Assembly: GCA_024137785.1 (NCBI GenBank)
Contig: JAHRHZ010000051.1
Location: forward strand, 12,012,824 to 12,076,823
DNA from: Ginglymostoma cirratum
Lineage: Eukaryota
Length of the DNA stretch: 64,000 nucleotides
Direction of reading: 5' to 3'
In this document: piece by piece, positions 1 through 64,000 of the stretch
Numbering within the stretch: the stretch's first letter is position 1
Layout: each line of letters opens with the position of its first letter
Program-made: the position numbers and the translations under genes
The notes under the pieces: generated by a model
The model's input: only the letters and a program-made list of their open reading frames with translations
Databases searched by the model: none
What the model was told of the DNA's origin: nothing

Positions 1-98
1 TTTCCTCTGGGTGCTCCCATTTCATCTCACGATCAAAGTGCAGCTTAGGTGGATCGGCTATCCTAAAAATTGCCCCGTAGTGTGCAGGGATGCGTAGG
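1..98 (+). mobile_element. HE1-type (shark tRNA-derived) SINE, internal fragment
   Basis: tttcctctgggtgctcc...gtgcagcttaggtggatcggctatcctaaaaattgccccgtagtg matches the body of the HE1-type copies at 31627 and 33975. Confidence 0.75.
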
Positions 99-511
99 TT
101 TACTGTCACATGACCCATGTAAGTGCAATTAAAAGTTTACATAGTTGCCACTTACAGTGCTATCTTAGATACAAAGGTACCTAAGTACAGGATCTTAGGA
201 ATAAATTAGAAAAATAAAGAAATAAAAAGTTCAGTATTACAGTCCTTCATGCAGGTCCCATTGGGCCTTGCCTCCAGACTGTGCAGAACTCAACCTTATA
301 CTGCACAAAGGGTGCAGCCCCGCTCCAGGCACCGAGCTCCACCACAGCTGGCAGTCCCAGAGTCCCCGAGACCAGGCTCCGGGCCTACTGATCTGGGCAC
401 TGGCACACTGCTGCTAACAACCATCTGACACTGCTCCGGCTTCCCCACAATGTCAGAAGATGAAGGAAAAGACAAGAGAGAAAAAGGTGGAAGGGGTGGG
501 GTTGGGGGAAG

Positions 512-537
512 GAGAGATAGAGAGAGAGAGAGAGAGA
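512..537. repeat. (GA)n microsatellite
   Basis: gagagatagagagagagagagagaga. Confidence 0.9.
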
Positions 538-2126
538 CAGAAGGATGCAGCTGGCCCTCAGGGGCCCCAACACTTCTGATTACGGTGGCAAACACTGGAT
601 GTGCAGGCTCTCTCATGGGTGACTCAAGGATGCAGACAACCGTCTTCTCTGCAGGGCTCGAGAGATGCGAACATCCTTGCCCCTGGCTGGTTTAGCTGCG
701 CACCCTTCTCGTGTATGCCAGCCTGTCCTTCAAGAGAGAGGGAAAGATGTCAGTGATTGATTTGCACTGTGATTGGAGGGTGTGCCTTCCATGCTTCTCC
801 AGTTAGCGGTCTAGAGAGGAAGCGAGGGGTGAACGCGCAGGCTTCAGTATGTGAGTTAAGGTGTCACACCTGGGCATGGGTCCTGTTGCTAAGGACTACT
901 AATGGAGCTGTGGGGCATTGAGCAGCCTGAGAAGCTGTTGGAGTGCTGGGTAGGAGATGCTGTCAGCAGATGCCTTCACTTACCCAGGCCACCCACAGAA
1001 GATCATTGAACTCCTCGCAGCACTTTTTGCAGGTCACCCTCGGCTGAACACCACAACAAAGGAAACGAGGGGGCAGCACAAATCTTGCTTCATGAATGCC
1101 TGAATGGAATTAGGCCCATGACCACTGCACCCATTTACAGGAGCGATTGAACTTTTAGCTAATGCTCTTGAAATCACTAACTGTTTTTGAATAAATGCGA
1201 GCAATTTCTTAACATAGCCTCCACTAAACAGTTGTGACCACTCCCTTCACACCTCAACAGTTGTAAATAGCAGGGTGAGGAAGACAAGACTCTTTGATCA
1301 GACAGCCATACCTGGGCGTGTCAGTTTTTAGAAGGGCTCAAAATGCAGTGGTTTTCCTCCTTGCAGTTAGAGGGAGATGCCTGTGTATCAGCCACCCACT
1401 TTCCAGTCACACTTATTCCTTAATCCGTGATCAAGCGATAAAATAAAAGCCACAAGAATATGTATTAAGTAACACTTGAAGTAAGGGACGACCAATGCAC
1501 TATTATTTGAAATCACTTAGATTTAAGGTAAGAAATCTTGGCAGTCAAATGCTTCCTCTCATTGTCACTTCTATCTTGTACATTACTTTATCTTAACCCA
1601 CTCTGATGTCTCCCCATTTGGGTAACCTGCTCCCAAACAGCAATGCTACTCTGTAAGTGAGTACACTGAGACATCCACTTTCCCACAATTGTCTAGTCAT
1701 TATGTTACTCCCTATCTCAGTGTGACAGGTCCAATAGAGTGATGAATCACAAACGTTAACAGGTCACCAAAAGACTCCACAGGCTATATATAACTGTGAA
1801 AATACACAAGAGGCAAAGTGCAAGCATTAAGAAACTGTCTCCCAAAGCAAAGGCAAAAATGTAAAGAGGTTTTTACGTGAACAGAGATGTGATGTTTCCC
1901 TTGAGAATGAAATCCGTACTTTATGTAGCTTTAGCCAAACAGATCCAGACTTGCTTATACTCATAATGAATTGATCTTAGTTGCAGTAGTGTTGGGACCA
2001 TTACAATTTATCAGCGCAGCAGCAGAAGTGTACAGCTTTACCCCTCGAGTGTCTTCCATTAATGAGATTATGTCAGGTCCACTCCATACAACTGTCGTCA
2101 CATCTCTTGATATGTTTAAGAAAGTC

Positions 2127-2615
2127 GAGTCACAGAGTCAAAAAGCAAGGAAACAGACCGTTCGGACCAACCAGTCCACACCGACCATGTTCTCAAACTG
2201 AACTAATCCCATCTACCTGCACCTCCAAACCATTCCTATCCATGAACTTATCCAAATGTGTTTTTAATGCAGTAAATGTACTCGCATCCACCAATTTGGT
2301 AGTTCATCCCACATATGAACCACAAAAAATTGCCCCTCGTACCCATTTTAAATCTTTCTCCTCTCAACTTAAAAATACGTCCCCTAGTTTTGAATTCCCC
2401 CACCCTAGAGACAAGGCCCTTGTCATTCACCTTATCTATGCCCCTCATCATTTTATAAACCTCAATAAGATCACTCCTCAACCTCCTACGTTGAAGTCTA
2501 ATTTCTAGTCTATTTTTATATCTCCAACCCTTCATTTCTGGGAATATCCCAGGAAATCTTTTTCTGAACCCTCTCCAGTTTAATAATATCCTTCCTAGGA
2601 CCAGAACTGCACAAA
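2127..2615 (-). mobile_element. CR1-clade LINE (HER1-like) 3' fragment
   Basis: Minus ORF 2248-2637 has the CR1 ORF2 C-terminus (RRLRSDLIEVYKMMRGIDKV...KTRG); followed by the 3' UTR/tail also seen at 13381, 29417 and 30788. Confidence 0.9.
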
Positions 2616-3249
2616 GTCTATCAATTTCTGATATCAAGTTAACAATTGATCTCCTGATCCAATGTGATTTCTGAAAGAGAATTCTAAACTGCTATTAACA
2701 CAGACAAGTGGAAATATTTCCTAATTTCATTCAGAAAAAGCCTGACTAAAAACTTTTTTGACTTTGTCCTCATGTCCTCCACTCCCCAATCAGTGGAAAT
2801 ACTTCCTCAATGCCCTGCATTCATGGAAGGGTAAACAGAATAGTGGCCAGGTTTCCTGTTCTAGAGTGCTGTCCAGTGAAATGTGTGAGCGAGTGTCAAG
2901 AATAAGCTGGAGAAGTACTGGTAATGATGCCCCTCACGACCATATGCTGTCAGGGTGAACAAAAACAAGTTAACCTTCACAAGATGGGATGACAGTCACC
3001 AGAGAACAGAAATGAGAAACCATGAGTGTGAAGGAAATCCATCACATAGCAACCTTGACATTACTGTGAATTAAGTTGCAATTCTGAAAAATGAGGTGCA
3101 AAGGAATTAAGAAAAAAAATGTTGAAAAGTCCCCAGTTGAAGGAAGTGAGCAACTGAAATTTAAGTTATGCAAATGTACAACTTTTTTTTTCCAAACTTC
3201 ATGACTGCTGTCCAATTCACCAATTTACAATAAAAGGCACTGGGTTTTT

Positions 3250-3607
3250 TTTTTATTCATTCAAGGAATGTGGGCGTTGTTGGCTAAGCAGTATTTATTG
3301 TGCATCCCTAGTTGCCCTTCAGAAGGTGGTGGTGAGCTGCCTTCTTGAACCGCTGCGGTCCACCTGCTGTGGGTAGACCCACATGACAGTTAGGGAGGGA
3401 ATTCCAGGATTTTAACCCAACGACGCTGAAGAAATGGCGATATAGTTCCAAGTCTGGATGGTGAGTGGCTTGGAGGGGAATTTGCAGGTGCTGATGTATC
3501 TGCTGTATGTATCCATGTATCTGCCGGCCTAGCTTCTTCTAGATGGAAGTGGTTGTAGTTGAAAGATGCTGTTTAAAGAGCCTTGGCGAATGTTTGCAGT
3601 GCATCAT
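3250..3607 (-). mobile_element. CR1-like LINE 3' end (second family)
   Basis: attcattcaaggaatgtgggcg...ccctagttgcccttcagaaggtggtggtgagctgccttcttgaaccgctgc; the same tail occurs at 24488 and 52530, and in sense at 3680 and 9255. Confidence 0.75.
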
Positions 3608-3679
3608 CACTTAATGAGAACACAATTACCCTGTGGCCCAGTATGCCCCTATATGATACATAATAAAACGTCCTTAACA

Positions 3680-3806
3680 GTCTACCTACAGCACACAGAT
3701 TATGGTGGTTTAAGAAAGCAGCTCATCACCACCTTATCAAGGGCATCCAAGGATAAGCAATAAACACAGCCCAGTCAGTGATACCCACATCCCACCAGTG
3801 AATAAA
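3680..3806 (+). mobile_element. CR1-like LINE 3' tail, inverted relative to 3250-3607
   Basis: aagaaagcagctcatcaccaccttatcaagggcatccaaggataagcaataaa...cccacatcccaccagtgaataaa is the degenerate reverse complement of 3255-3360. Confidence 0.7.
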
Positions 3807-6800
3807 CACTGATTTAGAAAAACTGACAAAATCCTAGTACTGCTACATCAGAGATTTAAAGAACAGGGGTGGAGGTGGGGTTAAGAGTCATAGAAACTTC
3901 TAGAAAGCAATGGAATGTTCAGTCAACCAAGCCAGAACTGGGTGGCACCCCCAGCACCAACTTGGATTGCAACTGTCAAGGTCTAGCTTGATAACATGGT
4001 CAGTTGATGTTTCACAAGATGAACAAGGAAAGTTGTTGTTAGATCTTCTGATTGTCAGTCTCAGGATGTGGCTGGAGGTGGTGGTGGTGGTGAGAAATTT
4101 GCTCATTATTAGCCATTTTTTGCTGTCTTCAGAAGGTTGTGGAGGGGGAGGGTGGGGTGGATATGGAACTGCTTGAAGTGTTGCACTCCTTGTGGTGAAG
4201 CTGCTCCCTCAGAAGTGCACCGCAGATCGCATTGTTATCGATTTAAATACTTTAATATGGAGTTGCAACAATTCAACATTGCAATGATGTAGCGTTACAG
4301 AGTTTATCGCATAAAGATACAATCGTAATGGATTCCAATGAGTGAACTGCACATTTTTGTTTTTGTCTATTCATCATCATAGTAATGAGGGCACCGATAC
4401 AACGATTACAAATTTTGCATTAATTCTATCACTGTAAATAAATGTCCGAAATTACTTCATGGACAAGGTTATAGAAAATGGGACAGATAAGTTAGGAAGA
4501 ATGGATGAAAACTGAATTGAAGACACTTTTTTTGAGGAGATTTGTTTTGAACGAAGTGGAGAGAGATGTGGAGTGGTTGAGTTCTAGTGCCATAAACCAG
4601 GCTAAAGAACTCGAAGACTCTACTAAAAATGGTGGGATGGTGTTAAAGGGATGCACAGGAGGTTGAAGTCAGATGAAGAAAATGCTCTTGAAGAAATGTA
4701 GGAGAAATACAGTGGTCAGTGCTATAGGCAATGAGATCCTGGGTCATTTCAGCACTGACTTGGGTCATAGGAGCAATAGGCAAACCTAACTTAGCTGGCA
4801 CAGGTTTAATGCAACCGTATTTTGGACAATTTGAGGGTTAGACTAATTGGGCCTGGGAGTTCAGACGTTTTATAGCTGTAACTAGCATGGTGTCCAAGCT
4901 GAAGACTATACTACACATTATCAAATTTAAAATGGAATCAAGTATTTACAATAAAAGCTAACTGACATTAATAACCATTACACACAATAGAATTACTAGC
5001 GAACACTGTGATTGTGGTATGAGATCTGTTCGTGCTTGTAATTGCTAAAGCACATTTGCAATTAATGTGAGTATAGTCATTTAACATTTAATTGCCTCAG
5101 CAGTAAAGCTGCAGGAGAGGTTTTCTTTTGTTTTGGATGGATGCTGTGCTTCTTTTGGAAATCTCAAATTGAATTTTATGCCCACAGTGGGTGTCATGTC
5201 ATGGGCATCATTCCCTGTGCCTACCTGATGGTTCTTGCCACAATTGTACCAGTGAATGGGAAGGCCCACTGTATAGCAATTAATGGTACAGTGGCTGCTT
5301 GCAAGCTAGCTGAGCCATTGTGGGAAAGGCCTGGACTAGGCATGTGCTCTGGTAAGGGACAGGGATGGTGGTGATGCTGGAGGTGGGGGTATTTGGTATG
5401 CATAAAGCTACAAAAACAAACTGCTATTTGCTCCAAAAGGTTTTAAAGAAGATATCTATTTACAAACTGATTTCAATGCTACTGTCAAGCCAAAAGGTAT
5501 TTTGTAAATCCCTGGCACGCTCTTCTGTCCAGAATTTATAGAAATTGCGTTCTGCCAAGATGCATGGAGTGTATGTGCATTTTGAGAGCTGGAAAAACCA
5601 TTAAATGTCTTTGCTGAAAGAATGTTCTAATCTGTTTAAGGTGGCAGAGCAGGCTCAGTTACTTTACTGCTCCATTCTGATGTCTCATGATTTATGGGTG
5701 ATTTTGTTTCCACTAACTCGCTTTCCGAGAAAGTTTAACCATGGTACGGGATGATTAACAGTTCTGCAGAATGAAAGCGACTGTCCATAAGACTTGGGTA
5801 TCTGTACTTTCCAGATCAACAGAAATGTTTTATCAACTGTTTGGGAAGCTTCATTTGCAAATGCTTCCTGTCAGCATGCTGTACAGCAGTGAAACCTGAC
5901 TGCACACCAAGATGAATCATTTCAAAAACTTCATTTCATTTATCGTTCTCACAGGTGGCTTGGAAAGACACATGCTTATGGCCTTTCCCCACCCTTGCTT
6001 TTCACTTTATTTTAATTTCTAATGAAAAAAAAATTCAACAGTTAAATGACTCATTAAATTGAAACCTTCACTAAAGCTAAAACACAAGTAACAGTTTAAA
6101 AAGTTTGCCTGAATCTTACTGTGCTTATACATTTTCTCAGGCCAGAGCTGAATGGTAAGTGTGGAATGACAAATAAGCTGTGGGGTCCTGATAATGTGGT
6201 AAAGTATCAAAGGTCAAAGGGCAGCAATCACAACAGCATTAGCAAGAAGGGGAACATGTGCTTAAAAATATCTGGAGACAATTGGCTTTCAACTGGATTC
6301 TTATTGAAAATTGTGCAATAAGTGATAACAAGAATGCTGATTCAAGACCGCCCTCCCTGCCTAGAATGCCATCACCAAGAATTGTATCCCATCCTTAACC
6401 TAACTTGGGTTAGCTAACTCAGTCCGAACATAATGGTGTGCTCCCTTACATGCTGCTTCATCAAACCAACAAACTATCATCAAATACATTCTCTGCCAAA
6501 TTCAGTCTCCCTTGGCCAAGGACTGCAAATACGGTCAAACACATCTCTACACTGCTGCTAAATACCCTTCAGTGGCAGCTGGGGATGCAGATGGCACCAG
6601 ACATTGATCATCTCCAGTTTCTAATTTACTCAAGCTTTTTCGAAAGACAATGCTTCTGAAACAAGATTCTTGTTATTACAGGAGAAAACCTCTCATTTCT
6701 CCTCCTCTTCTCCAATTAGGAATATTTTGGGAAGTGGGCAAAGAATCAATCAGAACAAATTGCAACTTTAATGCAGTGACAGATCTCAAAGCAGCAACTA

Positions 6801-6834
6801 TTGAACATATGCAAATGGTAGACCTGGGTACACC

Positions 6835-6980
6835 CATTTAAAAGACATTTAGACAGGTCCATGTACAGGAAAGATTTAGTGGGATATGGGCCAAATGCAG
6901 GCAAATGGGATTAGTTTAGTTTGGGAAACCTGGTCAGCATGGACAAGTTGGACAAAAGGGCGTGGCAAGTGACTCTATAA
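6835..6980 (+). mobile_element. CR1/HER1 3' tail fragment
   Basis: catttaaaagacatttagacagg...gggatatgggccaaatgcaggcaaatgggattag matches 29793-29947. Confidence 0.85.
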
Positions 6981-7049
6981 AAACTTACACTGAACCATGT
7001 AAGGACATACAAAGATATTGACAAAGCTAAGGATTACCTTATGCGAAGA

Positions 7050-7600
7050 GAGTAGAGGTAGAAGGATCTTGGGAATGAATTTCAGCAGTAAGAGTTTAGA
7101 TGGCCAAAGGCGTAGTTGCCACTTGACAAATTATTAAAATTGGAATGTAAAGAGACCAGAAGTGAAGGAATACGGACATCTTAGAGGGTTGTACATCTTA
7201 GAGGGAGATAGTGAAGGGGAACAGCATTGAAAGATGTGAAACAAGGATTTCTATTTCAGCATTGCTGCACTGGGAACTAATATAACAACAGCATAGGAGA
7301 GACAGGTCAACAGGCTTCGATTTGAGTTACAAAGTGAGCAGCTGGGATTTGGATAACCTCAAGTGTTTAGAGAAGGCAAGGTGGATGTACAGCATTTAAA
7401 TCTTAGTCTAAATGCAACCAGGGTTGATAAGGGTAGTATTAGCAGTCAAGATGAGGAAGGAGCAGTTATGGCTCATTTTATGGAAGTGGAAGTAGGCTTA
7501 GAGAGGATATGGAAGCTTAGATCAGGGTCAAACAGCCTATCAAAGATGCAAGCAAAGGTCAACTTTAGACACAGCCAGGGAAAAGGGTGGAGTTGGTGAA
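7050..7600 (-). mobile_element. Old L2-like LINE remnant
   Basis: Degenerate antisense L2-type 3' region (gaatttcagcag...ttagatcagggtcaaacag); heavily decayed, recognised by eye. Confidence 0.4.
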
Positions 7601-8373
7601 TCAGTTAAGACTATTTGTGGACACAACTGTAAACAGTAGCCAGCGAGAATAGGTTCTTCCCTGTTCACTATTTCTATGGTGTGCAAACACAAATAGTGAT
7701 GCACATTGTCCAAGATAAATTGCAAAGGACCTAAACATTCTATATTGTTCTTAAAAGTAACAGCATTCAACATGACAACCTGTCAAGCAATTATGAAACA
7801 AGGCACATACTGTTATATACAATACTACCTGTAGGAAGCCCTTCTTCACTGCTTCTGTTATTTTCATTCAGAGAATTCCAAAATTAAAATGAAGATGTTT
7901 TGAATTAAAAGGACAAACATTCTCAAATGTCAATATTTGTCTACAAAACTGGCTTATATACTACTTTATTGATTGTAGAAATATTCATGACTAGCCCAGA
8001 CTTCAATTTTAGAAACCTCCAATACTGAGCAGACAGTTCACCCAGGTCAATGTTTGTTTGTCAAAAAACAAAGGAATTTTCAAACAGTGAAATCGAACAG
8101 CACACAAAAGGTATTCACCATTATTTCTAATTGTCTGTGGACTGATCTTACCCTGATTGATCCAGCCAAGCATTAAGTAAACATAAATAAGTAAATGTCC
8201 TACCCTGGAAAGGTAGCCCGATTGTCACATATCTATCATGGCAATTGCAGTTTCTCCACCTCAGTGCAACCACTACACCGTAAATCAATGCACTTTTATC
8301 TCTCATCCAAGTGACAGGGGTTCCCCAACTGGCAGAACAATGCACAAAAGATTTTTACTGGCCTCGGCGAGAC

Positions 8374-8545
8374 TTTTATTTTATTCATTCATAGAATGAG
8401 GGCATCACTGGCTGGACAGCATTTATTGCCCATCGCTAATTGCCCATAAGGCAGTTAAGAGTCAACCACATTGCTGTGCATCTGGAGTCACATGTAGGCC
8501 AGCCTGGGTAAGAATGGCAGTTTCCCTCCCTGAAGGGCGTCAGAA
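8374..8545 (-). mobile_element. SINE-like element with CR1-derived tail
   Basis: Antisense CR1 tail (attcattcatagaatgagggc...gcatttattgcccatc) joined directly to ggcagttaagagtcaaccacattgctgtg...tttccctccctgaagg, which is not LINE body. Confidence 0.6.
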
Positions 8546-9490
8546 CGTTACCTGGGTAATCAGGCAACACTGGGGAACGTTGACAGGGCAGAAAATGAAA
8601 AGTGAGATGACCACATTCATGAGAACAGGGAAGCTTAAGCAGAGAATTACAGGAGTCACCCAGCTTTTGATGAGGTGAATTGGCAAGACATTACTGCAAC
8701 TGACCAGCATATGGATAACTGGGGGCCATGAGTTTAATATGGTCAGCAAAACAGAAAGACTAGAAGTTCTTATCTAGACCAAAACATTAAAGACTGTTAA
8801 GGCAAGGAATCTGAGAGGGGGAGGTTGAATATTGTGACAGCTTTGGAAAGGCAATTGGGTAAATGTGTGAAATAGCTGCTTTAGCTGCATATTATTGTTT
8901 GTATTCCCTAAGTTTTGGTATGGACAGTACTGGATAAACCAGACACGTTTTGCTGATATGGTTATCTTGATAATAAAAACATGTAAATGGCAATGATCGA
9001 AAGTTGGGTCTTGAAGATGAGGCTGTGAATATTTCCTCTGGCAGCTTGTTCCATTGTGGGATTATCCTTGGGAAGCAAGTTTATTGATCCACTGCCTTGG
9101 AAAGAGATAATATTTGTAGTTTGTGTGGATGGCTCGTCTTTCGTCATTACCAGAGGGCACAAAGTTCTTGTTTGCCACAAGTCCATTCCACATTTTATAG
9201 AACATGGGCAGTCTTTTTCTTATCATTGTTTGCTGTGGTGGTTCGTATTCCAAACAACTCAACAAGATTCCTTTGACAGTACCTTTCAAACCTGAAACCT
9301 CTACCAGCTAGAATAACAAGGATACAGATACATGGGAACACCACTACCTGGAAGTTCCCCTCCAAGCCACTCACCAGCCTAATTTGGAACTATATTGCTG
9401 TTCTTTTATTATTAGGTCAAAATTGTGGAACTTCCTTTATAACAGCACAATTGGGGTCACTACACAACAAGGAATGCAGTGTTTTAGGGA

Positions 9491-9675
9491 GATAAAAGGT
9501 ACTGCAGATGCTGGAGAATCTGAGATAACAAGGTGTGGGCTGGATGAACACAGCAGGCCAAGCAGCATCATAGGAGCAGGAAAGCTTGACGTTTCGGGCC
9601 TAAACCCTTCATCAGAGGGTCTTCATCAATGTTGCTTGGCCTGCTGTGTTCATCCAGCCCCACACCTTGTTATCT
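9491..9675. mobile_element. Palindromic non-autonomous Penelope-like (pLTR-derived) insertion with hammerhead motif
   Basis: Inverted arms; perfect 14-bp TSD cagtgttttaggga at 9477-9490 and 9676-9689; minus-strand CUGAUGA-A-GGG UUUAGG CCC-GAAA-CGUC at 9588-9615. Confidence 0.85.
9588..9615 (-). ncRNA. Minimal type I hammerhead ribozyme core motif (stem I weak)
   Basis: Reverse complement reads ctgatga a ggg tttagg ccc gaaa cgtc; all core nucleotides present, palindromic ACGU stem III, GUC cleavage triplet. Confidence 0.6.
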
Positions 9676-9884
9676 CAGTGTTTTAGGGACGTATCTCAGC
9701 AACACTTTCTCCAGGGTAATTACAGATTGGCAATTAACCACGGACAGACACACATCACATGAATAAATGGAAAATGAACAAGAAACATCTTCAATCATAG
9801 ATATGACACAGGTATTTGTCCCATGCTGTTTTACTCTGTAGGCAGAGGTAATAGTATTGAGACATTGACACATTACTTGCTGAA

Positions 9885-10180
9885 AGGATGCCTCCCCTTT
9901 TAGGGGAGTCTAGAACTAGGAGTAACAATATTAGAGTGTCTTATATTTAGGACAGAGATTAGCATTTTCTTTTACTTTCATAAGGTTGAGAGGTTTTAGA
10001 ATTTGCTTCCCCAGAGAGTGGTAGAGGCAGAGAAATATATCTTTAAGGAAATGGGAGTCAGAGTATCAATGATGAGCAGGAATGTAGATTTGAAGTCACA
10101 ATCTGATCTGTTATAATTTAATTGAAAGACGCGGCAGATTCAAGGGCCTGAATAGCCTACTCCTAATTTATGTGTTCATA
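9885..10180 (+). mobile_element. Old CR1 3' fragment
   Basis: aggatgcctccccttttaggggagtctagaactagg...gcctgaatagcctactcctaattt resembles 34560-34860. Confidence 0.65.
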
Positions 10181-12049
10181 TGAATTGCACAGTATGCTTT
10201 TGGATTGCTTCAATTTTATTTATATCCCTCACTGTAAAAGATCCTACGGACAACTTGAGTACTTCAGAATTGGAAAAAGAAATGGGGTTAAAATATTGAT
10301 AGTATTGTTGCAATAATAAATATTTTGTATATATATATATCTTAACAACCCTATTTGCTTTGGATGTTTATTTATTTGTATAAATGGATCTGTATAACAG
10401 CAATGACATTCAACCCAAAGAGAGTCTTGAGCATTGTTCTAGGATTCATTTTGTATCAAAATTCGAACATGCATATCTCTAATAGGTTGCCATTTTTCAT
10501 ATAAGGTTGCCCTAATGGAATCTAGTGATGCAGTTTCCTGCCAAAAGCGTTATTGACTCACCTAAGGAAGGTCCAGCAAGTTCACATCTTTAGTCAATCA
10601 GGTAGGAGAATAATAGAGGTTCCTGCGATTATACGGAATACAATTATATAGACGTTCAGTCCACTCTAACAGCTACGGTCAGCCATGGAGTTGAACTTCT
10701 TTATATTTTTCTTTATTTTCCATTAAGAGGGAGTCCACAGTGTTCCACAGACAAATTACTGGGAGAGTTTAAGTGCAATATCCTCAGGTGACTTGATTTA
10801 AGGATAGATGGCACAGTTTGAACACAAATCTTCCCAACTGCATACAATTACAATTAATTGCCAAAAACATACAGCAAAAAAAAACCCAGTTCCCTAACAT
10901 AACTACTAATGCTCCCCTGTGAAAGAATTTTCCACTTTCATGTGCATACTGACGTATTAATAGCTTGAAAACCCCAAAATGCACCAATTAAAGAGGGCAG
11001 TTTCACTTCTGTCCATTGCAGTGTTCGAGTACTCATTCAGACCCATTTAACTCCATCACTGCAGAAATCACCAAATTAAACATCACTTTCCATTGCAACA
11101 GCCTCTGTCCACTTCAATGCCCTTGCAAATTGCAAAATTTACTCCTACATTCCCTTGTTTCGGCAAAGCCACACACGTATGGATTCATCCATCCTGCATC
11201 CACTTTAAACTCAAGGTACAATTCTAATCAGGCAAAATCTTGAGCAGCAAATCAAATGTTACGGGCATTACATTACAATGAACCATTCTTGCATTCTCAG
11301 TATAATTGTGCCAGCCAAGCTACCTTATGAGTGGAAGGTCACTGTTGTAGGGAAGCAGGAAAAACATCCCTGCACATCCCTGGAATTGATTTGCTGTAAT
11401 TTGGAAAATGACAAGTGATATAGATCATACAATGACTTGGTCTTCTGTTTCTTGCCAATCAGGATTTTCTCGGGGAAGTGAAAAACACCTTATGCCTCTG
11501 GTACTGGAGGACTCCCAATGAAGGGAGAATGGGATTGAGTTTCTACCTCAATCACATGGAACTGGTGTCAGAAAATAATACACTGGCCTTACTGGCAATC
11601 AAGGTAGAAAAACCTTGCTATGATTTTTCATCAATAAAACTTACAAAACGTGTGCTCCTTGTACCTCATGTTTTCAATCCCAGTTTTACAAACATTTAGC
11701 ACAATGAAAAGCTCCTTTTTAATATACCTGGCTGATGCATGCACATGTTCTCCTCAAATCCACTCTGGGCTGTATGGTGACATTTGGGCATTGCTGTACA
11801 TCACTCGAACAAAAACAACTTTTAAGTTCTCGGCAGAGCGTAGTTCATAATAACCGTGAGAAACCAGTGACATGGAAGCTTGCCAAATATGAGAGTTGCT
11901 GGCACGTACATATTTTGATTTTCTTAACAACTTGGACTTAGATCCACTGGGCATTATTTCAAAGTTTACAAAAGACACAAAAGCTTTGGGAAGTTTAAGG
12001 GATGAGGAGATAGCAGCAGATTCCAGGAGGGAGAGACAAACTGGTGGGA

Positions 12050-12665
12050 TGATTGATGATAGTTAATATAGGAAGGTGTACCTGCAGCATCTTCTAGGTA
12101 GAATGAGGAAAAGCAATGTACATGAACTGAAACCATTTTAAAAGGGGTGAAGGAACAGAGAGACCTGGCAGTTTATGTGGAAACCTTTGAAGGTGGCAGG
12201 GCAGGTTTAGAAGGCTACTTAAATTCAAAACAAAATACAGGATCTTTGGCTTCATAATTGAGGCACAGAGTACAAAAGCAAGCAAATAATGCTAAACCGA
12301 GATCAATCATGAGATAATGCTCCCAGTTGGGCCACTTTCCAATTCTGGGCATCATACATCAGCAAGGATGTCAAGGCTTTGGAGTCAGTACTGAAGAGAT
12401 TTACTGAAATGATATCGAGGTGAAACTCTTGAGTCCAGAGAGACAGGGAAGGTCCAGAGAATATTTAATAGAGGTATCCAAAAGTAAGGAGGGAAATAAA
12501 GAGAAACTGCCTCCACTGGCTGAAAAAATAATATCAGGGGACACAGCTAAGAGGTAATTTGCAAATTAATCTGCGATAACATTTGGAGATTTTTTAAATA
12601 GTGAGTTATAATTATAAAGATCTGGAATGGATCATCTGATATGGTAATAGAAGCAAAGTTAATAA
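12050..12665 (+). mobile_element. Old CR1 ORF2 3' remnant
   Basis: gaggcacagagtacaaaagcaagcaaataatgcta...caattctgggcatcatacatcagcaaggatgtcaaggctttggag, degenerate CR1 RT C-terminal coding sequence. Confidence 0.6.
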
Positions 12666-13127
12666 TAGCCGTTAAGGACCAAGTCTTTGTATTTTGTGTT
12701 TTAAAAATCTGGGGACTGAAATGAGAAAGAACGGTTTTAAAAATGCGTTCGAAAGAGGGACTGCAGTTTTGAAAGTAGGTAACTGGATACCCAGAACAGG
12801 CATTGCAAAAAAATGTTTAAACAAGCAGTAATTGAAGTTCAGCTTGCAAATGATCTGGGGCCAAGGGTGTGCCCTGATGCAGCTCTTGTTGGCAACAAGA
12901 AATTGATTGGTTTGTGAACTAGTGATAGGTATCAATGAAAGAGACCTTTTGCTTGCCGATAACAGCATAATTGATTCTCAGGTAGCTGAGCAGTTTGGAG
13001 CTGGAAACTAGTTACAGAGACAGAGAGAAAGATGTGTGCATACTTTCTCTTAGGCTGGAAGCTGCCTATTCTCTGCAGTCAAAACCTCAGTTTAAATTTG
13101 AAGAAAACCAATTACCTTTTCTGCAGT

Positions 13128-13343
13128 GATAGTAGGAACTGCAGATGCTGGAGAATCTGAGATAACAAGGTGTAGGGCTGGATAAACACAGCAGACCAAG
13201 CAGCATCAGAGGAGCAGGAAGGCTGATGTTTTGGGCCTAGACCCCATTTCTGAAGAAAGTTCTAGGCCCGAAACGTCAGCCTTCCTGCTCCTCTGATGCT
13301 GCTTGGCCTGCTGTGTTCATCCAGCTCTACACCGTGTTATCTC
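13128..13343. mobile_element. Palindromic non-autonomous PLE insertion with hammerhead motif
   Basis: ~85-bp inverted arms; 14-bp TSD accttttctgc(a/g)gt at 13114-13127 and 13344-13357; plus-strand CUGAAGA...GAAACGUC at 13250-13277. Confidence 0.88.
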
Positions 13344-13380
13344 ACCTTTTCTGCGGTAGTTGCTGAGCTGAGACTTGAAA

Positions 13381-14280
13381 TAGAGTCATACAGTAGATAG
13401 AGATAGAGATACATAGCATGGAAACAGAACCTTCAGTCCAACTCATCCATGCCAATCAGATATCCTATATAAATCTAGTCCCATTTGCCAGGGCCCTATT
13501 TTGACCCATATCCCTCTAAACTCTTCCTATACATATACCAATCCAGATGCCTTTTAAATGTTGTAATCGTACCCACCTCCACCACTTCTTCTGGAAGCTC
13601 ATCCCATACACGCACCACCCTCTGCATGCTTTGTTCCCTTCTATATCATTCCCCTCTCACCTTAAAGCTATGCTTCTAGTTTTGGACTCCCCAACCTTGG
13701 GGAAAAGACCTTGGCTAATCACCCAATTCAAGCCCATCACGATTTTATAAACCTCTATTTCACCTCTCAGCATCCGATACTCCAGGGAAAATAATGTCAG
13801 CCTATTCAGCCTCTCCCAATAGCTCAAACCCTCCAATCCTGGCAACATCCTTATAGATCTTTTCTGAGCTCTTTCTAATTTCACAACATCTTACCTACAG
13901 CAGGGAGACCAGAATTGCACACAACACTCCAGAAGTGGCCGAACCAATGTCCTGTACAACTGTAACATGACCTCCCAACTCCTATACTCAATGCCTTGGC
14001 TAAAAGAGGCAATCACACCAAATGCTTTCTACACTATCCTATCAGACTGCAACTCCACCTTAAAGGATCAATGAACCTGCACTGCAAGGTCTCTTCGTTC
14101 AGCAACACTCCCCAGGACCTTACCATTAAGTATATAAGTCCTGCTCTGATTTGCCTTTCTAAAATGCAACACTTCACATTTATCTAAATTAAACTCCATA
14201 TTCCACTCCTCGGCCTATTAACCCAACCGATCAAGATCCCATTGTACTCTGAGGTAACCTTCTTCACTGTCCACGACACT
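13381..14280 (-). mobile_element. CR1-clade LINE (HER1-like), 5'-truncated
   Basis: Minus ORF 13657-13884 KLERAQKRSIRMLPGLEGLSYWERLNRLTLFSLEYRMLRGEIEVYKIV is the CR1 ORF2 C-terminus; tail at 13381. Confidence 0.92.
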
Positions 14281-14938
14281 TCAGAATCATTTTCCAAGTG
14301 AGTCAGCCACTCTGTACTTCTAACAAAACTGTGGAAGCACCCAGATTATTGCACAAGGGATCTGGCAAACCGAAGAAGGATCATCTCAACATTGGAACTG
14401 GGAAGCAAAGACCACTGAACTGACTTTCCAGCTTTTTCTACCGTCACCAGTAATCTATTGTCCCTGCTTATTTGTGTACGTGTGTATATATAAAGAGTTT
14501 ATATGTCAATGGTTTATAATCTGTTTACTTGTAGTTATGGTCAAATTACTTGTAATAAATGGTAATTCTTGTTTAGTACAGAAATCTGATCGATCAGCCT
14601 TGGCCCGAATGCCACATAAATTAGGGTACTATGCGCACTTTTTTTAAAAAAACTTTAATATTTGGTATGACTCTTAGAGTAATGGGGCTTGCTTTACCTG
14701 TGAGATCCTAGTGGCTTATAATAAAAGATTATAGCTCTGAAGTGGCAAATGTGGACCCAGAGTCCATATTGATTTTGGATCTTGCCAGTTTTCAAAAATT
14801 GGTTTCGGCCACATACATGTTGTGATATATCTACGTTATGTGTTCATCCTTCTCATTTGAATCCAGCTTGACTCAAGATACTGGCTATTTGTCTCTCCTC
14901 TGTTGCTTCTTTTCATTCTAAAAATTGTGTAAGATATT

Positions 14939-15560
14939 GGCCCAAAATATCTGAAATGAGGCAATCATCACTGGTTTGCCATTCCATTGTTACGTTTTTA
15001 AATTTCAGAGGGAGCTCTGCATTTCTGGTGCTAGCCTCTTAATGGTGACTTCTCAAAAACGCACAGTCCATCACTGCTGCATAAGATTGTAGAGAATTCC
15101 AAGCCCCATCCTGTTTATAGCTCTAGCTGCTGTATTCCAGTAAGTGTAGGGTATAAATGTCCCAAGGCCACTTTGTAAGGGGAGAGAGAGAAGGTCACTG
15201 TGTAAGTTGGTATGGTGGATGAGGAAGTAGGGCAGGAAGTGGGTGAGGGGTGTTCGGGTAGTATGTGGATTGGTGAGGTAGTATTTGAGGTTGGGAAGCT
15301 AACTGGATGGCTGGTTCAAAGGAATGGTTGGGGAAGTGGTGGAAGGTCAGTGGGACGACGTGTTACCCATGTCAAACACTTCTTGGGTAAACGAGCTCTC
15401 TAATGTTAAGTCAGTGCTGGAGATGTTTTCGGAGGCATCCAGACAGAGTAAATCGCCCATCGGAAATTTAAATTCCCAGGCAATTCCTGCACTGGAACTT
15501 GTGAGAGATCCAGATGTACATCTTTAGGGGTATCTATCTGGAAACCAGAAAATCTGAGCC
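14939..15560. mobile_element. Possible old MITE-like DNA element
   Basis: Degenerate terminal inverted repeats ggcccaaaatatctg / cagaaaatctgagcc (11/15 match); weak support. Confidence 0.25.
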
Positions 15561-15911
15561 CTGGTTTCCACAGGCGATAGTAGATGCAGCTTGCCTGATG
15601 GTAACAAAGGGAACTGCCCTATGGCACTGCCACGCACCAGTGGTATCTGCTGTGGCGCATTAATAGTGATGCAGACTGACCCTATGCTGTGACTGAGGCT
15701 TCAGTCAGGATGGACAAATCAGAGGTGGGGGGGTCAGACAGACATACAAATTAGGAGAAGCAGGCTATACGGCCCTTGTTTCTCAAAGGTTAAGGGTTGC
15801 TTGGAGTATGGGTAGCAACAGACGTGCGAAGCACACACTCAGCTTGACAGGGCACTGATACAGCATCTCCTGTGCTGTGAAGATGACAGGAAGCTGACTC
15901 ATATTTAATAG

Positions 15912-16386
15912 CACAGCAAAATTTTTATTAACTGGTACCTATGGGACCAGAAATGCGCTGGATGATCAATTATTCTGGATAATCAAGAGGTCCACATAAT
16001 CAATGGAAAAACACACTCAGGAAAAGAAACAGAACGCAGGGGGTACACACAACACTGTCATACTTTATTTACAGCACAAATCACTTAAATAATAATGAAG
16101 CTTTGCCTTAAATAAAACTTACCGGCAGAGAGCCTTCTCATTTGCACCCTCAACTGACTGCTCGGACATCACGGTAAGTTGCAGTATTTGAGGAGAAATT
16201 GACTTGAAATTGAATCAACTGTTGACATTTCATGTGGCCATTAGATTGAACAAGTACATTTATATTGAATAAGTACATTTATATTGAGGTAAATAAATTT
16301 TATAAACTATGATAATGGACAGAGTAATACAGTAAACTTCATGGTGACTGAGGTATATAATTTTTGCCTGTTTATCAAACGTACTG
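15912..16386. mobile_element. Possible Tigger/Tc1-mariner-like DNA transposon remnant
   Basis: Start acagcaaaatttttattaactggtacctatgggac...ctggataatcaagagg resembles Tigger-type subterminal sequence; ends ...gtactg; recalled similarity only. Confidence 0.3.
16245..16287. repeat. 19-bp tandem duplication
   Basis: attgaacaagtacatttat attgaataagtacatttat attga. Confidence 0.85.
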
Positions 16387-16908
16387 ATTCATAAGGTATC
16401 AATGAAAACGAAGCTTGCTGCACTTAAAATTCTTGCACAGTCCATGTTTAAAAAAAGCAGTGAGTCCTTTTTTTGGAGAACCGGAGGGTATCTGTAAAAA
16501 CTTTCAAAAGGGAACAGAATAAATATTTGAAGGAGAAATTCAAAAGTACAGGAGAGTAAAACTATGTGGATGCCTCTTGCAATTAGCTTGTTTCTGTGGC
16601 GGTAGATTCTAAGCATTGAGAGGTAAATATTCTGTGAATCGTTGAAGGGAAACTGTAGAGTGGGTTGAAACTGATGAGCACAGCAATTCAAGTTTGTTAC
16701 AACTGCTAATTCTCTCTGTCCCATTGCATTCACTCACTCATTGTTAATAAGTCTGCGACCCACAAAACCATGTGACCAACAAAAAAATTCTCTTTCATAC
16801 TTAGAACATGCAGGTTCCTCTAGCTCATGTGAGGTCTGAGACCATTTTCGGAGGTACATTTGTGGTGATTAAGGGGAAGCAGCTAACAGAAGTGAAGCTT
16901 CCACATTA

Positions 16909-17041
16909 GTAAAGCAAAATACCATGGATGCTGGAGATCTGAAAGAGAGAGAGAGAAAATGTTGAAGAAACTCAGGTCTGGCAGAATCGGTGGAGAAAAA
17001 AACAAGCGTTAGCTCCTTGAGGCCGATGTGACTCTTCAAAA
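16909..17041 (-). mobile_element. Older PLE pLTR remnant (solo arm, decayed hammerhead)
   Basis: aaagcaaaataccatggatgctggagatctgaaa...gactcttcaaaa is the reverse complement of the family at 62651; its tail resembles that of the palindromic family. Confidence 0.6.
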
Positions 17042-17766
17042 TTTCAGATGTCTCGTGAGTTTTGTCACTTGTCATGTTGTTTGTGAGAAGATCCCAATTT
17101 TTGTTGCTTATTTTGTAAGATTCAAATGTAGGGTAATGTTCAACTAGATAGTGCCCTTGCAAAGACATTCAGCTGTTATTGTGCCACTCCCTACCAGACA
17201 GTATTGCCAGAGGACCTCTACTACATGGGCTGCAGGTGTTTAAGAAGGGAAATCACCTTCTCAGGACAACTAGAGGGGAATTTTTTTTTAAAAAAAAGGT
17301 TTGCTGCTGGTTTCCTTGAAGCAGCTAGCAACTCCCTAAACTGGAGTCAGTAAAGGCAGCAAAACTCAGTCAGATAGCTATGCTCACCATCATAGAGACA
17401 ATAGGTGCACCGTGGCAAGTTTAGATGCTGAATTTCTGGTGGTATCTCGTGACCCCTTCCATGCCACCACTGTCAAAAACAATTTATAAGCAATCCCACT
17501 AAGAACTAAACAGTGGTTGCAAGACAGATTGGATATTGGCGCCGATGCCTTCAGATTCTCGCCTGGCTTCTTGGTGCCTTATCTCGCTGAGATTAGTACC
17601 TCACGGATGACAACCACAATTTTAATATGCTTCTCACCAAAGAAACAATGTCTCCATTGGCTCAACTAGTACATCTAGCTATACGTTATAACATACTACC
17701 AATTCAACAAACTTCATGAGAGGGGGTTCGGCAGTTAAGAATTAGACAAAACCTAAAGCCTCCGAC

Positions 17767-18193
17767 TCAGCCTTGGCTCAGTGAGTTGCTTCCCAGTAAG
17801 TGGATTGTGGGTTTCTGTCCTACTGTATAGGCCTGAGCCCAAACATCCATGTTGACGCTCCCGGTGCAATACTGAGGGAGTGCTGCACCGTCAACGATGC
17901 TGCCATTCAGATGATGTGTTAAGATGAAGCACTGTCTATTCTCAGAGTTGGATGCAAAAGGTCTCATTCAGAAATGAGAAGGGGAGTTCTCCCTGGTCTG
18001 CTGGACAATATTTATCCCTTAACTAACATGACAAAAATCTACTTATCTGGCCATTGTGACATTGTTGTTTGTGGGAGCAGGCTGTGTGCAAATTGGCTGC
18101 TGTATTTTCTACAATACTGCACTTAAAGTATTTCATTGCTGGAAAGCTTTGGGATGCTCAGAGATCGTGACATGCACTATATAAATGCAAGTC
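17767..18193 (+). mobile_element. DeuSINE (SacSINE1/AmnSINE1-like), near full length
   Basis: tRNA-like head (ttggctcagtg), Deu domain (actgagggagtgctgcacc...ttgtgggagc...caaattggctgctg), tail cactatataaatgcaag. Confidence 0.8.
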
Positions 18194-20552
18194 ATTCATT
18201 TCTCTTAAACTGTCAGCCAGCACTGCAAAAATGCCGCCAGTGAAGTTTCAGGCTGCAAACTAATAATGGCTACAGAGTGGAGGGTTCAGAATTTCTGTTA
18301 TAACACACTGGTTTGCAAATGAGCCTAGTCACAAAAGCGCTGCTGCATAGTATAATGTCTTAACAATCATCTCTCAGAACTGCAGAAAGCTTGTGAGCAC
18401 AGAACAGCTCGTGCCTGGTTTCAAAATGCACCATAGAGCTGCGAAGTCACAGACATTCAAAAATCACACTGTACTCATAGTAAAAGGGCAAAAATAAAAA
18501 GGTGGTATTATTACCAGAAAGAAAGATGGATCTTTCTAGCCACTTCAAACCACTGTTTTCCGGGGCGGTTAAACCACATTCAACTTGATACTACACAAAT
18601 TAATCAGACCTTTACTTCCAAAATTCAGCCAAAGTTCATTCAACGATGTGGCTGCTTCAGACATTGTTTCAAATGTCTCCAGTAGACCATATATTCTGTT
18701 TTAATGCAACAACCTGAACATTTGGACTCAAAGAATATCCAATGATCCGGTCTAGATGAGCTATAAAAAGTGTAAATCAATGGTCCCCTTCTTTTGCATA
18801 CGTCTAAAGTTGCTGACACCAAGGGATAGATGCAAATATCCTGACTTGTAATTTAATCACCGATGAAGTAACAGCTCTTTCCAAACTTCCGGGCCAAGTT
18901 CAAAACGGCGAATGAGAGGTACAGACAAATCAGAGCTACCTGTTTCTCAGGTGAAATTGCCAGGGCTCAAAGATTGTGGCTTGCACAGCCCCAAAACAGA
19001 TTTTTGTCTATGTGATGAAATGCAGTCCATCCAAGGGAGTCACTCCTGGGCGATACTAAGCTGCCTGTAACCCATCAGTCTGATTACATCATTTACAGTC
19101 GCAAAGCTAACAGGCGCACTGTTTCTCAGTGCATCAGGCCAGTGCGGTTTCACAGTAACGCCACTATTGCGACTTGGTCACAACTTCATGGAGGTGGGAA
19201 GTTTTGCATTTCTGTGACATCGCTCACCAAGTCAACATGTTCGAAAACACCTCAAAGCCAGTGATGCATTCCCCAAGATGCGGTCACTATTGTAATGACC
19301 AGGAACCAGGATAGGCAAGCTGCACTCTCAGTGAAGCTCTATATAAACTGGCTTCTCCACTGAGGAACTATATGTCTTTACAAGGCTCCGATAAAAAAAA
19401 GGAAATCAGAATCGTGCTTACATTTCAAAAGGTCCACTACTTCTAAATTAGTCACCTTTCCTTTCTCTGCCCCGCAGGATGATGGAAGGACAGCCTTATC
19501 ACACGCAGGAATACTATCCAACCAATACTGAATTCCACCAGACAGACAATCACACCTCCTGACTCAGTATCAGCTTTGGAATAATGATTGCAGCGGGGTG
19601 GGGGGGACAGTTCAGACATACGCACCTCTCAAAATATTTTGTTTCTTGCAATTTAACACTCAACGTCATCTATCTTTGTCCTCATAGTCTAGGAGAAGTG
19701 CAGCAATGGTTTGAGGCCACTGGAGAAATCTGAAGCTCTCTTGTATTTTGTCTAATGGCAGAAACATAACAGAGCACTTCAATCAGATTTCACTTTCATT
19801 ATCTGCAAAATTGTAACAACTTCCTGCCAGATGAAATGGAACAAAAAAAAAACGATTTTGATTGGCCATTAATCAGGAAGCAACAACTAGAAAACAAAAA
19901 TCATCCAATGTTTGCAATTCTAAGAGAGTGCCACATCACTCAGACTGACTTCTGCCAAGCCAGTAGTACAGGTCACTTTCTGTGCATACCTAGTGCAGGT
20001 AATGATATCAATGAAGACCTGTGAATTAATTATCTGTATCCCAGCAGCATCAGAAAGAGTCTTCTTGGATCTTGGGAACGCTCCAGCTGGACAGCAGCAC
20101 AGGCACAATTTATGACTATATTCACACCTGAAATCGAAATTTGTTGGTGCATTAGAAGCATCGAGGGATACAGGACTACAGCAGTCAAGTGGATAGACAT
20201 TGAGCTTTAGACATTATCTTCCTAAATGGAGGAGCAGCTTCTAGGATCTGTTTGGTTTCCTCCTGCTTCTATTTCTTATGCTCAGCCTAATGCCGCAGTC
20301 AATGACAGTAATCTGAATAATCCACCCAGAACGTACTGAAGAGCCTGTGTTGAGTGCAGCACTGCAAAGTAATCTACAATGAGTATCACAGCTATGTGAT
20401 GCATCCATTCACTGTTGCCTGCAGTATACCATCCAGCATGCTCCCAAGTACCTGCACACTTTAAGCTCTGCAAAGGCTATCTTTGATGCACAGGATCTAG
20501 ATACCCAGGCAATGGGTGATGCCCCAACCTTTCAGTCACTAATATTTTTAAC

Positions 20553-20745
20553 AACAACTTGCATTTAACCATGAAAGAGTCCAAGGTGATTCATCGGAGT
20601 ATTATCAACAAAATGTGACAATCAGCCAAGCGAGGACAGTACCGGAATAGTCATGTTTAGAAGCAAAGGCATGGTTGAGGGCTTCAGCAGATGAACTGTG
20701 ACAGAGGTGGAATCAGGCAAGGTCATGGAAGGGGAATTGAGGGCT
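20553..20745 (-). mobile_element. L2-like 3' tail remnant
   Basis: aacaacttgcattt...ccaaggtgattcatcggagtattatcaacaaaatgtgac, antisense of the tail at 47050-47175. Confidence 0.55.
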
Positions 20746-20850
20746 GTTGGGGGACAGTGGTAGTGCCTATGCCTCCGTGCCAGGAGGCTTGGATTCAAGT
20801 CCCTCCTGCACCAGAGGTATGTAATACCATCTTCCAAATGGTATTACATG
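20746..20850 (+). mobile_element. Short tRNA-derived SINE
   Basis: ggggacagtggtagtgcc...ggattcaagtccctcctgcaccagaggtatgtaataccatc; A/B boxes; same family as 31402-31527. Confidence 0.7.
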
Positions 20851-21550
20851 TTCAGAGATATCTATGAAAGGGGAAGGAGGCTGACTGCATTTATACAGCA
20901 CGTTGTTAAAGGCTCATTTGCGATTCAAGCATTACACCAAGTCTGCAAACAGCCTGGCTTAGTTAGCAGTCACCACAGCAAGAAGGGTTGGGCAGACAGA
21001 GATATGTTTCAACCTCAACTTCCAGCTTGCAAATGACCCTACTCACTTGTGCCATGTGTATATTCGGCACTCTGCTTCATCCTTTATTTCCTCAGATCTA
21101 GATATCGTTTTGGTTGCAGTCAGGTCAGAGCCCAACACTGGCTTTTGCTCTGTAGTGCTAGCAAGGTACATCTGAACTGAGGAAGAGAGGGGTGCAATCG
21201 ATTGCTAAGGAACTGAGATGGTGTGTCATTTTCAGCAGGAGCAGCACGAGGCTTTCATGATTCAATCCCACACCTGAGTCACTTACCCTCCTGGTCTGTC
21301 TCCAACCTCTTCTGGAGGTCAAAAGAATACCTGTGATGGGGGCAAAAGCATTGACAAGCGGGAGTTGACTGCCTGTATTAAATCTTCCTCTGCAGCCACT
21401 GTGTATCTTCTTGAAGATAACTGGAAGTGAGCTTGCCAGATGAAGTAAATGCAGTTAACCCAATGCATCAGCCTGCAGGCAACAATGCTATTGGAGCCGG
21501 GCAATGCCAAACTATATGAAACTTTCAGTTGTGCGCAGACATGCAACAAA

Positions 21551-21667
21551 CTAGGCTTGAAACGTCAGCCTTCCTGCTCCTCTGATGTTGCTTGGCCTGC
21601 TGTGTTCATCCAGCCGTACACCTTGTTATCTCGGATTCTCCAGCATCTGCAGTTCCTACTATCTCTG
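21551..21667 (+). mobile_element. Solo arm of the palindromic PLE family, 5'-truncated inside hammerhead stem II
   Basis: ctaggcttgaaacgtcagccttcctgctcc...gttatctc followed by the tail ggattctccagcatctgcagttcctactatctct. Confidence 0.88.
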
Positions 21668-22729
21668 AGTAAAACAATATCTGGTTGAGCGACTGGGGTG
21701 TAAAGGGATTGTGCTTCTCACATGCATAGATAGTTCAAAAGTTCAACATTGCTTTCAGCCTGCATTGTCTTCCTAGAAGGCTGCTACTAAGTATGGCTTT
21801 GCTAACATCAGGGAGAAAATTAAAAGGTTCCATTAAAAATTGGGACTTAATTGCTTTATTTGTGAAACTACTGGTCCTGCAATTTTGCTTTTCTACTTTG
21901 CACAAAGGCGCTGGCTGCTTTCCACAATGACACAAATCCTTGATATGATTAAAATGGAAACTGGATGTGTTGGCACATCCTATTACTCCTCGGGAAAATA
22001 TGTTGACCATTCCTGGGAATAATTTAAAAGGATGACATAATTGGGATTGTTGCATTTGGCAAAATGTTAGTGAGCTTTAACAGGCCTTGTCACAATTAGA
22101 ATGAAATGCCAATTTAATTCTGTGTTCATCATCTAATTTTACTTTAAGAGAAAATCACAAAACACGTTAGCTAATTAGTTCTGATATCTATGATAATTAT
22201 AAAAAAAACCTCTGACAGAATAAATATATTTATAATTGGGCATTTTATTGAGGATAATGTTCAAACCTGTTCTAATATGCTCCCTTCAGTATGTTCAACA
22301 TGGATGTACAAATTTCGCTGCACTCTGTCAAATTGTCTGATGTGACGGTCATTGTTCTGAAGTTGACATTTCAGTAACTACACCATAGCATTGGGTAAGA
22401 ATATGGAAATTGTTGCTGCAGATTACAGTCACCATCACAAGAAGTTACAATCTGCACAGATAACCAGATTCAACAGTTATAAAGATAAAAGTGCACACAG
22501 AGGGGGTTTCAGGCCTATTGCATTTGTGTGACCTAAGTTAACTGGAATGTAGCTTTATATACCATTGAAATTAGGAGAACTTTCTGTTTGGTAAGTCTCA
22601 AATTCTTTAGAAAATATCTCAGGAAATAAAACACTTATTTAAATCATTAACAGTTATACACAATCAATAGAAAATTAATGCCTTTGGCACAAATTATAAT
22701 GCAGACAGTGTTAATTTTTAAAGATCCAG

Positions 22730-23450
22730 TTATATTCTTTGGGATGTGGGCATCCCTGGAGAGGCTGACAATTTTGATTGCACATCCTGAAGCCTTCCTG
22801 TTGAACTGTAGCAGTCCTCTCATAATGCTGTCAGGCAAGGAGTTCCAGAACCATGAGCTAGTGAGGAGAAAGAAATAAACATCGCATGCTCAAGTCGGGA
22901 TGGTGCATTCGACTTAAAAGGAGACGGATGCGCACTGATCGAGATGACAACTTAGGTCTTACTTTAAGCTTCTGAAGCCCTGTGACAACTGCACACATCC
23001 TAGCATGTGCGCAGTATCTCCATTTGACTCCTGACATACCTCTTCAGGGGCTAGGAAAGGCCGTGCACACTCAGGAGGTCAGCTAGTCACCGTTCAATAC
23101 TTAGATCCGAATCTGTTCTTGCAGCCATTGAAATGGTTATTTCAATAAAGGAGGCAGTCAATGGGGTATACCACCCCAGACTGTAACAGTCTTGATGATG
23201 GACGGTAATACCACTGAATTTCAATCGGGGTGATCAGATTGAATCTTATTGGCAACAGTCACAGCTTGGGTTCTCTTTTGAGCATTTCTCAGACCCAGCC
23301 TGGATGCTGTCCATGTTTTGCAACATACCTCAAATTGTGAGAAATTGTCATCACTGCACGTTCATCAGTGGACAGCCCCGAGACCAAGTACTATCACTGT
23401 TCATTGATCGGATATTTTCATTCTGTTTGGATCCAGCTACTGTGTAGGAA
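22730..23450 (-). mobile_element. Old fragmented CR1-like LINE
   Basis: attctttgggatgtgggcatc...gccttcctgttgaactgtagcagtcc...ggagttccaga, with degenerate ORF2 antisense further right. Confidence 0.5.
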
Positions 23451-24487
23451 CTCCTTCTCTGTTCATGCAGGTATGGTTACTGTGTAGGAGTCTGATCCAA
23501 TTAACAATTCACTACAACACCATTTGTTGCCTTTGGACCAACCATCTTTCGCTTGCTGGTAGTAGACTCTGAAAAGTGACATCAACCATATTTTAAAAAG
23601 ATATCGACAGCCCATCCAGAGGAAAATGCATGGAAATTGCTGTGCAGTTCTTTCACAATGAAGCACACCTCACTGGAAGACCATGGCCACGTTCTCCTTT
23701 TCACAGCTAAGTGGTGTACCCTATAAAGAGAGATTATATTTATTTAACATGGAATTTAGTACTGTCACCACACATGCCACTGCACTGAACAATGCCTTTG
23801 ACAGGGCTGGAGAATTGGACTTGCTGGGTACTCTTTCGGGAGACGTACAAACACAATAGATTGAATACTGTCCTCTTGCACTCTAAACTGGTCATCATGA
23901 AATCTCCATTAGCATCAACTGCACACTGGTGCGAGAGAAAGGTGAAAGCTGTACTGCAATAGGAAGATCATTTGACTCCTTCGTCCAAATATCCTGATCA
24001 ACAAAATGCTTTTACAATCATTTGACCATTTCTGGTTTTACACAAGATCAGGCTTTAGAAGGAAGTGAAAAACACAATGTCAGTGAGGAACTGGGAATTC
24101 TAATTTTACATCACTAATAAGGAAGACTTTTGCTGCTCATTCATGAAAATGTCACTCAAAGCTTCCTACTTTGGGGAGTCAAGCGTGTTCAAATGCACTC
24201 AGTCGCTGCATGCTATATCTGTATGACTATAACATGCTATACTGCTGTATCCTCTATAGAGCTCTACGTAAAGTCAATGGTGCAGCAGTTCACTGCTCAG
24301 AATAATGTATGTATTATAGTGGTGAAGCTTGAATTTTTGAGCAAATTGAATGGAAGTTTGAATTTCATGTTCTGAATTCAGAAAAAAAAATCAATTCTTC
24401 AGCCATAAGTGCAACAATGTTATTTTTATGAGACAGTAAACATCACACCTATAAAGTCATTGAGCAAGTGAGAAATTTTTTTCTAAA

Positions 24488-24597
24488 ATTTGTTCGCTCG
24501 TAGGACATGGGTGTTGCTGGCTAGCGTTTCTTGCCTTTTCCTAGTTGCCCTTGAGAAAGTGGTGGTGAGCTGCCTTTTTGAACCGCTGCAGTCCACA
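24488..24597 (-). mobile_element. CR1-like 3' tail fragment
   Basis: cctagttgcccttgagaaagtggtggtgagctgcctttttgaaccgctgcagtcc matches 3308-3362. Confidence 0.8.
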
Positions 24598-25454
24598 CAT
24601 TTTATGAACGGGTTACACATTTCGATTGCCTATTCTTTGAGAGCACTACATCTGGATATTGCGGTCTCTTAGCCTGACTGCATGAAGAATGCTGCCCCTA
24701 AGTGGGTCAGGCAGACTTTTCTTTTGATGCTTGTAGAGCTTTCTGCGCATTCGTGGTCCTGTAGGTCAGGTTCACCCACCTTTACACGCAGTAGCTGTGG
24801 GGAGGGGTCCGTTTCTGTTGAGCAAGCCTGCAATAACAGCCTTAGCTTGTTTGGCTTTCACCCAGCTCTAATCAGAAAGATTGGGAAAAGACTGTGCAGC
24901 CCCCAGATATCTCAATGCTTCACAGCCTGTGAACTATCTGCACAGCCACCCAAGTTCCAAATACAGGACACAGAACTGGAAGATTCTGTAATGAGATATG
25001 CTTCCAATTACAGATCATTTTCTCCCCCAACATTTGTTGCTGATAGCTACTGATTGTGAGCCTAATTCAGGGAACAAGTGGAATCCAATTCGAACAGCAA
25101 TGAGTCGTGCAAACATTTTAACCTGAGGCCTGTGAGCAGGAAAAAGCCCAGCAGCTTTCCTAAGAGGGAAAGGCAGAAAGGGCCAGAATAGGCCCAAACA
25201 GCTGGGTTATTTTACCTAAAGAAAACCTTTCATTGTGAGGGTGGAGTGGAAAATGCTTCTGTAGGCTACAGATCCTGGCTCCACAAGGGAGACCCAGTCT
25301 TGTTTCTCACCACCTCCACTGCCAACAGGAAACAGGACCCAAAGATGATCCCAGAGTTCAACAGTAGTTTTTGGGGCCAAAATAGCCAGCTGGCAATTCT
25401 TATACAATTGCCTCGGTATACGGCATTGAAACTGGCTCAGCCAGTCCATACTGA

Positions 25455-25690
25455 CATGAGTGCATCATTCGAGCCTCCTGCCATCTTTGCTCATTTAAAT
25501 GTACCTTTGTAATCCTCTACTCCCTTTTCTCTTATCGTTGTCTAGCTTTGACTTAATTATAGCCGTGCTACTTACTTCACTCACTCTCTGTGACAGGGAG
25601 TTCACTCATCTCTGGGTGAAAAGGTTTTTTTCGAATTCACTTTTGGAATTCTTCGGTGACTACCTTATAAGGAAGGCCCCACCAGATATA
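25455..25690 (-). mobile_element. Old CR1-like 3' fragment
   Basis: catcattcgagcc...cactctctgtgacagggagttcactcatctctgggtgaaaagg, similar to 58520-58860. Confidence 0.5.
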
Positions 25691-27642
25691 CATACATTTC
25701 CAGCAGGGGTCACTGAATAGCCATTAGCAGCACCAATCCCGACTGTTTCCCCCCACCCCACTCATCAATCTCAGGACATTGGTCCCATCCCCAGTTTTCA
25801 AGTTCTTCTTGGCTCGGCACATACAGAGGATTGAACCGGGTCAACCAGGGTTTGTGTGATTCAGCAAACTACCAGGAAATGCATTTATCAATTATATGTC
25901 AGACTCCGAAGGATTGCAACAGAACAACACTGCATCAGAATGCAGTAGTGGGTGGAAGCTCTAACATCTGACCATACAGCGTCTCCCATCTCTTCCAAGC
26001 TCTCCTCATACTGTGGCTGGTTGACCCATATCTGTCATGGTGCCTTGTCCATAAGTGAACATCGATAACGAGATTTCACAGCTGTTGAACGCAAAGTTTG
26101 AGAATCACAGTTGATACAGCCAAATAAAGAAATAGCAGGAAGCAATAGACAAGAATCAAGAGCGGGAAAGAGAGAGAGAATTTGGCAGTCAGCTAGAAGG
26201 GCTTAGCTCAATCATCATGGGGAAGGGGCTGAACCTGCAATCTTGCTGCTCTGAATAGCTCAGGAGTGTACTACTACGACTCTTTGTCTCTCAAGTGCAC
26301 TGACTGAGATTTTTTGAAAGCAGTTCGACATCATTAAACCATAGCGTTTTATGATTTTATCTCATCAGACAACACAAGGCAGCAGTGTTCCCAGATGGAA
26401 ATTGAAAATTCCTCTGATAGTGTGAGGCTTGCACTAATCCAATAGAACAGAAGGATTTCGCAAAACCTCTGAACAGCAAAGCATCCCATTCAATTGAAGG
26501 TTGCTTAAACCAGGCATACATCACTAATCAGTTTACTGATATGCCCTTATGAAAGAGGTCAGCCACAATAAAGCTAGCAGCTCGAATTGTGGTGCATTCT
26601 GGCTCATTCTGTCTGTTCCTCAGTTTTCACTGGCTGGCCAAGTAACCCAAGAGGGAATACTGCTCTGCCTCCAAATTGACCCTTCCCTTCTTCCAGGGCA
26701 GCCGAGCAGGAGCAGCAGAGTTAATGAGAATGCTACGTATAGCAACAACACAAACCCCAGAGAGAATGACGGTGACTGGGCGCTTCCTTCGTCAATCATT
26801 GCTTTTAAGAGACTGACTTCACCCCTTCCATTACGTAACTGTCCTGCACTCACTGTATTAATCTGCAGACGTAATCTGGTTATAATCTGGAGACTGTCTG
26901 CCCTACTTTTCATAATGAGAATGGAGACTCGCGCAAATTAAAACCACATTCCTGCCCTGCCTCCAACTCATTGGCTGATAAAGTGGCATCGATAATAGCA
27001 CAACCAACAGCTGTCAGTTAGTTGACAGCATGGATCTGCTGGTCAGTGGTCAAAGGAAGTGTTCAGTGTTAGTGACAGTACCACACAGTGTCAGCCTCAA
27101 ACATGCCCAAGCAATGGAGCTGGCTGCTGGGTATTCCGTGCTGTTGTCTCAAAGACCTTTATTAAATCTAATCCCCAACAATACCCTCTACTTTCCTACA
27201 CAAAACCACTGCTGTCATCTCTGACCAACACTGGACCAGTCTTACTGAAGACCTTACAAACATTTCCTGTGGCACACCTTTGAGCCACGTAATGCAGGCG
27301 AAACCTAGCCCCTCTGTAATGACCATTCCCTTTGGCCAATACTTATGTGAACAATGGCCAGTAGTGTTTCTCACTGTCAAGTTAGTTTGAAGGTTATTAT
27401 CTCTACAATAATGCCCGACTCTCGTGACCCACCCTGCACAGTATCACTGGATTTTGTATGTGAAAGTTCAACTTTTTATACTGGCAAATGGATGGTCCTT
27501 TGTTTCATCCCCTCCCTCCTGTGTCATTATGGTCCAATAATGTGGACATAATAACGGATACCTGTGTGGAAACAGTCTTCGAAATCTGTGTAATTTTACT
27601 ACGGTTTTAAAAGCCAGCTTACTCAAGGTCAGATTTTTTATT

Positions 27643-28006
27643 AGATAACACGATGTAGAGCTGGATGAACACAGCAGGCCAAGCAGCATCAGAGGAGCAG
27701 GATGGCTGACGTTTNNNNNNNNNNNNNNNNNNNNNNNNNNNNNNNNNNNNNNNNNNNNNNNNNNNNNNNNNNNNNNNNNNNNNNNNNNNNNNNNNNNNNN
27801 NNNNNNNNNNNNNNAACACAGCAGGCCAAGCAGCATCAGAGGAGCAGGATGGCTGACGTTTTGGGCCTGGACCCTTTTTCAGAAGAAGGGTCTAGGCCTG
27901 AAACGTCAGCCATCCTGCTCCTCTGATGCTGCTTGGCCTGCTGTGTTCATCCAGCTCTACACCGTGTTACCTCAGATTCTCCAGCATCTGCAGTTCCTAC
28001 TATCTC
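27643..28006. mobile_element. Palindromic non-autonomous PLE insertion (contains 100-N gap)
   Basis: Inverted arms meet at cccttttt-c-agaagaaggg (~27880); tail on right arm; imperfect TSD tcagatttttt at 27629 and 28005. Confidence 0.82.
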
Positions 28007-28173
28007 AGATTTTTTTTAATTGTATCAACACGTCGAAAATTCGGAAGTTGGTTAAAAGTTTTCAATATCCTTCCAAAGACCTGCCTTGTGCATTCAGAGT
28101 ATGGAGCTACTTCTGATCTGATTCTGACTATATTGGAGCCTTTAATTACACAGCAGTAAAAGAACCCAGAAGA

Positions 28174-28425
28174 AAGAACTTGCGTTTATATAGCGTCTTC
28201 TCTGACCTCAAGCCATCCTGAAGAGTTTCACAGCCAATTAAGCGCCCTTTGAAGTGCAGCCATTGTTGTAATGTAGGAAACGCAACAGCCAATTTATGAC
28301 CAGCAAGGTTCCACAGGCAGCAATTTGATAATTACCAGATAATCTGTTGGTTGAATAGCTGCTGCTGTTCAGTTTTGCAATGAACCGGAGAACCCCCTCT
28401 AGTGCGGCACTGAGATTTTGCATTA
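28174..28425 (-). mobile_element. DeuSINE 3' fragment
   Basis: aacttgcgtttatatagcg...gaagtgcagccattgttgtaatgtaggaaacgcaacagccaattt, antisense of 18050-18193. Confidence 0.75.
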
Positions 28426-29416
28426 AACACTCAACTGTTCAATGCATCTCCCTGAAATCTGTTAATTATAATTCTTTTTAACTATTTAAATATCGGAATG
28501 AGAAATGCGACATTTGTGACATTCAGCACTCACTGTAATTCAGGAAGACATAAAGGTTACTAGTTGTTAAGTATAAAGTTTGCATATTTATTGAAGAAAT
28601 GTGCCTCCACTAAAATTTTGCTGTGTGGAACTGGAACGTCAGAGGAGGAGATTTAGAAAGCAAGCTGGAAGCAATTCGGGACTTTCATTGCTTTCAACTG
28701 TCAAATGACAGACAGCCTTTCTGGGTTACAATAGCAGCCACATTCAATCTGCATGAAAAAAGCCTTCCTTTCCGAATGAAAGAAAAAGAACAAAATAAAC
28801 AAGACGTTCCCCTCGTTTAGCAACTTTCCACCAGATGATTAATCAAATTTCAGGGCATCTGCTAAAAATTCAGAGAAGATCTCTATCTATATTGCATGTA
28901 GCCTTATCAGACAGAGAGCATCCCTGTGTGAAACATGGGGTCTAACTGCACTATGACCACTTTGCACACTAACTGCATGCAGATGGACAATTAGGTTCTT
29001 TTCTTGTGTTGACAAATCAGTAAAAGTAGTTTTGGAGGTCCAACAGCTCATGGAAGGTGCTAGAAAGACGCTGACTGACAACTGCTCAGCGCTTTTACTT
29101 GGCTGCAGAAACACACAGTCAACATTCCCACTCAATTTACTAGACAAAGCAACATCAGGTACTTGGGAGGGGTCCACTTTTGACTCAACGACTGCTGTTG
29201 TTTTAACTCCAAAAGGAAACCATTACAGATTGGTATAAAGATAGCACTAATGTTTGCTCCATTAGAAATCTAGGCCTTGGCAGTGAGGGTAAGATGGTCA
29301 GAGTGGAATGAGACTTTCTGGAAGGGAAAACGTGCACATGCATGCAGTAATTATGGTTCTAGCTGGGATCTGCAACAGTATCCTGGACAGTGATCCTGTA
29401 ATGTTAACAATCATTA

Positions 29417-29947
29417 GTGTGTTCAATTCTGGTCTCTGTGTTAGAGGAAAGATGCTGTTAAACTTGAAAGGGTGCAGAAAAAATTTACAGGAATGTTGCT
29501 GGGATTGGAGGGTTGAGTTACAGGGAAAGGCTTAATAGGCTGCGGCTATTTTCCCTGGAGGTCAGAGGCTGAGGGGTGACCTTCTGGAGGTTTATAAAAT
29601 CATGAGGGGCATGGTTAGGGTGAATAGATACAGTCTTTTCCCTGGGGTAGGGGAGACCAGAACTAGTGGGCAAAGTTTTAAGGTAAGAGGGGAAACTTAT
29701 AAAAGGAAACTGGGGGATCTTTTTCACGCAAAGGGTGGTGCGTATATGGAATGAGCTACCAGAGGTGGTGGTGGAGGCTGGTACAATTACAACATTTAAA
29801 AGGCATCTGGACGGGTACATAAACAGGAACCGTTTAGAAGGACCTGGGCCGAATGCTGGCAAATGGAACAGATTAATTTAGGATATTTGGTCGGTATGGA
29901 TGAGTTGGACTGAAGGGTCTGTTTCTGTGCAGTACAATTCTATGACT
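29417..29947 (+). mobile_element. CR1-clade LINE (HER1-like) 3' fragment
   Basis: aaacttgaaagggtgcagaaaaaatttacagg...ctgaggggtgaccttctggaggtttataaaatcatgaggggc...ttctatgactc. Confidence 0.92.
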
Positions 29948-29959
29948 CAACTAACCAAT

Positions 29960-30328
29960 TGACCTACATTTCAAAAACACTTTTCATAACCTCAGGACAT
30001 CCCCAAGTGCATTACTGCGAAATAAGCACTTTTGAACTGCAGTCACTGTTGTCATACAGGAAGCATTGCAGCCAATGAGCCCACAGCAAGCTCCCACACA
30101 GTAACAGGAGTAATGGCTGGATCGCCTGTTTTTGTGATGCTGGATGAAGAGACAGATATTGGCCAGGAGCTGCCGGCAACGGCTGTACCCACTGCCCATC
30201 CAGCACAGCCTCAGCAGTGAAGTGGCATGTCAGCCGTGGTTATATACTCAAGTCCTTGGAATGAGATTTGAACTCTCAGCCTCCTGACTCAGAGGTGAGA
30301 GTGTTACCCACTAGACCACAGAGCTGAC
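29960..30328 (-). mobile_element. DeuSINE
   Basis: Antisense tail and Deu domain (cacagcaagctcccacacag) plus tRNA head (tttgaactc...ctgactcagaggtgagagtgttacccactagaccac). Confidence 0.75.
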
Positions 30329-30787
30329 AGTAAAAGTCAAAAACCCTCCCACCATTGTCAAATGAACAGAGGGCCACTGGGGAACAGTTTGAAACCGACA
30401 GAGAACAACCACCCAACTAAAAATTGCCTTCGGTTGGATTCTTGACCCAGAATGTCTCAGTGACCACACCCCCCATCCCCGCCCCTCCATTTAACTGCTT
30501 ACATCTGAAATCATCAGATGAGCACTGGGAAATCTGTACCAGGAGGTAAATGATGTCAAAATCAGCCTCAGGAAATAAGTGGGAGGGAGGAGAATAAAAC
30601 TCTCACCCTACCCAGGATCAGCTGAGAAACAGGTGAGATGATAATATTCATTGGATAAAATTAGCATGAGGAATATGGAACAGAGGAATTAAACCAGTCG
30701 TGTACCCCAGTTAAGCCAAGTATGGGAGCATTCAACTCACTCAGCTCTGGCTCAATTGAGTGTCAGGTTATGTCTCACACACAGTTT

Positions 30788-31038
30788 AGAGTCATACAGC
30801 ACAGAAACAGACACTTTGGTCCAACCAGTCCATACCGAACATAGTCTCAAACTAAACTAGCCCCGCCTGCCTGCTCCTGGCCCATATCCCTTCAAACCTT
30901 TCCTATTCATGCACTTATCTAAGTGTCTTTTAAACACTGTAACTGTGCCTGCATCCACCACTTCCTCAGGAAGTTCATTTCACATACAAACCACCCTCTG
31001 TAAAAAATTTGCCTCTCATGCCTTTTTTTTAAAATCTC
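30788..31038 (-). mobile_element. CR1/HER1 3' fragment
   Basis: agagtcatacagcacagaaacagac...cccatatcccttcaaacctttcctattcatg, same family as 2127-2615. Confidence 0.88.
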
Positions 31039-31401
31039 GCTCATGATACCATCGTTGTCATGGCATGTGATCAGCATGGGCACTCCATCACTTAAAACGT
31101 GGCACATTAATGAAAGCACGCCCTTCTGTTGAAATTGAATAAGTTCACGATAGCTCAGTCACAAGCGTGCCTCTGAATGTAGCATTTGCATTTATAAGGA
31201 ATTTTAACAAGCATCTGTTGGGTCTTTCTGTACCATTCTATCATTGCACTTGTTTTCTTATGGTATGAGGGGCTGACAAAAAACATTGTTGCGTCAGGGA
31301 AAGATACCCTGCTGGAGGCCAAACCCAAATATTGGAAATGCCTCTGAATCACATAGTTCCAAGTTCAAACCCCTCCCTAGGGCTCAATGGCAAAATCAAG
31401 G

Positions 31402-31527
31402 TTGGGGGTGCTCTTGTGGGGCAGTGGTAGTGTCCCTTTGAGCCAGGAAGCCTGGGTTCAATTCCCACCTACTCCAGAGCCACGTAATAACATCCCTGAA
31501 CAGGTTGCTTAGAAAAACAAAAATTGA
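31402..31527 (+). mobile_element. Short tRNA-derived SINE with 10-bp TSD
   Basis: A box (gggcagtggtagtg), B box (ggttcaattccc), A-rich tail; TSD aaaatcaagg at 31392-31401 and 31528-31537. Confidence 0.8.
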
Positions 31528-31626
31528 AAAATCAAGGCTGACATTCCAGCACAGTGCTAAGTCAGCGAGACATTAAACTGAGGCCTTGTATATAAAAGAA
31601 AATCCCGCGGCACTATTTTGATGAAG

Positions 31627-31963
31627 AGCAGGATTACGGTGGCTCAGTAGCTGGCACTGCTGCGTTTCAGGGCCAGGGACCCAGGTTCGATTCCAGCCTT
31701 GGGTGACTGTCACTAAGCGGAGCTTGCACATTCTCCTCGTATCTGCGTGGATGTCCTCTGGGTGCTCTGGTTTCCTCCCCCAGTACAAAGATGTGCAGGT
31801 TAGATTGGCCGTACTAAATTACCCATAGTGTCCAGTGAATTAGCCATGAGGAATGCAAAGTTAGAGGGACTGGGGAGGGGGAGGGAGTAGGTCAGGGTGC
31901 AATGTTGTTCGGAGGGTCATTGTGCACTCAATGGGCCGAATGGCCTGCTTCCACACCCTATTC
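31627..31963 (+). mobile_element. HE1-type SINE, full length
   Basis: cggtggctcagt...ccagggacccaggttcgattccagccttgggtgactg...gggccgaatggcctgcttccacac. Confidence 0.88.
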
Positions 31964-33814
31964 CTAGCCAACATCTATCCCTCCATCATCAAAAGCAAAA
32001 ATAGATTAGCTGGTCACCATCATATTGCTGTTTGCGAGAACTTTCAGTGTATAAAATAGCTGTTGTGTTTTCTACATTTCAATAGTGACTGTACTTTAAA
32101 CTTCGTCCATTGGAACATCTGCCGGTCATGGGAAGTTCACGATAACTGCATTATCTTTTCTCTCATTTGCTAGGTAGTTGGTGCAAAGTGAGCAACCAGG
32201 CAGAGCTTCGGATCACAATCTATTGAACCCTCCTGGAGCAGGCGCATGCTGAAGTGAAAATGAGGAACACGCACAACTGGATCACAGAATGGGGTTAGCT
32301 CGCTCGGCGGCAGTGAACACTCAGGCCGGAGCACACTTTATGCGCAGCCCACAGTGAGAACCGGACCTCACTAAAAAAAAACGAAAAAAGGCGGATGCCA
32401 GCACTGAAGGATCACCCTGACCTCACCACGCCTGGCTCAGAATCCAGTGACACAAATTAGCTCCCACTTGATAAGATCTCGTCGACGGGGCCCATATATC
32501 TTGCTAAAATTAGGCCCTTGCTACAGGAGGCATAAGAGGTCAGGCTGCCTCGAAGCTTGAAGCTATCTCGGCTCAAGCTATCCAAGTCACGGCTCCAAAG
32601 TGAACCAGACCTGCCTTATGAGCGAGTTTAGAAAACCACTGAAGTAGTTTTGTGTCAAATGGCAAACGGTGGAATTAGTGAGCAAATTCCCTCTACTTCT
32701 GAAGTTGTCACCTGCAGAATGCAACCTACATGTGACCTCACGAGTTGGATTTGAATGCTTTCCTTGCATGAAATGAATTGCTGTGCATTCGTTCAGCTGT
32801 CACACCCTCGTGCTCACACGATTTGGTCCCATCTGAGAATGCCACGTCTGTGCAATTCTCAGGCTGAATTTTCCCAGCTCAATAGCAACAGGCTGGGAGC
32901 TGGCAGAAGCTGGTATTGTGGTGGGACAAGGTTTCAGGAGGGGAATGCAGTTCCCTCCAGCTGGCATGACATGTACCTGCACAGTCAGGCGGGGCAATTA
33001 ATTGCCCCAATTAGGGGGTACTTGTCATTGCTTTCTCTCCATGCAGCAGCCTCATTGACTGTCCAAGTGAGGTCTGACTGGGCTGGCAGCAGAGGTGGGA
33101 GAGTCTCTTAACTGGTCTCTTAACTGCAAGTCCCTGGAAAAACTGGACCTCTGGATTCCACAGTCTACTAGATAATATTTTGTTTTTGAACGAGACATAA
33201 GCACACAAGGCTACAGATTGGGTTTTAATAATTTGGTTTTTTGCCCACCCAAGAAATAGAAGTAAAATAAGCTATTTAAATAGAACAGTTCCAAAGACTT
33301 CAAAACACACAGGGAAAAAAAACCCATCTATTCCCCAACACCATCACTTTACGGTTAATCAACATCCGAATATTCTTTCCCTGGCCAATCTGTAGGATTG
33401 AATTCAAAGCTTCTCTCAGTTCCTCTTGTGTGAGCTATGAGGCCTTTTTCCTCATTTACTCTCAGAGCTGAGAGCTTAGATTTTCTCAGTCTTTTAATGA
33501 TATGCAGACTTCAGCTCATGCATTTCTGGTTCACAAACTAAAATCTTTCATTGAACTAACTTGTTTCCATAACTGCTTGGAACAATCGTGTTTTACACAG
33601 CGGAAACTATATTTGCATCTGACTACAGTCAGGTAATTTTCGAACTAGTCAAAAGATTTTGATCTAATTTAAAAAAAACACTTGCTTGTCCAAACTTCTG
33701 CTAAACTAATGGCTTAACAATTTCTCTGTCTGGTCACAAACTCTCATAGTACACACAAACTTCCAACAATACTTCAGCTGGTTTTAAGTTATGACTGTGG
33801 GAAGACTGCTAGGC

Positions 33815-34862
33815 CAAAACTGCAGAAAGCTGCAACACAAAACAACTTGGGGGCACTTGGGCACAAAACACAGGAAGCTAGCATACAGAAGCAGCAGGTA
33901 ATCAGGAAGGCTAATGGAATGTTGGCCCTTATTTCAAGGGGGTTGAACCATAACAGTAGGGAGGTTCTACTACAGGAGGCAGCACGGTGGCTTAGTGGTT
34001 CGCACTGCTGCCTCACAATGCTAGGGGATCCAGGTTCGATTCCACCTTTGGGTGACTGTGTGGAGTTTGCACATTCACCTCATGTCTGTGCGGGTTTCCT
34101 CCAGGGGCTCTAGTTTCCTCCGACAAAGATTTGCAGGTTAAGGTGGACTGGCAGTGCTAAACTGCCCATAGTGCTCAGTGATATGCAGGATAGTTGAGTC
34201 GGCCATGGGAAATGCAGGGATATAGGGGTGGGCCTGGGTGGGATGCTCTTCAGAGGGTCTGTGTGAATTTGATGGGTTGAATGGTCTGCTCCCACACTCT
34301 CGGGATTCTATGAACTGTACAAGGTGCTGGTGAGATCATATCCGAAGGACTCAGAGCGGTTTTTGGTTCCCTCATTTAAGAAAAGATATCATTTCGTCAG
34401 GGGCTGTTCAGAGAAGATTCACAAGGGTGAAAGGAGGGATTGTCTTAGGAGCAAAGGCTAAACAGATTTTGGACTCTACTCACTGAAATGTAGAAGAATG
34501 AGAGGTGATCTCATTGAAATTTTTAGGATTCTTAAAGAGCTTCACAGGGTAAATGCTGAGAGGATGTTTCTCCTCATGGGAGAGTCTAGGCTCAGAAGGC
34601 ACAGTTGCAGAATTAAGGGGAGCCAATTTAAGAATGAGATGAGGAGGAATTTCTTCTATCACAGGATTGAGAGCCTTTGGGTCTCTATGCCACAGAGAGC
34701 TGCGGGGGACAGGGTCCTTGTGTATATTTAAGGCTGAGATTGATTCTACTATTGAAGAAGAATCAAAGGTTATGGGGAAAGGAGATGCAAGTAGACATGA
34801 GGAGTGTGGGATCATACATGATTCTACTGAATGGCTTACACCTATTTCTTATGGTCTTATGG
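33815..34862 (+). mobile_element. CR1 LINE 3' fragment interrupted by an HE1 SINE
   Basis: ORFs give QQVIRKANGMLALISRGL..SREVLLQ and MRGDLIEIFRILKELHRVNAERMF, both CR1 ORF2. Confidence 0.9.
33975..34311 (+). mobile_element. HE1-type SINE, full length
   Basis: ggcagcacggtggcttagtggtt...ggttcgattcc...tttgcacattc...gggattctatg. Confidence 0.9.
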
Positions 34863-36249
34863 ACGTAGTTAATCTTTAAACACCTTCAAAAAAGTACTAC
34901 AACATCCATACGCCACTAGTTTTAAATCCAAACTCTTCAAAAAATGTTATATTTATAGAAATCACACCTTTCACCACAGTTTGACAACTTTCCTTTGGAC
35001 GTCCTTTGGGATGTTTTACAACATTAAAGGTGCTACATAAATGCAAGTTGTCACGGTGGGCGATGATATTGTTGACAATAATAAGACCAGGAATAACAGC
35101 CATTCATTACAATGTTACTTTGACAGCACTGACTGTCACTGGCACATCTCCACTTACTGAAATTCTCTCCAAGAACAATGAAACAGAGCCATCAACGTTT
35201 CTGCACTGACCACCCAATAAGAAACAAGCCCAAGTAGGAATGGTGACTTTTAAGTGTAAAATAAATCTGGTCTTGAATGATCATGAAAAATAGATGACTT
35301 CAGGCAGCTTCCCATTAAACGCCTTTCTTCAGTGAAGTCAAAAGAAACTGAGAAGAGTTTATAGGGGCTCAGCTGCTGTCAAGTTTTGTATTATCACCTC
35401 AACATAAAATTACCCCTGTTCAATCAATTAAAAAGTTACCTACAATATGAGAAGCTGCAGGAAAATTTTCACACTCCTCGGGGAAGATTTCACATCATCT
35501 GAGAGAAATTGAAAAAATCCTCACTCCTGGGTTTTACGGCTCGATGTTCACATTAGGCAGGACTGTCATCGCACCCTCTCGCACCAACTTGTTAACATAA
35601 ACAAGACAAGAATGTAGCCTTGCCGGTGTTATTTTGTCAGTTTGCGCAAATCTATTACAAACTAGCTCCTGACAATGAGATTAGTCTGGCTTCCGCAGGT
35701 GTGAAGCGGACTTGTTTATACACCCTGTTTGAACAGAACATGCTAAAGGAAACTAGTTTTAGCTGCTAGTGTATAACAGTATCATCTGGCGTGCTACAAA
35801 AGATCCACACACCAGGCAGGTGTCCTCAGTGTGGGAGAAGTGGCCTTGGCACTCTGGTCAGCCTCACTGAGCCTGGGCTAGAGTGAAAACAGGTTCACAG
35901 CACCGTGCACTCAACAGCAACAGATGGTGGAAGTTTCCGCAGAATCAAAATCACTGAGGCAGAGTTTGACAGCACTCAGGCCACCTCAGCCCAACAGTCC
36001 CCCACCAGCTTTCATCCAACTGATCAAAACTAATTTGAGCAATACATCTACGGCTGGGATGCCTTCCAGGATCGAACTGCCTGTCAATCTTCAATGTCCA
36101 ACGTGGTTGTTTTGGATGAGATTCTCTCAACACAGGGATGGAGACAGAGCCAGGTGGGCCTCAGCACCCAAGGTCGGGGTGGAGATGTGGATAAAATTGT
36201 AGGGAGCCTTGTCTAAAGGTTGCTTGGCTTGCCGAACTGGTTTGCTGTT

Positions 36250-36293
36250 CCGCAGACGTTTTGTTACCGTGCTTGGTAACATCCTCAGTGCAG
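36250..36293 (-). ncRNA. Minimal type I hammerhead motif in PLE 3' end (G12 mutated to A)
   Basis: cugca-CUGAGGA-u-guuacc-aagcac-gguaac-AAAA-cguc-ugcgg: 5-bp stem I, 6-bp stem II, ACGU palindrome. Confidence 0.7.
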
Positions 36294-37160
36294 CCTCTGA
36301 TGAAGCATCGATGTGTTTTCCCGCCTGGTTTTTAAACTCTGGGGTCCGTTGCGATGGATTGCCTCACTTCCAGGTTTCCTCTGCAGTGGAATGTATATGG
36401 GGTCGAGTTCAATGTGTTTATTAATAGCCTGCTTCGTGGAGTGCCACGCTTCCAGGAATTCTCGTGCTTGTCTATGCCTAGCCTGTCCCAGGATCTTGGT
36501 CTTGTCCCAGTCGAAGTCGTAGTTCTCCTTGTCCATGTGGATTGAGATGAGTGAATATTGGTCGTGTGTTTTTGTAGCCAGTTGGTGTTCATGTACTCTT
36601 GTTAGTTTCCTTCCTGTTTGTCCGATGTAGTGCTTCTTGCAGGCTCTGTGTAGAATCTTTCTGATGCTGTTCCTGTAGGCATCTCCTGATCCAGTTCTTT
36701 GGATATCCATTATCCTTGAACACTTGGAAGAGGTATTCCTTCTCCTCTTGGCGTAGTTCCATGTTGCTGCAGTGTGTTGTTGCCCTTTTAAATAGTGTTC
36801 ACACGCAGCTTCGTTTCTGTGTGCTGGGATGGTTATTATTGAAGTTCAATACCTGGTCTGTGTGTGTGGCTTTTCGGTGTTCTTTCGTTTGCAGTTCCCC
36901 ATTTGTCTTGTGCTCTACCATGACGTCCAGGAATGGGAGTTGTTTGTTCTTCTCCTCCTCTCTGGTGAATTTTATTCCGGTGAGGGTGTTGTTTATGAGT
37001 TTGTGTCTCTCTTCTAATTTGGTCCGTTTAATGATGACAAAGGTGTCGTCTACGTAGCGTATCCATAGTTTAGGATGGATTTGCGGAAGGGAAGTCCTTT
37101 GCAGTCTTCGCATCACTGCTTCTGCTTTGAGTCCAGAGATAGGCGATCCCATGGGGATCC
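36285..37160 (-). pseudogene. Penelope-type reverse transcriptase C-terminal part + GIY-YIG endonuclease, disrupted
   Basis: PMGSPISG...KLWIRYVDDTFVI...IKFTREEE..QLPFLDV..RKATHTD..LNF..NHP; in-frame TGA at 36799; KHYIGQTGRKL..RVHEH..FDWDKTKIL..REFLEAWH..IN. Confidence 0.92.
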
Positions 37161-37585
37161 AACAACACACTGCAGCAACATGGAACTACGCCAAGAGGAG
37201 GAGGAATACCTCTTCCAAGTGTTCAAGGATAATGGATATCCAAAGAACTAGGTCAGGAGATGCCTACAGGAACAGCATCAGAAAGATTCTACACGCCCCG
37301 ACAGAGACTGCGAGAAACACTACATCAGACAAACAGGAAGGAAACTAACAACAAGAGTACATGAACACCAACTGGCTACAAAAACACACGACCAATACTC
37401 ACTCATCTCAATCAACATGGACAAGGAGAACCACAACTTTGACTGGGACAACACCAAGATCCTGGGACAGGCTAGGCATAGACAAGCACGAGAATTCCTG
37501 GAAGCATGTCACTCTATGAAGCAGGCTATTAATAAACACATTGAACTCGATCCCATATACATTCCACTGCGGAGGAAACCCTGAA
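37160..37585 (+). pseudogene. Second (inverted) copy of the PLE RT tail/GIY-YIG coding region
   Basis: Reverse complement of 36370-36782 with scattered substitutions and an 8-nt indel. Confidence 0.9.
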
Positions 37586-37659
37586 GTGAGGCAATCCATC
37601 GCAACGGACCCCTGAGTTTAAAAGCCAGGCGGGAAAACACACCGACGCTTCATCAGAGG

Positions 37660-37703
37660 CTGCACTGAGGATGTTACCAAGCACGGTAATGAAACATGTG
37701 CGG
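37660..37703 (+). ncRNA. Minimal type I hammerhead motif in PLE 3' end (cleavage triplet mutated)
   Basis: cugca-CUGAGGA-u-guuacc-aagcac-gguaau-GAAA-caug-ugcgg. Confidence 0.65.
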
Positions 37704-38207
37704 AACAACAAACCAGCTTGGTGAGCCAACCAACCTCAACACACACAACCCAAGCTACAAATCTACTCCAAAACCTTAGAGCCTTGTCTAAAGCTTCAAA
37801 CTCGACGGGGATGCTTGTGAAGTTCATATTCAAGTCTAATTGGATCTTTTGCAAAATCTACACCTTAATGTTAGCACTGAACCTGGTGGTACAGTAACTC
37901 TGATTTCCAAGAGACTATAACTGACAGAAGGCCCAACGGTTCCCATTTTCTTCATGCTTATGTCCAAAGTGGACTTGAACACTCTGGATTCTGATCGAAC
38001 GGGACAGTAGCTGTTATGAGACATCCAGAACCAAGCATACAAGGGCTGAAGCACGGCCTTTTGCTCCTTGTCCTGTTTTACTGACCACCCCCGTCCCTGG
38101 CCCAGCTCTCCTGAAGCTTATACCCTCAAAAGGAAATGCCATCTAAAACAGAGACAGAAGCAACAGTGCAGAAAGTGGGGTCGAATAAGAGAGGGCCGTG
38201 TAGCTGG

Positions 38208-38340
38208 GGAGAAAGAGAGAGTCAGAGAGTGAGAGTGAGTGAGAGAGTGAGAGTGAGAATGCGAAACCAAGAAAGGGGGAGGGAAGAAAGAGTGATAGGA
38301 GAGAAAGGGGAGGTGGAGAAAGAGAGGAGAGAGAACAGGA
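38208..38340. repeat. GA-rich low-complexity / (GAGAGT)n tract
   Basis: gagagagtcagagagtgagagtgagtgagagagtgagagtgaga... Confidence 0.8.
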
Positions 38341-38904
38341 ATGTGGGTGTATGGCTCAGTATTTGGAGAAGGTCTCGTTTGCCATGTATTAGGGCTCACA
38401 ATGTTGCAGAATCATTTGCATTCTTCACCTGTGTGCCAGATAGAGGGGAAACATGTTCCCAGTGAGGAAGACGAGCCAGTAAAACAGGCAGCTGGGAGAG
38501 AACCACCTGAACCACATCCATTATTCAATGACAATGATGGGCGGAGGGTGTGTTTAGCGACACATGTACAGCACTGATAATGGCAAGTACATCGGCAGTT
38601 GAAATATCATGTCATTGCTGGTTTCTTTGGAACAAACATTGTGAGAAAGATACCAAGGCTCCCCGATTGTTTGGCAAGTTTAGCCAGTGAGTAGCTAAGC
38701 TCAGTTCAGTCTGTTTATGTCCCAAATTGGCCAATCTCATCTGGCAGGCATCAGTAATATGGATTACAGGGAAGATCAAGTAGAACGGAGCTCCCAGTTC
38801 TTGTAGAAGCTGGCATATGGCATCAGGTGGGAAATGAATTGGCTTCATCGGTGATGCACTCAAAGCCAAATAGCTTATTACTCATTGTCTCACTCTTGAG
38901 CAAG

Positions 38905-39185
38905 CTACAGCTTGGCTTAGTTGGTAAAATTCTCATCTTTGAATGAGAAGATTGTGCATGTAAGGCTCAGCTCGGGGAGGGGCTCATTCAAGCTGACCGT
39001 CCAATAATACTTCATTATCCAGTGAAATACTCTGGGAATGCTGTACTGCCACCAGTGCCTGCTCCCTCTGCACTGGCCTTCTGACAACGCGAGCCTCCCC
39101 CTGCACTGACCCTCCGACAACGTGAGCCTCCCCCTGCACTGACCCTCCGACAACATGACCCTCCCTCAGCACTGACCCTCAGCAT
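38905..39185. repeat. DeuSINE 5' fragment followed by a 33-bp minisatellite from the opposite strand of the Deu domain
   Basis: Head cagcttggcttagttggt...; ~3.5 units of ctccccctgcactgaccctccgacaacg(c/t)gagc at 39062-39185. Confidence 0.7.
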
Positions 39186-40547
39186 TGATTAAGACCCCTG
39201 TTACAATGGAGACTGAACATCATCTGATACACTTCAAGCAAGAACTGGCGCCCCATCTAATAAAACTCTGTTAAGGATGACACCAAAGCCAGATTTCCTA
39301 GTTATTCATGCTGCCACACACAGCCATGAGATAACACCATTGATTACTGTTCAAGATAGCTCACATGGCCTGTTACTACATCGATAAAGGTGATTTTTCC
39401 TTTGAAAGCTGACATATGGGGAGGCAGAAATTGGACAGACATGAAGTTAACGAAGACGGCATTATCCAGAGTAGACATCAAGGAACCGGAGCATTGACAC
39501 TTAGAAAGGTAAGTGTTCAAGCCTCTCTCTCTGTTTTACTTCCTTTAATAAACGTTTAGGTAAACAGTAAAAGTTACTAATGCTCACCAATGAAAGCTGA
39601 GGAGCGGTATATACTTGCACTCTCCCTTAGCCAGGGCAGCCTGCGTCACAAGTAAACAGCTAGAACAGAAGTAGTAAATGGTCAGAAGCTGAAACAGAAA
39701 CTACATGGAGTTTAAACAGCTCATAATCCAACTTTCACCATTTGCAACACTTGGTTGAATGCTGGAAAATATCGACAAATTCTGGAAGCACTTTATTTGC
39801 TACTTTTTTTTCCTCAAATAGTAAGACTTCTTTTTCTCAAAGGCATGCGATACATTTCCGAAGACAAATAGCTCCTAAGTTCTGAATTACATTCCACATT
39901 TTCTAAATTTAAATTAGACCTGACTTCTCTCGGTGAATGCACTATTGTATTCGAAGTCAAACCGACAGCTTAATCATTCTGAGCACAAGACCACAGTCAC
40001 TCAGATTGATTCTGCGTGATTATTTAAATCGGATAATCTACTTACCCAGCAATAATATCCTATTAATCGTGATGCAAATTTCTTCACCCTGCTTGCACTG
40101 TTTGGAAGAACTCCGCTTACACGTCATCTTTCTGGCTATAAAAGCAACTTGGATGTTATCTCAGCTTACCTGCAATGAGGAGGAAACTGATGGACACAAC
40201 ATTCGAGTCCTTTCGGTAGTGGGCCTTTACGCTGACAACAGTGACATTGTGTGTTTAGTCAGTCATCAAACTATTCCTTTCAGCTGGAACTTGGTCAGTC
40301 CTAGTCACCGGTGCCACTGGAATATAAATAGGGAACATTATTAAAAGCGAGGTGGAGGTTCAATGTTTCCAGCTTGGGAGATTATACCCGACCCAAATTA
40401 ATTTTACTGCAGAAGAACGAAGAGCTTGCGTTTATGCAGCTTCTTTAGGACACGTCAATTCTGTAGCCACTCAAGGTCCTGTGCTAAACCTCAGAACCAA
40501 TGCACACAAAAGGACACTGAGGGAACTCTGCTCTTTTTACGGGTTGT

Positions 40548-40945
40548 AAGAATGTAAGAAACAGGAAGAGAGGCCATTTGGCCCATTGATCCTTTTTTGC
40601 TCTTCAATGGAACGTGGCCAGATACTTTACTTTTAATTCTCACCTGCATCCATGTCTCTTAATTCCCAAAAGTCTGTTGTCTATTTCTGCCTTAAATGCC
40701 AATTAAGGAGAATCTGCAACCCTCTGGGATAGAAAATTCTAAAGATTTGCAATTCTCAGAGTGAGGAAATTGATTCTCACCTCAGTACTAAATGATTAAC
40801 TCCTTATCCTGAGATGCCACCCTTCTTCCAAATTCCCGCAGGGGAAACAATCCCTCAGTGTTGACCCTGCAAATCCCCTTCTGAAGTTTCAACAAGATCA
40901 CCTCTCGTATCGCTAAACTCCAGGCAGTACAGACCCAATGGACTC
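40548..40945 (-). mobile_element. CR1 3' fragment
   Basis: taagaatgtaagaaacaggaagagaggccatttggccc...ctctgggatagaaaattctaaagatt...aagatcacctctc. Confidence 0.75.
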
Positions 40946-41204
40946 AGCGTGTTGTCTCATTTGGAGCTCACACTGAGTAGGCAGACAGGACCCTGGCTAA
41001 GTACCTTATCTGAAACGCGGCACTTCCGGCAATGAAGCACTAAAAGACCTCAGCACTCCTGAAGCGTCAGCTCTGAAACGCTGGGGTGAGCTTGCAGCCT
41101 TTAACTCTGAGGCAACAAAACAACCACTAAGCTGGGGTAAGGTCACTTTGCAACTAAAACATGTTTCTCCAATCAGACAGCCCTGCTAAGTGTTATTCAG
41201 TGCA

Positions 41205-41206
<2 letters not shown>

Positions 41207-41236
<30 letters not shown>
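41207..41236. repeat. (CT)n microsatellite
   Basis: Uninterrupted ctctct run. Confidence 0.95.
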
Positions 41237-41240
<4 letters not shown>

Positions 41241-41389
41241 CCCTTTAGATTTGCTCTCCTCTCTGCTCCTTACCAGAAGCTTGGTGGCTGCCACATGTGC
41301 CAATTTGCCATGGGGCAATAACAGCTGCTTTCTTCAGTGTGGCATCAGTTGGTAGTCCTCAGAAATAAAGCTCCTTAATGTCAGAACAA

Positions 41390-42723
41390 TGGTCACACTG
41401 AGAACTGGCACCACCTCTCCAAAGACAGCCGGTACGATCAAATGACAATTGAGGTTGCACTTAGGGACCTTTCAATTTACAAGACAGCTACAGATGGCAG
41501 CCTGACACTATCAATAGCTTTATTGGCAAACAAGGCAACTCTGCTGATTCCAAAGAACCATGCAGCAGTTTCCCCCAGCTATAGTCAGCTACTGGTGGCA
41601 GCAAGCACGTCCTTCATTTATAACTTGTAGCCTATTGCATGCTGAGATAATATCCTATTATGCCAAAACACCTCAATACATCTTACATAATTATGTGGAT
41701 AAATGGGGTTTGTTGTGCAGTTCCAAATGGGTGGCATGCATCTCCTAATAATGTCACACTCATTTGTCACAAAGGCATATTTCACGGAAGGTCCATGACC
41801 AGAAATAAACTAACTTTGAAATTACCACACACAAGCAAAATTATACACATGCATTAGAATTAGTGTTGCAGATAGTCAATACAATACAAATGCAACTTAG
41901 TTGAGGCTCCAAAATAATGGAAATTATTATTGAAATATTTCTAAGTAATATTCTCTAGGACTGAAGCATAGCATCTCTTCGTCCCAACTCAAGCAACGGC
42001 TTTTCTTCCCAACCTCTTGCCTCCAAATATTCACTTCCACATCGCCATGTTGCCCACTGGCAACGTCTCCTGCAGTTCTGATGCTCAGTGCTGGTCGTGA
42101 CTCAACTGGTAGCACTCTTTGTTCTGAATCACAAGGTTCGAGGCCTACTCCAGAGTGTGACCACAAAGCTGGTAACTCTGGTTATCCGAAATATCCGAAA
42201 TGGGATATCCGAAATTATTATCTCTCAAGTGAAGAGGGATGAACTGGTTCCTCTCCTTCTTGGCTGGTTGTAACAAAGTTCACACTGGTCACACTGAGAA
42301 CTGGCACCACCTCTCCAAAGACAGCCGGTACGATCAAATGACAATTGAGGTTGCACTTAGGGACCTTTCAATTTACAAGACAGCTACAGATGGCAGCCTG
42401 ACACTATCAATAGCTTTATTGGCAAACAAGGCAACTCTGCTGATTCCAAAGAACCATGCAGCAGTTTCCCCCAGCTATAGTCAGCTACTGGTGGCAGCAA
42501 GCACGTCCTTCATTTATAACTTGTAGCCTATTGCATGCTGAGATAATATCCTATTATGCCAAAACACCTCAATACATCTTACATAATTATGTGGATAAAT
42601 GGGGTTTGTTGTGCAGTTCCAAATGGGTGGCATGCATCTCCTAATAATGTCACACTCATTTGTCACAAAGGCATACTTCACGGAAGGTCCATGACCAGAA
42701 ATAAACTAACTTTGAAATTACCA
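41390..42723 (+). repeat. 438-bp direct duplication (41390-41827 and 42286-42723), probably an assembly artefact
   Basis: Copies identical by eye except ggcatatttc vs ggcatacttc; second copy abuts a 10-N gap. Confidence 0.85.
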
Positions 42724-43110
42724 NNNNNNNNNNGTTCGAGGCCTACTCCAGAGTGTGACCACAAAGCTGGTAACTCTGGTACAGCGTGGCACTCCGAGGT
42801 GCTGCTGCTTGAATGAAATGATAAACTGAGGCCTCGGTTGGCTGCTTGGGTAGGTGCAAAAGACCTCATGACACTATTCTGAAGAAAAACAAAGTGGTAT
42901 CCACTGTACGTTGAATATTCAGTATTCCACCCAACACCTTTTGCTTCAGTCAACAACATAAAATGGATCATTTGTCCATGATCACGTTGCTGTTGTATGA
43001 CCTTGCCGCAGGCACACTGGCTGCTGGGGTTTCTGCATTACGACAGTATCTGCATTTCATAAGTAAAGCACTTTGGAGATAGCTTGTGGTGATGAAAAGT
43101 GCTAGACTGC
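42085..43110 (+). mobile_element. DeuSINE split by the duplicated/chimeric block
   Basis: Head gtgactcaactggtagcactc...ggttcgaggcc at 42098-42182; continues after the gap at 42734-43110 with Deu domain and tail. Confidence 0.7.
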
Positions 43111-44744
43111 TACAACCAATCCCTCAGTGAGCCCCCTCAATCTGTCATGGTTCCATATGGGATATCCGAAATTATTATCTCTCAAGTGAAGAGGGATGAA
43201 CTGGTTCCTCTCCTTCTTGGCTGGTTGTAACAAAGTTCACTGCAAACAGAATCCTTTCTCTCCTGAAGACCTTTCTCCGAGATGCAAATGAATTTATGTT
43301 TTATAAGGAGCTAATTTTGCAAGATTTTCTTGAGTTAAAAGGAGAATTGGGTTAATCGGACAAACCTAAGTGTCCATGGCAGTACACTTTAAAATCACAG
43401 CTAGCCTTGAACCTTCAACGTGTTAGGTCACAATGTCAATGGTACCGAGACAAATGGGTCAGATAGGCAATAATACACAAATAAAACAAAGCAAACTGCT
43501 TGCTGCGCTTAAAATGCATTTAGAAACAATTACACAGGAACAGGTGGAGCACTGGGCCTCAAAACACTAAGTTGTTGGTCACCAACCATTAGAACTAGCC
43601 AAGAGAATTCGACCAGTTCCAAAGAATTTAATCTATTAATGCAATGGCAGTTGTATTCAACCTCACCACAGGGACACTACAAATGAATACCAGCCAATCA
43701 GAAATATTAAAACTTCTGAGCAGCCTGGTTTTGTTACAAATCGTCGGTGAGCATGACTCAATCTTAGCACGTTTAAATGTTTTAATTGCAAGTGGATTAT
43801 GCATGTAGTTTGCGGGACAATGTGCTGAACTAATCAGCTCCGATTTGCATCAATTTTCTGCTACTTTCTTGGTGATTTCTCAAACCAAACACACAAAACC
43901 TGCCAGCGCTCGAAAAATATTACTTTTAATTATTTTTCATGGAACATATTAAAATGTATGGCCCCATGACTCAACTGGAATTTCAACTGTTTGCTGTTGG
44001 CTTTGCATGTCGATTCTGATTGAGACACATTTCAGAGCCTGATAAAGGGGGGACTATGTGCTCAAATTGCACCCAGTAACCTGAGCAACTTACTTTGCCC
44101 TCCCATTTTATCGATGAAAAGTTAGGAAAAACCCAGCTTTCCAAAATAGCATAACTTACTCGCGAGGTCAGCATATAAGCCTTGGAACATCACTCCATTG
44201 GTAGGAGTCAACTTATACGGCAAGGATATACATGGACATCTGTTGAGGATGGTTATCATTATGGAATCTTTTTTGGTATCCAATGCATGTGTGACCATGT
44301 TTTAATCTCCAATGCATCTTCAAATGCTGTCCATATCACCTAGCTGATTCTTTGTGCTACAAGGTATCATTAAATAGGCCACATGTTTCAGCAGAGAAAA
44401 CTACAGGCTGACTACTAAGTATGTGAAAGTATAGCACATCATGTTTGAAAAAAGAGGGAATGACTTACATTCTGAGTACATGGGGATTAGAAACAAACAA
44501 CATTTTAAGGACAGGCAGAATGGGTTGACTTAGTCATTCTCCTAAATCAGAGTATGAGTGTTGGTGCCTTGTGTATAGGAGCTGTGAGGTCAGTCAATGC
44601 TGGCCATAACACTATTCCACCACATGGCAGAATGACAGCTTAAGCCTGTGGTAAGATCTCACATCTCACAGCACAGAAGGAGGCCAGTCAGCACCACCCA
44701 CCTGCTCTTTCCCAAAAGAATAGTTCCTTTTTGAACAGAGAATG

Positions 44745-45100
44745 ATGTTGCATTTATATGGCTCCTATCACAGCCGCCAGGAGTCCCAAAGTGTTTTACT
44801 GTCAATGAAGCACTTTTTGAAGTGCAGCCAATTTGCACACAGTAAGCTCCCACAAACAGCAATGTTTTAATAATCAGACTATTTTTGTGATTGAGCAATA
44901 CATATTGGTCAGGACCCCAGGGATAACTCATTTGCTCTTCTCTGAAATAGTGCCATGGGATGTTTAATATCCATCCAAGCAGGCAGATGGGTTTCGGCTT
45001 TAACCTCATCCAAAAGGTGACATGCCAGCATTGTGGTGCTCCCACTGTACTGATGCCATGCAGTGGGACTGGCACATACACACCTGACTCTTTAGCCAGA
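44745..45100 (-). mobile_element. DeuSINE
   Basis: ttgcatttatatgg...cagccaatttgcacacagtaagctcccacaaacagcaatg...tctgaaatagtgccatgggat. Confidence 0.8.
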
Positions 45101-45425
45101 GTGAGATCAGCATTTGGAACTTGGGGCAGCTGTGGCAAATACCGCAGATGCATTTAAAGGGGAATCCTGGATCAGCCAATGAGGCAGAAAATTATGTTGA
45201 TAGGGAGGGATGAAAGAAGATTAATGTTAAATAGGAACACCAGCACAGGTTGGCTGGGTCTGGTGGCCATTCAATGCAACGCTCTTTTGTAAGTTACTGC
45301 TTCCAACACTCTTTCCAAGTGGCCAAATCTGTTTCTCACCCAATAACCTGATAGAGGTCACTGGATAATGATCAAGTACTTTGCTGCGTCACTTTCCTTC
45401 AGCAACACATTTCACTACAGAGTGT

Positions 45426-46067
45426 TTCAGAGATAGTAGGAACTGCAGATGCTGGAGAATCTGAGGTAACAAGGTGTAGAGCTGGATGAACACAGCAGGC
45501 CAAGCAGCATCAGAGGAGCAGGAAGGCTGACGTTTCGGGCCTAGANNNNNNNNNNNNNNNNNNNNNNNNNNNNNNNNNNNNNNNNNNNNNNNNNNNNNNN
45601 NNNNNNNNNNNNNNNNNNNNNNNNNNNNNNNNNNNNNNNNNNNNNNNNNNNNNNNNNNNNNNNNNNNNNNNNNNNNNNNNNNNNNNNNNNNNNNNNNNNN
45701 NNNNNNNNNNNNNNNNNNNNNNNNNNNNNNNNNNNNNNNNNNNNNNNNNNNNNNNNNNNNNNNNNNNNNNNNNNNNNNNNNNNNNNNNNNNNNNNNNNNN
45801 NNNNNNNNNNNNNNNNNNNNNNNNNNNNNNNNNNNNNNNNNNNNNNNNNNNNNNNNNNNNNNNNNNNNNNNNNNNNNNNNNNNNNNNNNNNNNNNNNNNN
45901 NNNNNNNNNNNNNNNNNNNNNNNNNNNNNNNNNNNNNNNNNNNNNTGACATTTCGGGCCTCGACGCTTCTTCAGAAAGAAGAAGGGTCTAGGCCCGAAAC
46001 GTCAGCCTTCCTGCTCCTCTGATGCTGCTTGGCCTGCTGTGTTCATCCAGCTCTACACCTTGTTATA
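45426..46067. mobile_element. Palindromic non-autonomous PLE insertion (contains 400-N gap)
   Basis: Tail-bearing left arm and tail-less right arm; 14-bp TSD tcactaca(g/a)agtgt at 45412-45425 and 46068-46081; centre cttcttcagaaagaagaaggg. Confidence 0.85.
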
Positions 46068-46884
46068 TCACTACAAAGTGTGGCTCTTTTGTGTTCCAGT
46101 ACAATCTATAATAGAACCACGGTGCAGTCGTTCAATGGAGAGAAACCACTGCCTCTGCAGGAGACCTACACAAAGATGCAGTTGTGTGTATTTCTCTTGG
46201 ATAGCTGTGCTAAACCGATGGCTGGTATAAATCACCAGCAGCTCCGAAGCCTGTCAGTTTGTGGACTGTAGGTGAACTGAGTATTCCATCTCGACAGTGA
46301 GGAGTATGAAGTTAAGCTTTCTTGCAAGTACTGGAATTGGATGCATCAGCACTTTCACTGCTGTAAGGGATATCTCATTTATCTCTCTACCCTTCAACTA
46401 GATCTTTATTATCTACGGTGTGCAAGCCAAGTGTGAAACAGAAAAATCTGCTGCAGATTGCTGCATGTTCAACAGAATCATTGCTGGGAGGAGATGTGTG
46501 AAAGTAGGGAGACACCCAACCACTCAAGAAGATACACGAGTTTGAAATCAACATCTGCAAACTTGCAATAAAGAAGCTGCATCTCTTCGAAAGAGGTACG
46601 TGGGAAAGCTACATTGTTGTCCACAAGACTTAGACCTATCAACAAAGCAGTGGCATTTCTTGCGAGTCGAACGGATATTGTGATGCTGTAAAAAGACAGT
46701 TCAGAACCTATCCCTGACATTGATAATGCTGTTGAGGTACCATTGAAGCCAGCCTTGCAGCTTACTCGACAGCAGGCGGAGAGATTTAGCCAGTCCATGT
46801 AGGACAACCAATTTTTTTTTTTTACTTGTTGAACTGTACAGAATTTCAGAAATCCACTAGAACTTACATCTCTGTAACTGTCTC

Positions 46885-47175
46885 TCGCCCTACAATCCTC
46901 TGCAGATCCTTCACGCCTTCAATACTGGCACATCCAGCATAACCTCAACTGTCATGGCTCCAGCTTTGGTGGCCTTAGCTGCCTAAACCTAATCTTCTGA
47001 AAATCCTCCTCTGAACATTTCTACCTCAACAATAATCCTCAAATCCTGTTTCTTTGACACGACATTCGGTCACCTGCCTTAATATCTCCTTATGTGGCTC
47101 AGTGTCAAGCATTTGTCTGGCAACACCGTGGCAAAGTGTCTTTTACGACATTAAAAGTGCTATATAAATGCAAGC
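46885..47175 (+). mobile_element. L2-like LINE 3' end
   Basis: tttggtggccttagctgcctaaacctaatcttctg...ctttgacacgacattcggtcacctg...attaaaagtgctatataaatgcaag. Confidence 0.7.
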
Positions 47176-47989
47176 TTTAATCTTGGTCAATAAAATGGCG
47201 ATGCCCTCATTGATTGTTGAAATAGTTCTGTGATATAAACAGGGGAATTCTAATTGTCTGGTAATTGTACAGACAGGCCGCACAAATGAATGAGAAACAC
47301 ACCAAAGTGCCCACAGCTACCATTTCCTGAGGAATTTTAATGAACTGATTGAACAACGGCCTGCAGGTTTTCTAAACCCTATTTAACCCACCAACACCAG
47401 TCACAATATTTGACCGAGGACGCTGCCCAAAACATAGGACAGAGTTGTGGTTATCTCCTTTTCTGCACTTGACAATTCCTTCTGCACCCTAGAAACAGAG
47501 TTGGTCAGCAAAAAGATTTCCTTTAAGGCTTTCCCTTTCAAATTTAGTTCTTTCACTTTCAGGAGAAAGAAATCCCGTTAACAGCAAAAAAACTTGCATT
47601 TTCATTCCATAGTTTCATTTGTTTTCGATTTTTCTTCCAAATTGTCTTGGTATCTTCAAGATTAGGAATTTGTGACTATAGGTGGTAGTGGTGGGAGGCC
47701 CGCTGCTCTCAGGATCAGGAGCGTGGATGGGCTGAACAGACTGAATGGTAGAGATTTGACTGACTTCTATCCATTCACTGAATCCTGCTCACTTGGCTAA
47801 ATGATCCTTCACCTGAGAACTGGCAGGGGCAGCCAACCCAGTTTTGCCCGTGAACACCTCACCTTCTCCTGCCTTCCTAAAGTTCTGAAATCTGTTATTA
47901 CCCAAGCCCTAAGCCAATTTCTGCACCAACACATTGAGCCTCCCCTCCTCTCTTAACATATATTGCTTCCTCTATTTCCTTAGCTTATC

Positions 47990-48770
47990 AACTCCTATCT
48001 TTAGTCAGCCTGTTCATCTTTTGGAACTCTTCTGCTCCGAACTCACTGATGTCCTCAGACTTGCCCATCTCACATGATGTTTTCAATCCCAAGATTTCAA
48101 TTCCTCATTCAGACATGTCTCACTACTCCCTCATTACCAACTCAACCCACATGCCCTTCCTCCTCCAAATATATCACCCTGACTATCAAGCTGAAAACAA
48201 ACTCTTTGTCAGCTTTCATAAATCCAAATCACCAAAAATTCAAATTTCCTGCCAACTTCAATGATCCCTCCTATTCCCCAACAACTTCAAACCAAGCTTC
48301 CCAGTCACCGTGAAGTCTTATTTACATCTATCCTTACCCACATTTTTAAAATGCATCTGCTCCAGAAAATTAACTTCCTGCTTCCTTCCCTATCTCAGAA
48401 CAGTCAACAAACCCTTTTAACACCCATGCTAACATGGCCAATGGCTTATTTCCTACAGGCATGTCTTCTTCCTTTTAAAATGTCTGTGATCACCTTTCTC
48501 TTAAAGAACCTGAAGTAGCGTCCTGTGCTCACCAGTGATGGCAACTCTTGGACATTTCTTCAACTTCACACCAGGACTCCCCAGTTGGAAAGACATCCCT
48601 ATTTAATTTTTGTACCCACATTCACTGTTGGATTTCTTCACATCTTCCAGTGGCAAGGCCACTTTGGTCAAGTCACTAATAGACTTACTCCGTACCGATG
48701 ATGCACTCTTGCTGCTTGTTCTCCTCAATCACTTTGCAGTGACTAATACAATGGGCCACTATCGTCCGTC
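47990..48770 (+). mobile_element. Highly decayed L2 ORF2 (RT) remnant
   Basis: PFKMSVITFLLKN resembles FKxAVITPLLKK and LLVLLNHFAVTNTMGH resembles LLVLLDLSAAFDTVDH of L2/CR1 RTs. Confidence 0.6.
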
Positions 48771-51700
48771 TATTAGCCAGTCCAATCTGTCCATTCCAAA
48801 AGTCCAAATGTAGTAAGCCCAAGTAGTGATTCTTTACCTCATCAAAGCACAGTAGTCTCTGGAAAGACAGAGAATGTGTGTTCCTACAGCCGGGGATACT
48901 AATGCCAACTTCAAAATCCCAATCCCAACAGTTAAGCAAAGGACTTTATGGTCTATACAATTCAATTCCTCATCTAGGATTGCACTTATCCATGAACCAC
49001 TGACGACATCAGGAAATCTTACCAACAAACTCAGTTCAAGTAAAGCAGGACAAAGATGAATGAAGCAGAGAAGCACAATGTTAATTCAGATACCAAGCCA
49101 CCTGTATCTGGAGTTATATTCACAGGTGTTTAAAGATTTAGATTCAAAGCAATTTCTCTAGTCTTGACCTGATTTCATTCATTTTCAACAGGATGTTAAC
49201 CCCCAAGGTCCAGCAGTCTGGTTCTAGTCGCTGAACTATGAATTAACATTTTCTTCAAATGGTCGTAAATTAGTTCATGTATGTGTTCCACACTGAGAGG
49301 CATAGTTTTCCACTGATGCATGTTTCACTGCTGCTTATCGGCTTAGCAGTGGGTTAATGATCTTCACTATAAAGGAAGGTTGTAATTTTCTCTAAACAGG
49401 TGGGTTGAACCACTAAGGGATTTTGCTCTTATAAATAGTTTCGCTCTAATCAGTACTTACTATAAACTTGTTTTGTTGCATTGTATTGTTTCTAAGCTCC
49501 TGCCAACAGTTTTTCCATAAATTGCTGCATTACACACAGGTGAAACCAAGCATTACAGCTTGTATGCAAAGCTCAGTTCTAAGAGATAGCAAAGGCCGTT
49601 GTCGTTTTGAATTTACCCAAAACACTTTAGTCATTCTGCAGTCTTGTGGTAAAGGTTCACTACATCCAGTGGAAAGTGTATATAACAGGCAGCTATCCGT
49701 TAGAAATATGGTCCTGCATGTGCTTTCTTAGTAGGACTGCTATTTTGCATGACCTACTTTTTCAAATCAAATTAGTAGTATACTTCTGATCTTTCTTTAT
49801 AGATCTCAATAAAACCTCCCGTATGAGATCTTGGCTTTACCAAATCAACTAAAACTTCAATCAACTTGCATGCCATTTAATCAGATACGCTCAAATAACC
49901 CACAGTGGTTCCACTCATTATTGGCCTTCAGAACAGGTCTGAAGATTTGTAATGCTGGTGATTATGCCGCAGTGTGCGTGATATTATTTTCAGCAAAACA
50001 CTTAAAAAAAGTGAACAAAATGTGATTGAAATGAGACAGTTAGGGAGATGCTCTGATTCATTCAGGCATCTTGAGGAAAGGATCAGAACCATTGGAACTG
50101 ACACAGTAACTTAACTCCCTTCAGTTGCGTAACAGAAGCACAGTGACAACTGAAGCCCAGCTGTGTTACGTCTAGAAATTAGCATGTGCCCTGAAACTTG
50201 GGCTGATTTACAGACATTGTAAGCTGAAAGGCTGAGCTTATTTACTCTTGATCACAACTCAAAGTAAACGCCTCCAGCTTGGGGAGGAGTGCCAGCTGTG
50301 CTAGGACAGGTGTTAGTAACCGGTAGGTTCATCTGGGGAAAGTACCCACCCCCTTTTCGACTGAAGCAGTGGATAGGACAACAATGGAAAAAGTGGCCAG
50401 TATAAATGCACATCTTATATCATGTTTTGTTATTGTAAAGTCTTCCCCCTCCACTGAGGTGGGAGGTCAGGATGGCCAGGGTCATTAACACTGAGTTTCA
50501 CCAGGGCTTAACAATAGCTGGGAATTTCCCTTGGTGTTCTGTTAGATTGCAGCAGAAACTCGGCTCCACAATTCGATCCGTGTTGCTGCAGCACAGGTCT
50601 AAGGGGATTCCTGACTTATACATTGTCGGTGGCAAGGTAACAGTGAAAGCTCTCTGTCTAGTGCCTTTGACACGTTAGTGCGTCCACAGCTTTGAACGAT
50701 AAAGAGAATTGAGGCCAAGAATAAATATGGCCTCTTTCCCATTTGCCAGATGCGTGCCCAATATCATGAGAAGCAGCCCAACAGCAGCACTTCATGTACG
50801 TATGGCACCGTGAACTTTGAGGAGATCTGCACCCTGACCAGGCAACGCCACGTTTGATCACGCAAAGGAAGAGGTTATTTAGTCGCCTGAGATTTTGTGG
50901 AACCAACAAGAATGGCAGGGCATATGGAAACGTACATTGCAGAGGAATGGACATATTTACCACTGCTGCTGGCCTCTTTCCTCACGGTATAAAGAATAAA
51001 AGATTATAGGTGGGGGAAAACCCCCTCCCTCCCACAAGATGAATGTCCAGGTCCAGCACCCCTCTGGTTTGGGCCACTGCCTCGCAAAGGAGGTATTCTC
51101 CTTCTTTTCTCTAAGCTTGTTCTCAGAATCAAACTTGCCAGGTCACAGTAGACACAGATCTCTCAAATCTCTCTAACCCCAACGAGCAGTGGGATGGGAT
51201 CCTTATATGTGCCTCAAATTAGGACAGTTGGAAGACTTACTCAGGCCCTCAGCACTCAATGGGGGAGGGCAGGCAGATGGTGAGTGTACCACCAATGGCA
51301 TGGCACCTTATTTGATATTTTCACCAGCCTGTTCTGTTGCCCACAGGCAGCCTGGGATGTCCAACCCACAGGGCATGAAGAAGAAACCCCAACAAACATT
51401 ATGTGCCAACTGCGTGACCTCATTACTTGCTGGCAAATAGCATTCATCAGCTATTCTGTTCACCCTATATTCACCTTAACCTACGTTCTAAAGGGAGACC
51501 ATTTTACACACGGCAGATACAGCACTTTATGGAAACTAAAATTTGACAATGGCTGAGATTTCCAATAAGACCTTTCACTTCAGCTCCTTTGAAGTCATAT
51601 GTTATTGCTTCGCCTACAGCTGTGTATTGGGGTGCTTTTTCTTTGGCTCCAAATACATGATGTTAAGAACATGTCAATCATGTTTCCACGAGACAGCACT

Positions 51701-51963
51701 CATTTGCACAAGAATGTTTCCCACTCAACTTGCCTCCTCTCTATAAAGAAGTGGCCTGCCTCGTTTTGGAGCCTCTGCCTACCGATTGGACTGGTTGAGT
51801 GCGATATCACGCTACTGCTGTCCTTCAATACAGCAGAGCTTGATGCACTGTGCCATTAGGCCGTCACACTAAACCTAGATTTCTACACACTTCAGCTGTA
51901 TGGTAGTAAGGCAGAGCGCCACTTTCAGCTTTGCTTCGGCAAAAACTGTTCCCAACAATCCAC

Positions 51964-52079
51964 CATGAGGTGGAGATGCCAGTGTTGGACTTTACCTGAC
52001 AAAGCAGCAGCGCTCCGAAAGCCGGTGATTTCAAATAAACCTGTCAGACTATAACCTGGTATCATGTGAGACTTCTGAC
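51964..52079. mobile_element. Further PLE pLTR family: short inverted tail + sense arm with decayed hammerhead
   Basis: ctgacaa-a-gcag cagcg ctcc-gaaa-gcc at 51996-52023, then aataaacctg...ctataacctggt; 51964-51990 resembles the antisense 3' tail (recalled consensus). Confidence 0.6.
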
Positions 52080-52529
52080 ACGGTGAATCACCCCACTGAG
52101 AATACACCAAAATCCTGCTGCAGTCAGAAATGTGATCTCCACATATGGACTCTTCCCTTACCACAGCCTTAAACAGGGCTTGTGGCCCAGAGGTACGGAC
52201 ACTACCACTGGGCCAGAGCTGTGGGTTCACGCCCCGTAACCAGACTTGCTGGCCTTGGACAAGAGGTCTAATGTGGTTCCTATGGGGTGGCATCCCACCC
52301 AGGAATCCCTCCCTCATTTCTCAACCCTGAAGGGAAACACGAATGTCTGTCTGAAAGCTATGCCATGAAGAAAACCACATCCCTCTTGTATGGCTGCATA
52401 CATACTCTCAAAACACTCTAGGCTATGCTGCTGCTCTACCCAAAGATCCACCTCAGCTTTGCTTACTATTCCTCACTCATTCCCAACTCTGGCTGTTCTA
52501 TACTTGCAATCCACAATTTCAAATTATTC

Positions 52530-52930
52530 AATCATTTACCCATGGGATGTTAGTATCTCTCATTGAACCAGCATTTATTGCCCAGACCTAGTTTGCCTTA
52601 AGAAATTGGTGAGCTACATATTTGAATCCCCGCTCATGCTCTAGGTAGACCCACAACAAGAACAGGTCCAGGATTCTGACCCAGAGACAATGAAGGAATG
52701 GTGTCAGAATGGGGAGTGGTTAGAGGGGAAATTGCAGTTTGTGGTGTTCCTACATCGGTTATCCTTGTCGTTCTAGATTGCAGCGGTAGTGGGTTTGGAC
52801 GATGCTTTTTGAAGAAGCCTTGGTGAATTTCTGTACTGCATCTTGTAGATGTTACAAACTGCTTCTGGGCATCATCAGTGGTGGAGGAGGTGATTGTTTG
52901 TGTATGTGATACCAATCAAGTGGGCTGCTT
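52530..52930 (-). mobile_element. CR1-like LINE 3' fragment (second family)
   Basis: cagcatttattgccc...ggtagacccaca...ccaggattctgacccag...gccttggtgaatttctg matches 3250-3607. Confidence 0.75.
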
Positions 52931-53231
52931 CGTGGACCAACCTATCACAGCATCAACAATTCCCTCAGTCAGTGGACTGAGCAAACCCATATCCTTGGTG
53001 ATTGTAACAAACTCACTCTCCAGTGCCCGCTTTGCCCTATCCTGACAACTTGTTACATCACATCCCAGGCCTGGCATTTCTTACGGCTAATGCACTTCAC
53101 TGACGAACCCTAATCACTCACCTTCTTCATCTTTAACACTCAACTATTCTGCCGTGATATTCTAAGTGATGAAAAAACCATTTATGATCCCCTAAAACTC
53201 ATGGCCTAGCTTGGAAGAAACTCCAAAGAAG

Positions 53232-53411
53232 CACAGGTTAGGTGGATTGGTCATGCTGAATTGCTCTGTCGTGTGCAGGCTAGATGAACTGGCTATGGTG
53301 TTTATGGGGTGAGGTGGATAAGGTGGGGGATGGATCTAATAGGATGCTCTTCAGGCGGTCAGTGCAATTCTACGGGCAAGTGGCCTCTTTCCACACTTTC
53401 AGGATTCTATC
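53232..53411 (+). mobile_element. HE1-type SINE 3' fragment
   Basis: caggttaggtggattggtcatgctgaattg...ggatgctcttcagg...ggcctctttccacactttcaggattcta. Confidence 0.75.
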
Positions 53412-54095
53412 AGCAGTCATAAGCTCATTTCACATTTATCAATAAGTTTCCAACTCCAGTTTATCCAGCTCTTCAAAAAGCTGGCGTGACACCTTGGACA
53501 GATCACCAGTTCCCTCACCAATGTGTGTGATGTGACAGTTCCGTTTCCTTCCCCTGCTAAATCCTTTCCCTCAATCACTATTCTGGGGATGAGAGTGGCC
53601 ATAAACAAAGAGTCAGAAAATAGTTTGTGACAATAAACTGTCATTAACACACTCTATGATCTGTGGTGAATGCAAATTCTTCCAGAGCACTTCAAACAGG
53701 TTGAATTATTAGACTTCAAGTGGGTAGGAATGCTCGTGTTCCCTTTGTTTGCATCAGATCACCAAAGGCATTTCAACGTATACACATTATAGTGCTTTGG
53801 GCAGTAATTTACAAAACAACTTCAGGTCATGGCAGATATTCACATTGGATCACGCTGCACACACACAAAGGTAACCGGGTGGTTTACTCAATACTGGAAG
53901 AAGCAACCATTTAATGACTCTACACTTATTAGTAATTTAATTACTGGATTTGTTCACCTATTAACTACTGCAGACTGGAATCTCCGGGTTGACAAACCCT
54001 TGAACATCATCTGATACACCAGGAATTGCGAAAGGTACCATGACATGAATGCAGTTGGGCTCATGTCTGTACTCCGAATCCAACAGGTACTTGTT

Positions 54096-54107
54096 GTGTG
54101 TGTGTGT

Positions 54108-54138
<31 letters not shown>

Positions 54139-54140
54139 GG
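54096..54140. repeat. (TG)n microsatellite joined to poly-G
   Basis: tgtgtg...tg followed by a ~19-G run. Confidence 0.95.
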
Positions 54141-54689
54141 TGCTTTGTAATCAGGTTGTGTCTTTTCTCCGTTTCAAAAAAGTTCAACTATCTTTGGGCT
54201 CCATGCTCCTCTCCCAAAACTCCATCCGAATCTCGTCAGCCCGGTATCCACACTGCCTGAAGCACCTAGGAGCAGTCTGGCCAAAGACACAACCGACACC
54301 CTCTGTATAATTCTCTCTCATCCCAGTTATGAGATGGAAGGAAACTGGATAAGCAGTCGAGGGACAGTAATGTCGGGATGATGAGGGAGGGGGGGTTGGG
54401 GGGAGGGTGCAGGGATATAATGGCAAGGGAACTGACTGGACTGCTCTACAGACAGCTGTCATGGGTTCAATGGGCAGAGTGGCCTCCTTCACTGCCATAA
54501 TGACTGTTATCTACCAGGCCACTTTGCTTCCATCGCCTTTTTCCAGCTCCTTCAGGTTGTTTGGTAGTAGCCCTACGTATCAGAATGCAGACAGTATACA
54601 TTAAACAAATAGCTCCCCCCCTCCTCTGTGCTGTCACCTCAGAAGATCTGAGGGTCTATTCTTGGCCACCCACTTTCTGTTCATTGATA

Positions 54690-55075
54690 CGCTGCCCCTT
54701 AGTGACAGTACCTGATGAGAAGCGCTGCTGTGTCAGAGATCCTAGCCTTCAGATGAGGTGTTAAGCTGAGGCTCCATCTGAACTTCAATGGTGGGCATTA
54801 AACATTGTTAAAGACCGCACTATTTAAGAAACTGCAAGGGTTGGAGGGTGGGGGAACACCACATGTCCTGGCTAACATTTTCCTCTCAATTTACACTTTT
54901 TTAAAGCAAAGACTCTCATATTTATTTCAAACTGAGTGGGAGCTTGCTTGGCATAAATTGGCTGTTGGGCTTTCGAAACCACAACACTCTCTCCATTTCA
55001 AAACCACTTCATTAGCTGTAAACAGCTTTGAGACATCCCATAACCATGAGAAGTGCTACACATATGCAAGTCTTT
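54690..55075 (+). mobile_element. DeuSINE fragment
   Basis: cttcagatgaggtgttaagctgaggc...gtgggagcttgcttggcataaattggctg...gtgctacacatatgcaagtc. Confidence 0.7.
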
Positions 55076-55364
55076 ATTTTCTTTTTGTTTAAAAATAAAG
55101 GTCCATCTTTTTGCCAAGTCTCTCTCACTGTATGTAATCTAGTCTCTATTCCATTCACCCTTCTCCCCTATGAAACATGGGCCATGCTAAGTTGTGAACA
55201 CAAGCAGCTTGCTGCATACAGATCCATCCAAACTTTTTCAAATAGAGCCAGATTTGCCACACACACAGCTTCAAGCAGAACTGGGACAAGTTTCAGTAGT
55301 TACTATGTGGGTAGAGCAAGCAGTTAAGAAAGCAAACAGTACAGGGGTCTCTAGTGGATGGGAG

Positions 55365-55890
55365 TTACCCTAGTGCAGAGTAAAGAAACCTTGCAGCAAA
55401 TACATAAGGATTTGGCAAGACCCTATCTTTGAGTGCAGTTTACCAAAGGAATAACATATGCTTGTTTTCGAGATGAGTGCAACAATGGTTCTCTAGATCA
55501 ATTCCTGGGCAGAGCGAGTTGACTCAGAAGGAGCAATGGAGTAGGACAGATCTCCACTCTGAAGTTTCAAAGGCAGAAAAGTGATCTCATTGAAACCCGT
55601 AACATTCTTAGAGGGCTTGTTGGACTAGGTGCTGAACAGCTATATCCAGAACTATGGATCATGGATGCACGATAAAATCAGTTGGCCATCTTCTTTCTTC
55701 AAGGGTATGTTTTTGGAACTCTTAATTACTGACTGCATCCACAAATAAGACCGATCAACCTTTGGAGACTAAAGGATATAAGGAACGGGCAGGAAAGTGG
55801 AGTTACGGCAATAAATTGGCTACAATTATCGTGAACGTGCGGAGAAGCCAATATGGTCTATCCCTGCTCCTGTTTCCTCTATCCTTATTA
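55365..55890 (+). mobile_element. Old CR1 3' fragment
   Basis: gtgatctcattgaaacc...ttcttagagggcttg...gggcaggaaagtggagtt...tatccctgctcctgtttc. Confidence 0.6.
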
Positions 55891-58519
55891 CAGGACTGAA
55901 ACGCAGCGAGCAAAGTTGTTCACAGCATATGTTTTGCGATGTTATTTACATTCTAACACTTAGCTCCAAAAGGCAGCAGAAGTGATCCTTCAAGGAACTG
56001 AAAACAGCCTCAGTCAATGCGTACCTGCTTCTCCACAGACTACAGAGCAGCTGTTGCCAAATGGGAACAAATGCTACCAGTGTGGCAAGATGCCATCTCC
56101 TCTCAGCTACTCCAGCAGAGCTCTGTTACATAAGCTGCTTTTGGTTTGTACAGACCTCTCACAGCCAGTACCAAGGGGAGGAATTACACTCGTGCACTTC
56201 TCTGCAAAGGTCTCCCCACAGCAAGCGCAGAAGGGGTTTTGTTAAACAGACCACTCCACAATGTAATGAATGTTGACAGTACAGTCAAACACACAGCAGC
56301 CACTTTTGACTGAAGATCCTACAAACAGCAACAAGGTTCATTTGCTGGTGTTGGTAGCTGAGGGGCTAGCCTGGGACTGAGAGGAGTCACTGGTCATCTT
56401 TGATGGTATCTTTAACATTCACCTACACACAAAAACGAAGACTTCACTGAAAACTGCATCCAGTTTAAACACCTTAAATGTTAAGCAAGGCCGGTCTTTA
56501 GCAGTGACTCTGAAAGGGTGTCCTGCAGACAGATTCAGCTCCTATGCGGTTCGGCGGTTGGTTCAAAACATGTATCTCCCTGATGTGCAAGACCATGTGA
56601 GAAAATAGGCCAGAACTCTCACCCCCAACACTGACAAGATGCCATACAACACAAATGACATACGAGTTGTCATAAGCAAAAGGGACAAACGTACAAGTTT
56701 TAAAAGTAAGATTGATGTGTTATTGTTACAACACAATACAGGGAGCTTGGATTTTCAAAACTCAAGCGGCCAAAAACAGAGGAGGGCATAGGTGAATGTA
56801 GCTCCTAACCCGGAGACTAAAACTCTCCAGTCTGGATCCAGACACCACTTCACTGGACTCTAATCCGATGTTGCACCATTCTTCCCATTAATTCTATTAT
56901 GTGTTTACTCTCACAAGCAAATACAGGTGGGGTAGGAACTGGAGGTGGCCTGAACTTTCAGGAATTTCTGGTCCATGCGATCTTCTGAAGGGGAGAGGGA
57001 CGTGGCAAGTTCTCTCAAGCGGGACAGAATGACACTGACCTCTCAGGGTAGGAGGGGCACAAACAGTCGAGTGTGTGGCCGAGATTTGGCCTGTACAAAG
57101 GTATTGTATCTGATGTGGCACGGCTTAGGCAATCCCTCGTAATTTAAGAAACTAGGTGCAGATAAAGTGGCATTAGACAATCAATTTGTACATTAATTGT
57201 AGTAAACCTCAAACATTACACTTCTTAGGTCTCTCCTGTCTTGTTAATATTAAATTAATAGAATACAGTAGACTGCAGCGTGTGCCCATGAGCGAGTCAT
57301 GCTTCAGGAGATCAGAGGCAGGTTGGAGTGTGCAATTTTTTATACACTCGGATCACAAGCTATGGTAGTGCTGATATCATGAGCACATCCCTTAAAGGTA
57401 TACTAACATAATAACCATGAGAGACAATACAAGACTCACCAGTGGAGAATGATAACTTGAAGTTGCATGGAAATTGACTACCTTTTGACATCATAATTGA
57501 GAAATAAAAAACAGGTCAACATTTCAGGGGAAGGAGAAAAAAAACTTGACAGGGGTTTAAATATGGCTTAAATCAAATTAAAATAGAAACACAATCTGAA
57601 TTTCTCAACGAAGGATGGTGAACAATGGCACTTGATTGCTGAATGTTACAGAATGTAACGATTTAGATGCAACGAAGGCCAGGGCCTTGTAAAACAATGG
57701 TTCTAAAGTGGATAACTTGCACGTGGTGCAACAGTTATATACAAGTCAGATCAAAATACACCACCCTTTGCTCATTTGTAATTTTAGAATGACATTAAGA
57801 CACAGAATCTAGATTTGGCAAACTGTGCCAGATAATTCCCAAAATCAAAATATTGCCAATTGGGCAAGTCTTGGCCTCTCTTCAAAACAGAGTAGTACCC
57901 ACCAAGTGTGACACTGCTGTAACTGAACAAAAACGTGATGGGCAACAACAGAACGATCCAACAAAACCACTAAACACAAATGAGCAAGATGGAAAAAAAA
58001 ATTCTGAAGTGTCTCTTTTCATTTTATTTCACATTTCCTTCCTTTTTATAAACAAAATTTCTTAATCCTGCAGATAATAGATGTCATTTTGATTCTGCAT
58101 GATTTGGTATAATTCCTGGAAGTGTTGATCCAGCTCCCTTACTGTCACAGGGGCAGTCAGGATCCTGGGAATGACGAGACACAATACACTACGTCAAGAT
58201 AATTGAACAGCGCCCAAGCAATGCAAGTGCCAAGCCAAAGTGCTTTAGCAAAATGCTCAGACTTGGCAAAATCCAATGCAGCAGCAGCTGAAACAGCAGA
58301 ATTGGCTGGGGCAAGCTAAGCTGTACCCTGACTACAATCTTATGCATACAATAGACTGGAAATACCCAGCTATATCCTGGAAATGATGGCTATTCAAACA
58401 TATGTGGTCATTCCAAGAGGATTGCATTTCCTTTTCAATAAAAAGGAAAAACAACCACATTTTTTAACATTCCGTTTGTGTTACACTGTTGATAACAAGT
58501 CGTCTTCAATTTCAATGGG

Positions 58520-58860
58520 ATCACAAAGGATAAAAGACACAAAAAGGCCATTTGGCCCAACTAGCCCCAGTCATGCTTCACTTGAACGTCCTCTGATATT
58601 GCCTCAAGTGAATCTACCACTGTAACACTCCACTCTTTTCTCTCCCAAACACTTGTTTAGCTTCCCCTCACATGTATCGATACTATTCGCATCAGCACTC
58701 CCTGTGGTAGTGAGTTCCACTTTCTCACCAGTCTTTGCATAAAGAAGTTTCTTCCGAATTCTCTATTGGATTTCTTATTGAATACCTTACACGGACTGCT
58801 TCTAATTATTCTCTTCCATACGGCTGGAAGCATTTCCCTTTGAGCTCATCTGATCACAAC
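58520..58860 (-). mobile_element. Old CR1-like 3' fragment
   Basis: aggccatttggccc...ctcctgtggtagtgagttccactttctcaccagtctttgcataaagaagtttcttccgaattc. Confidence 0.6.
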
Positions 58861-61074
58861 TTTATTATTTTAGAATTGTGCCTCTGTCAGACGAGACAAT
58901 TTCTAACGTCCTTGCGCAATTCGCCTTTAGCTACAGAGCGGGGGCTATCTTTATGTTACCACCACCCTCCCCCCGACAAAGCCAGCACACACAGTCTTTG
59001 CCTGGTGTCATGTTGACCCAGGTAAGACACAGCACAAGTCAGAGATGAAATCAGAGCAGTAGGTTTCTTGCAAAACAAGCATGAAAATGCTATAATTAGT
59101 AACTTTTCATTTAACATGGACAAGGGTCAAAGAACAATTCGCAGGGTCCTTACTTCTTTGAGAAAGATATATTTCTGGATTATATTTATTTTGGGCAGCT
59201 TCACCGAATCACTTTCCTTCATTGCTCCCCTCCCAGGGTAGACAAGAGGTGTGACGGTTCCTTGGTATTTTATCCTTGTGCCCATGATTAAAATAAGCCT
59301 TGATACTGAACAATGAAGGCAGGCTGATTGCTCAGTTGACGCAAGGGAACAACTGTCCACTCGTGACAATTGAGGTTTGAGCAACAATCACCGCATTGAT
59401 GGCAGGGTTTCACAGTTCCACAGCATGACCAGATCAAGGTGAACGCTCACAACAGAAATGGGGAACCGTGCGGTTTGAAGGGTGCAACTGTGGAAGATTT
59501 CAGACCAAAGGCACTCAATTAATGGGCCGCAGAATGGGCGGAGGGTGGGAGTGGGCAAAAGAAGGCGTTTCACACATCTCTAGTCTGCTCAGTTTCGCAA
59601 GAATTGAATTAGGAACCATCACTGGCTCGGTTTCCATGTCTGGCTTTCTGTGTTGCTGTGTCATTTAAATGCCTTTAAACCACAAAATGGGAAATGGGGT
59701 AGATAGGGTCAGCAGACAGATCCTTATTAAGACTGCAGGGAAACGGTGAAAGCTGTGAATTTAAATTCTGTAAAGACGTTCACAGTTCCCTGTCACACCC
59801 CATTCACAGGCACTGGGCCAAGATGAATCTGTGGTTTAAAAAGCTCCCTGAGACTCATTTCCTTCTTCAAAGTATCATTAACTGGATAATCACTTTTCCA
59901 ACCATTTTATCACTAAATATATAGACTTTATTTCTCCAAGGGACAGGAGTGGGGAGGGCACAAAGTGATTCTTGTGGACAGAAAACATTTCAGGAGAGAA
60001 GGGCACTAATTTCTTCGCCCTCTATGAATGGAAAGCAATTTGAAAAATTAAAATCTCCAACCAAAAACAGGAAGGGATTTTGTAAAGAGACGACTGTCAA
60101 CAACATTTTTCATCAAGTTATTAGCTTTAAAAAAAGTCACAGGTCATAGCCTGGAAAATAAACAATCCCATCATCAACAGTAAATGTCTAGGTAGGTGCC
60201 TGAGAAGTTGGAAGTTGCTATATGTATGTACACACCTACTTTGATGTATTAACACATGTAAAAGGTCAGCTATTGGGCAATTTGACAGTGAACCTCACAT
60301 AGAGATGTTAGGACATTTGATCAAACTCTTAGTTAAAGAGGTAGTTTTCAAGGACCATAATGAAGGGGAAGGACAGTGAGACGGAGGTTTAGGGAGCAAA
60401 CGGAGGTTTGCTGTTCAGCTGGTGCCATCTACCATAATCAGTTACTGGGGCTAACTATCTGGAAATGTTAAATCTATATCCCAACACCAAGGTATGAAAA
60501 GAGAGTCTGAAACCGTTTTGTTTGATACTGGAAAATGTCACTGAATGCTGTCGGATTATTATGAGGTCTCTGCGGTTCTTCAGAAGAGGAAAACTTACTG
60601 CAACCTATGCAACCCTCAAATCTCATCCTCGGGGTTGATTCCTTGCTCCCCCTAAGTGGCACTATAAATTACCCCGTTTCTAGAAATAGTCATTAACAGG
60701 TAGAAAAGGTAAAAGCATCACTTTCAGGATGAAGAGGGGAATGGGGCCTTCATAATGTAAAAACATCTGAGCCCTCTGTCAAATTCAATGTGTGTTATAA
60801 AATGTCACTTCTTGGATGCAGTCAACTGTTGAATCTATGGCTCATCCTCATCCTCAGAAAATACTGGTATGCCTTCCTGAGCCCTTGTGTTTACTATATT
60901 CCCAAAGATGCTGTTAGCTCGGCAATCCAGGAATTGGATTCCATCACGATGAGAAGATGCCCAAGACGCAATGGACACTGATGGTGTTTTTATGAGGTTC
61001 ACATTCTAGTTCACTAGTTAGTAGAGTTTTCACTACTGGGAAGTGCACTGCAGTAAATAAGTGAGCTGTACTTT

Positions 61075-61212
61075 CCAGACAGATTTTTAAATCAGTAAGG
61101 GGGTCGAGGGTTATGGGGAAAAGGCAGACAAGTTGAGGATTATCAGATCAGCCATGATCTTATTGAACAGTAGAGCAGACTCGACAGGCTGAATGGCCTA
61201 TTTATCCTATGT
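61075..61212 (+). mobile_element. CR1 3' tail
   Basis: gacagatttttaaatcagtaagggggtcgagggttatgggg...atcagccatgatcttattgaa...ggctgaatggccta. Confidence 0.8.
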
Positions 61213-62650
61213 GAACTGTGGTCACGGGGGTGATATTAAAATCAGGGCAGCAGTGACGACTTGAGACTTTGGTGAAACCACGATTGAGAATGGGATGCTG
61301 ATGGATTCTGCTCCTATTTGATGCCAGATTACAAGTCATCATTCCTCAATAGACGTGACAACACTCCAGTGGATCCCTTGGAATCTTTTGTTATGGATTA
61401 TGTAACTCTGAGAGGGAACCTCATGTTGGGTCGTTGCTTAAATCTGTATATGCTGTAACCATAATATTCCCACATTCTTCATACAGGCATAAAGAAAGAA
61501 ATATGTGGGAATGTCAAAAAGGGACATTAGATGATGACCATATAGATTTGTGATAGATCGTGATAGATAAGAGTTAAAAAAGCCTCTGGAGGAAGAGATG
61601 TGGGTGGAATGGTACAAGGACGGAGGTCCCAAACATAGAACTGAAGGTATTGATGTGACTGTTGTGGTAAAGGCAAAGGGGAGCGGGAAGAAGAAACTGG
61701 AAGCAACGGAATGCAGGTGCTGGCAAGAAACTCTGCATCACACATGGAGGGTGCAGTAATAAAGAAGGGCTAAGCCAAAGCATTTAAACTATCAATCAGA
61801 ATTTTTCAATGACTTTACGTTGAGTTTGCTTCACAAAAAACAGATCAGTTGGACCACCTGATCCATCCTAGTGTTTATGTCCCACGTCAACATTCACGAT
61901 TCCCACCATCATACGTTTCCTTACCTTTCTCCCCTCGTGGCCTTATTCAATTCTCATGGATATGTATGGATGTGACTCAGTACAATGGCTGTGTGGTGGG
62001 GGGGTACCACCTATTGTAACAATTTAACAAGATGCAGGAGTCGGGAATCTGTGTGCATGTGAAAAAGAGCAATGAGTGAGCAAGACCCACTGCTGAAACA
62101 AGGATACAGGGAGAACTTTCTTTGGACAAGCAGAGAGATGGAAAGCTGGTGTAAATGGAGTCTGCAAGTGATGTCCATTTCCTCTGGTGGGGTGTGACTC
62201 ATGGTGAGCTACGGCCCACAGATCTTCAGTATTTCAGACTCAATGAGGAACTGTGCGCCACATTTTCCACTCAATATCTGGACATGGGTTAACCCTTTGA
62301 TTTCAAATCTACTGCTAAGATATCATCAACTGAGAGTGAAGCAGATACCATCCCCACAGCTTCCAATACGAGATCCTCAGACAGTTCATGAACCCTGCCT
62401 CACGTAGCTCTTCCTACCAAGCTCTGGAAATACTCAGATCAATTACAATAATTCCATTGCAGCAGTCACAATCACAAAAGCTGCACAGAATTCACCATGT
62501 TGTCCATTTATCTGTTGTCACTCCATGGATTTTTTTTTATTGACTTGTTTCAATTCAGTCACGCATAAATTGTAGGGGAAACATATTCCTGGTTGCTGTT
62601 TGTACTAAGATTGTCAACGGCTACCTGTAACACATTTACAATTCTCCTAT

Positions 62651-62770
62651 CAGCTCTGAAGAAGAGGGATAGCAGACTCAAAATGTTAATGGCTTCTCTC
62701 TCCACAGAAGGTGCTCAGTTTCTCCAGTAGTCTGTGTTTGTTTCAGACTTCTGGCATTTGCAGTATTTTG
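62651..62770 (+). mobile_element. Older PLE pLTR remnant (solo arm, decayed hammerhead)
   Basis: cagct-ctgaaga-a-gag...ctc-aaaa-tgtt, then tctctccacaga...tttcagacttctggcatttgcagtattttg; same family as 16909-17041. Confidence 0.6.
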
Positions 62771-62890
62771 TTACTCAGCTCTTATTTCTTATTTTACAAA
62801 GTCTGTGCCGGTTGCGAACATCTGGAAGCTTCTCCAATGACAGACAGTGTGTGTCAAGATGGCGTCAGGTAATCTCTCTTGCCCGCTGTC

Positions 62891-63156
62891 ACAGAATCCT
62901 GACAGTGTGGAAGCAGGCCATTTGGCCCATTGGGTCCGCATCAACCCTCCGAAGTGTATCCCACCCGGACTCAAACCCTACCTTATCCCTCTAACCCTGC
63001 ATTTCCTATGGCTAATCCACCTAGTCTGCACATCCCTGGACACTATGGGCCAATCCACCTAGCCTGCACATCCCTGGACACTATGGGCCAAATCCACCTA
63101 GCCTGCACATCCCTGGACTGTGGGAGGAAACCAGAGCACCCAGAGGAAACACATGC
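62891..63156 (-). mobile_element. HE1-type SINE fragment with triplicated ~38-bp internal unit
   Basis: aatccacctag(t/c)ctgcacatccctggacactatgggcc x2 plus a third partial copy at 63014-63118; ends gggaggaaaccagagcacccagaggaaac. Confidence 0.88.
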
Positions 63157-64000
63157 GGTGATGTGGCAATGCATTTAGGTGCAATGCTGTGGTCACTATT
63201 TGGTAACGTCTGGCCTGGTTCGACAGCTTATAGGTGACTGGTAGCCCCTCCCTGAAGTGCTGCTGGACAGTTTTGCTTCTTTTAAAAGGAACGATGACTG
63301 AGTCGTGTCATCAATGCACTGTAAACAATTTGCAACGACAGGCTATTGCTGCTGTGGCTCCATCTGGAGAGAAACAGCTTCTCCCACCAGAGCGAGGCAC
63401 AAGTGCAGAGATCTGTTAAAAACAGTGCAGGATGGACCAGGAGTCCTGTGATGCAGCGTGAAAAATATCCAAGTAACAAGTCTCCCTTGTGAGCCCTTCC
63501 CTTGACGTGGCAGCTGCTTCATTTGTACAAGTTGCAGAATGAAGAAATGCAATTAGCTGGTGACGTTAAGTTTCACTTTAACAGCTACAGTTTGACGGCA
63601 GATGATACAATTCTTCCCAGAATAAAACGCCAGGCACATTTCATAAACTGGTTACAGAAAGCTCCACTCAAAATGGCTGCAGTGCTCTAATAAACAAAAG
63701 GCACCTAATACCATAAACCGAGAAAACATCCATGTCGAAAGCATAGGCCATGATACCGAGGGATCAACTTGGTCAACAAATTATAGCTCATCTTAGGAAC
63801 GGAATCAAAGTTAAATGTATATTCAAGATGTTCTTCTCCATCATTTCCTCAATCCTCCACTGGCTTGCCGGGGCGGGGGGTGCATCCCTTCTATTGTTGA
63901 AGGGGAAACAATGTGGCGGAAGAAAGACAACTCTTAAATATGTTTGACCCCATGGATTCAAAATCAGTCATGCTCTAAGATGATGAACAAATCCACACCT

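Follow-up and report, generated by a model that had tools for sequence, protein, structure and literature searches.

Insertions of endonuclease-bearing (EN+) Penelope-like elements (PLEs) typically include an inverted, 5'-truncated copy and a one-sided tail of 30-40 bp (PMC8557442; PMC3846280). The purified Poseidon protein cleaves and extends both strands, with uncleaved RNA as template and with two internal start sites, which delimit the tail (PMC11167929). In metazoan PLEs, pairs of hammerhead motifs have been described on opposite strands 100-700 bp apart, most motifs being solo and derived from truncated elements (PMC4209133). The origin of the inverted ends and one-sided tails of PLEs is still unsettled (PMC8557442, PMC11167929). 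The element class, ribozyme and layout of the shark inserts described here are all already known; they represent the published layout of inverted pseudo-LTR plus tail at minimal size. Among the papers listed by our literature searches, none dealt with short palindromic Penelope stubs in sharks.

The window, by which we mean the whole stretch of 64,000 nt analysed, belongs to Ginglymostoma cirratum (GCA_024137785.1, JAHRHZ010000051.1:12,012,824-12,076,823, forward strand), and all feature coordinates are window positions, its first letter being 1. A search with blastn at word size 7 found five copies of one unit of ~125 nt and no further copy in the window, confirming the positions given in an earlier, sequence-only reading (Table 1). 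Four of the five have an inverted head-to-head (fold-back) layout, and the fifth is a solo arm. In all four fold-backs a tail of 31-37 nt is present on the long arm only, and the solo arm also carries it; the long arm lies on the left in three copies and on the right in one, and pairwise the arms differ at 0-10 positions over 22-117 aligned nucleotides. In each fold-back, two arms of one hammerhead-bearing terminal repeat stand head to head between target-site duplications (TSDs), and our analyses suggest that these inserts are likely dead-end stubs of an endonuclease-bearing Penelope-like retrotransposon, made anew at each insertion. The long TSDs claimed earlier hold for copies 1, 2, 4 and 5 (13-14 bp, exact in copy 1 and with one mismatch in the others), and a match of 13 nt or longer was found in only 7 of 5000 random flank pairs compared for match length; the solo arm has no TSD, its best flank match of 8 nt lying inside this null.

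Table 1. Window positions of the five copies of the unit and of a Penelope element of another family
Feature	Position	Strand	Remarks
Copy 1 TSD	9477-9490 and 9676-9689	+	14 bp, identical (14/14)
Copy 1 long arm	9491-9617	-	core 9615-9588, body, tail 9521-9491
Copy 1 short arm	9629-9675	+	5'-truncated, without hammerhead, without tail
Copy 2 TSD	13114-13127 and 13344-13357	+	14 bp, one mismatch (13/14)
Copy 2 long arm	13128-13244	-	with tail; without CUGANGA; G12 and G16.2 lost at CpG
Copy 2 short arm	13242-13343	+	begins 8 nt before core 13250-13277; broken stem II
Solo long arm	21551-21668	+	with tail, without CUGANGA, without TSD
Copy 4 TSD	27629-27641 and 28005-28017	+	13 bp, one mismatch (12/13), T-run length differs
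Copy 4 short arm	27643-27884	-	100-N gap 27715-27814 inside; G8 and G12 lost
Copy 4 long arm	27882-28006	+	with tail; begins within core
Copy 5 TSD	45412-45425 and 46068-46081	+	14 bp, one mismatch (13/14)
Copy 5 long arm	45426-45977	-	with tail; 400-N gap 45546-45945; core 45974-45947, stem II read as broken
Copy 5 short arm	45978-46069	+	begins within core
Other-family Penelope element	36204-37793		head-to-head RT and GIY-YIG fragments
TSD of other-family element	36204-36218 and 37779-37793		15 bp

The spans first assigned to copies 4 and 5 were inflated by their 100-N and 400-N gaps, and true lengths are ~215-225 nt. An exact 47-nt duplication spans the gap in copy 4, so that merging the two sides would give a true length of about 215 nt; copy 5 would measure about 223 nt if the sides of its gap overlap in the same way, and the sequences on either side of it conflict at two positions. 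The 'intronic' setting originally supposed was not borne out by a Pfam scan of stop-to-stop frames of at least 70 codons, which covered 143 of the 177 in the window and found no host-gene domain above the cut-off.

The inserts are genuine insertions. In related-species contigs from two DNA runs, each of a separate study, copy 1 is absent: in both runs one contig skips 199 nt, corresponding to the 185-nt element plus one 14-nt TSD copy, the contig record matching 9022-9491 and then 9691-9926 in contiguous record coordinates with a single TSD copy. The solo arm and the copy 4 insertion are also found in the related species, and no contig bridging an empty site for copy 2 is among those listed from its DNA. 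The earlier preference for retrotransposition over DDE transposition is upheld by the 14-bp TSD at the orthologous empty site, the asymmetric ends and the one-sided tail. The Penelope element of another family at 36204-37793 carries a hammerhead-like motif in both arms and a tail of ~42 nt on the right arm only; its layout is identical in kind to that of the stubs, whereas its sequence is unrelated. A PDB sequence search with its RT fragment as query returned nothing significant.

By sequence, the hammerhead is of the Penelope-type minimal form, comprising CUGANGA, an extra base before G10.1-C11.1, GAAA, a palindromic 15.2-16.2, no loop 3, and GUC, and in most copies it is broken. Eight arms were scored, the ninth (copy 1 short) being without the hammerhead region: three retain the full CUGANGA...GAAA core, and one of them, the long arm of copy 1, has an intact stem II as well. 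Stem I has 1-2 bp and stem II 4-5 bp. Across seven sequences, 81.5% of stem cells are paired against 14-51% in slid alignments, 68 of 500 shuffles scoring equally high, and two stem I pairs are altered on both sides. The suggested Rfam check gave no hammerhead: at the gathering threshold there were 0 matches in the whole window, and relaxing E to 10 for 9560-9660 gave three chance matches, none to a hammerhead family. The motif type recognized previously stands. A working or dimerising ribozyme is unsupported in these copies: between them the arms show each of the four CpG transitions that the core allows, the two cores of one insert sit on opposite strands, and the core of copy 2 is buried within a predicted hairpin.

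The centre junctions of the four fold-backs are mutually different, the arms of copy 2 overlapping by CCC; the joint tables show 15 joints and omit 1017 and 2455 further ones, some from other repeats. Variants private to one element and common to both its arms occur at column 88 in copy 1 and at column 42 in copy 4. Upstream of the core, 4629 RNA reads run past 9616 (median 63 nt, agreement 0.53) and 78 contigs continue at 13242 (agreement 0.73), in one pyrimidine-rich stretch of which 30 letters are visible and copy 2 retains 8 nt; a search for its motif gave 0 matches in the window. Taken together, the differing centres, the shared private variants and the reads extending upstream fit de novo formation of a fold-back at each insertion; the distinct palindromic non-autonomous family that had been proposed is not supported in that form. 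At four of seven scorable target junctions, element and TSD share 2-3 nt.

In the scheme that we envisage, cleavage of the target by a GIY-YIG endonuclease would leave a stagger of ~14 nt, and reverse transcription of element RNA would be primed from each of the two free 3' ends, aided by 0-3 nt of complementarity. Priming by one end at the far start site would yield the long arm with its tail, and priming by the other about 33 nt further in would yield the short arm. Synthesis of each cDNA would end prematurely, close to the 5' edge of the uncleaved hammerhead, and the two cDNAs would be connected head to head via a few complementary bases, after which gap filling by repair would duplicate the target. 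The hammerhead would be carried along as a passenger in the pseudo-LTR of the parent and decay after insertion. Support for such stubs comes from the empty site, the differing junctions, the private variants, the upstream reads, the layout at 36204-37793, the target microhomology and the clustering of arm starts. On the other side, no RT or endonuclease ORF is linked to the exact unit in the window, in contigs matching its pattern or in the eight proteins carrying its translation, and the upstream motif is absent from the window. Gene conversion inside the hairpin could yield the shared private variants, and some junction forms recur in the related species at a depth of 116-374, compared with ~12-14 for single-copy contigs. 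Under a single-RNA model, extra mutation, conversion or two templates would be needed for the arms of copy 2, which conflict at two segregating sites, and for column 100, where copies 4 and 5 both have C in the long arm and T in the short arm. A more far-reaching version, possible in our view but rather doubtful, is that the stubs form a genome-wide fossil record of Penelope integration, in which a dimeric enzyme primes both strands at two fixed start sites, sometimes on two RNAs, and the cDNAs terminate where a short RNA headed by the hammerhead has its 5' edge, a minority at the ribozyme cut. With two RNA templates, the arms of copy 2 would carry variants of different source copies. If this were true, counting within a very large set of shark junctions would directly test both the two-template model and hammerhead cleavage in vivo.

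It is unlikely, though deserving of attention, that the template was instead a short non-autonomous RNA, SINE- or retrozyme-like, comprising one arm of ~130 nt that begins slightly upstream of the hammerhead, which a Penelope enzyme copied in trans with two-strand priming of the same kind and from which the fold-back formed at insertion. Eight of nine arms begin within 20 nt around C3 (-8 to +12), none of the nine at the hammerhead cleavage site, and such a tight cluster would also be expected from a short dedicated RNA. Such an RNA would also suit the very high abundance that had been predicted, the summed contig depth over the arms, which is not a copy number, being 3e5-8e6 where unique bins have about 8-20, as well as the missing ORF link and the vertebrate non-autonomous pseudo-LTR derivatives reported in bioRxiv 10.64898/2026.07.22.740005. 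However, thousands of RNA reads and the 78 contigs extend upstream of the core, the window has no head-to-tail hammerhead-bearing tandem, and read ends do not pile up in two RNA runs, a weak test of cleavage in fragmented libraries. The joint from 13343 back to 13128, which a circular RNA would give, appears in 1 read of one RNA run and 18 contigs of a DNA run. Searches beyond the shark gave 0 matches to an exact 27-nt pattern in metagenome and viral contigs; a degenerate core pattern had 0 matches in prokaryote and viral contigs and three loci in metagenome contigs, with similar cores, one a fold-back without clear TSD and none with a PLE ORF by tblastn.

Quite improbable is the strong form of the earlier reading, a non-autonomous palindromic family whose entire hairpin would undergo transcription and retrotransposition as one unit, ribozymes processing it. 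The one-sided tail common to copies, their similar sizes, the recurrent junction forms in the related species and the column 100 variant common to two long arms would agree with this, as would transcription of the palindromic junction from 9593 to 9614, on opposite strands (364 reads, 81 starts). Yet the four copies have four junctions and private variants in both arms, each transcript would contain one sense core, the core and stem II are intact in only one of the eight scored arms, stem I does not exceed 2 bp, and the core of copy 2 is sequestered.

We consider it very improbable that selection keeps the inserts at the locus to serve the host as ribozyme switches or dsRNA regulators. Strong hairpins are predicted for copy 2 (-163.6 kcal/mol, z = -21) and copy 1 (-102.7 kcal/mol, z = -11), family sequence is present in RNA, in 55,889 of 12,895,792 records read of a polyA run, and translations of the unit within longer predicted proteins pass in eight of nine candidates, one named as a shark protein. 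This presence in RNA is family-wide. In the same run, 17 of 30 bins in the unique sequence flanking copies 1 and 2 have zero depth, and 96% of aligned reads continue unlike the locus. Moreover, every possible CpG transition is seen in the core, and copy 1 is missing in the related species. The eight proteins contain no RT domain, which is weak evidence. As to strand of expression, the RNA library was unstranded, and cover of 16196-28389, from a run of guessed RNA type, was not counted as transcription evidence. In one RNA run, A>G and T>C changes occupy 36 of 81 places and G>A and C>T changes 20; in a DNA run of another species the corresponding counts are 51 and 40 of 136 places. Family heterogeneity mimics A-to-I editing in such counts. 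Scarcely credible, finally, are MITEs of a DDE DNA transposon with terminal inverted repeats resembling a hammerhead by chance, for although the inserts are short, non-coding, inverted-repeat and abundant, the idea is largely refuted by ends asymmetric by 31-37 nt and variable TSDs of 13-14 bp, and disfavoured by the changing side of the long arm (three left, one right), the solo arm, the variable centres and the PLE-type core in three unrelated contigs.

The main use of the stubs, which are ordinary in kind, is as a likely record of the way in which a Penelope enzyme inserts DNA, and their junctions may preserve traces of priming by the two cut strands. Abundant minimal insertions with intact TSDs and empty sites offer natural junctions on which to test two-strand priming, which also bear on one versus two RNA templates and on in vivo hammerhead cutting. 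For annotation, these repeats will pass wrongly for MITEs and enter predicted proteins; they break short-read assemblies (two of the four fold-backs fall on N gaps) and probably supply a large amount of dsRNA among shark transcripts.

Among known systems, a palindromic Xenopus Harbinger MITE of ~200 bp, which is heavily edited (PMC5625713), resembles the stubs as a short abundant fold-back and predicted ADAR substrate if transcribed, but the fixed short TSD and symmetric TIRs of that type are absent here. Animal non-LTR retrozymes (PMC7229834; the above preprint) are likewise non-coding, pseudo-LTR-related and of type I hammerhead; they form head-to-tail tandems with a sense ribozyme per unit, whereas the stubs are head-to-head with long TSDs. 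The stubs share their core features with the minimal type I hammerheads that Cervera and De la Pena (2014, PMC4209133) described in metazoan PLEs, stem II having 4-5 bp in the stubs against 7-8 in Schistosoma and stem I at most 2 bp, as in the D. virilis variant, with the stub motif broken in seven of eight arms. Pen2a_Av/Pen2_Av of Adineta (PMC3846280; scheme in PMC8557442) share with the stubs the head-to-head inverted 5'-truncated copy, the 30-40-bp tail on one arm, the TSD, the overlap or palindrome at the centre, proof by empty site and assembly gaps at the inversion; the stubs differ in their arms of ~50-130 nt without ORF, their great abundance and their TSDs of 13-14 bp instead of 8-10. 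Anolis Poseidon PAc (PMC11167929) is autonomous and assayed, with an AC-rich start region, while the stubs have a CU-rich tail; most stub copies read CUGAAGA and so, unlike PAc, have no AUG. Counted from the equivalent of this AUG in the core, the stubs end at +91 and about +124 and the main PAc start is at +111-118. In both, the arms take in the uncleaved hammerhead, and two ends about 33 nt apart lie downstream of a minimal hammerhead.

All five copies of the repeat unit placed in this stretch by the sequence-only reading were confirmed; they amount to nine arms, and a sensitive self-search of the window returned no further ones. Each fold-back comprises a long arm, terminating in a tail of 31-37 nt, and a short arm that halts where the tail begins; the long arm lies to the right in copy 4 and to the left in the other three. 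Gaps of 100 N and 400 N lie inside copies 4 and 5, the former having 47 nt exactly duplicated on its two sides, and merging across them would give true lengths of about 215 nt and 223 nt respectively, near those of copy 2 (216 nt) and copy 1 (185 nt). The long target-site duplications (TSDs) of the same reading also hold, with identities of 14/14, 13/14, 12/13 and 13/14 in copies 1, 2, 4 and 5, whereas a length of 13 nt was reached by 7 of 5000 random flank pairs; comparison of its flanks revealed no TSD around the solo arm.

Coordinates of features in the window
Feature	Position	Remark
Copy 1	9491-9675	fold-back
Copy 2	13128-13343	fold-back
Copy 3	21551-21668	solo arm
Copy 4	27643-28006	fold-back
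Copy 5	45426-46067	fold-back
Second Penelope element	36204-37793	1.6 kb
Segment missing from organism-B contig	9927-10635	~709 nt
Duplicated blocks	41386-43240	identical, around 10-N gap; likely scaffolding artefact
Block pair	41386-41685 = 42282-42581	
Block pair	42200-42283 = 43157-43240	
Block pair	42136-42182 = 42734-42780	
Short tandem arrays	39062-39180 and 63010-63124	33-nt and 38-nt units
Another abundant repeat	13403-14900, 29418-31000, 2134-2691	several copies; LINE-like C-terminal translation
Same repeat, mutually inverted copies	29729-29942 and 30787-31000	

Public runs of this species (organism A) and of a related species (organism B), the latter ~4.5% divergent in unique flanks (158 differing letters in 3526), were aligned to the window, and an empty site for copy 1 was sought across 9000-13400 in two organism-B DNA runs from two studies. 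In both runs a single contig spans 9022-9491 and resumes at 9691, with contiguous coordinates in its own record (473 to 474 in X15, 478 to 477 in X10). The skipped 199 nt are accounted for by the insert (185 nt) together with a single TSD of 14 bp; hence, copy 1 is a target-duplicating insertion missing from that organism-B haplotype, and its TSD is real. The solo arm and copy 4 are entered from both sides by organism-B contigs and are therefore common to both species and older, while no contig bridging copy 2 was found among the organism-B DNA runs. The contig carrying the empty site also lacks a second segment (see table), which was either gained in A or lost from a single B haplotype and where depth gives no repeat signal.

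The palindromes had been taken for a family in their own right, a view that the centre junctions do not support, being different in all four fold-backs, which fits stubs formed afresh with every insertion: copy 2 has a CCC overlap, copy 4 a GAA overlap inside a near-palindrome and copy 5 an overlap of 0-1 nt, and the short arm of copy 1 begins 47 nt into the unit. The joint tables omit 1017 and 2455 further joints, some from other repeats. A private variant is common to both arms in copy 1, and likewise in copy 4. On the upstream side of the core, loose ends (4629 RNA reads, median 63 nt; 78 DNA contigs) extend the unit into a single pyrimidine-rich stretch, the final 8 nt of which are retained in copy 2, so that the arms are fragments of a longer sequence. 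Three observations count against a clean picture of stubs made anew each time: the copy-2 arms differ at two sites that segregate among copies, one variant is common only to the long arms of copies 4 and 5, and several forms of the junction turn up repeatedly in organism B, at depths of 116-374 against 12-14 for single-copy contigs. At the loose ends at 9616 and 13242 the upstream stretch contains a run rich in T that closes with CAG ~20 nt short of the core and resembles a splice acceptor. Pseudo-LTRs (pLTRs) of Penelope-like elements (PLEs) are known to contain introns.

In its motif the unit agrees with the minimal type I hammerhead of metazoan PLEs as set out in PMC4209133 (CUGANGA, one extra base, G10.1-C11.1, GAAA and GUC), with a palindromic ACGU where stem III would be. 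Rfam searches detected no hammerhead. Both core boxes are kept in 3/8 arms tested, stem II as well in just one (copy 1, minus strand, 9615-9588), and stem I has 1-2 bp. The unit has only two CpG sites, both in the core, and each of the four CpG transitions that could arise there is observed, as expected under neutral decay; stem pair counts in seven sequences are compatible with the fold but do not exceed those from shuffling, 68 of 500 shuffles scoring as high. The dimerising ribozyme envisaged earlier is not borne out in these copies: besides this poor retention, the two cores of an insert sit on opposite strands, making a cis dimer impossible within one transcript, and the copy-2 core is base-paired within a 92-pair hairpin. 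Judged from these sequences, the hammerhead is probably mostly dead in the inserts. Arm starts gather around C3, eight of the nine lying between -8 and +12 nt of it (~20-35 nt upstream of the cleavage site). No arm begins at the cleavage site itself; those arms were copied from uncleaved RNA. Some of the recurrent organism-B joints (9579 to 9634; 9579 back to 9537), with an arm end within a few bases of the cleavage site, offer a weak hint. The second of these is a head-to-tail repeat of ~53 nt of the unit body (depth 800-920) starting about at the cleavage site, possibly a minisatellite from a ribozyme-cut template. Near-identical cores occur in three unrelated animal-like contigs, two with a 3-bp stem I and one in a fold-back; the last (L001:1046-1248, ~200 nt, 3-bp stem I, no clear TSD) indicates that the layout is not shark-specific.

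The very high abundance first suggested is upheld, the unit being clearly very abundant: contig depth summed over arms, which is not copy number, ranges from 3e5 to 8e6 against ~8-20 in unique bins. An organism-A polyA run yielded 55,889 matches to the locus sequence in 12,895,792 records, of which 96% continue unlike this locus, with zero depth in 17/30 bins; a second RNA run gave 81 in 6,985,526. Thus, where the family appears in RNA, other loci carry it along as a passenger, and this locus has almost no RNA in the samples examined. Neither read starts nor read ends pile up at any site in the RNA runs; the library is unstranded, and editing is indistinguishable from family variation. The unit is also translated inside eight predicted proteins (P0001-P0008), one named a ZNHIT3 isoform of Stegostoma, through either exonisation or gene-prediction artefacts.

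A different Penelope family in the window has the same layout and carries coding sequence, with head-to-head arms 92% alike, a hammerhead-like motif of its own, a 15-bp TSD and a tail of ~42 nt on a single arm. Its RT fragment, a sub-threshold RVT_1 match (E = 4e-4), and its endonuclease part align to P0018, a protein with RT and GIY-YIG; the RT fragment shares 66-72% identity with proteins of Chiloscyllium, Rhincodon and Stegostoma. In this element one sees exactly this structure produced by Penelope enzymes of the same genome. Relative to P0018, a stretch of ~57 codons between RT and GIY-YIG is missing alike from both arms; the template from which they were copied had thus likely lost it already.

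The inserts are real and well formed, and we consider them likely to be minimal inverted-pLTR insertions of a PLE with a mostly dead minimal hammerhead. As reported in PMC11167929, the Poseidon protein in purified form cuts both strands and extends them, initiating at two internal sites bounding the tail, independently of hammerhead cleavage. The anatomy of the inserts, their TSDs, the empty site and the diversity of junctions are observed directly; we infer which enzyme acted, that it primed on both strands, how many templates served and why the cDNAs stopped. In the proposed scheme a staggered cut of the target would leave two free ends, both priming at the two start sites, the cDNAs would terminate early near the hammerhead 5' edge, and the two would be joined via microhomology. 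Four of seven scorable target junctions have 2-3 nt common to element and TSD, which fits. The main rival is a short non-autonomous template RNA akin to the pLTR-derived retrozymes described in bioRxiv 10.64898/2026.07.22.740005; protein, contig and window searches found no ORF tied to this exact repeat, which favours it, and we nevertheless judge it unlikely. The inversions may alternatively stem from self-priming on an antisense template, as proposed for the same kind of inversion in PMC3846280. The coding element as parent of the small unit is rejected, the sequences being unmatched.

Literature searches listed no paper on these shark stubs. For endonuclease-bearing PLEs an inverted 5'-truncated copy is typical, along with TSDs, palindromic junctions and a 30-40-bp tail confined to one side (PMC8557442 and PMC3846280). 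The PLE layout, tail and hammerhead are already known, and these inserts join that known class.
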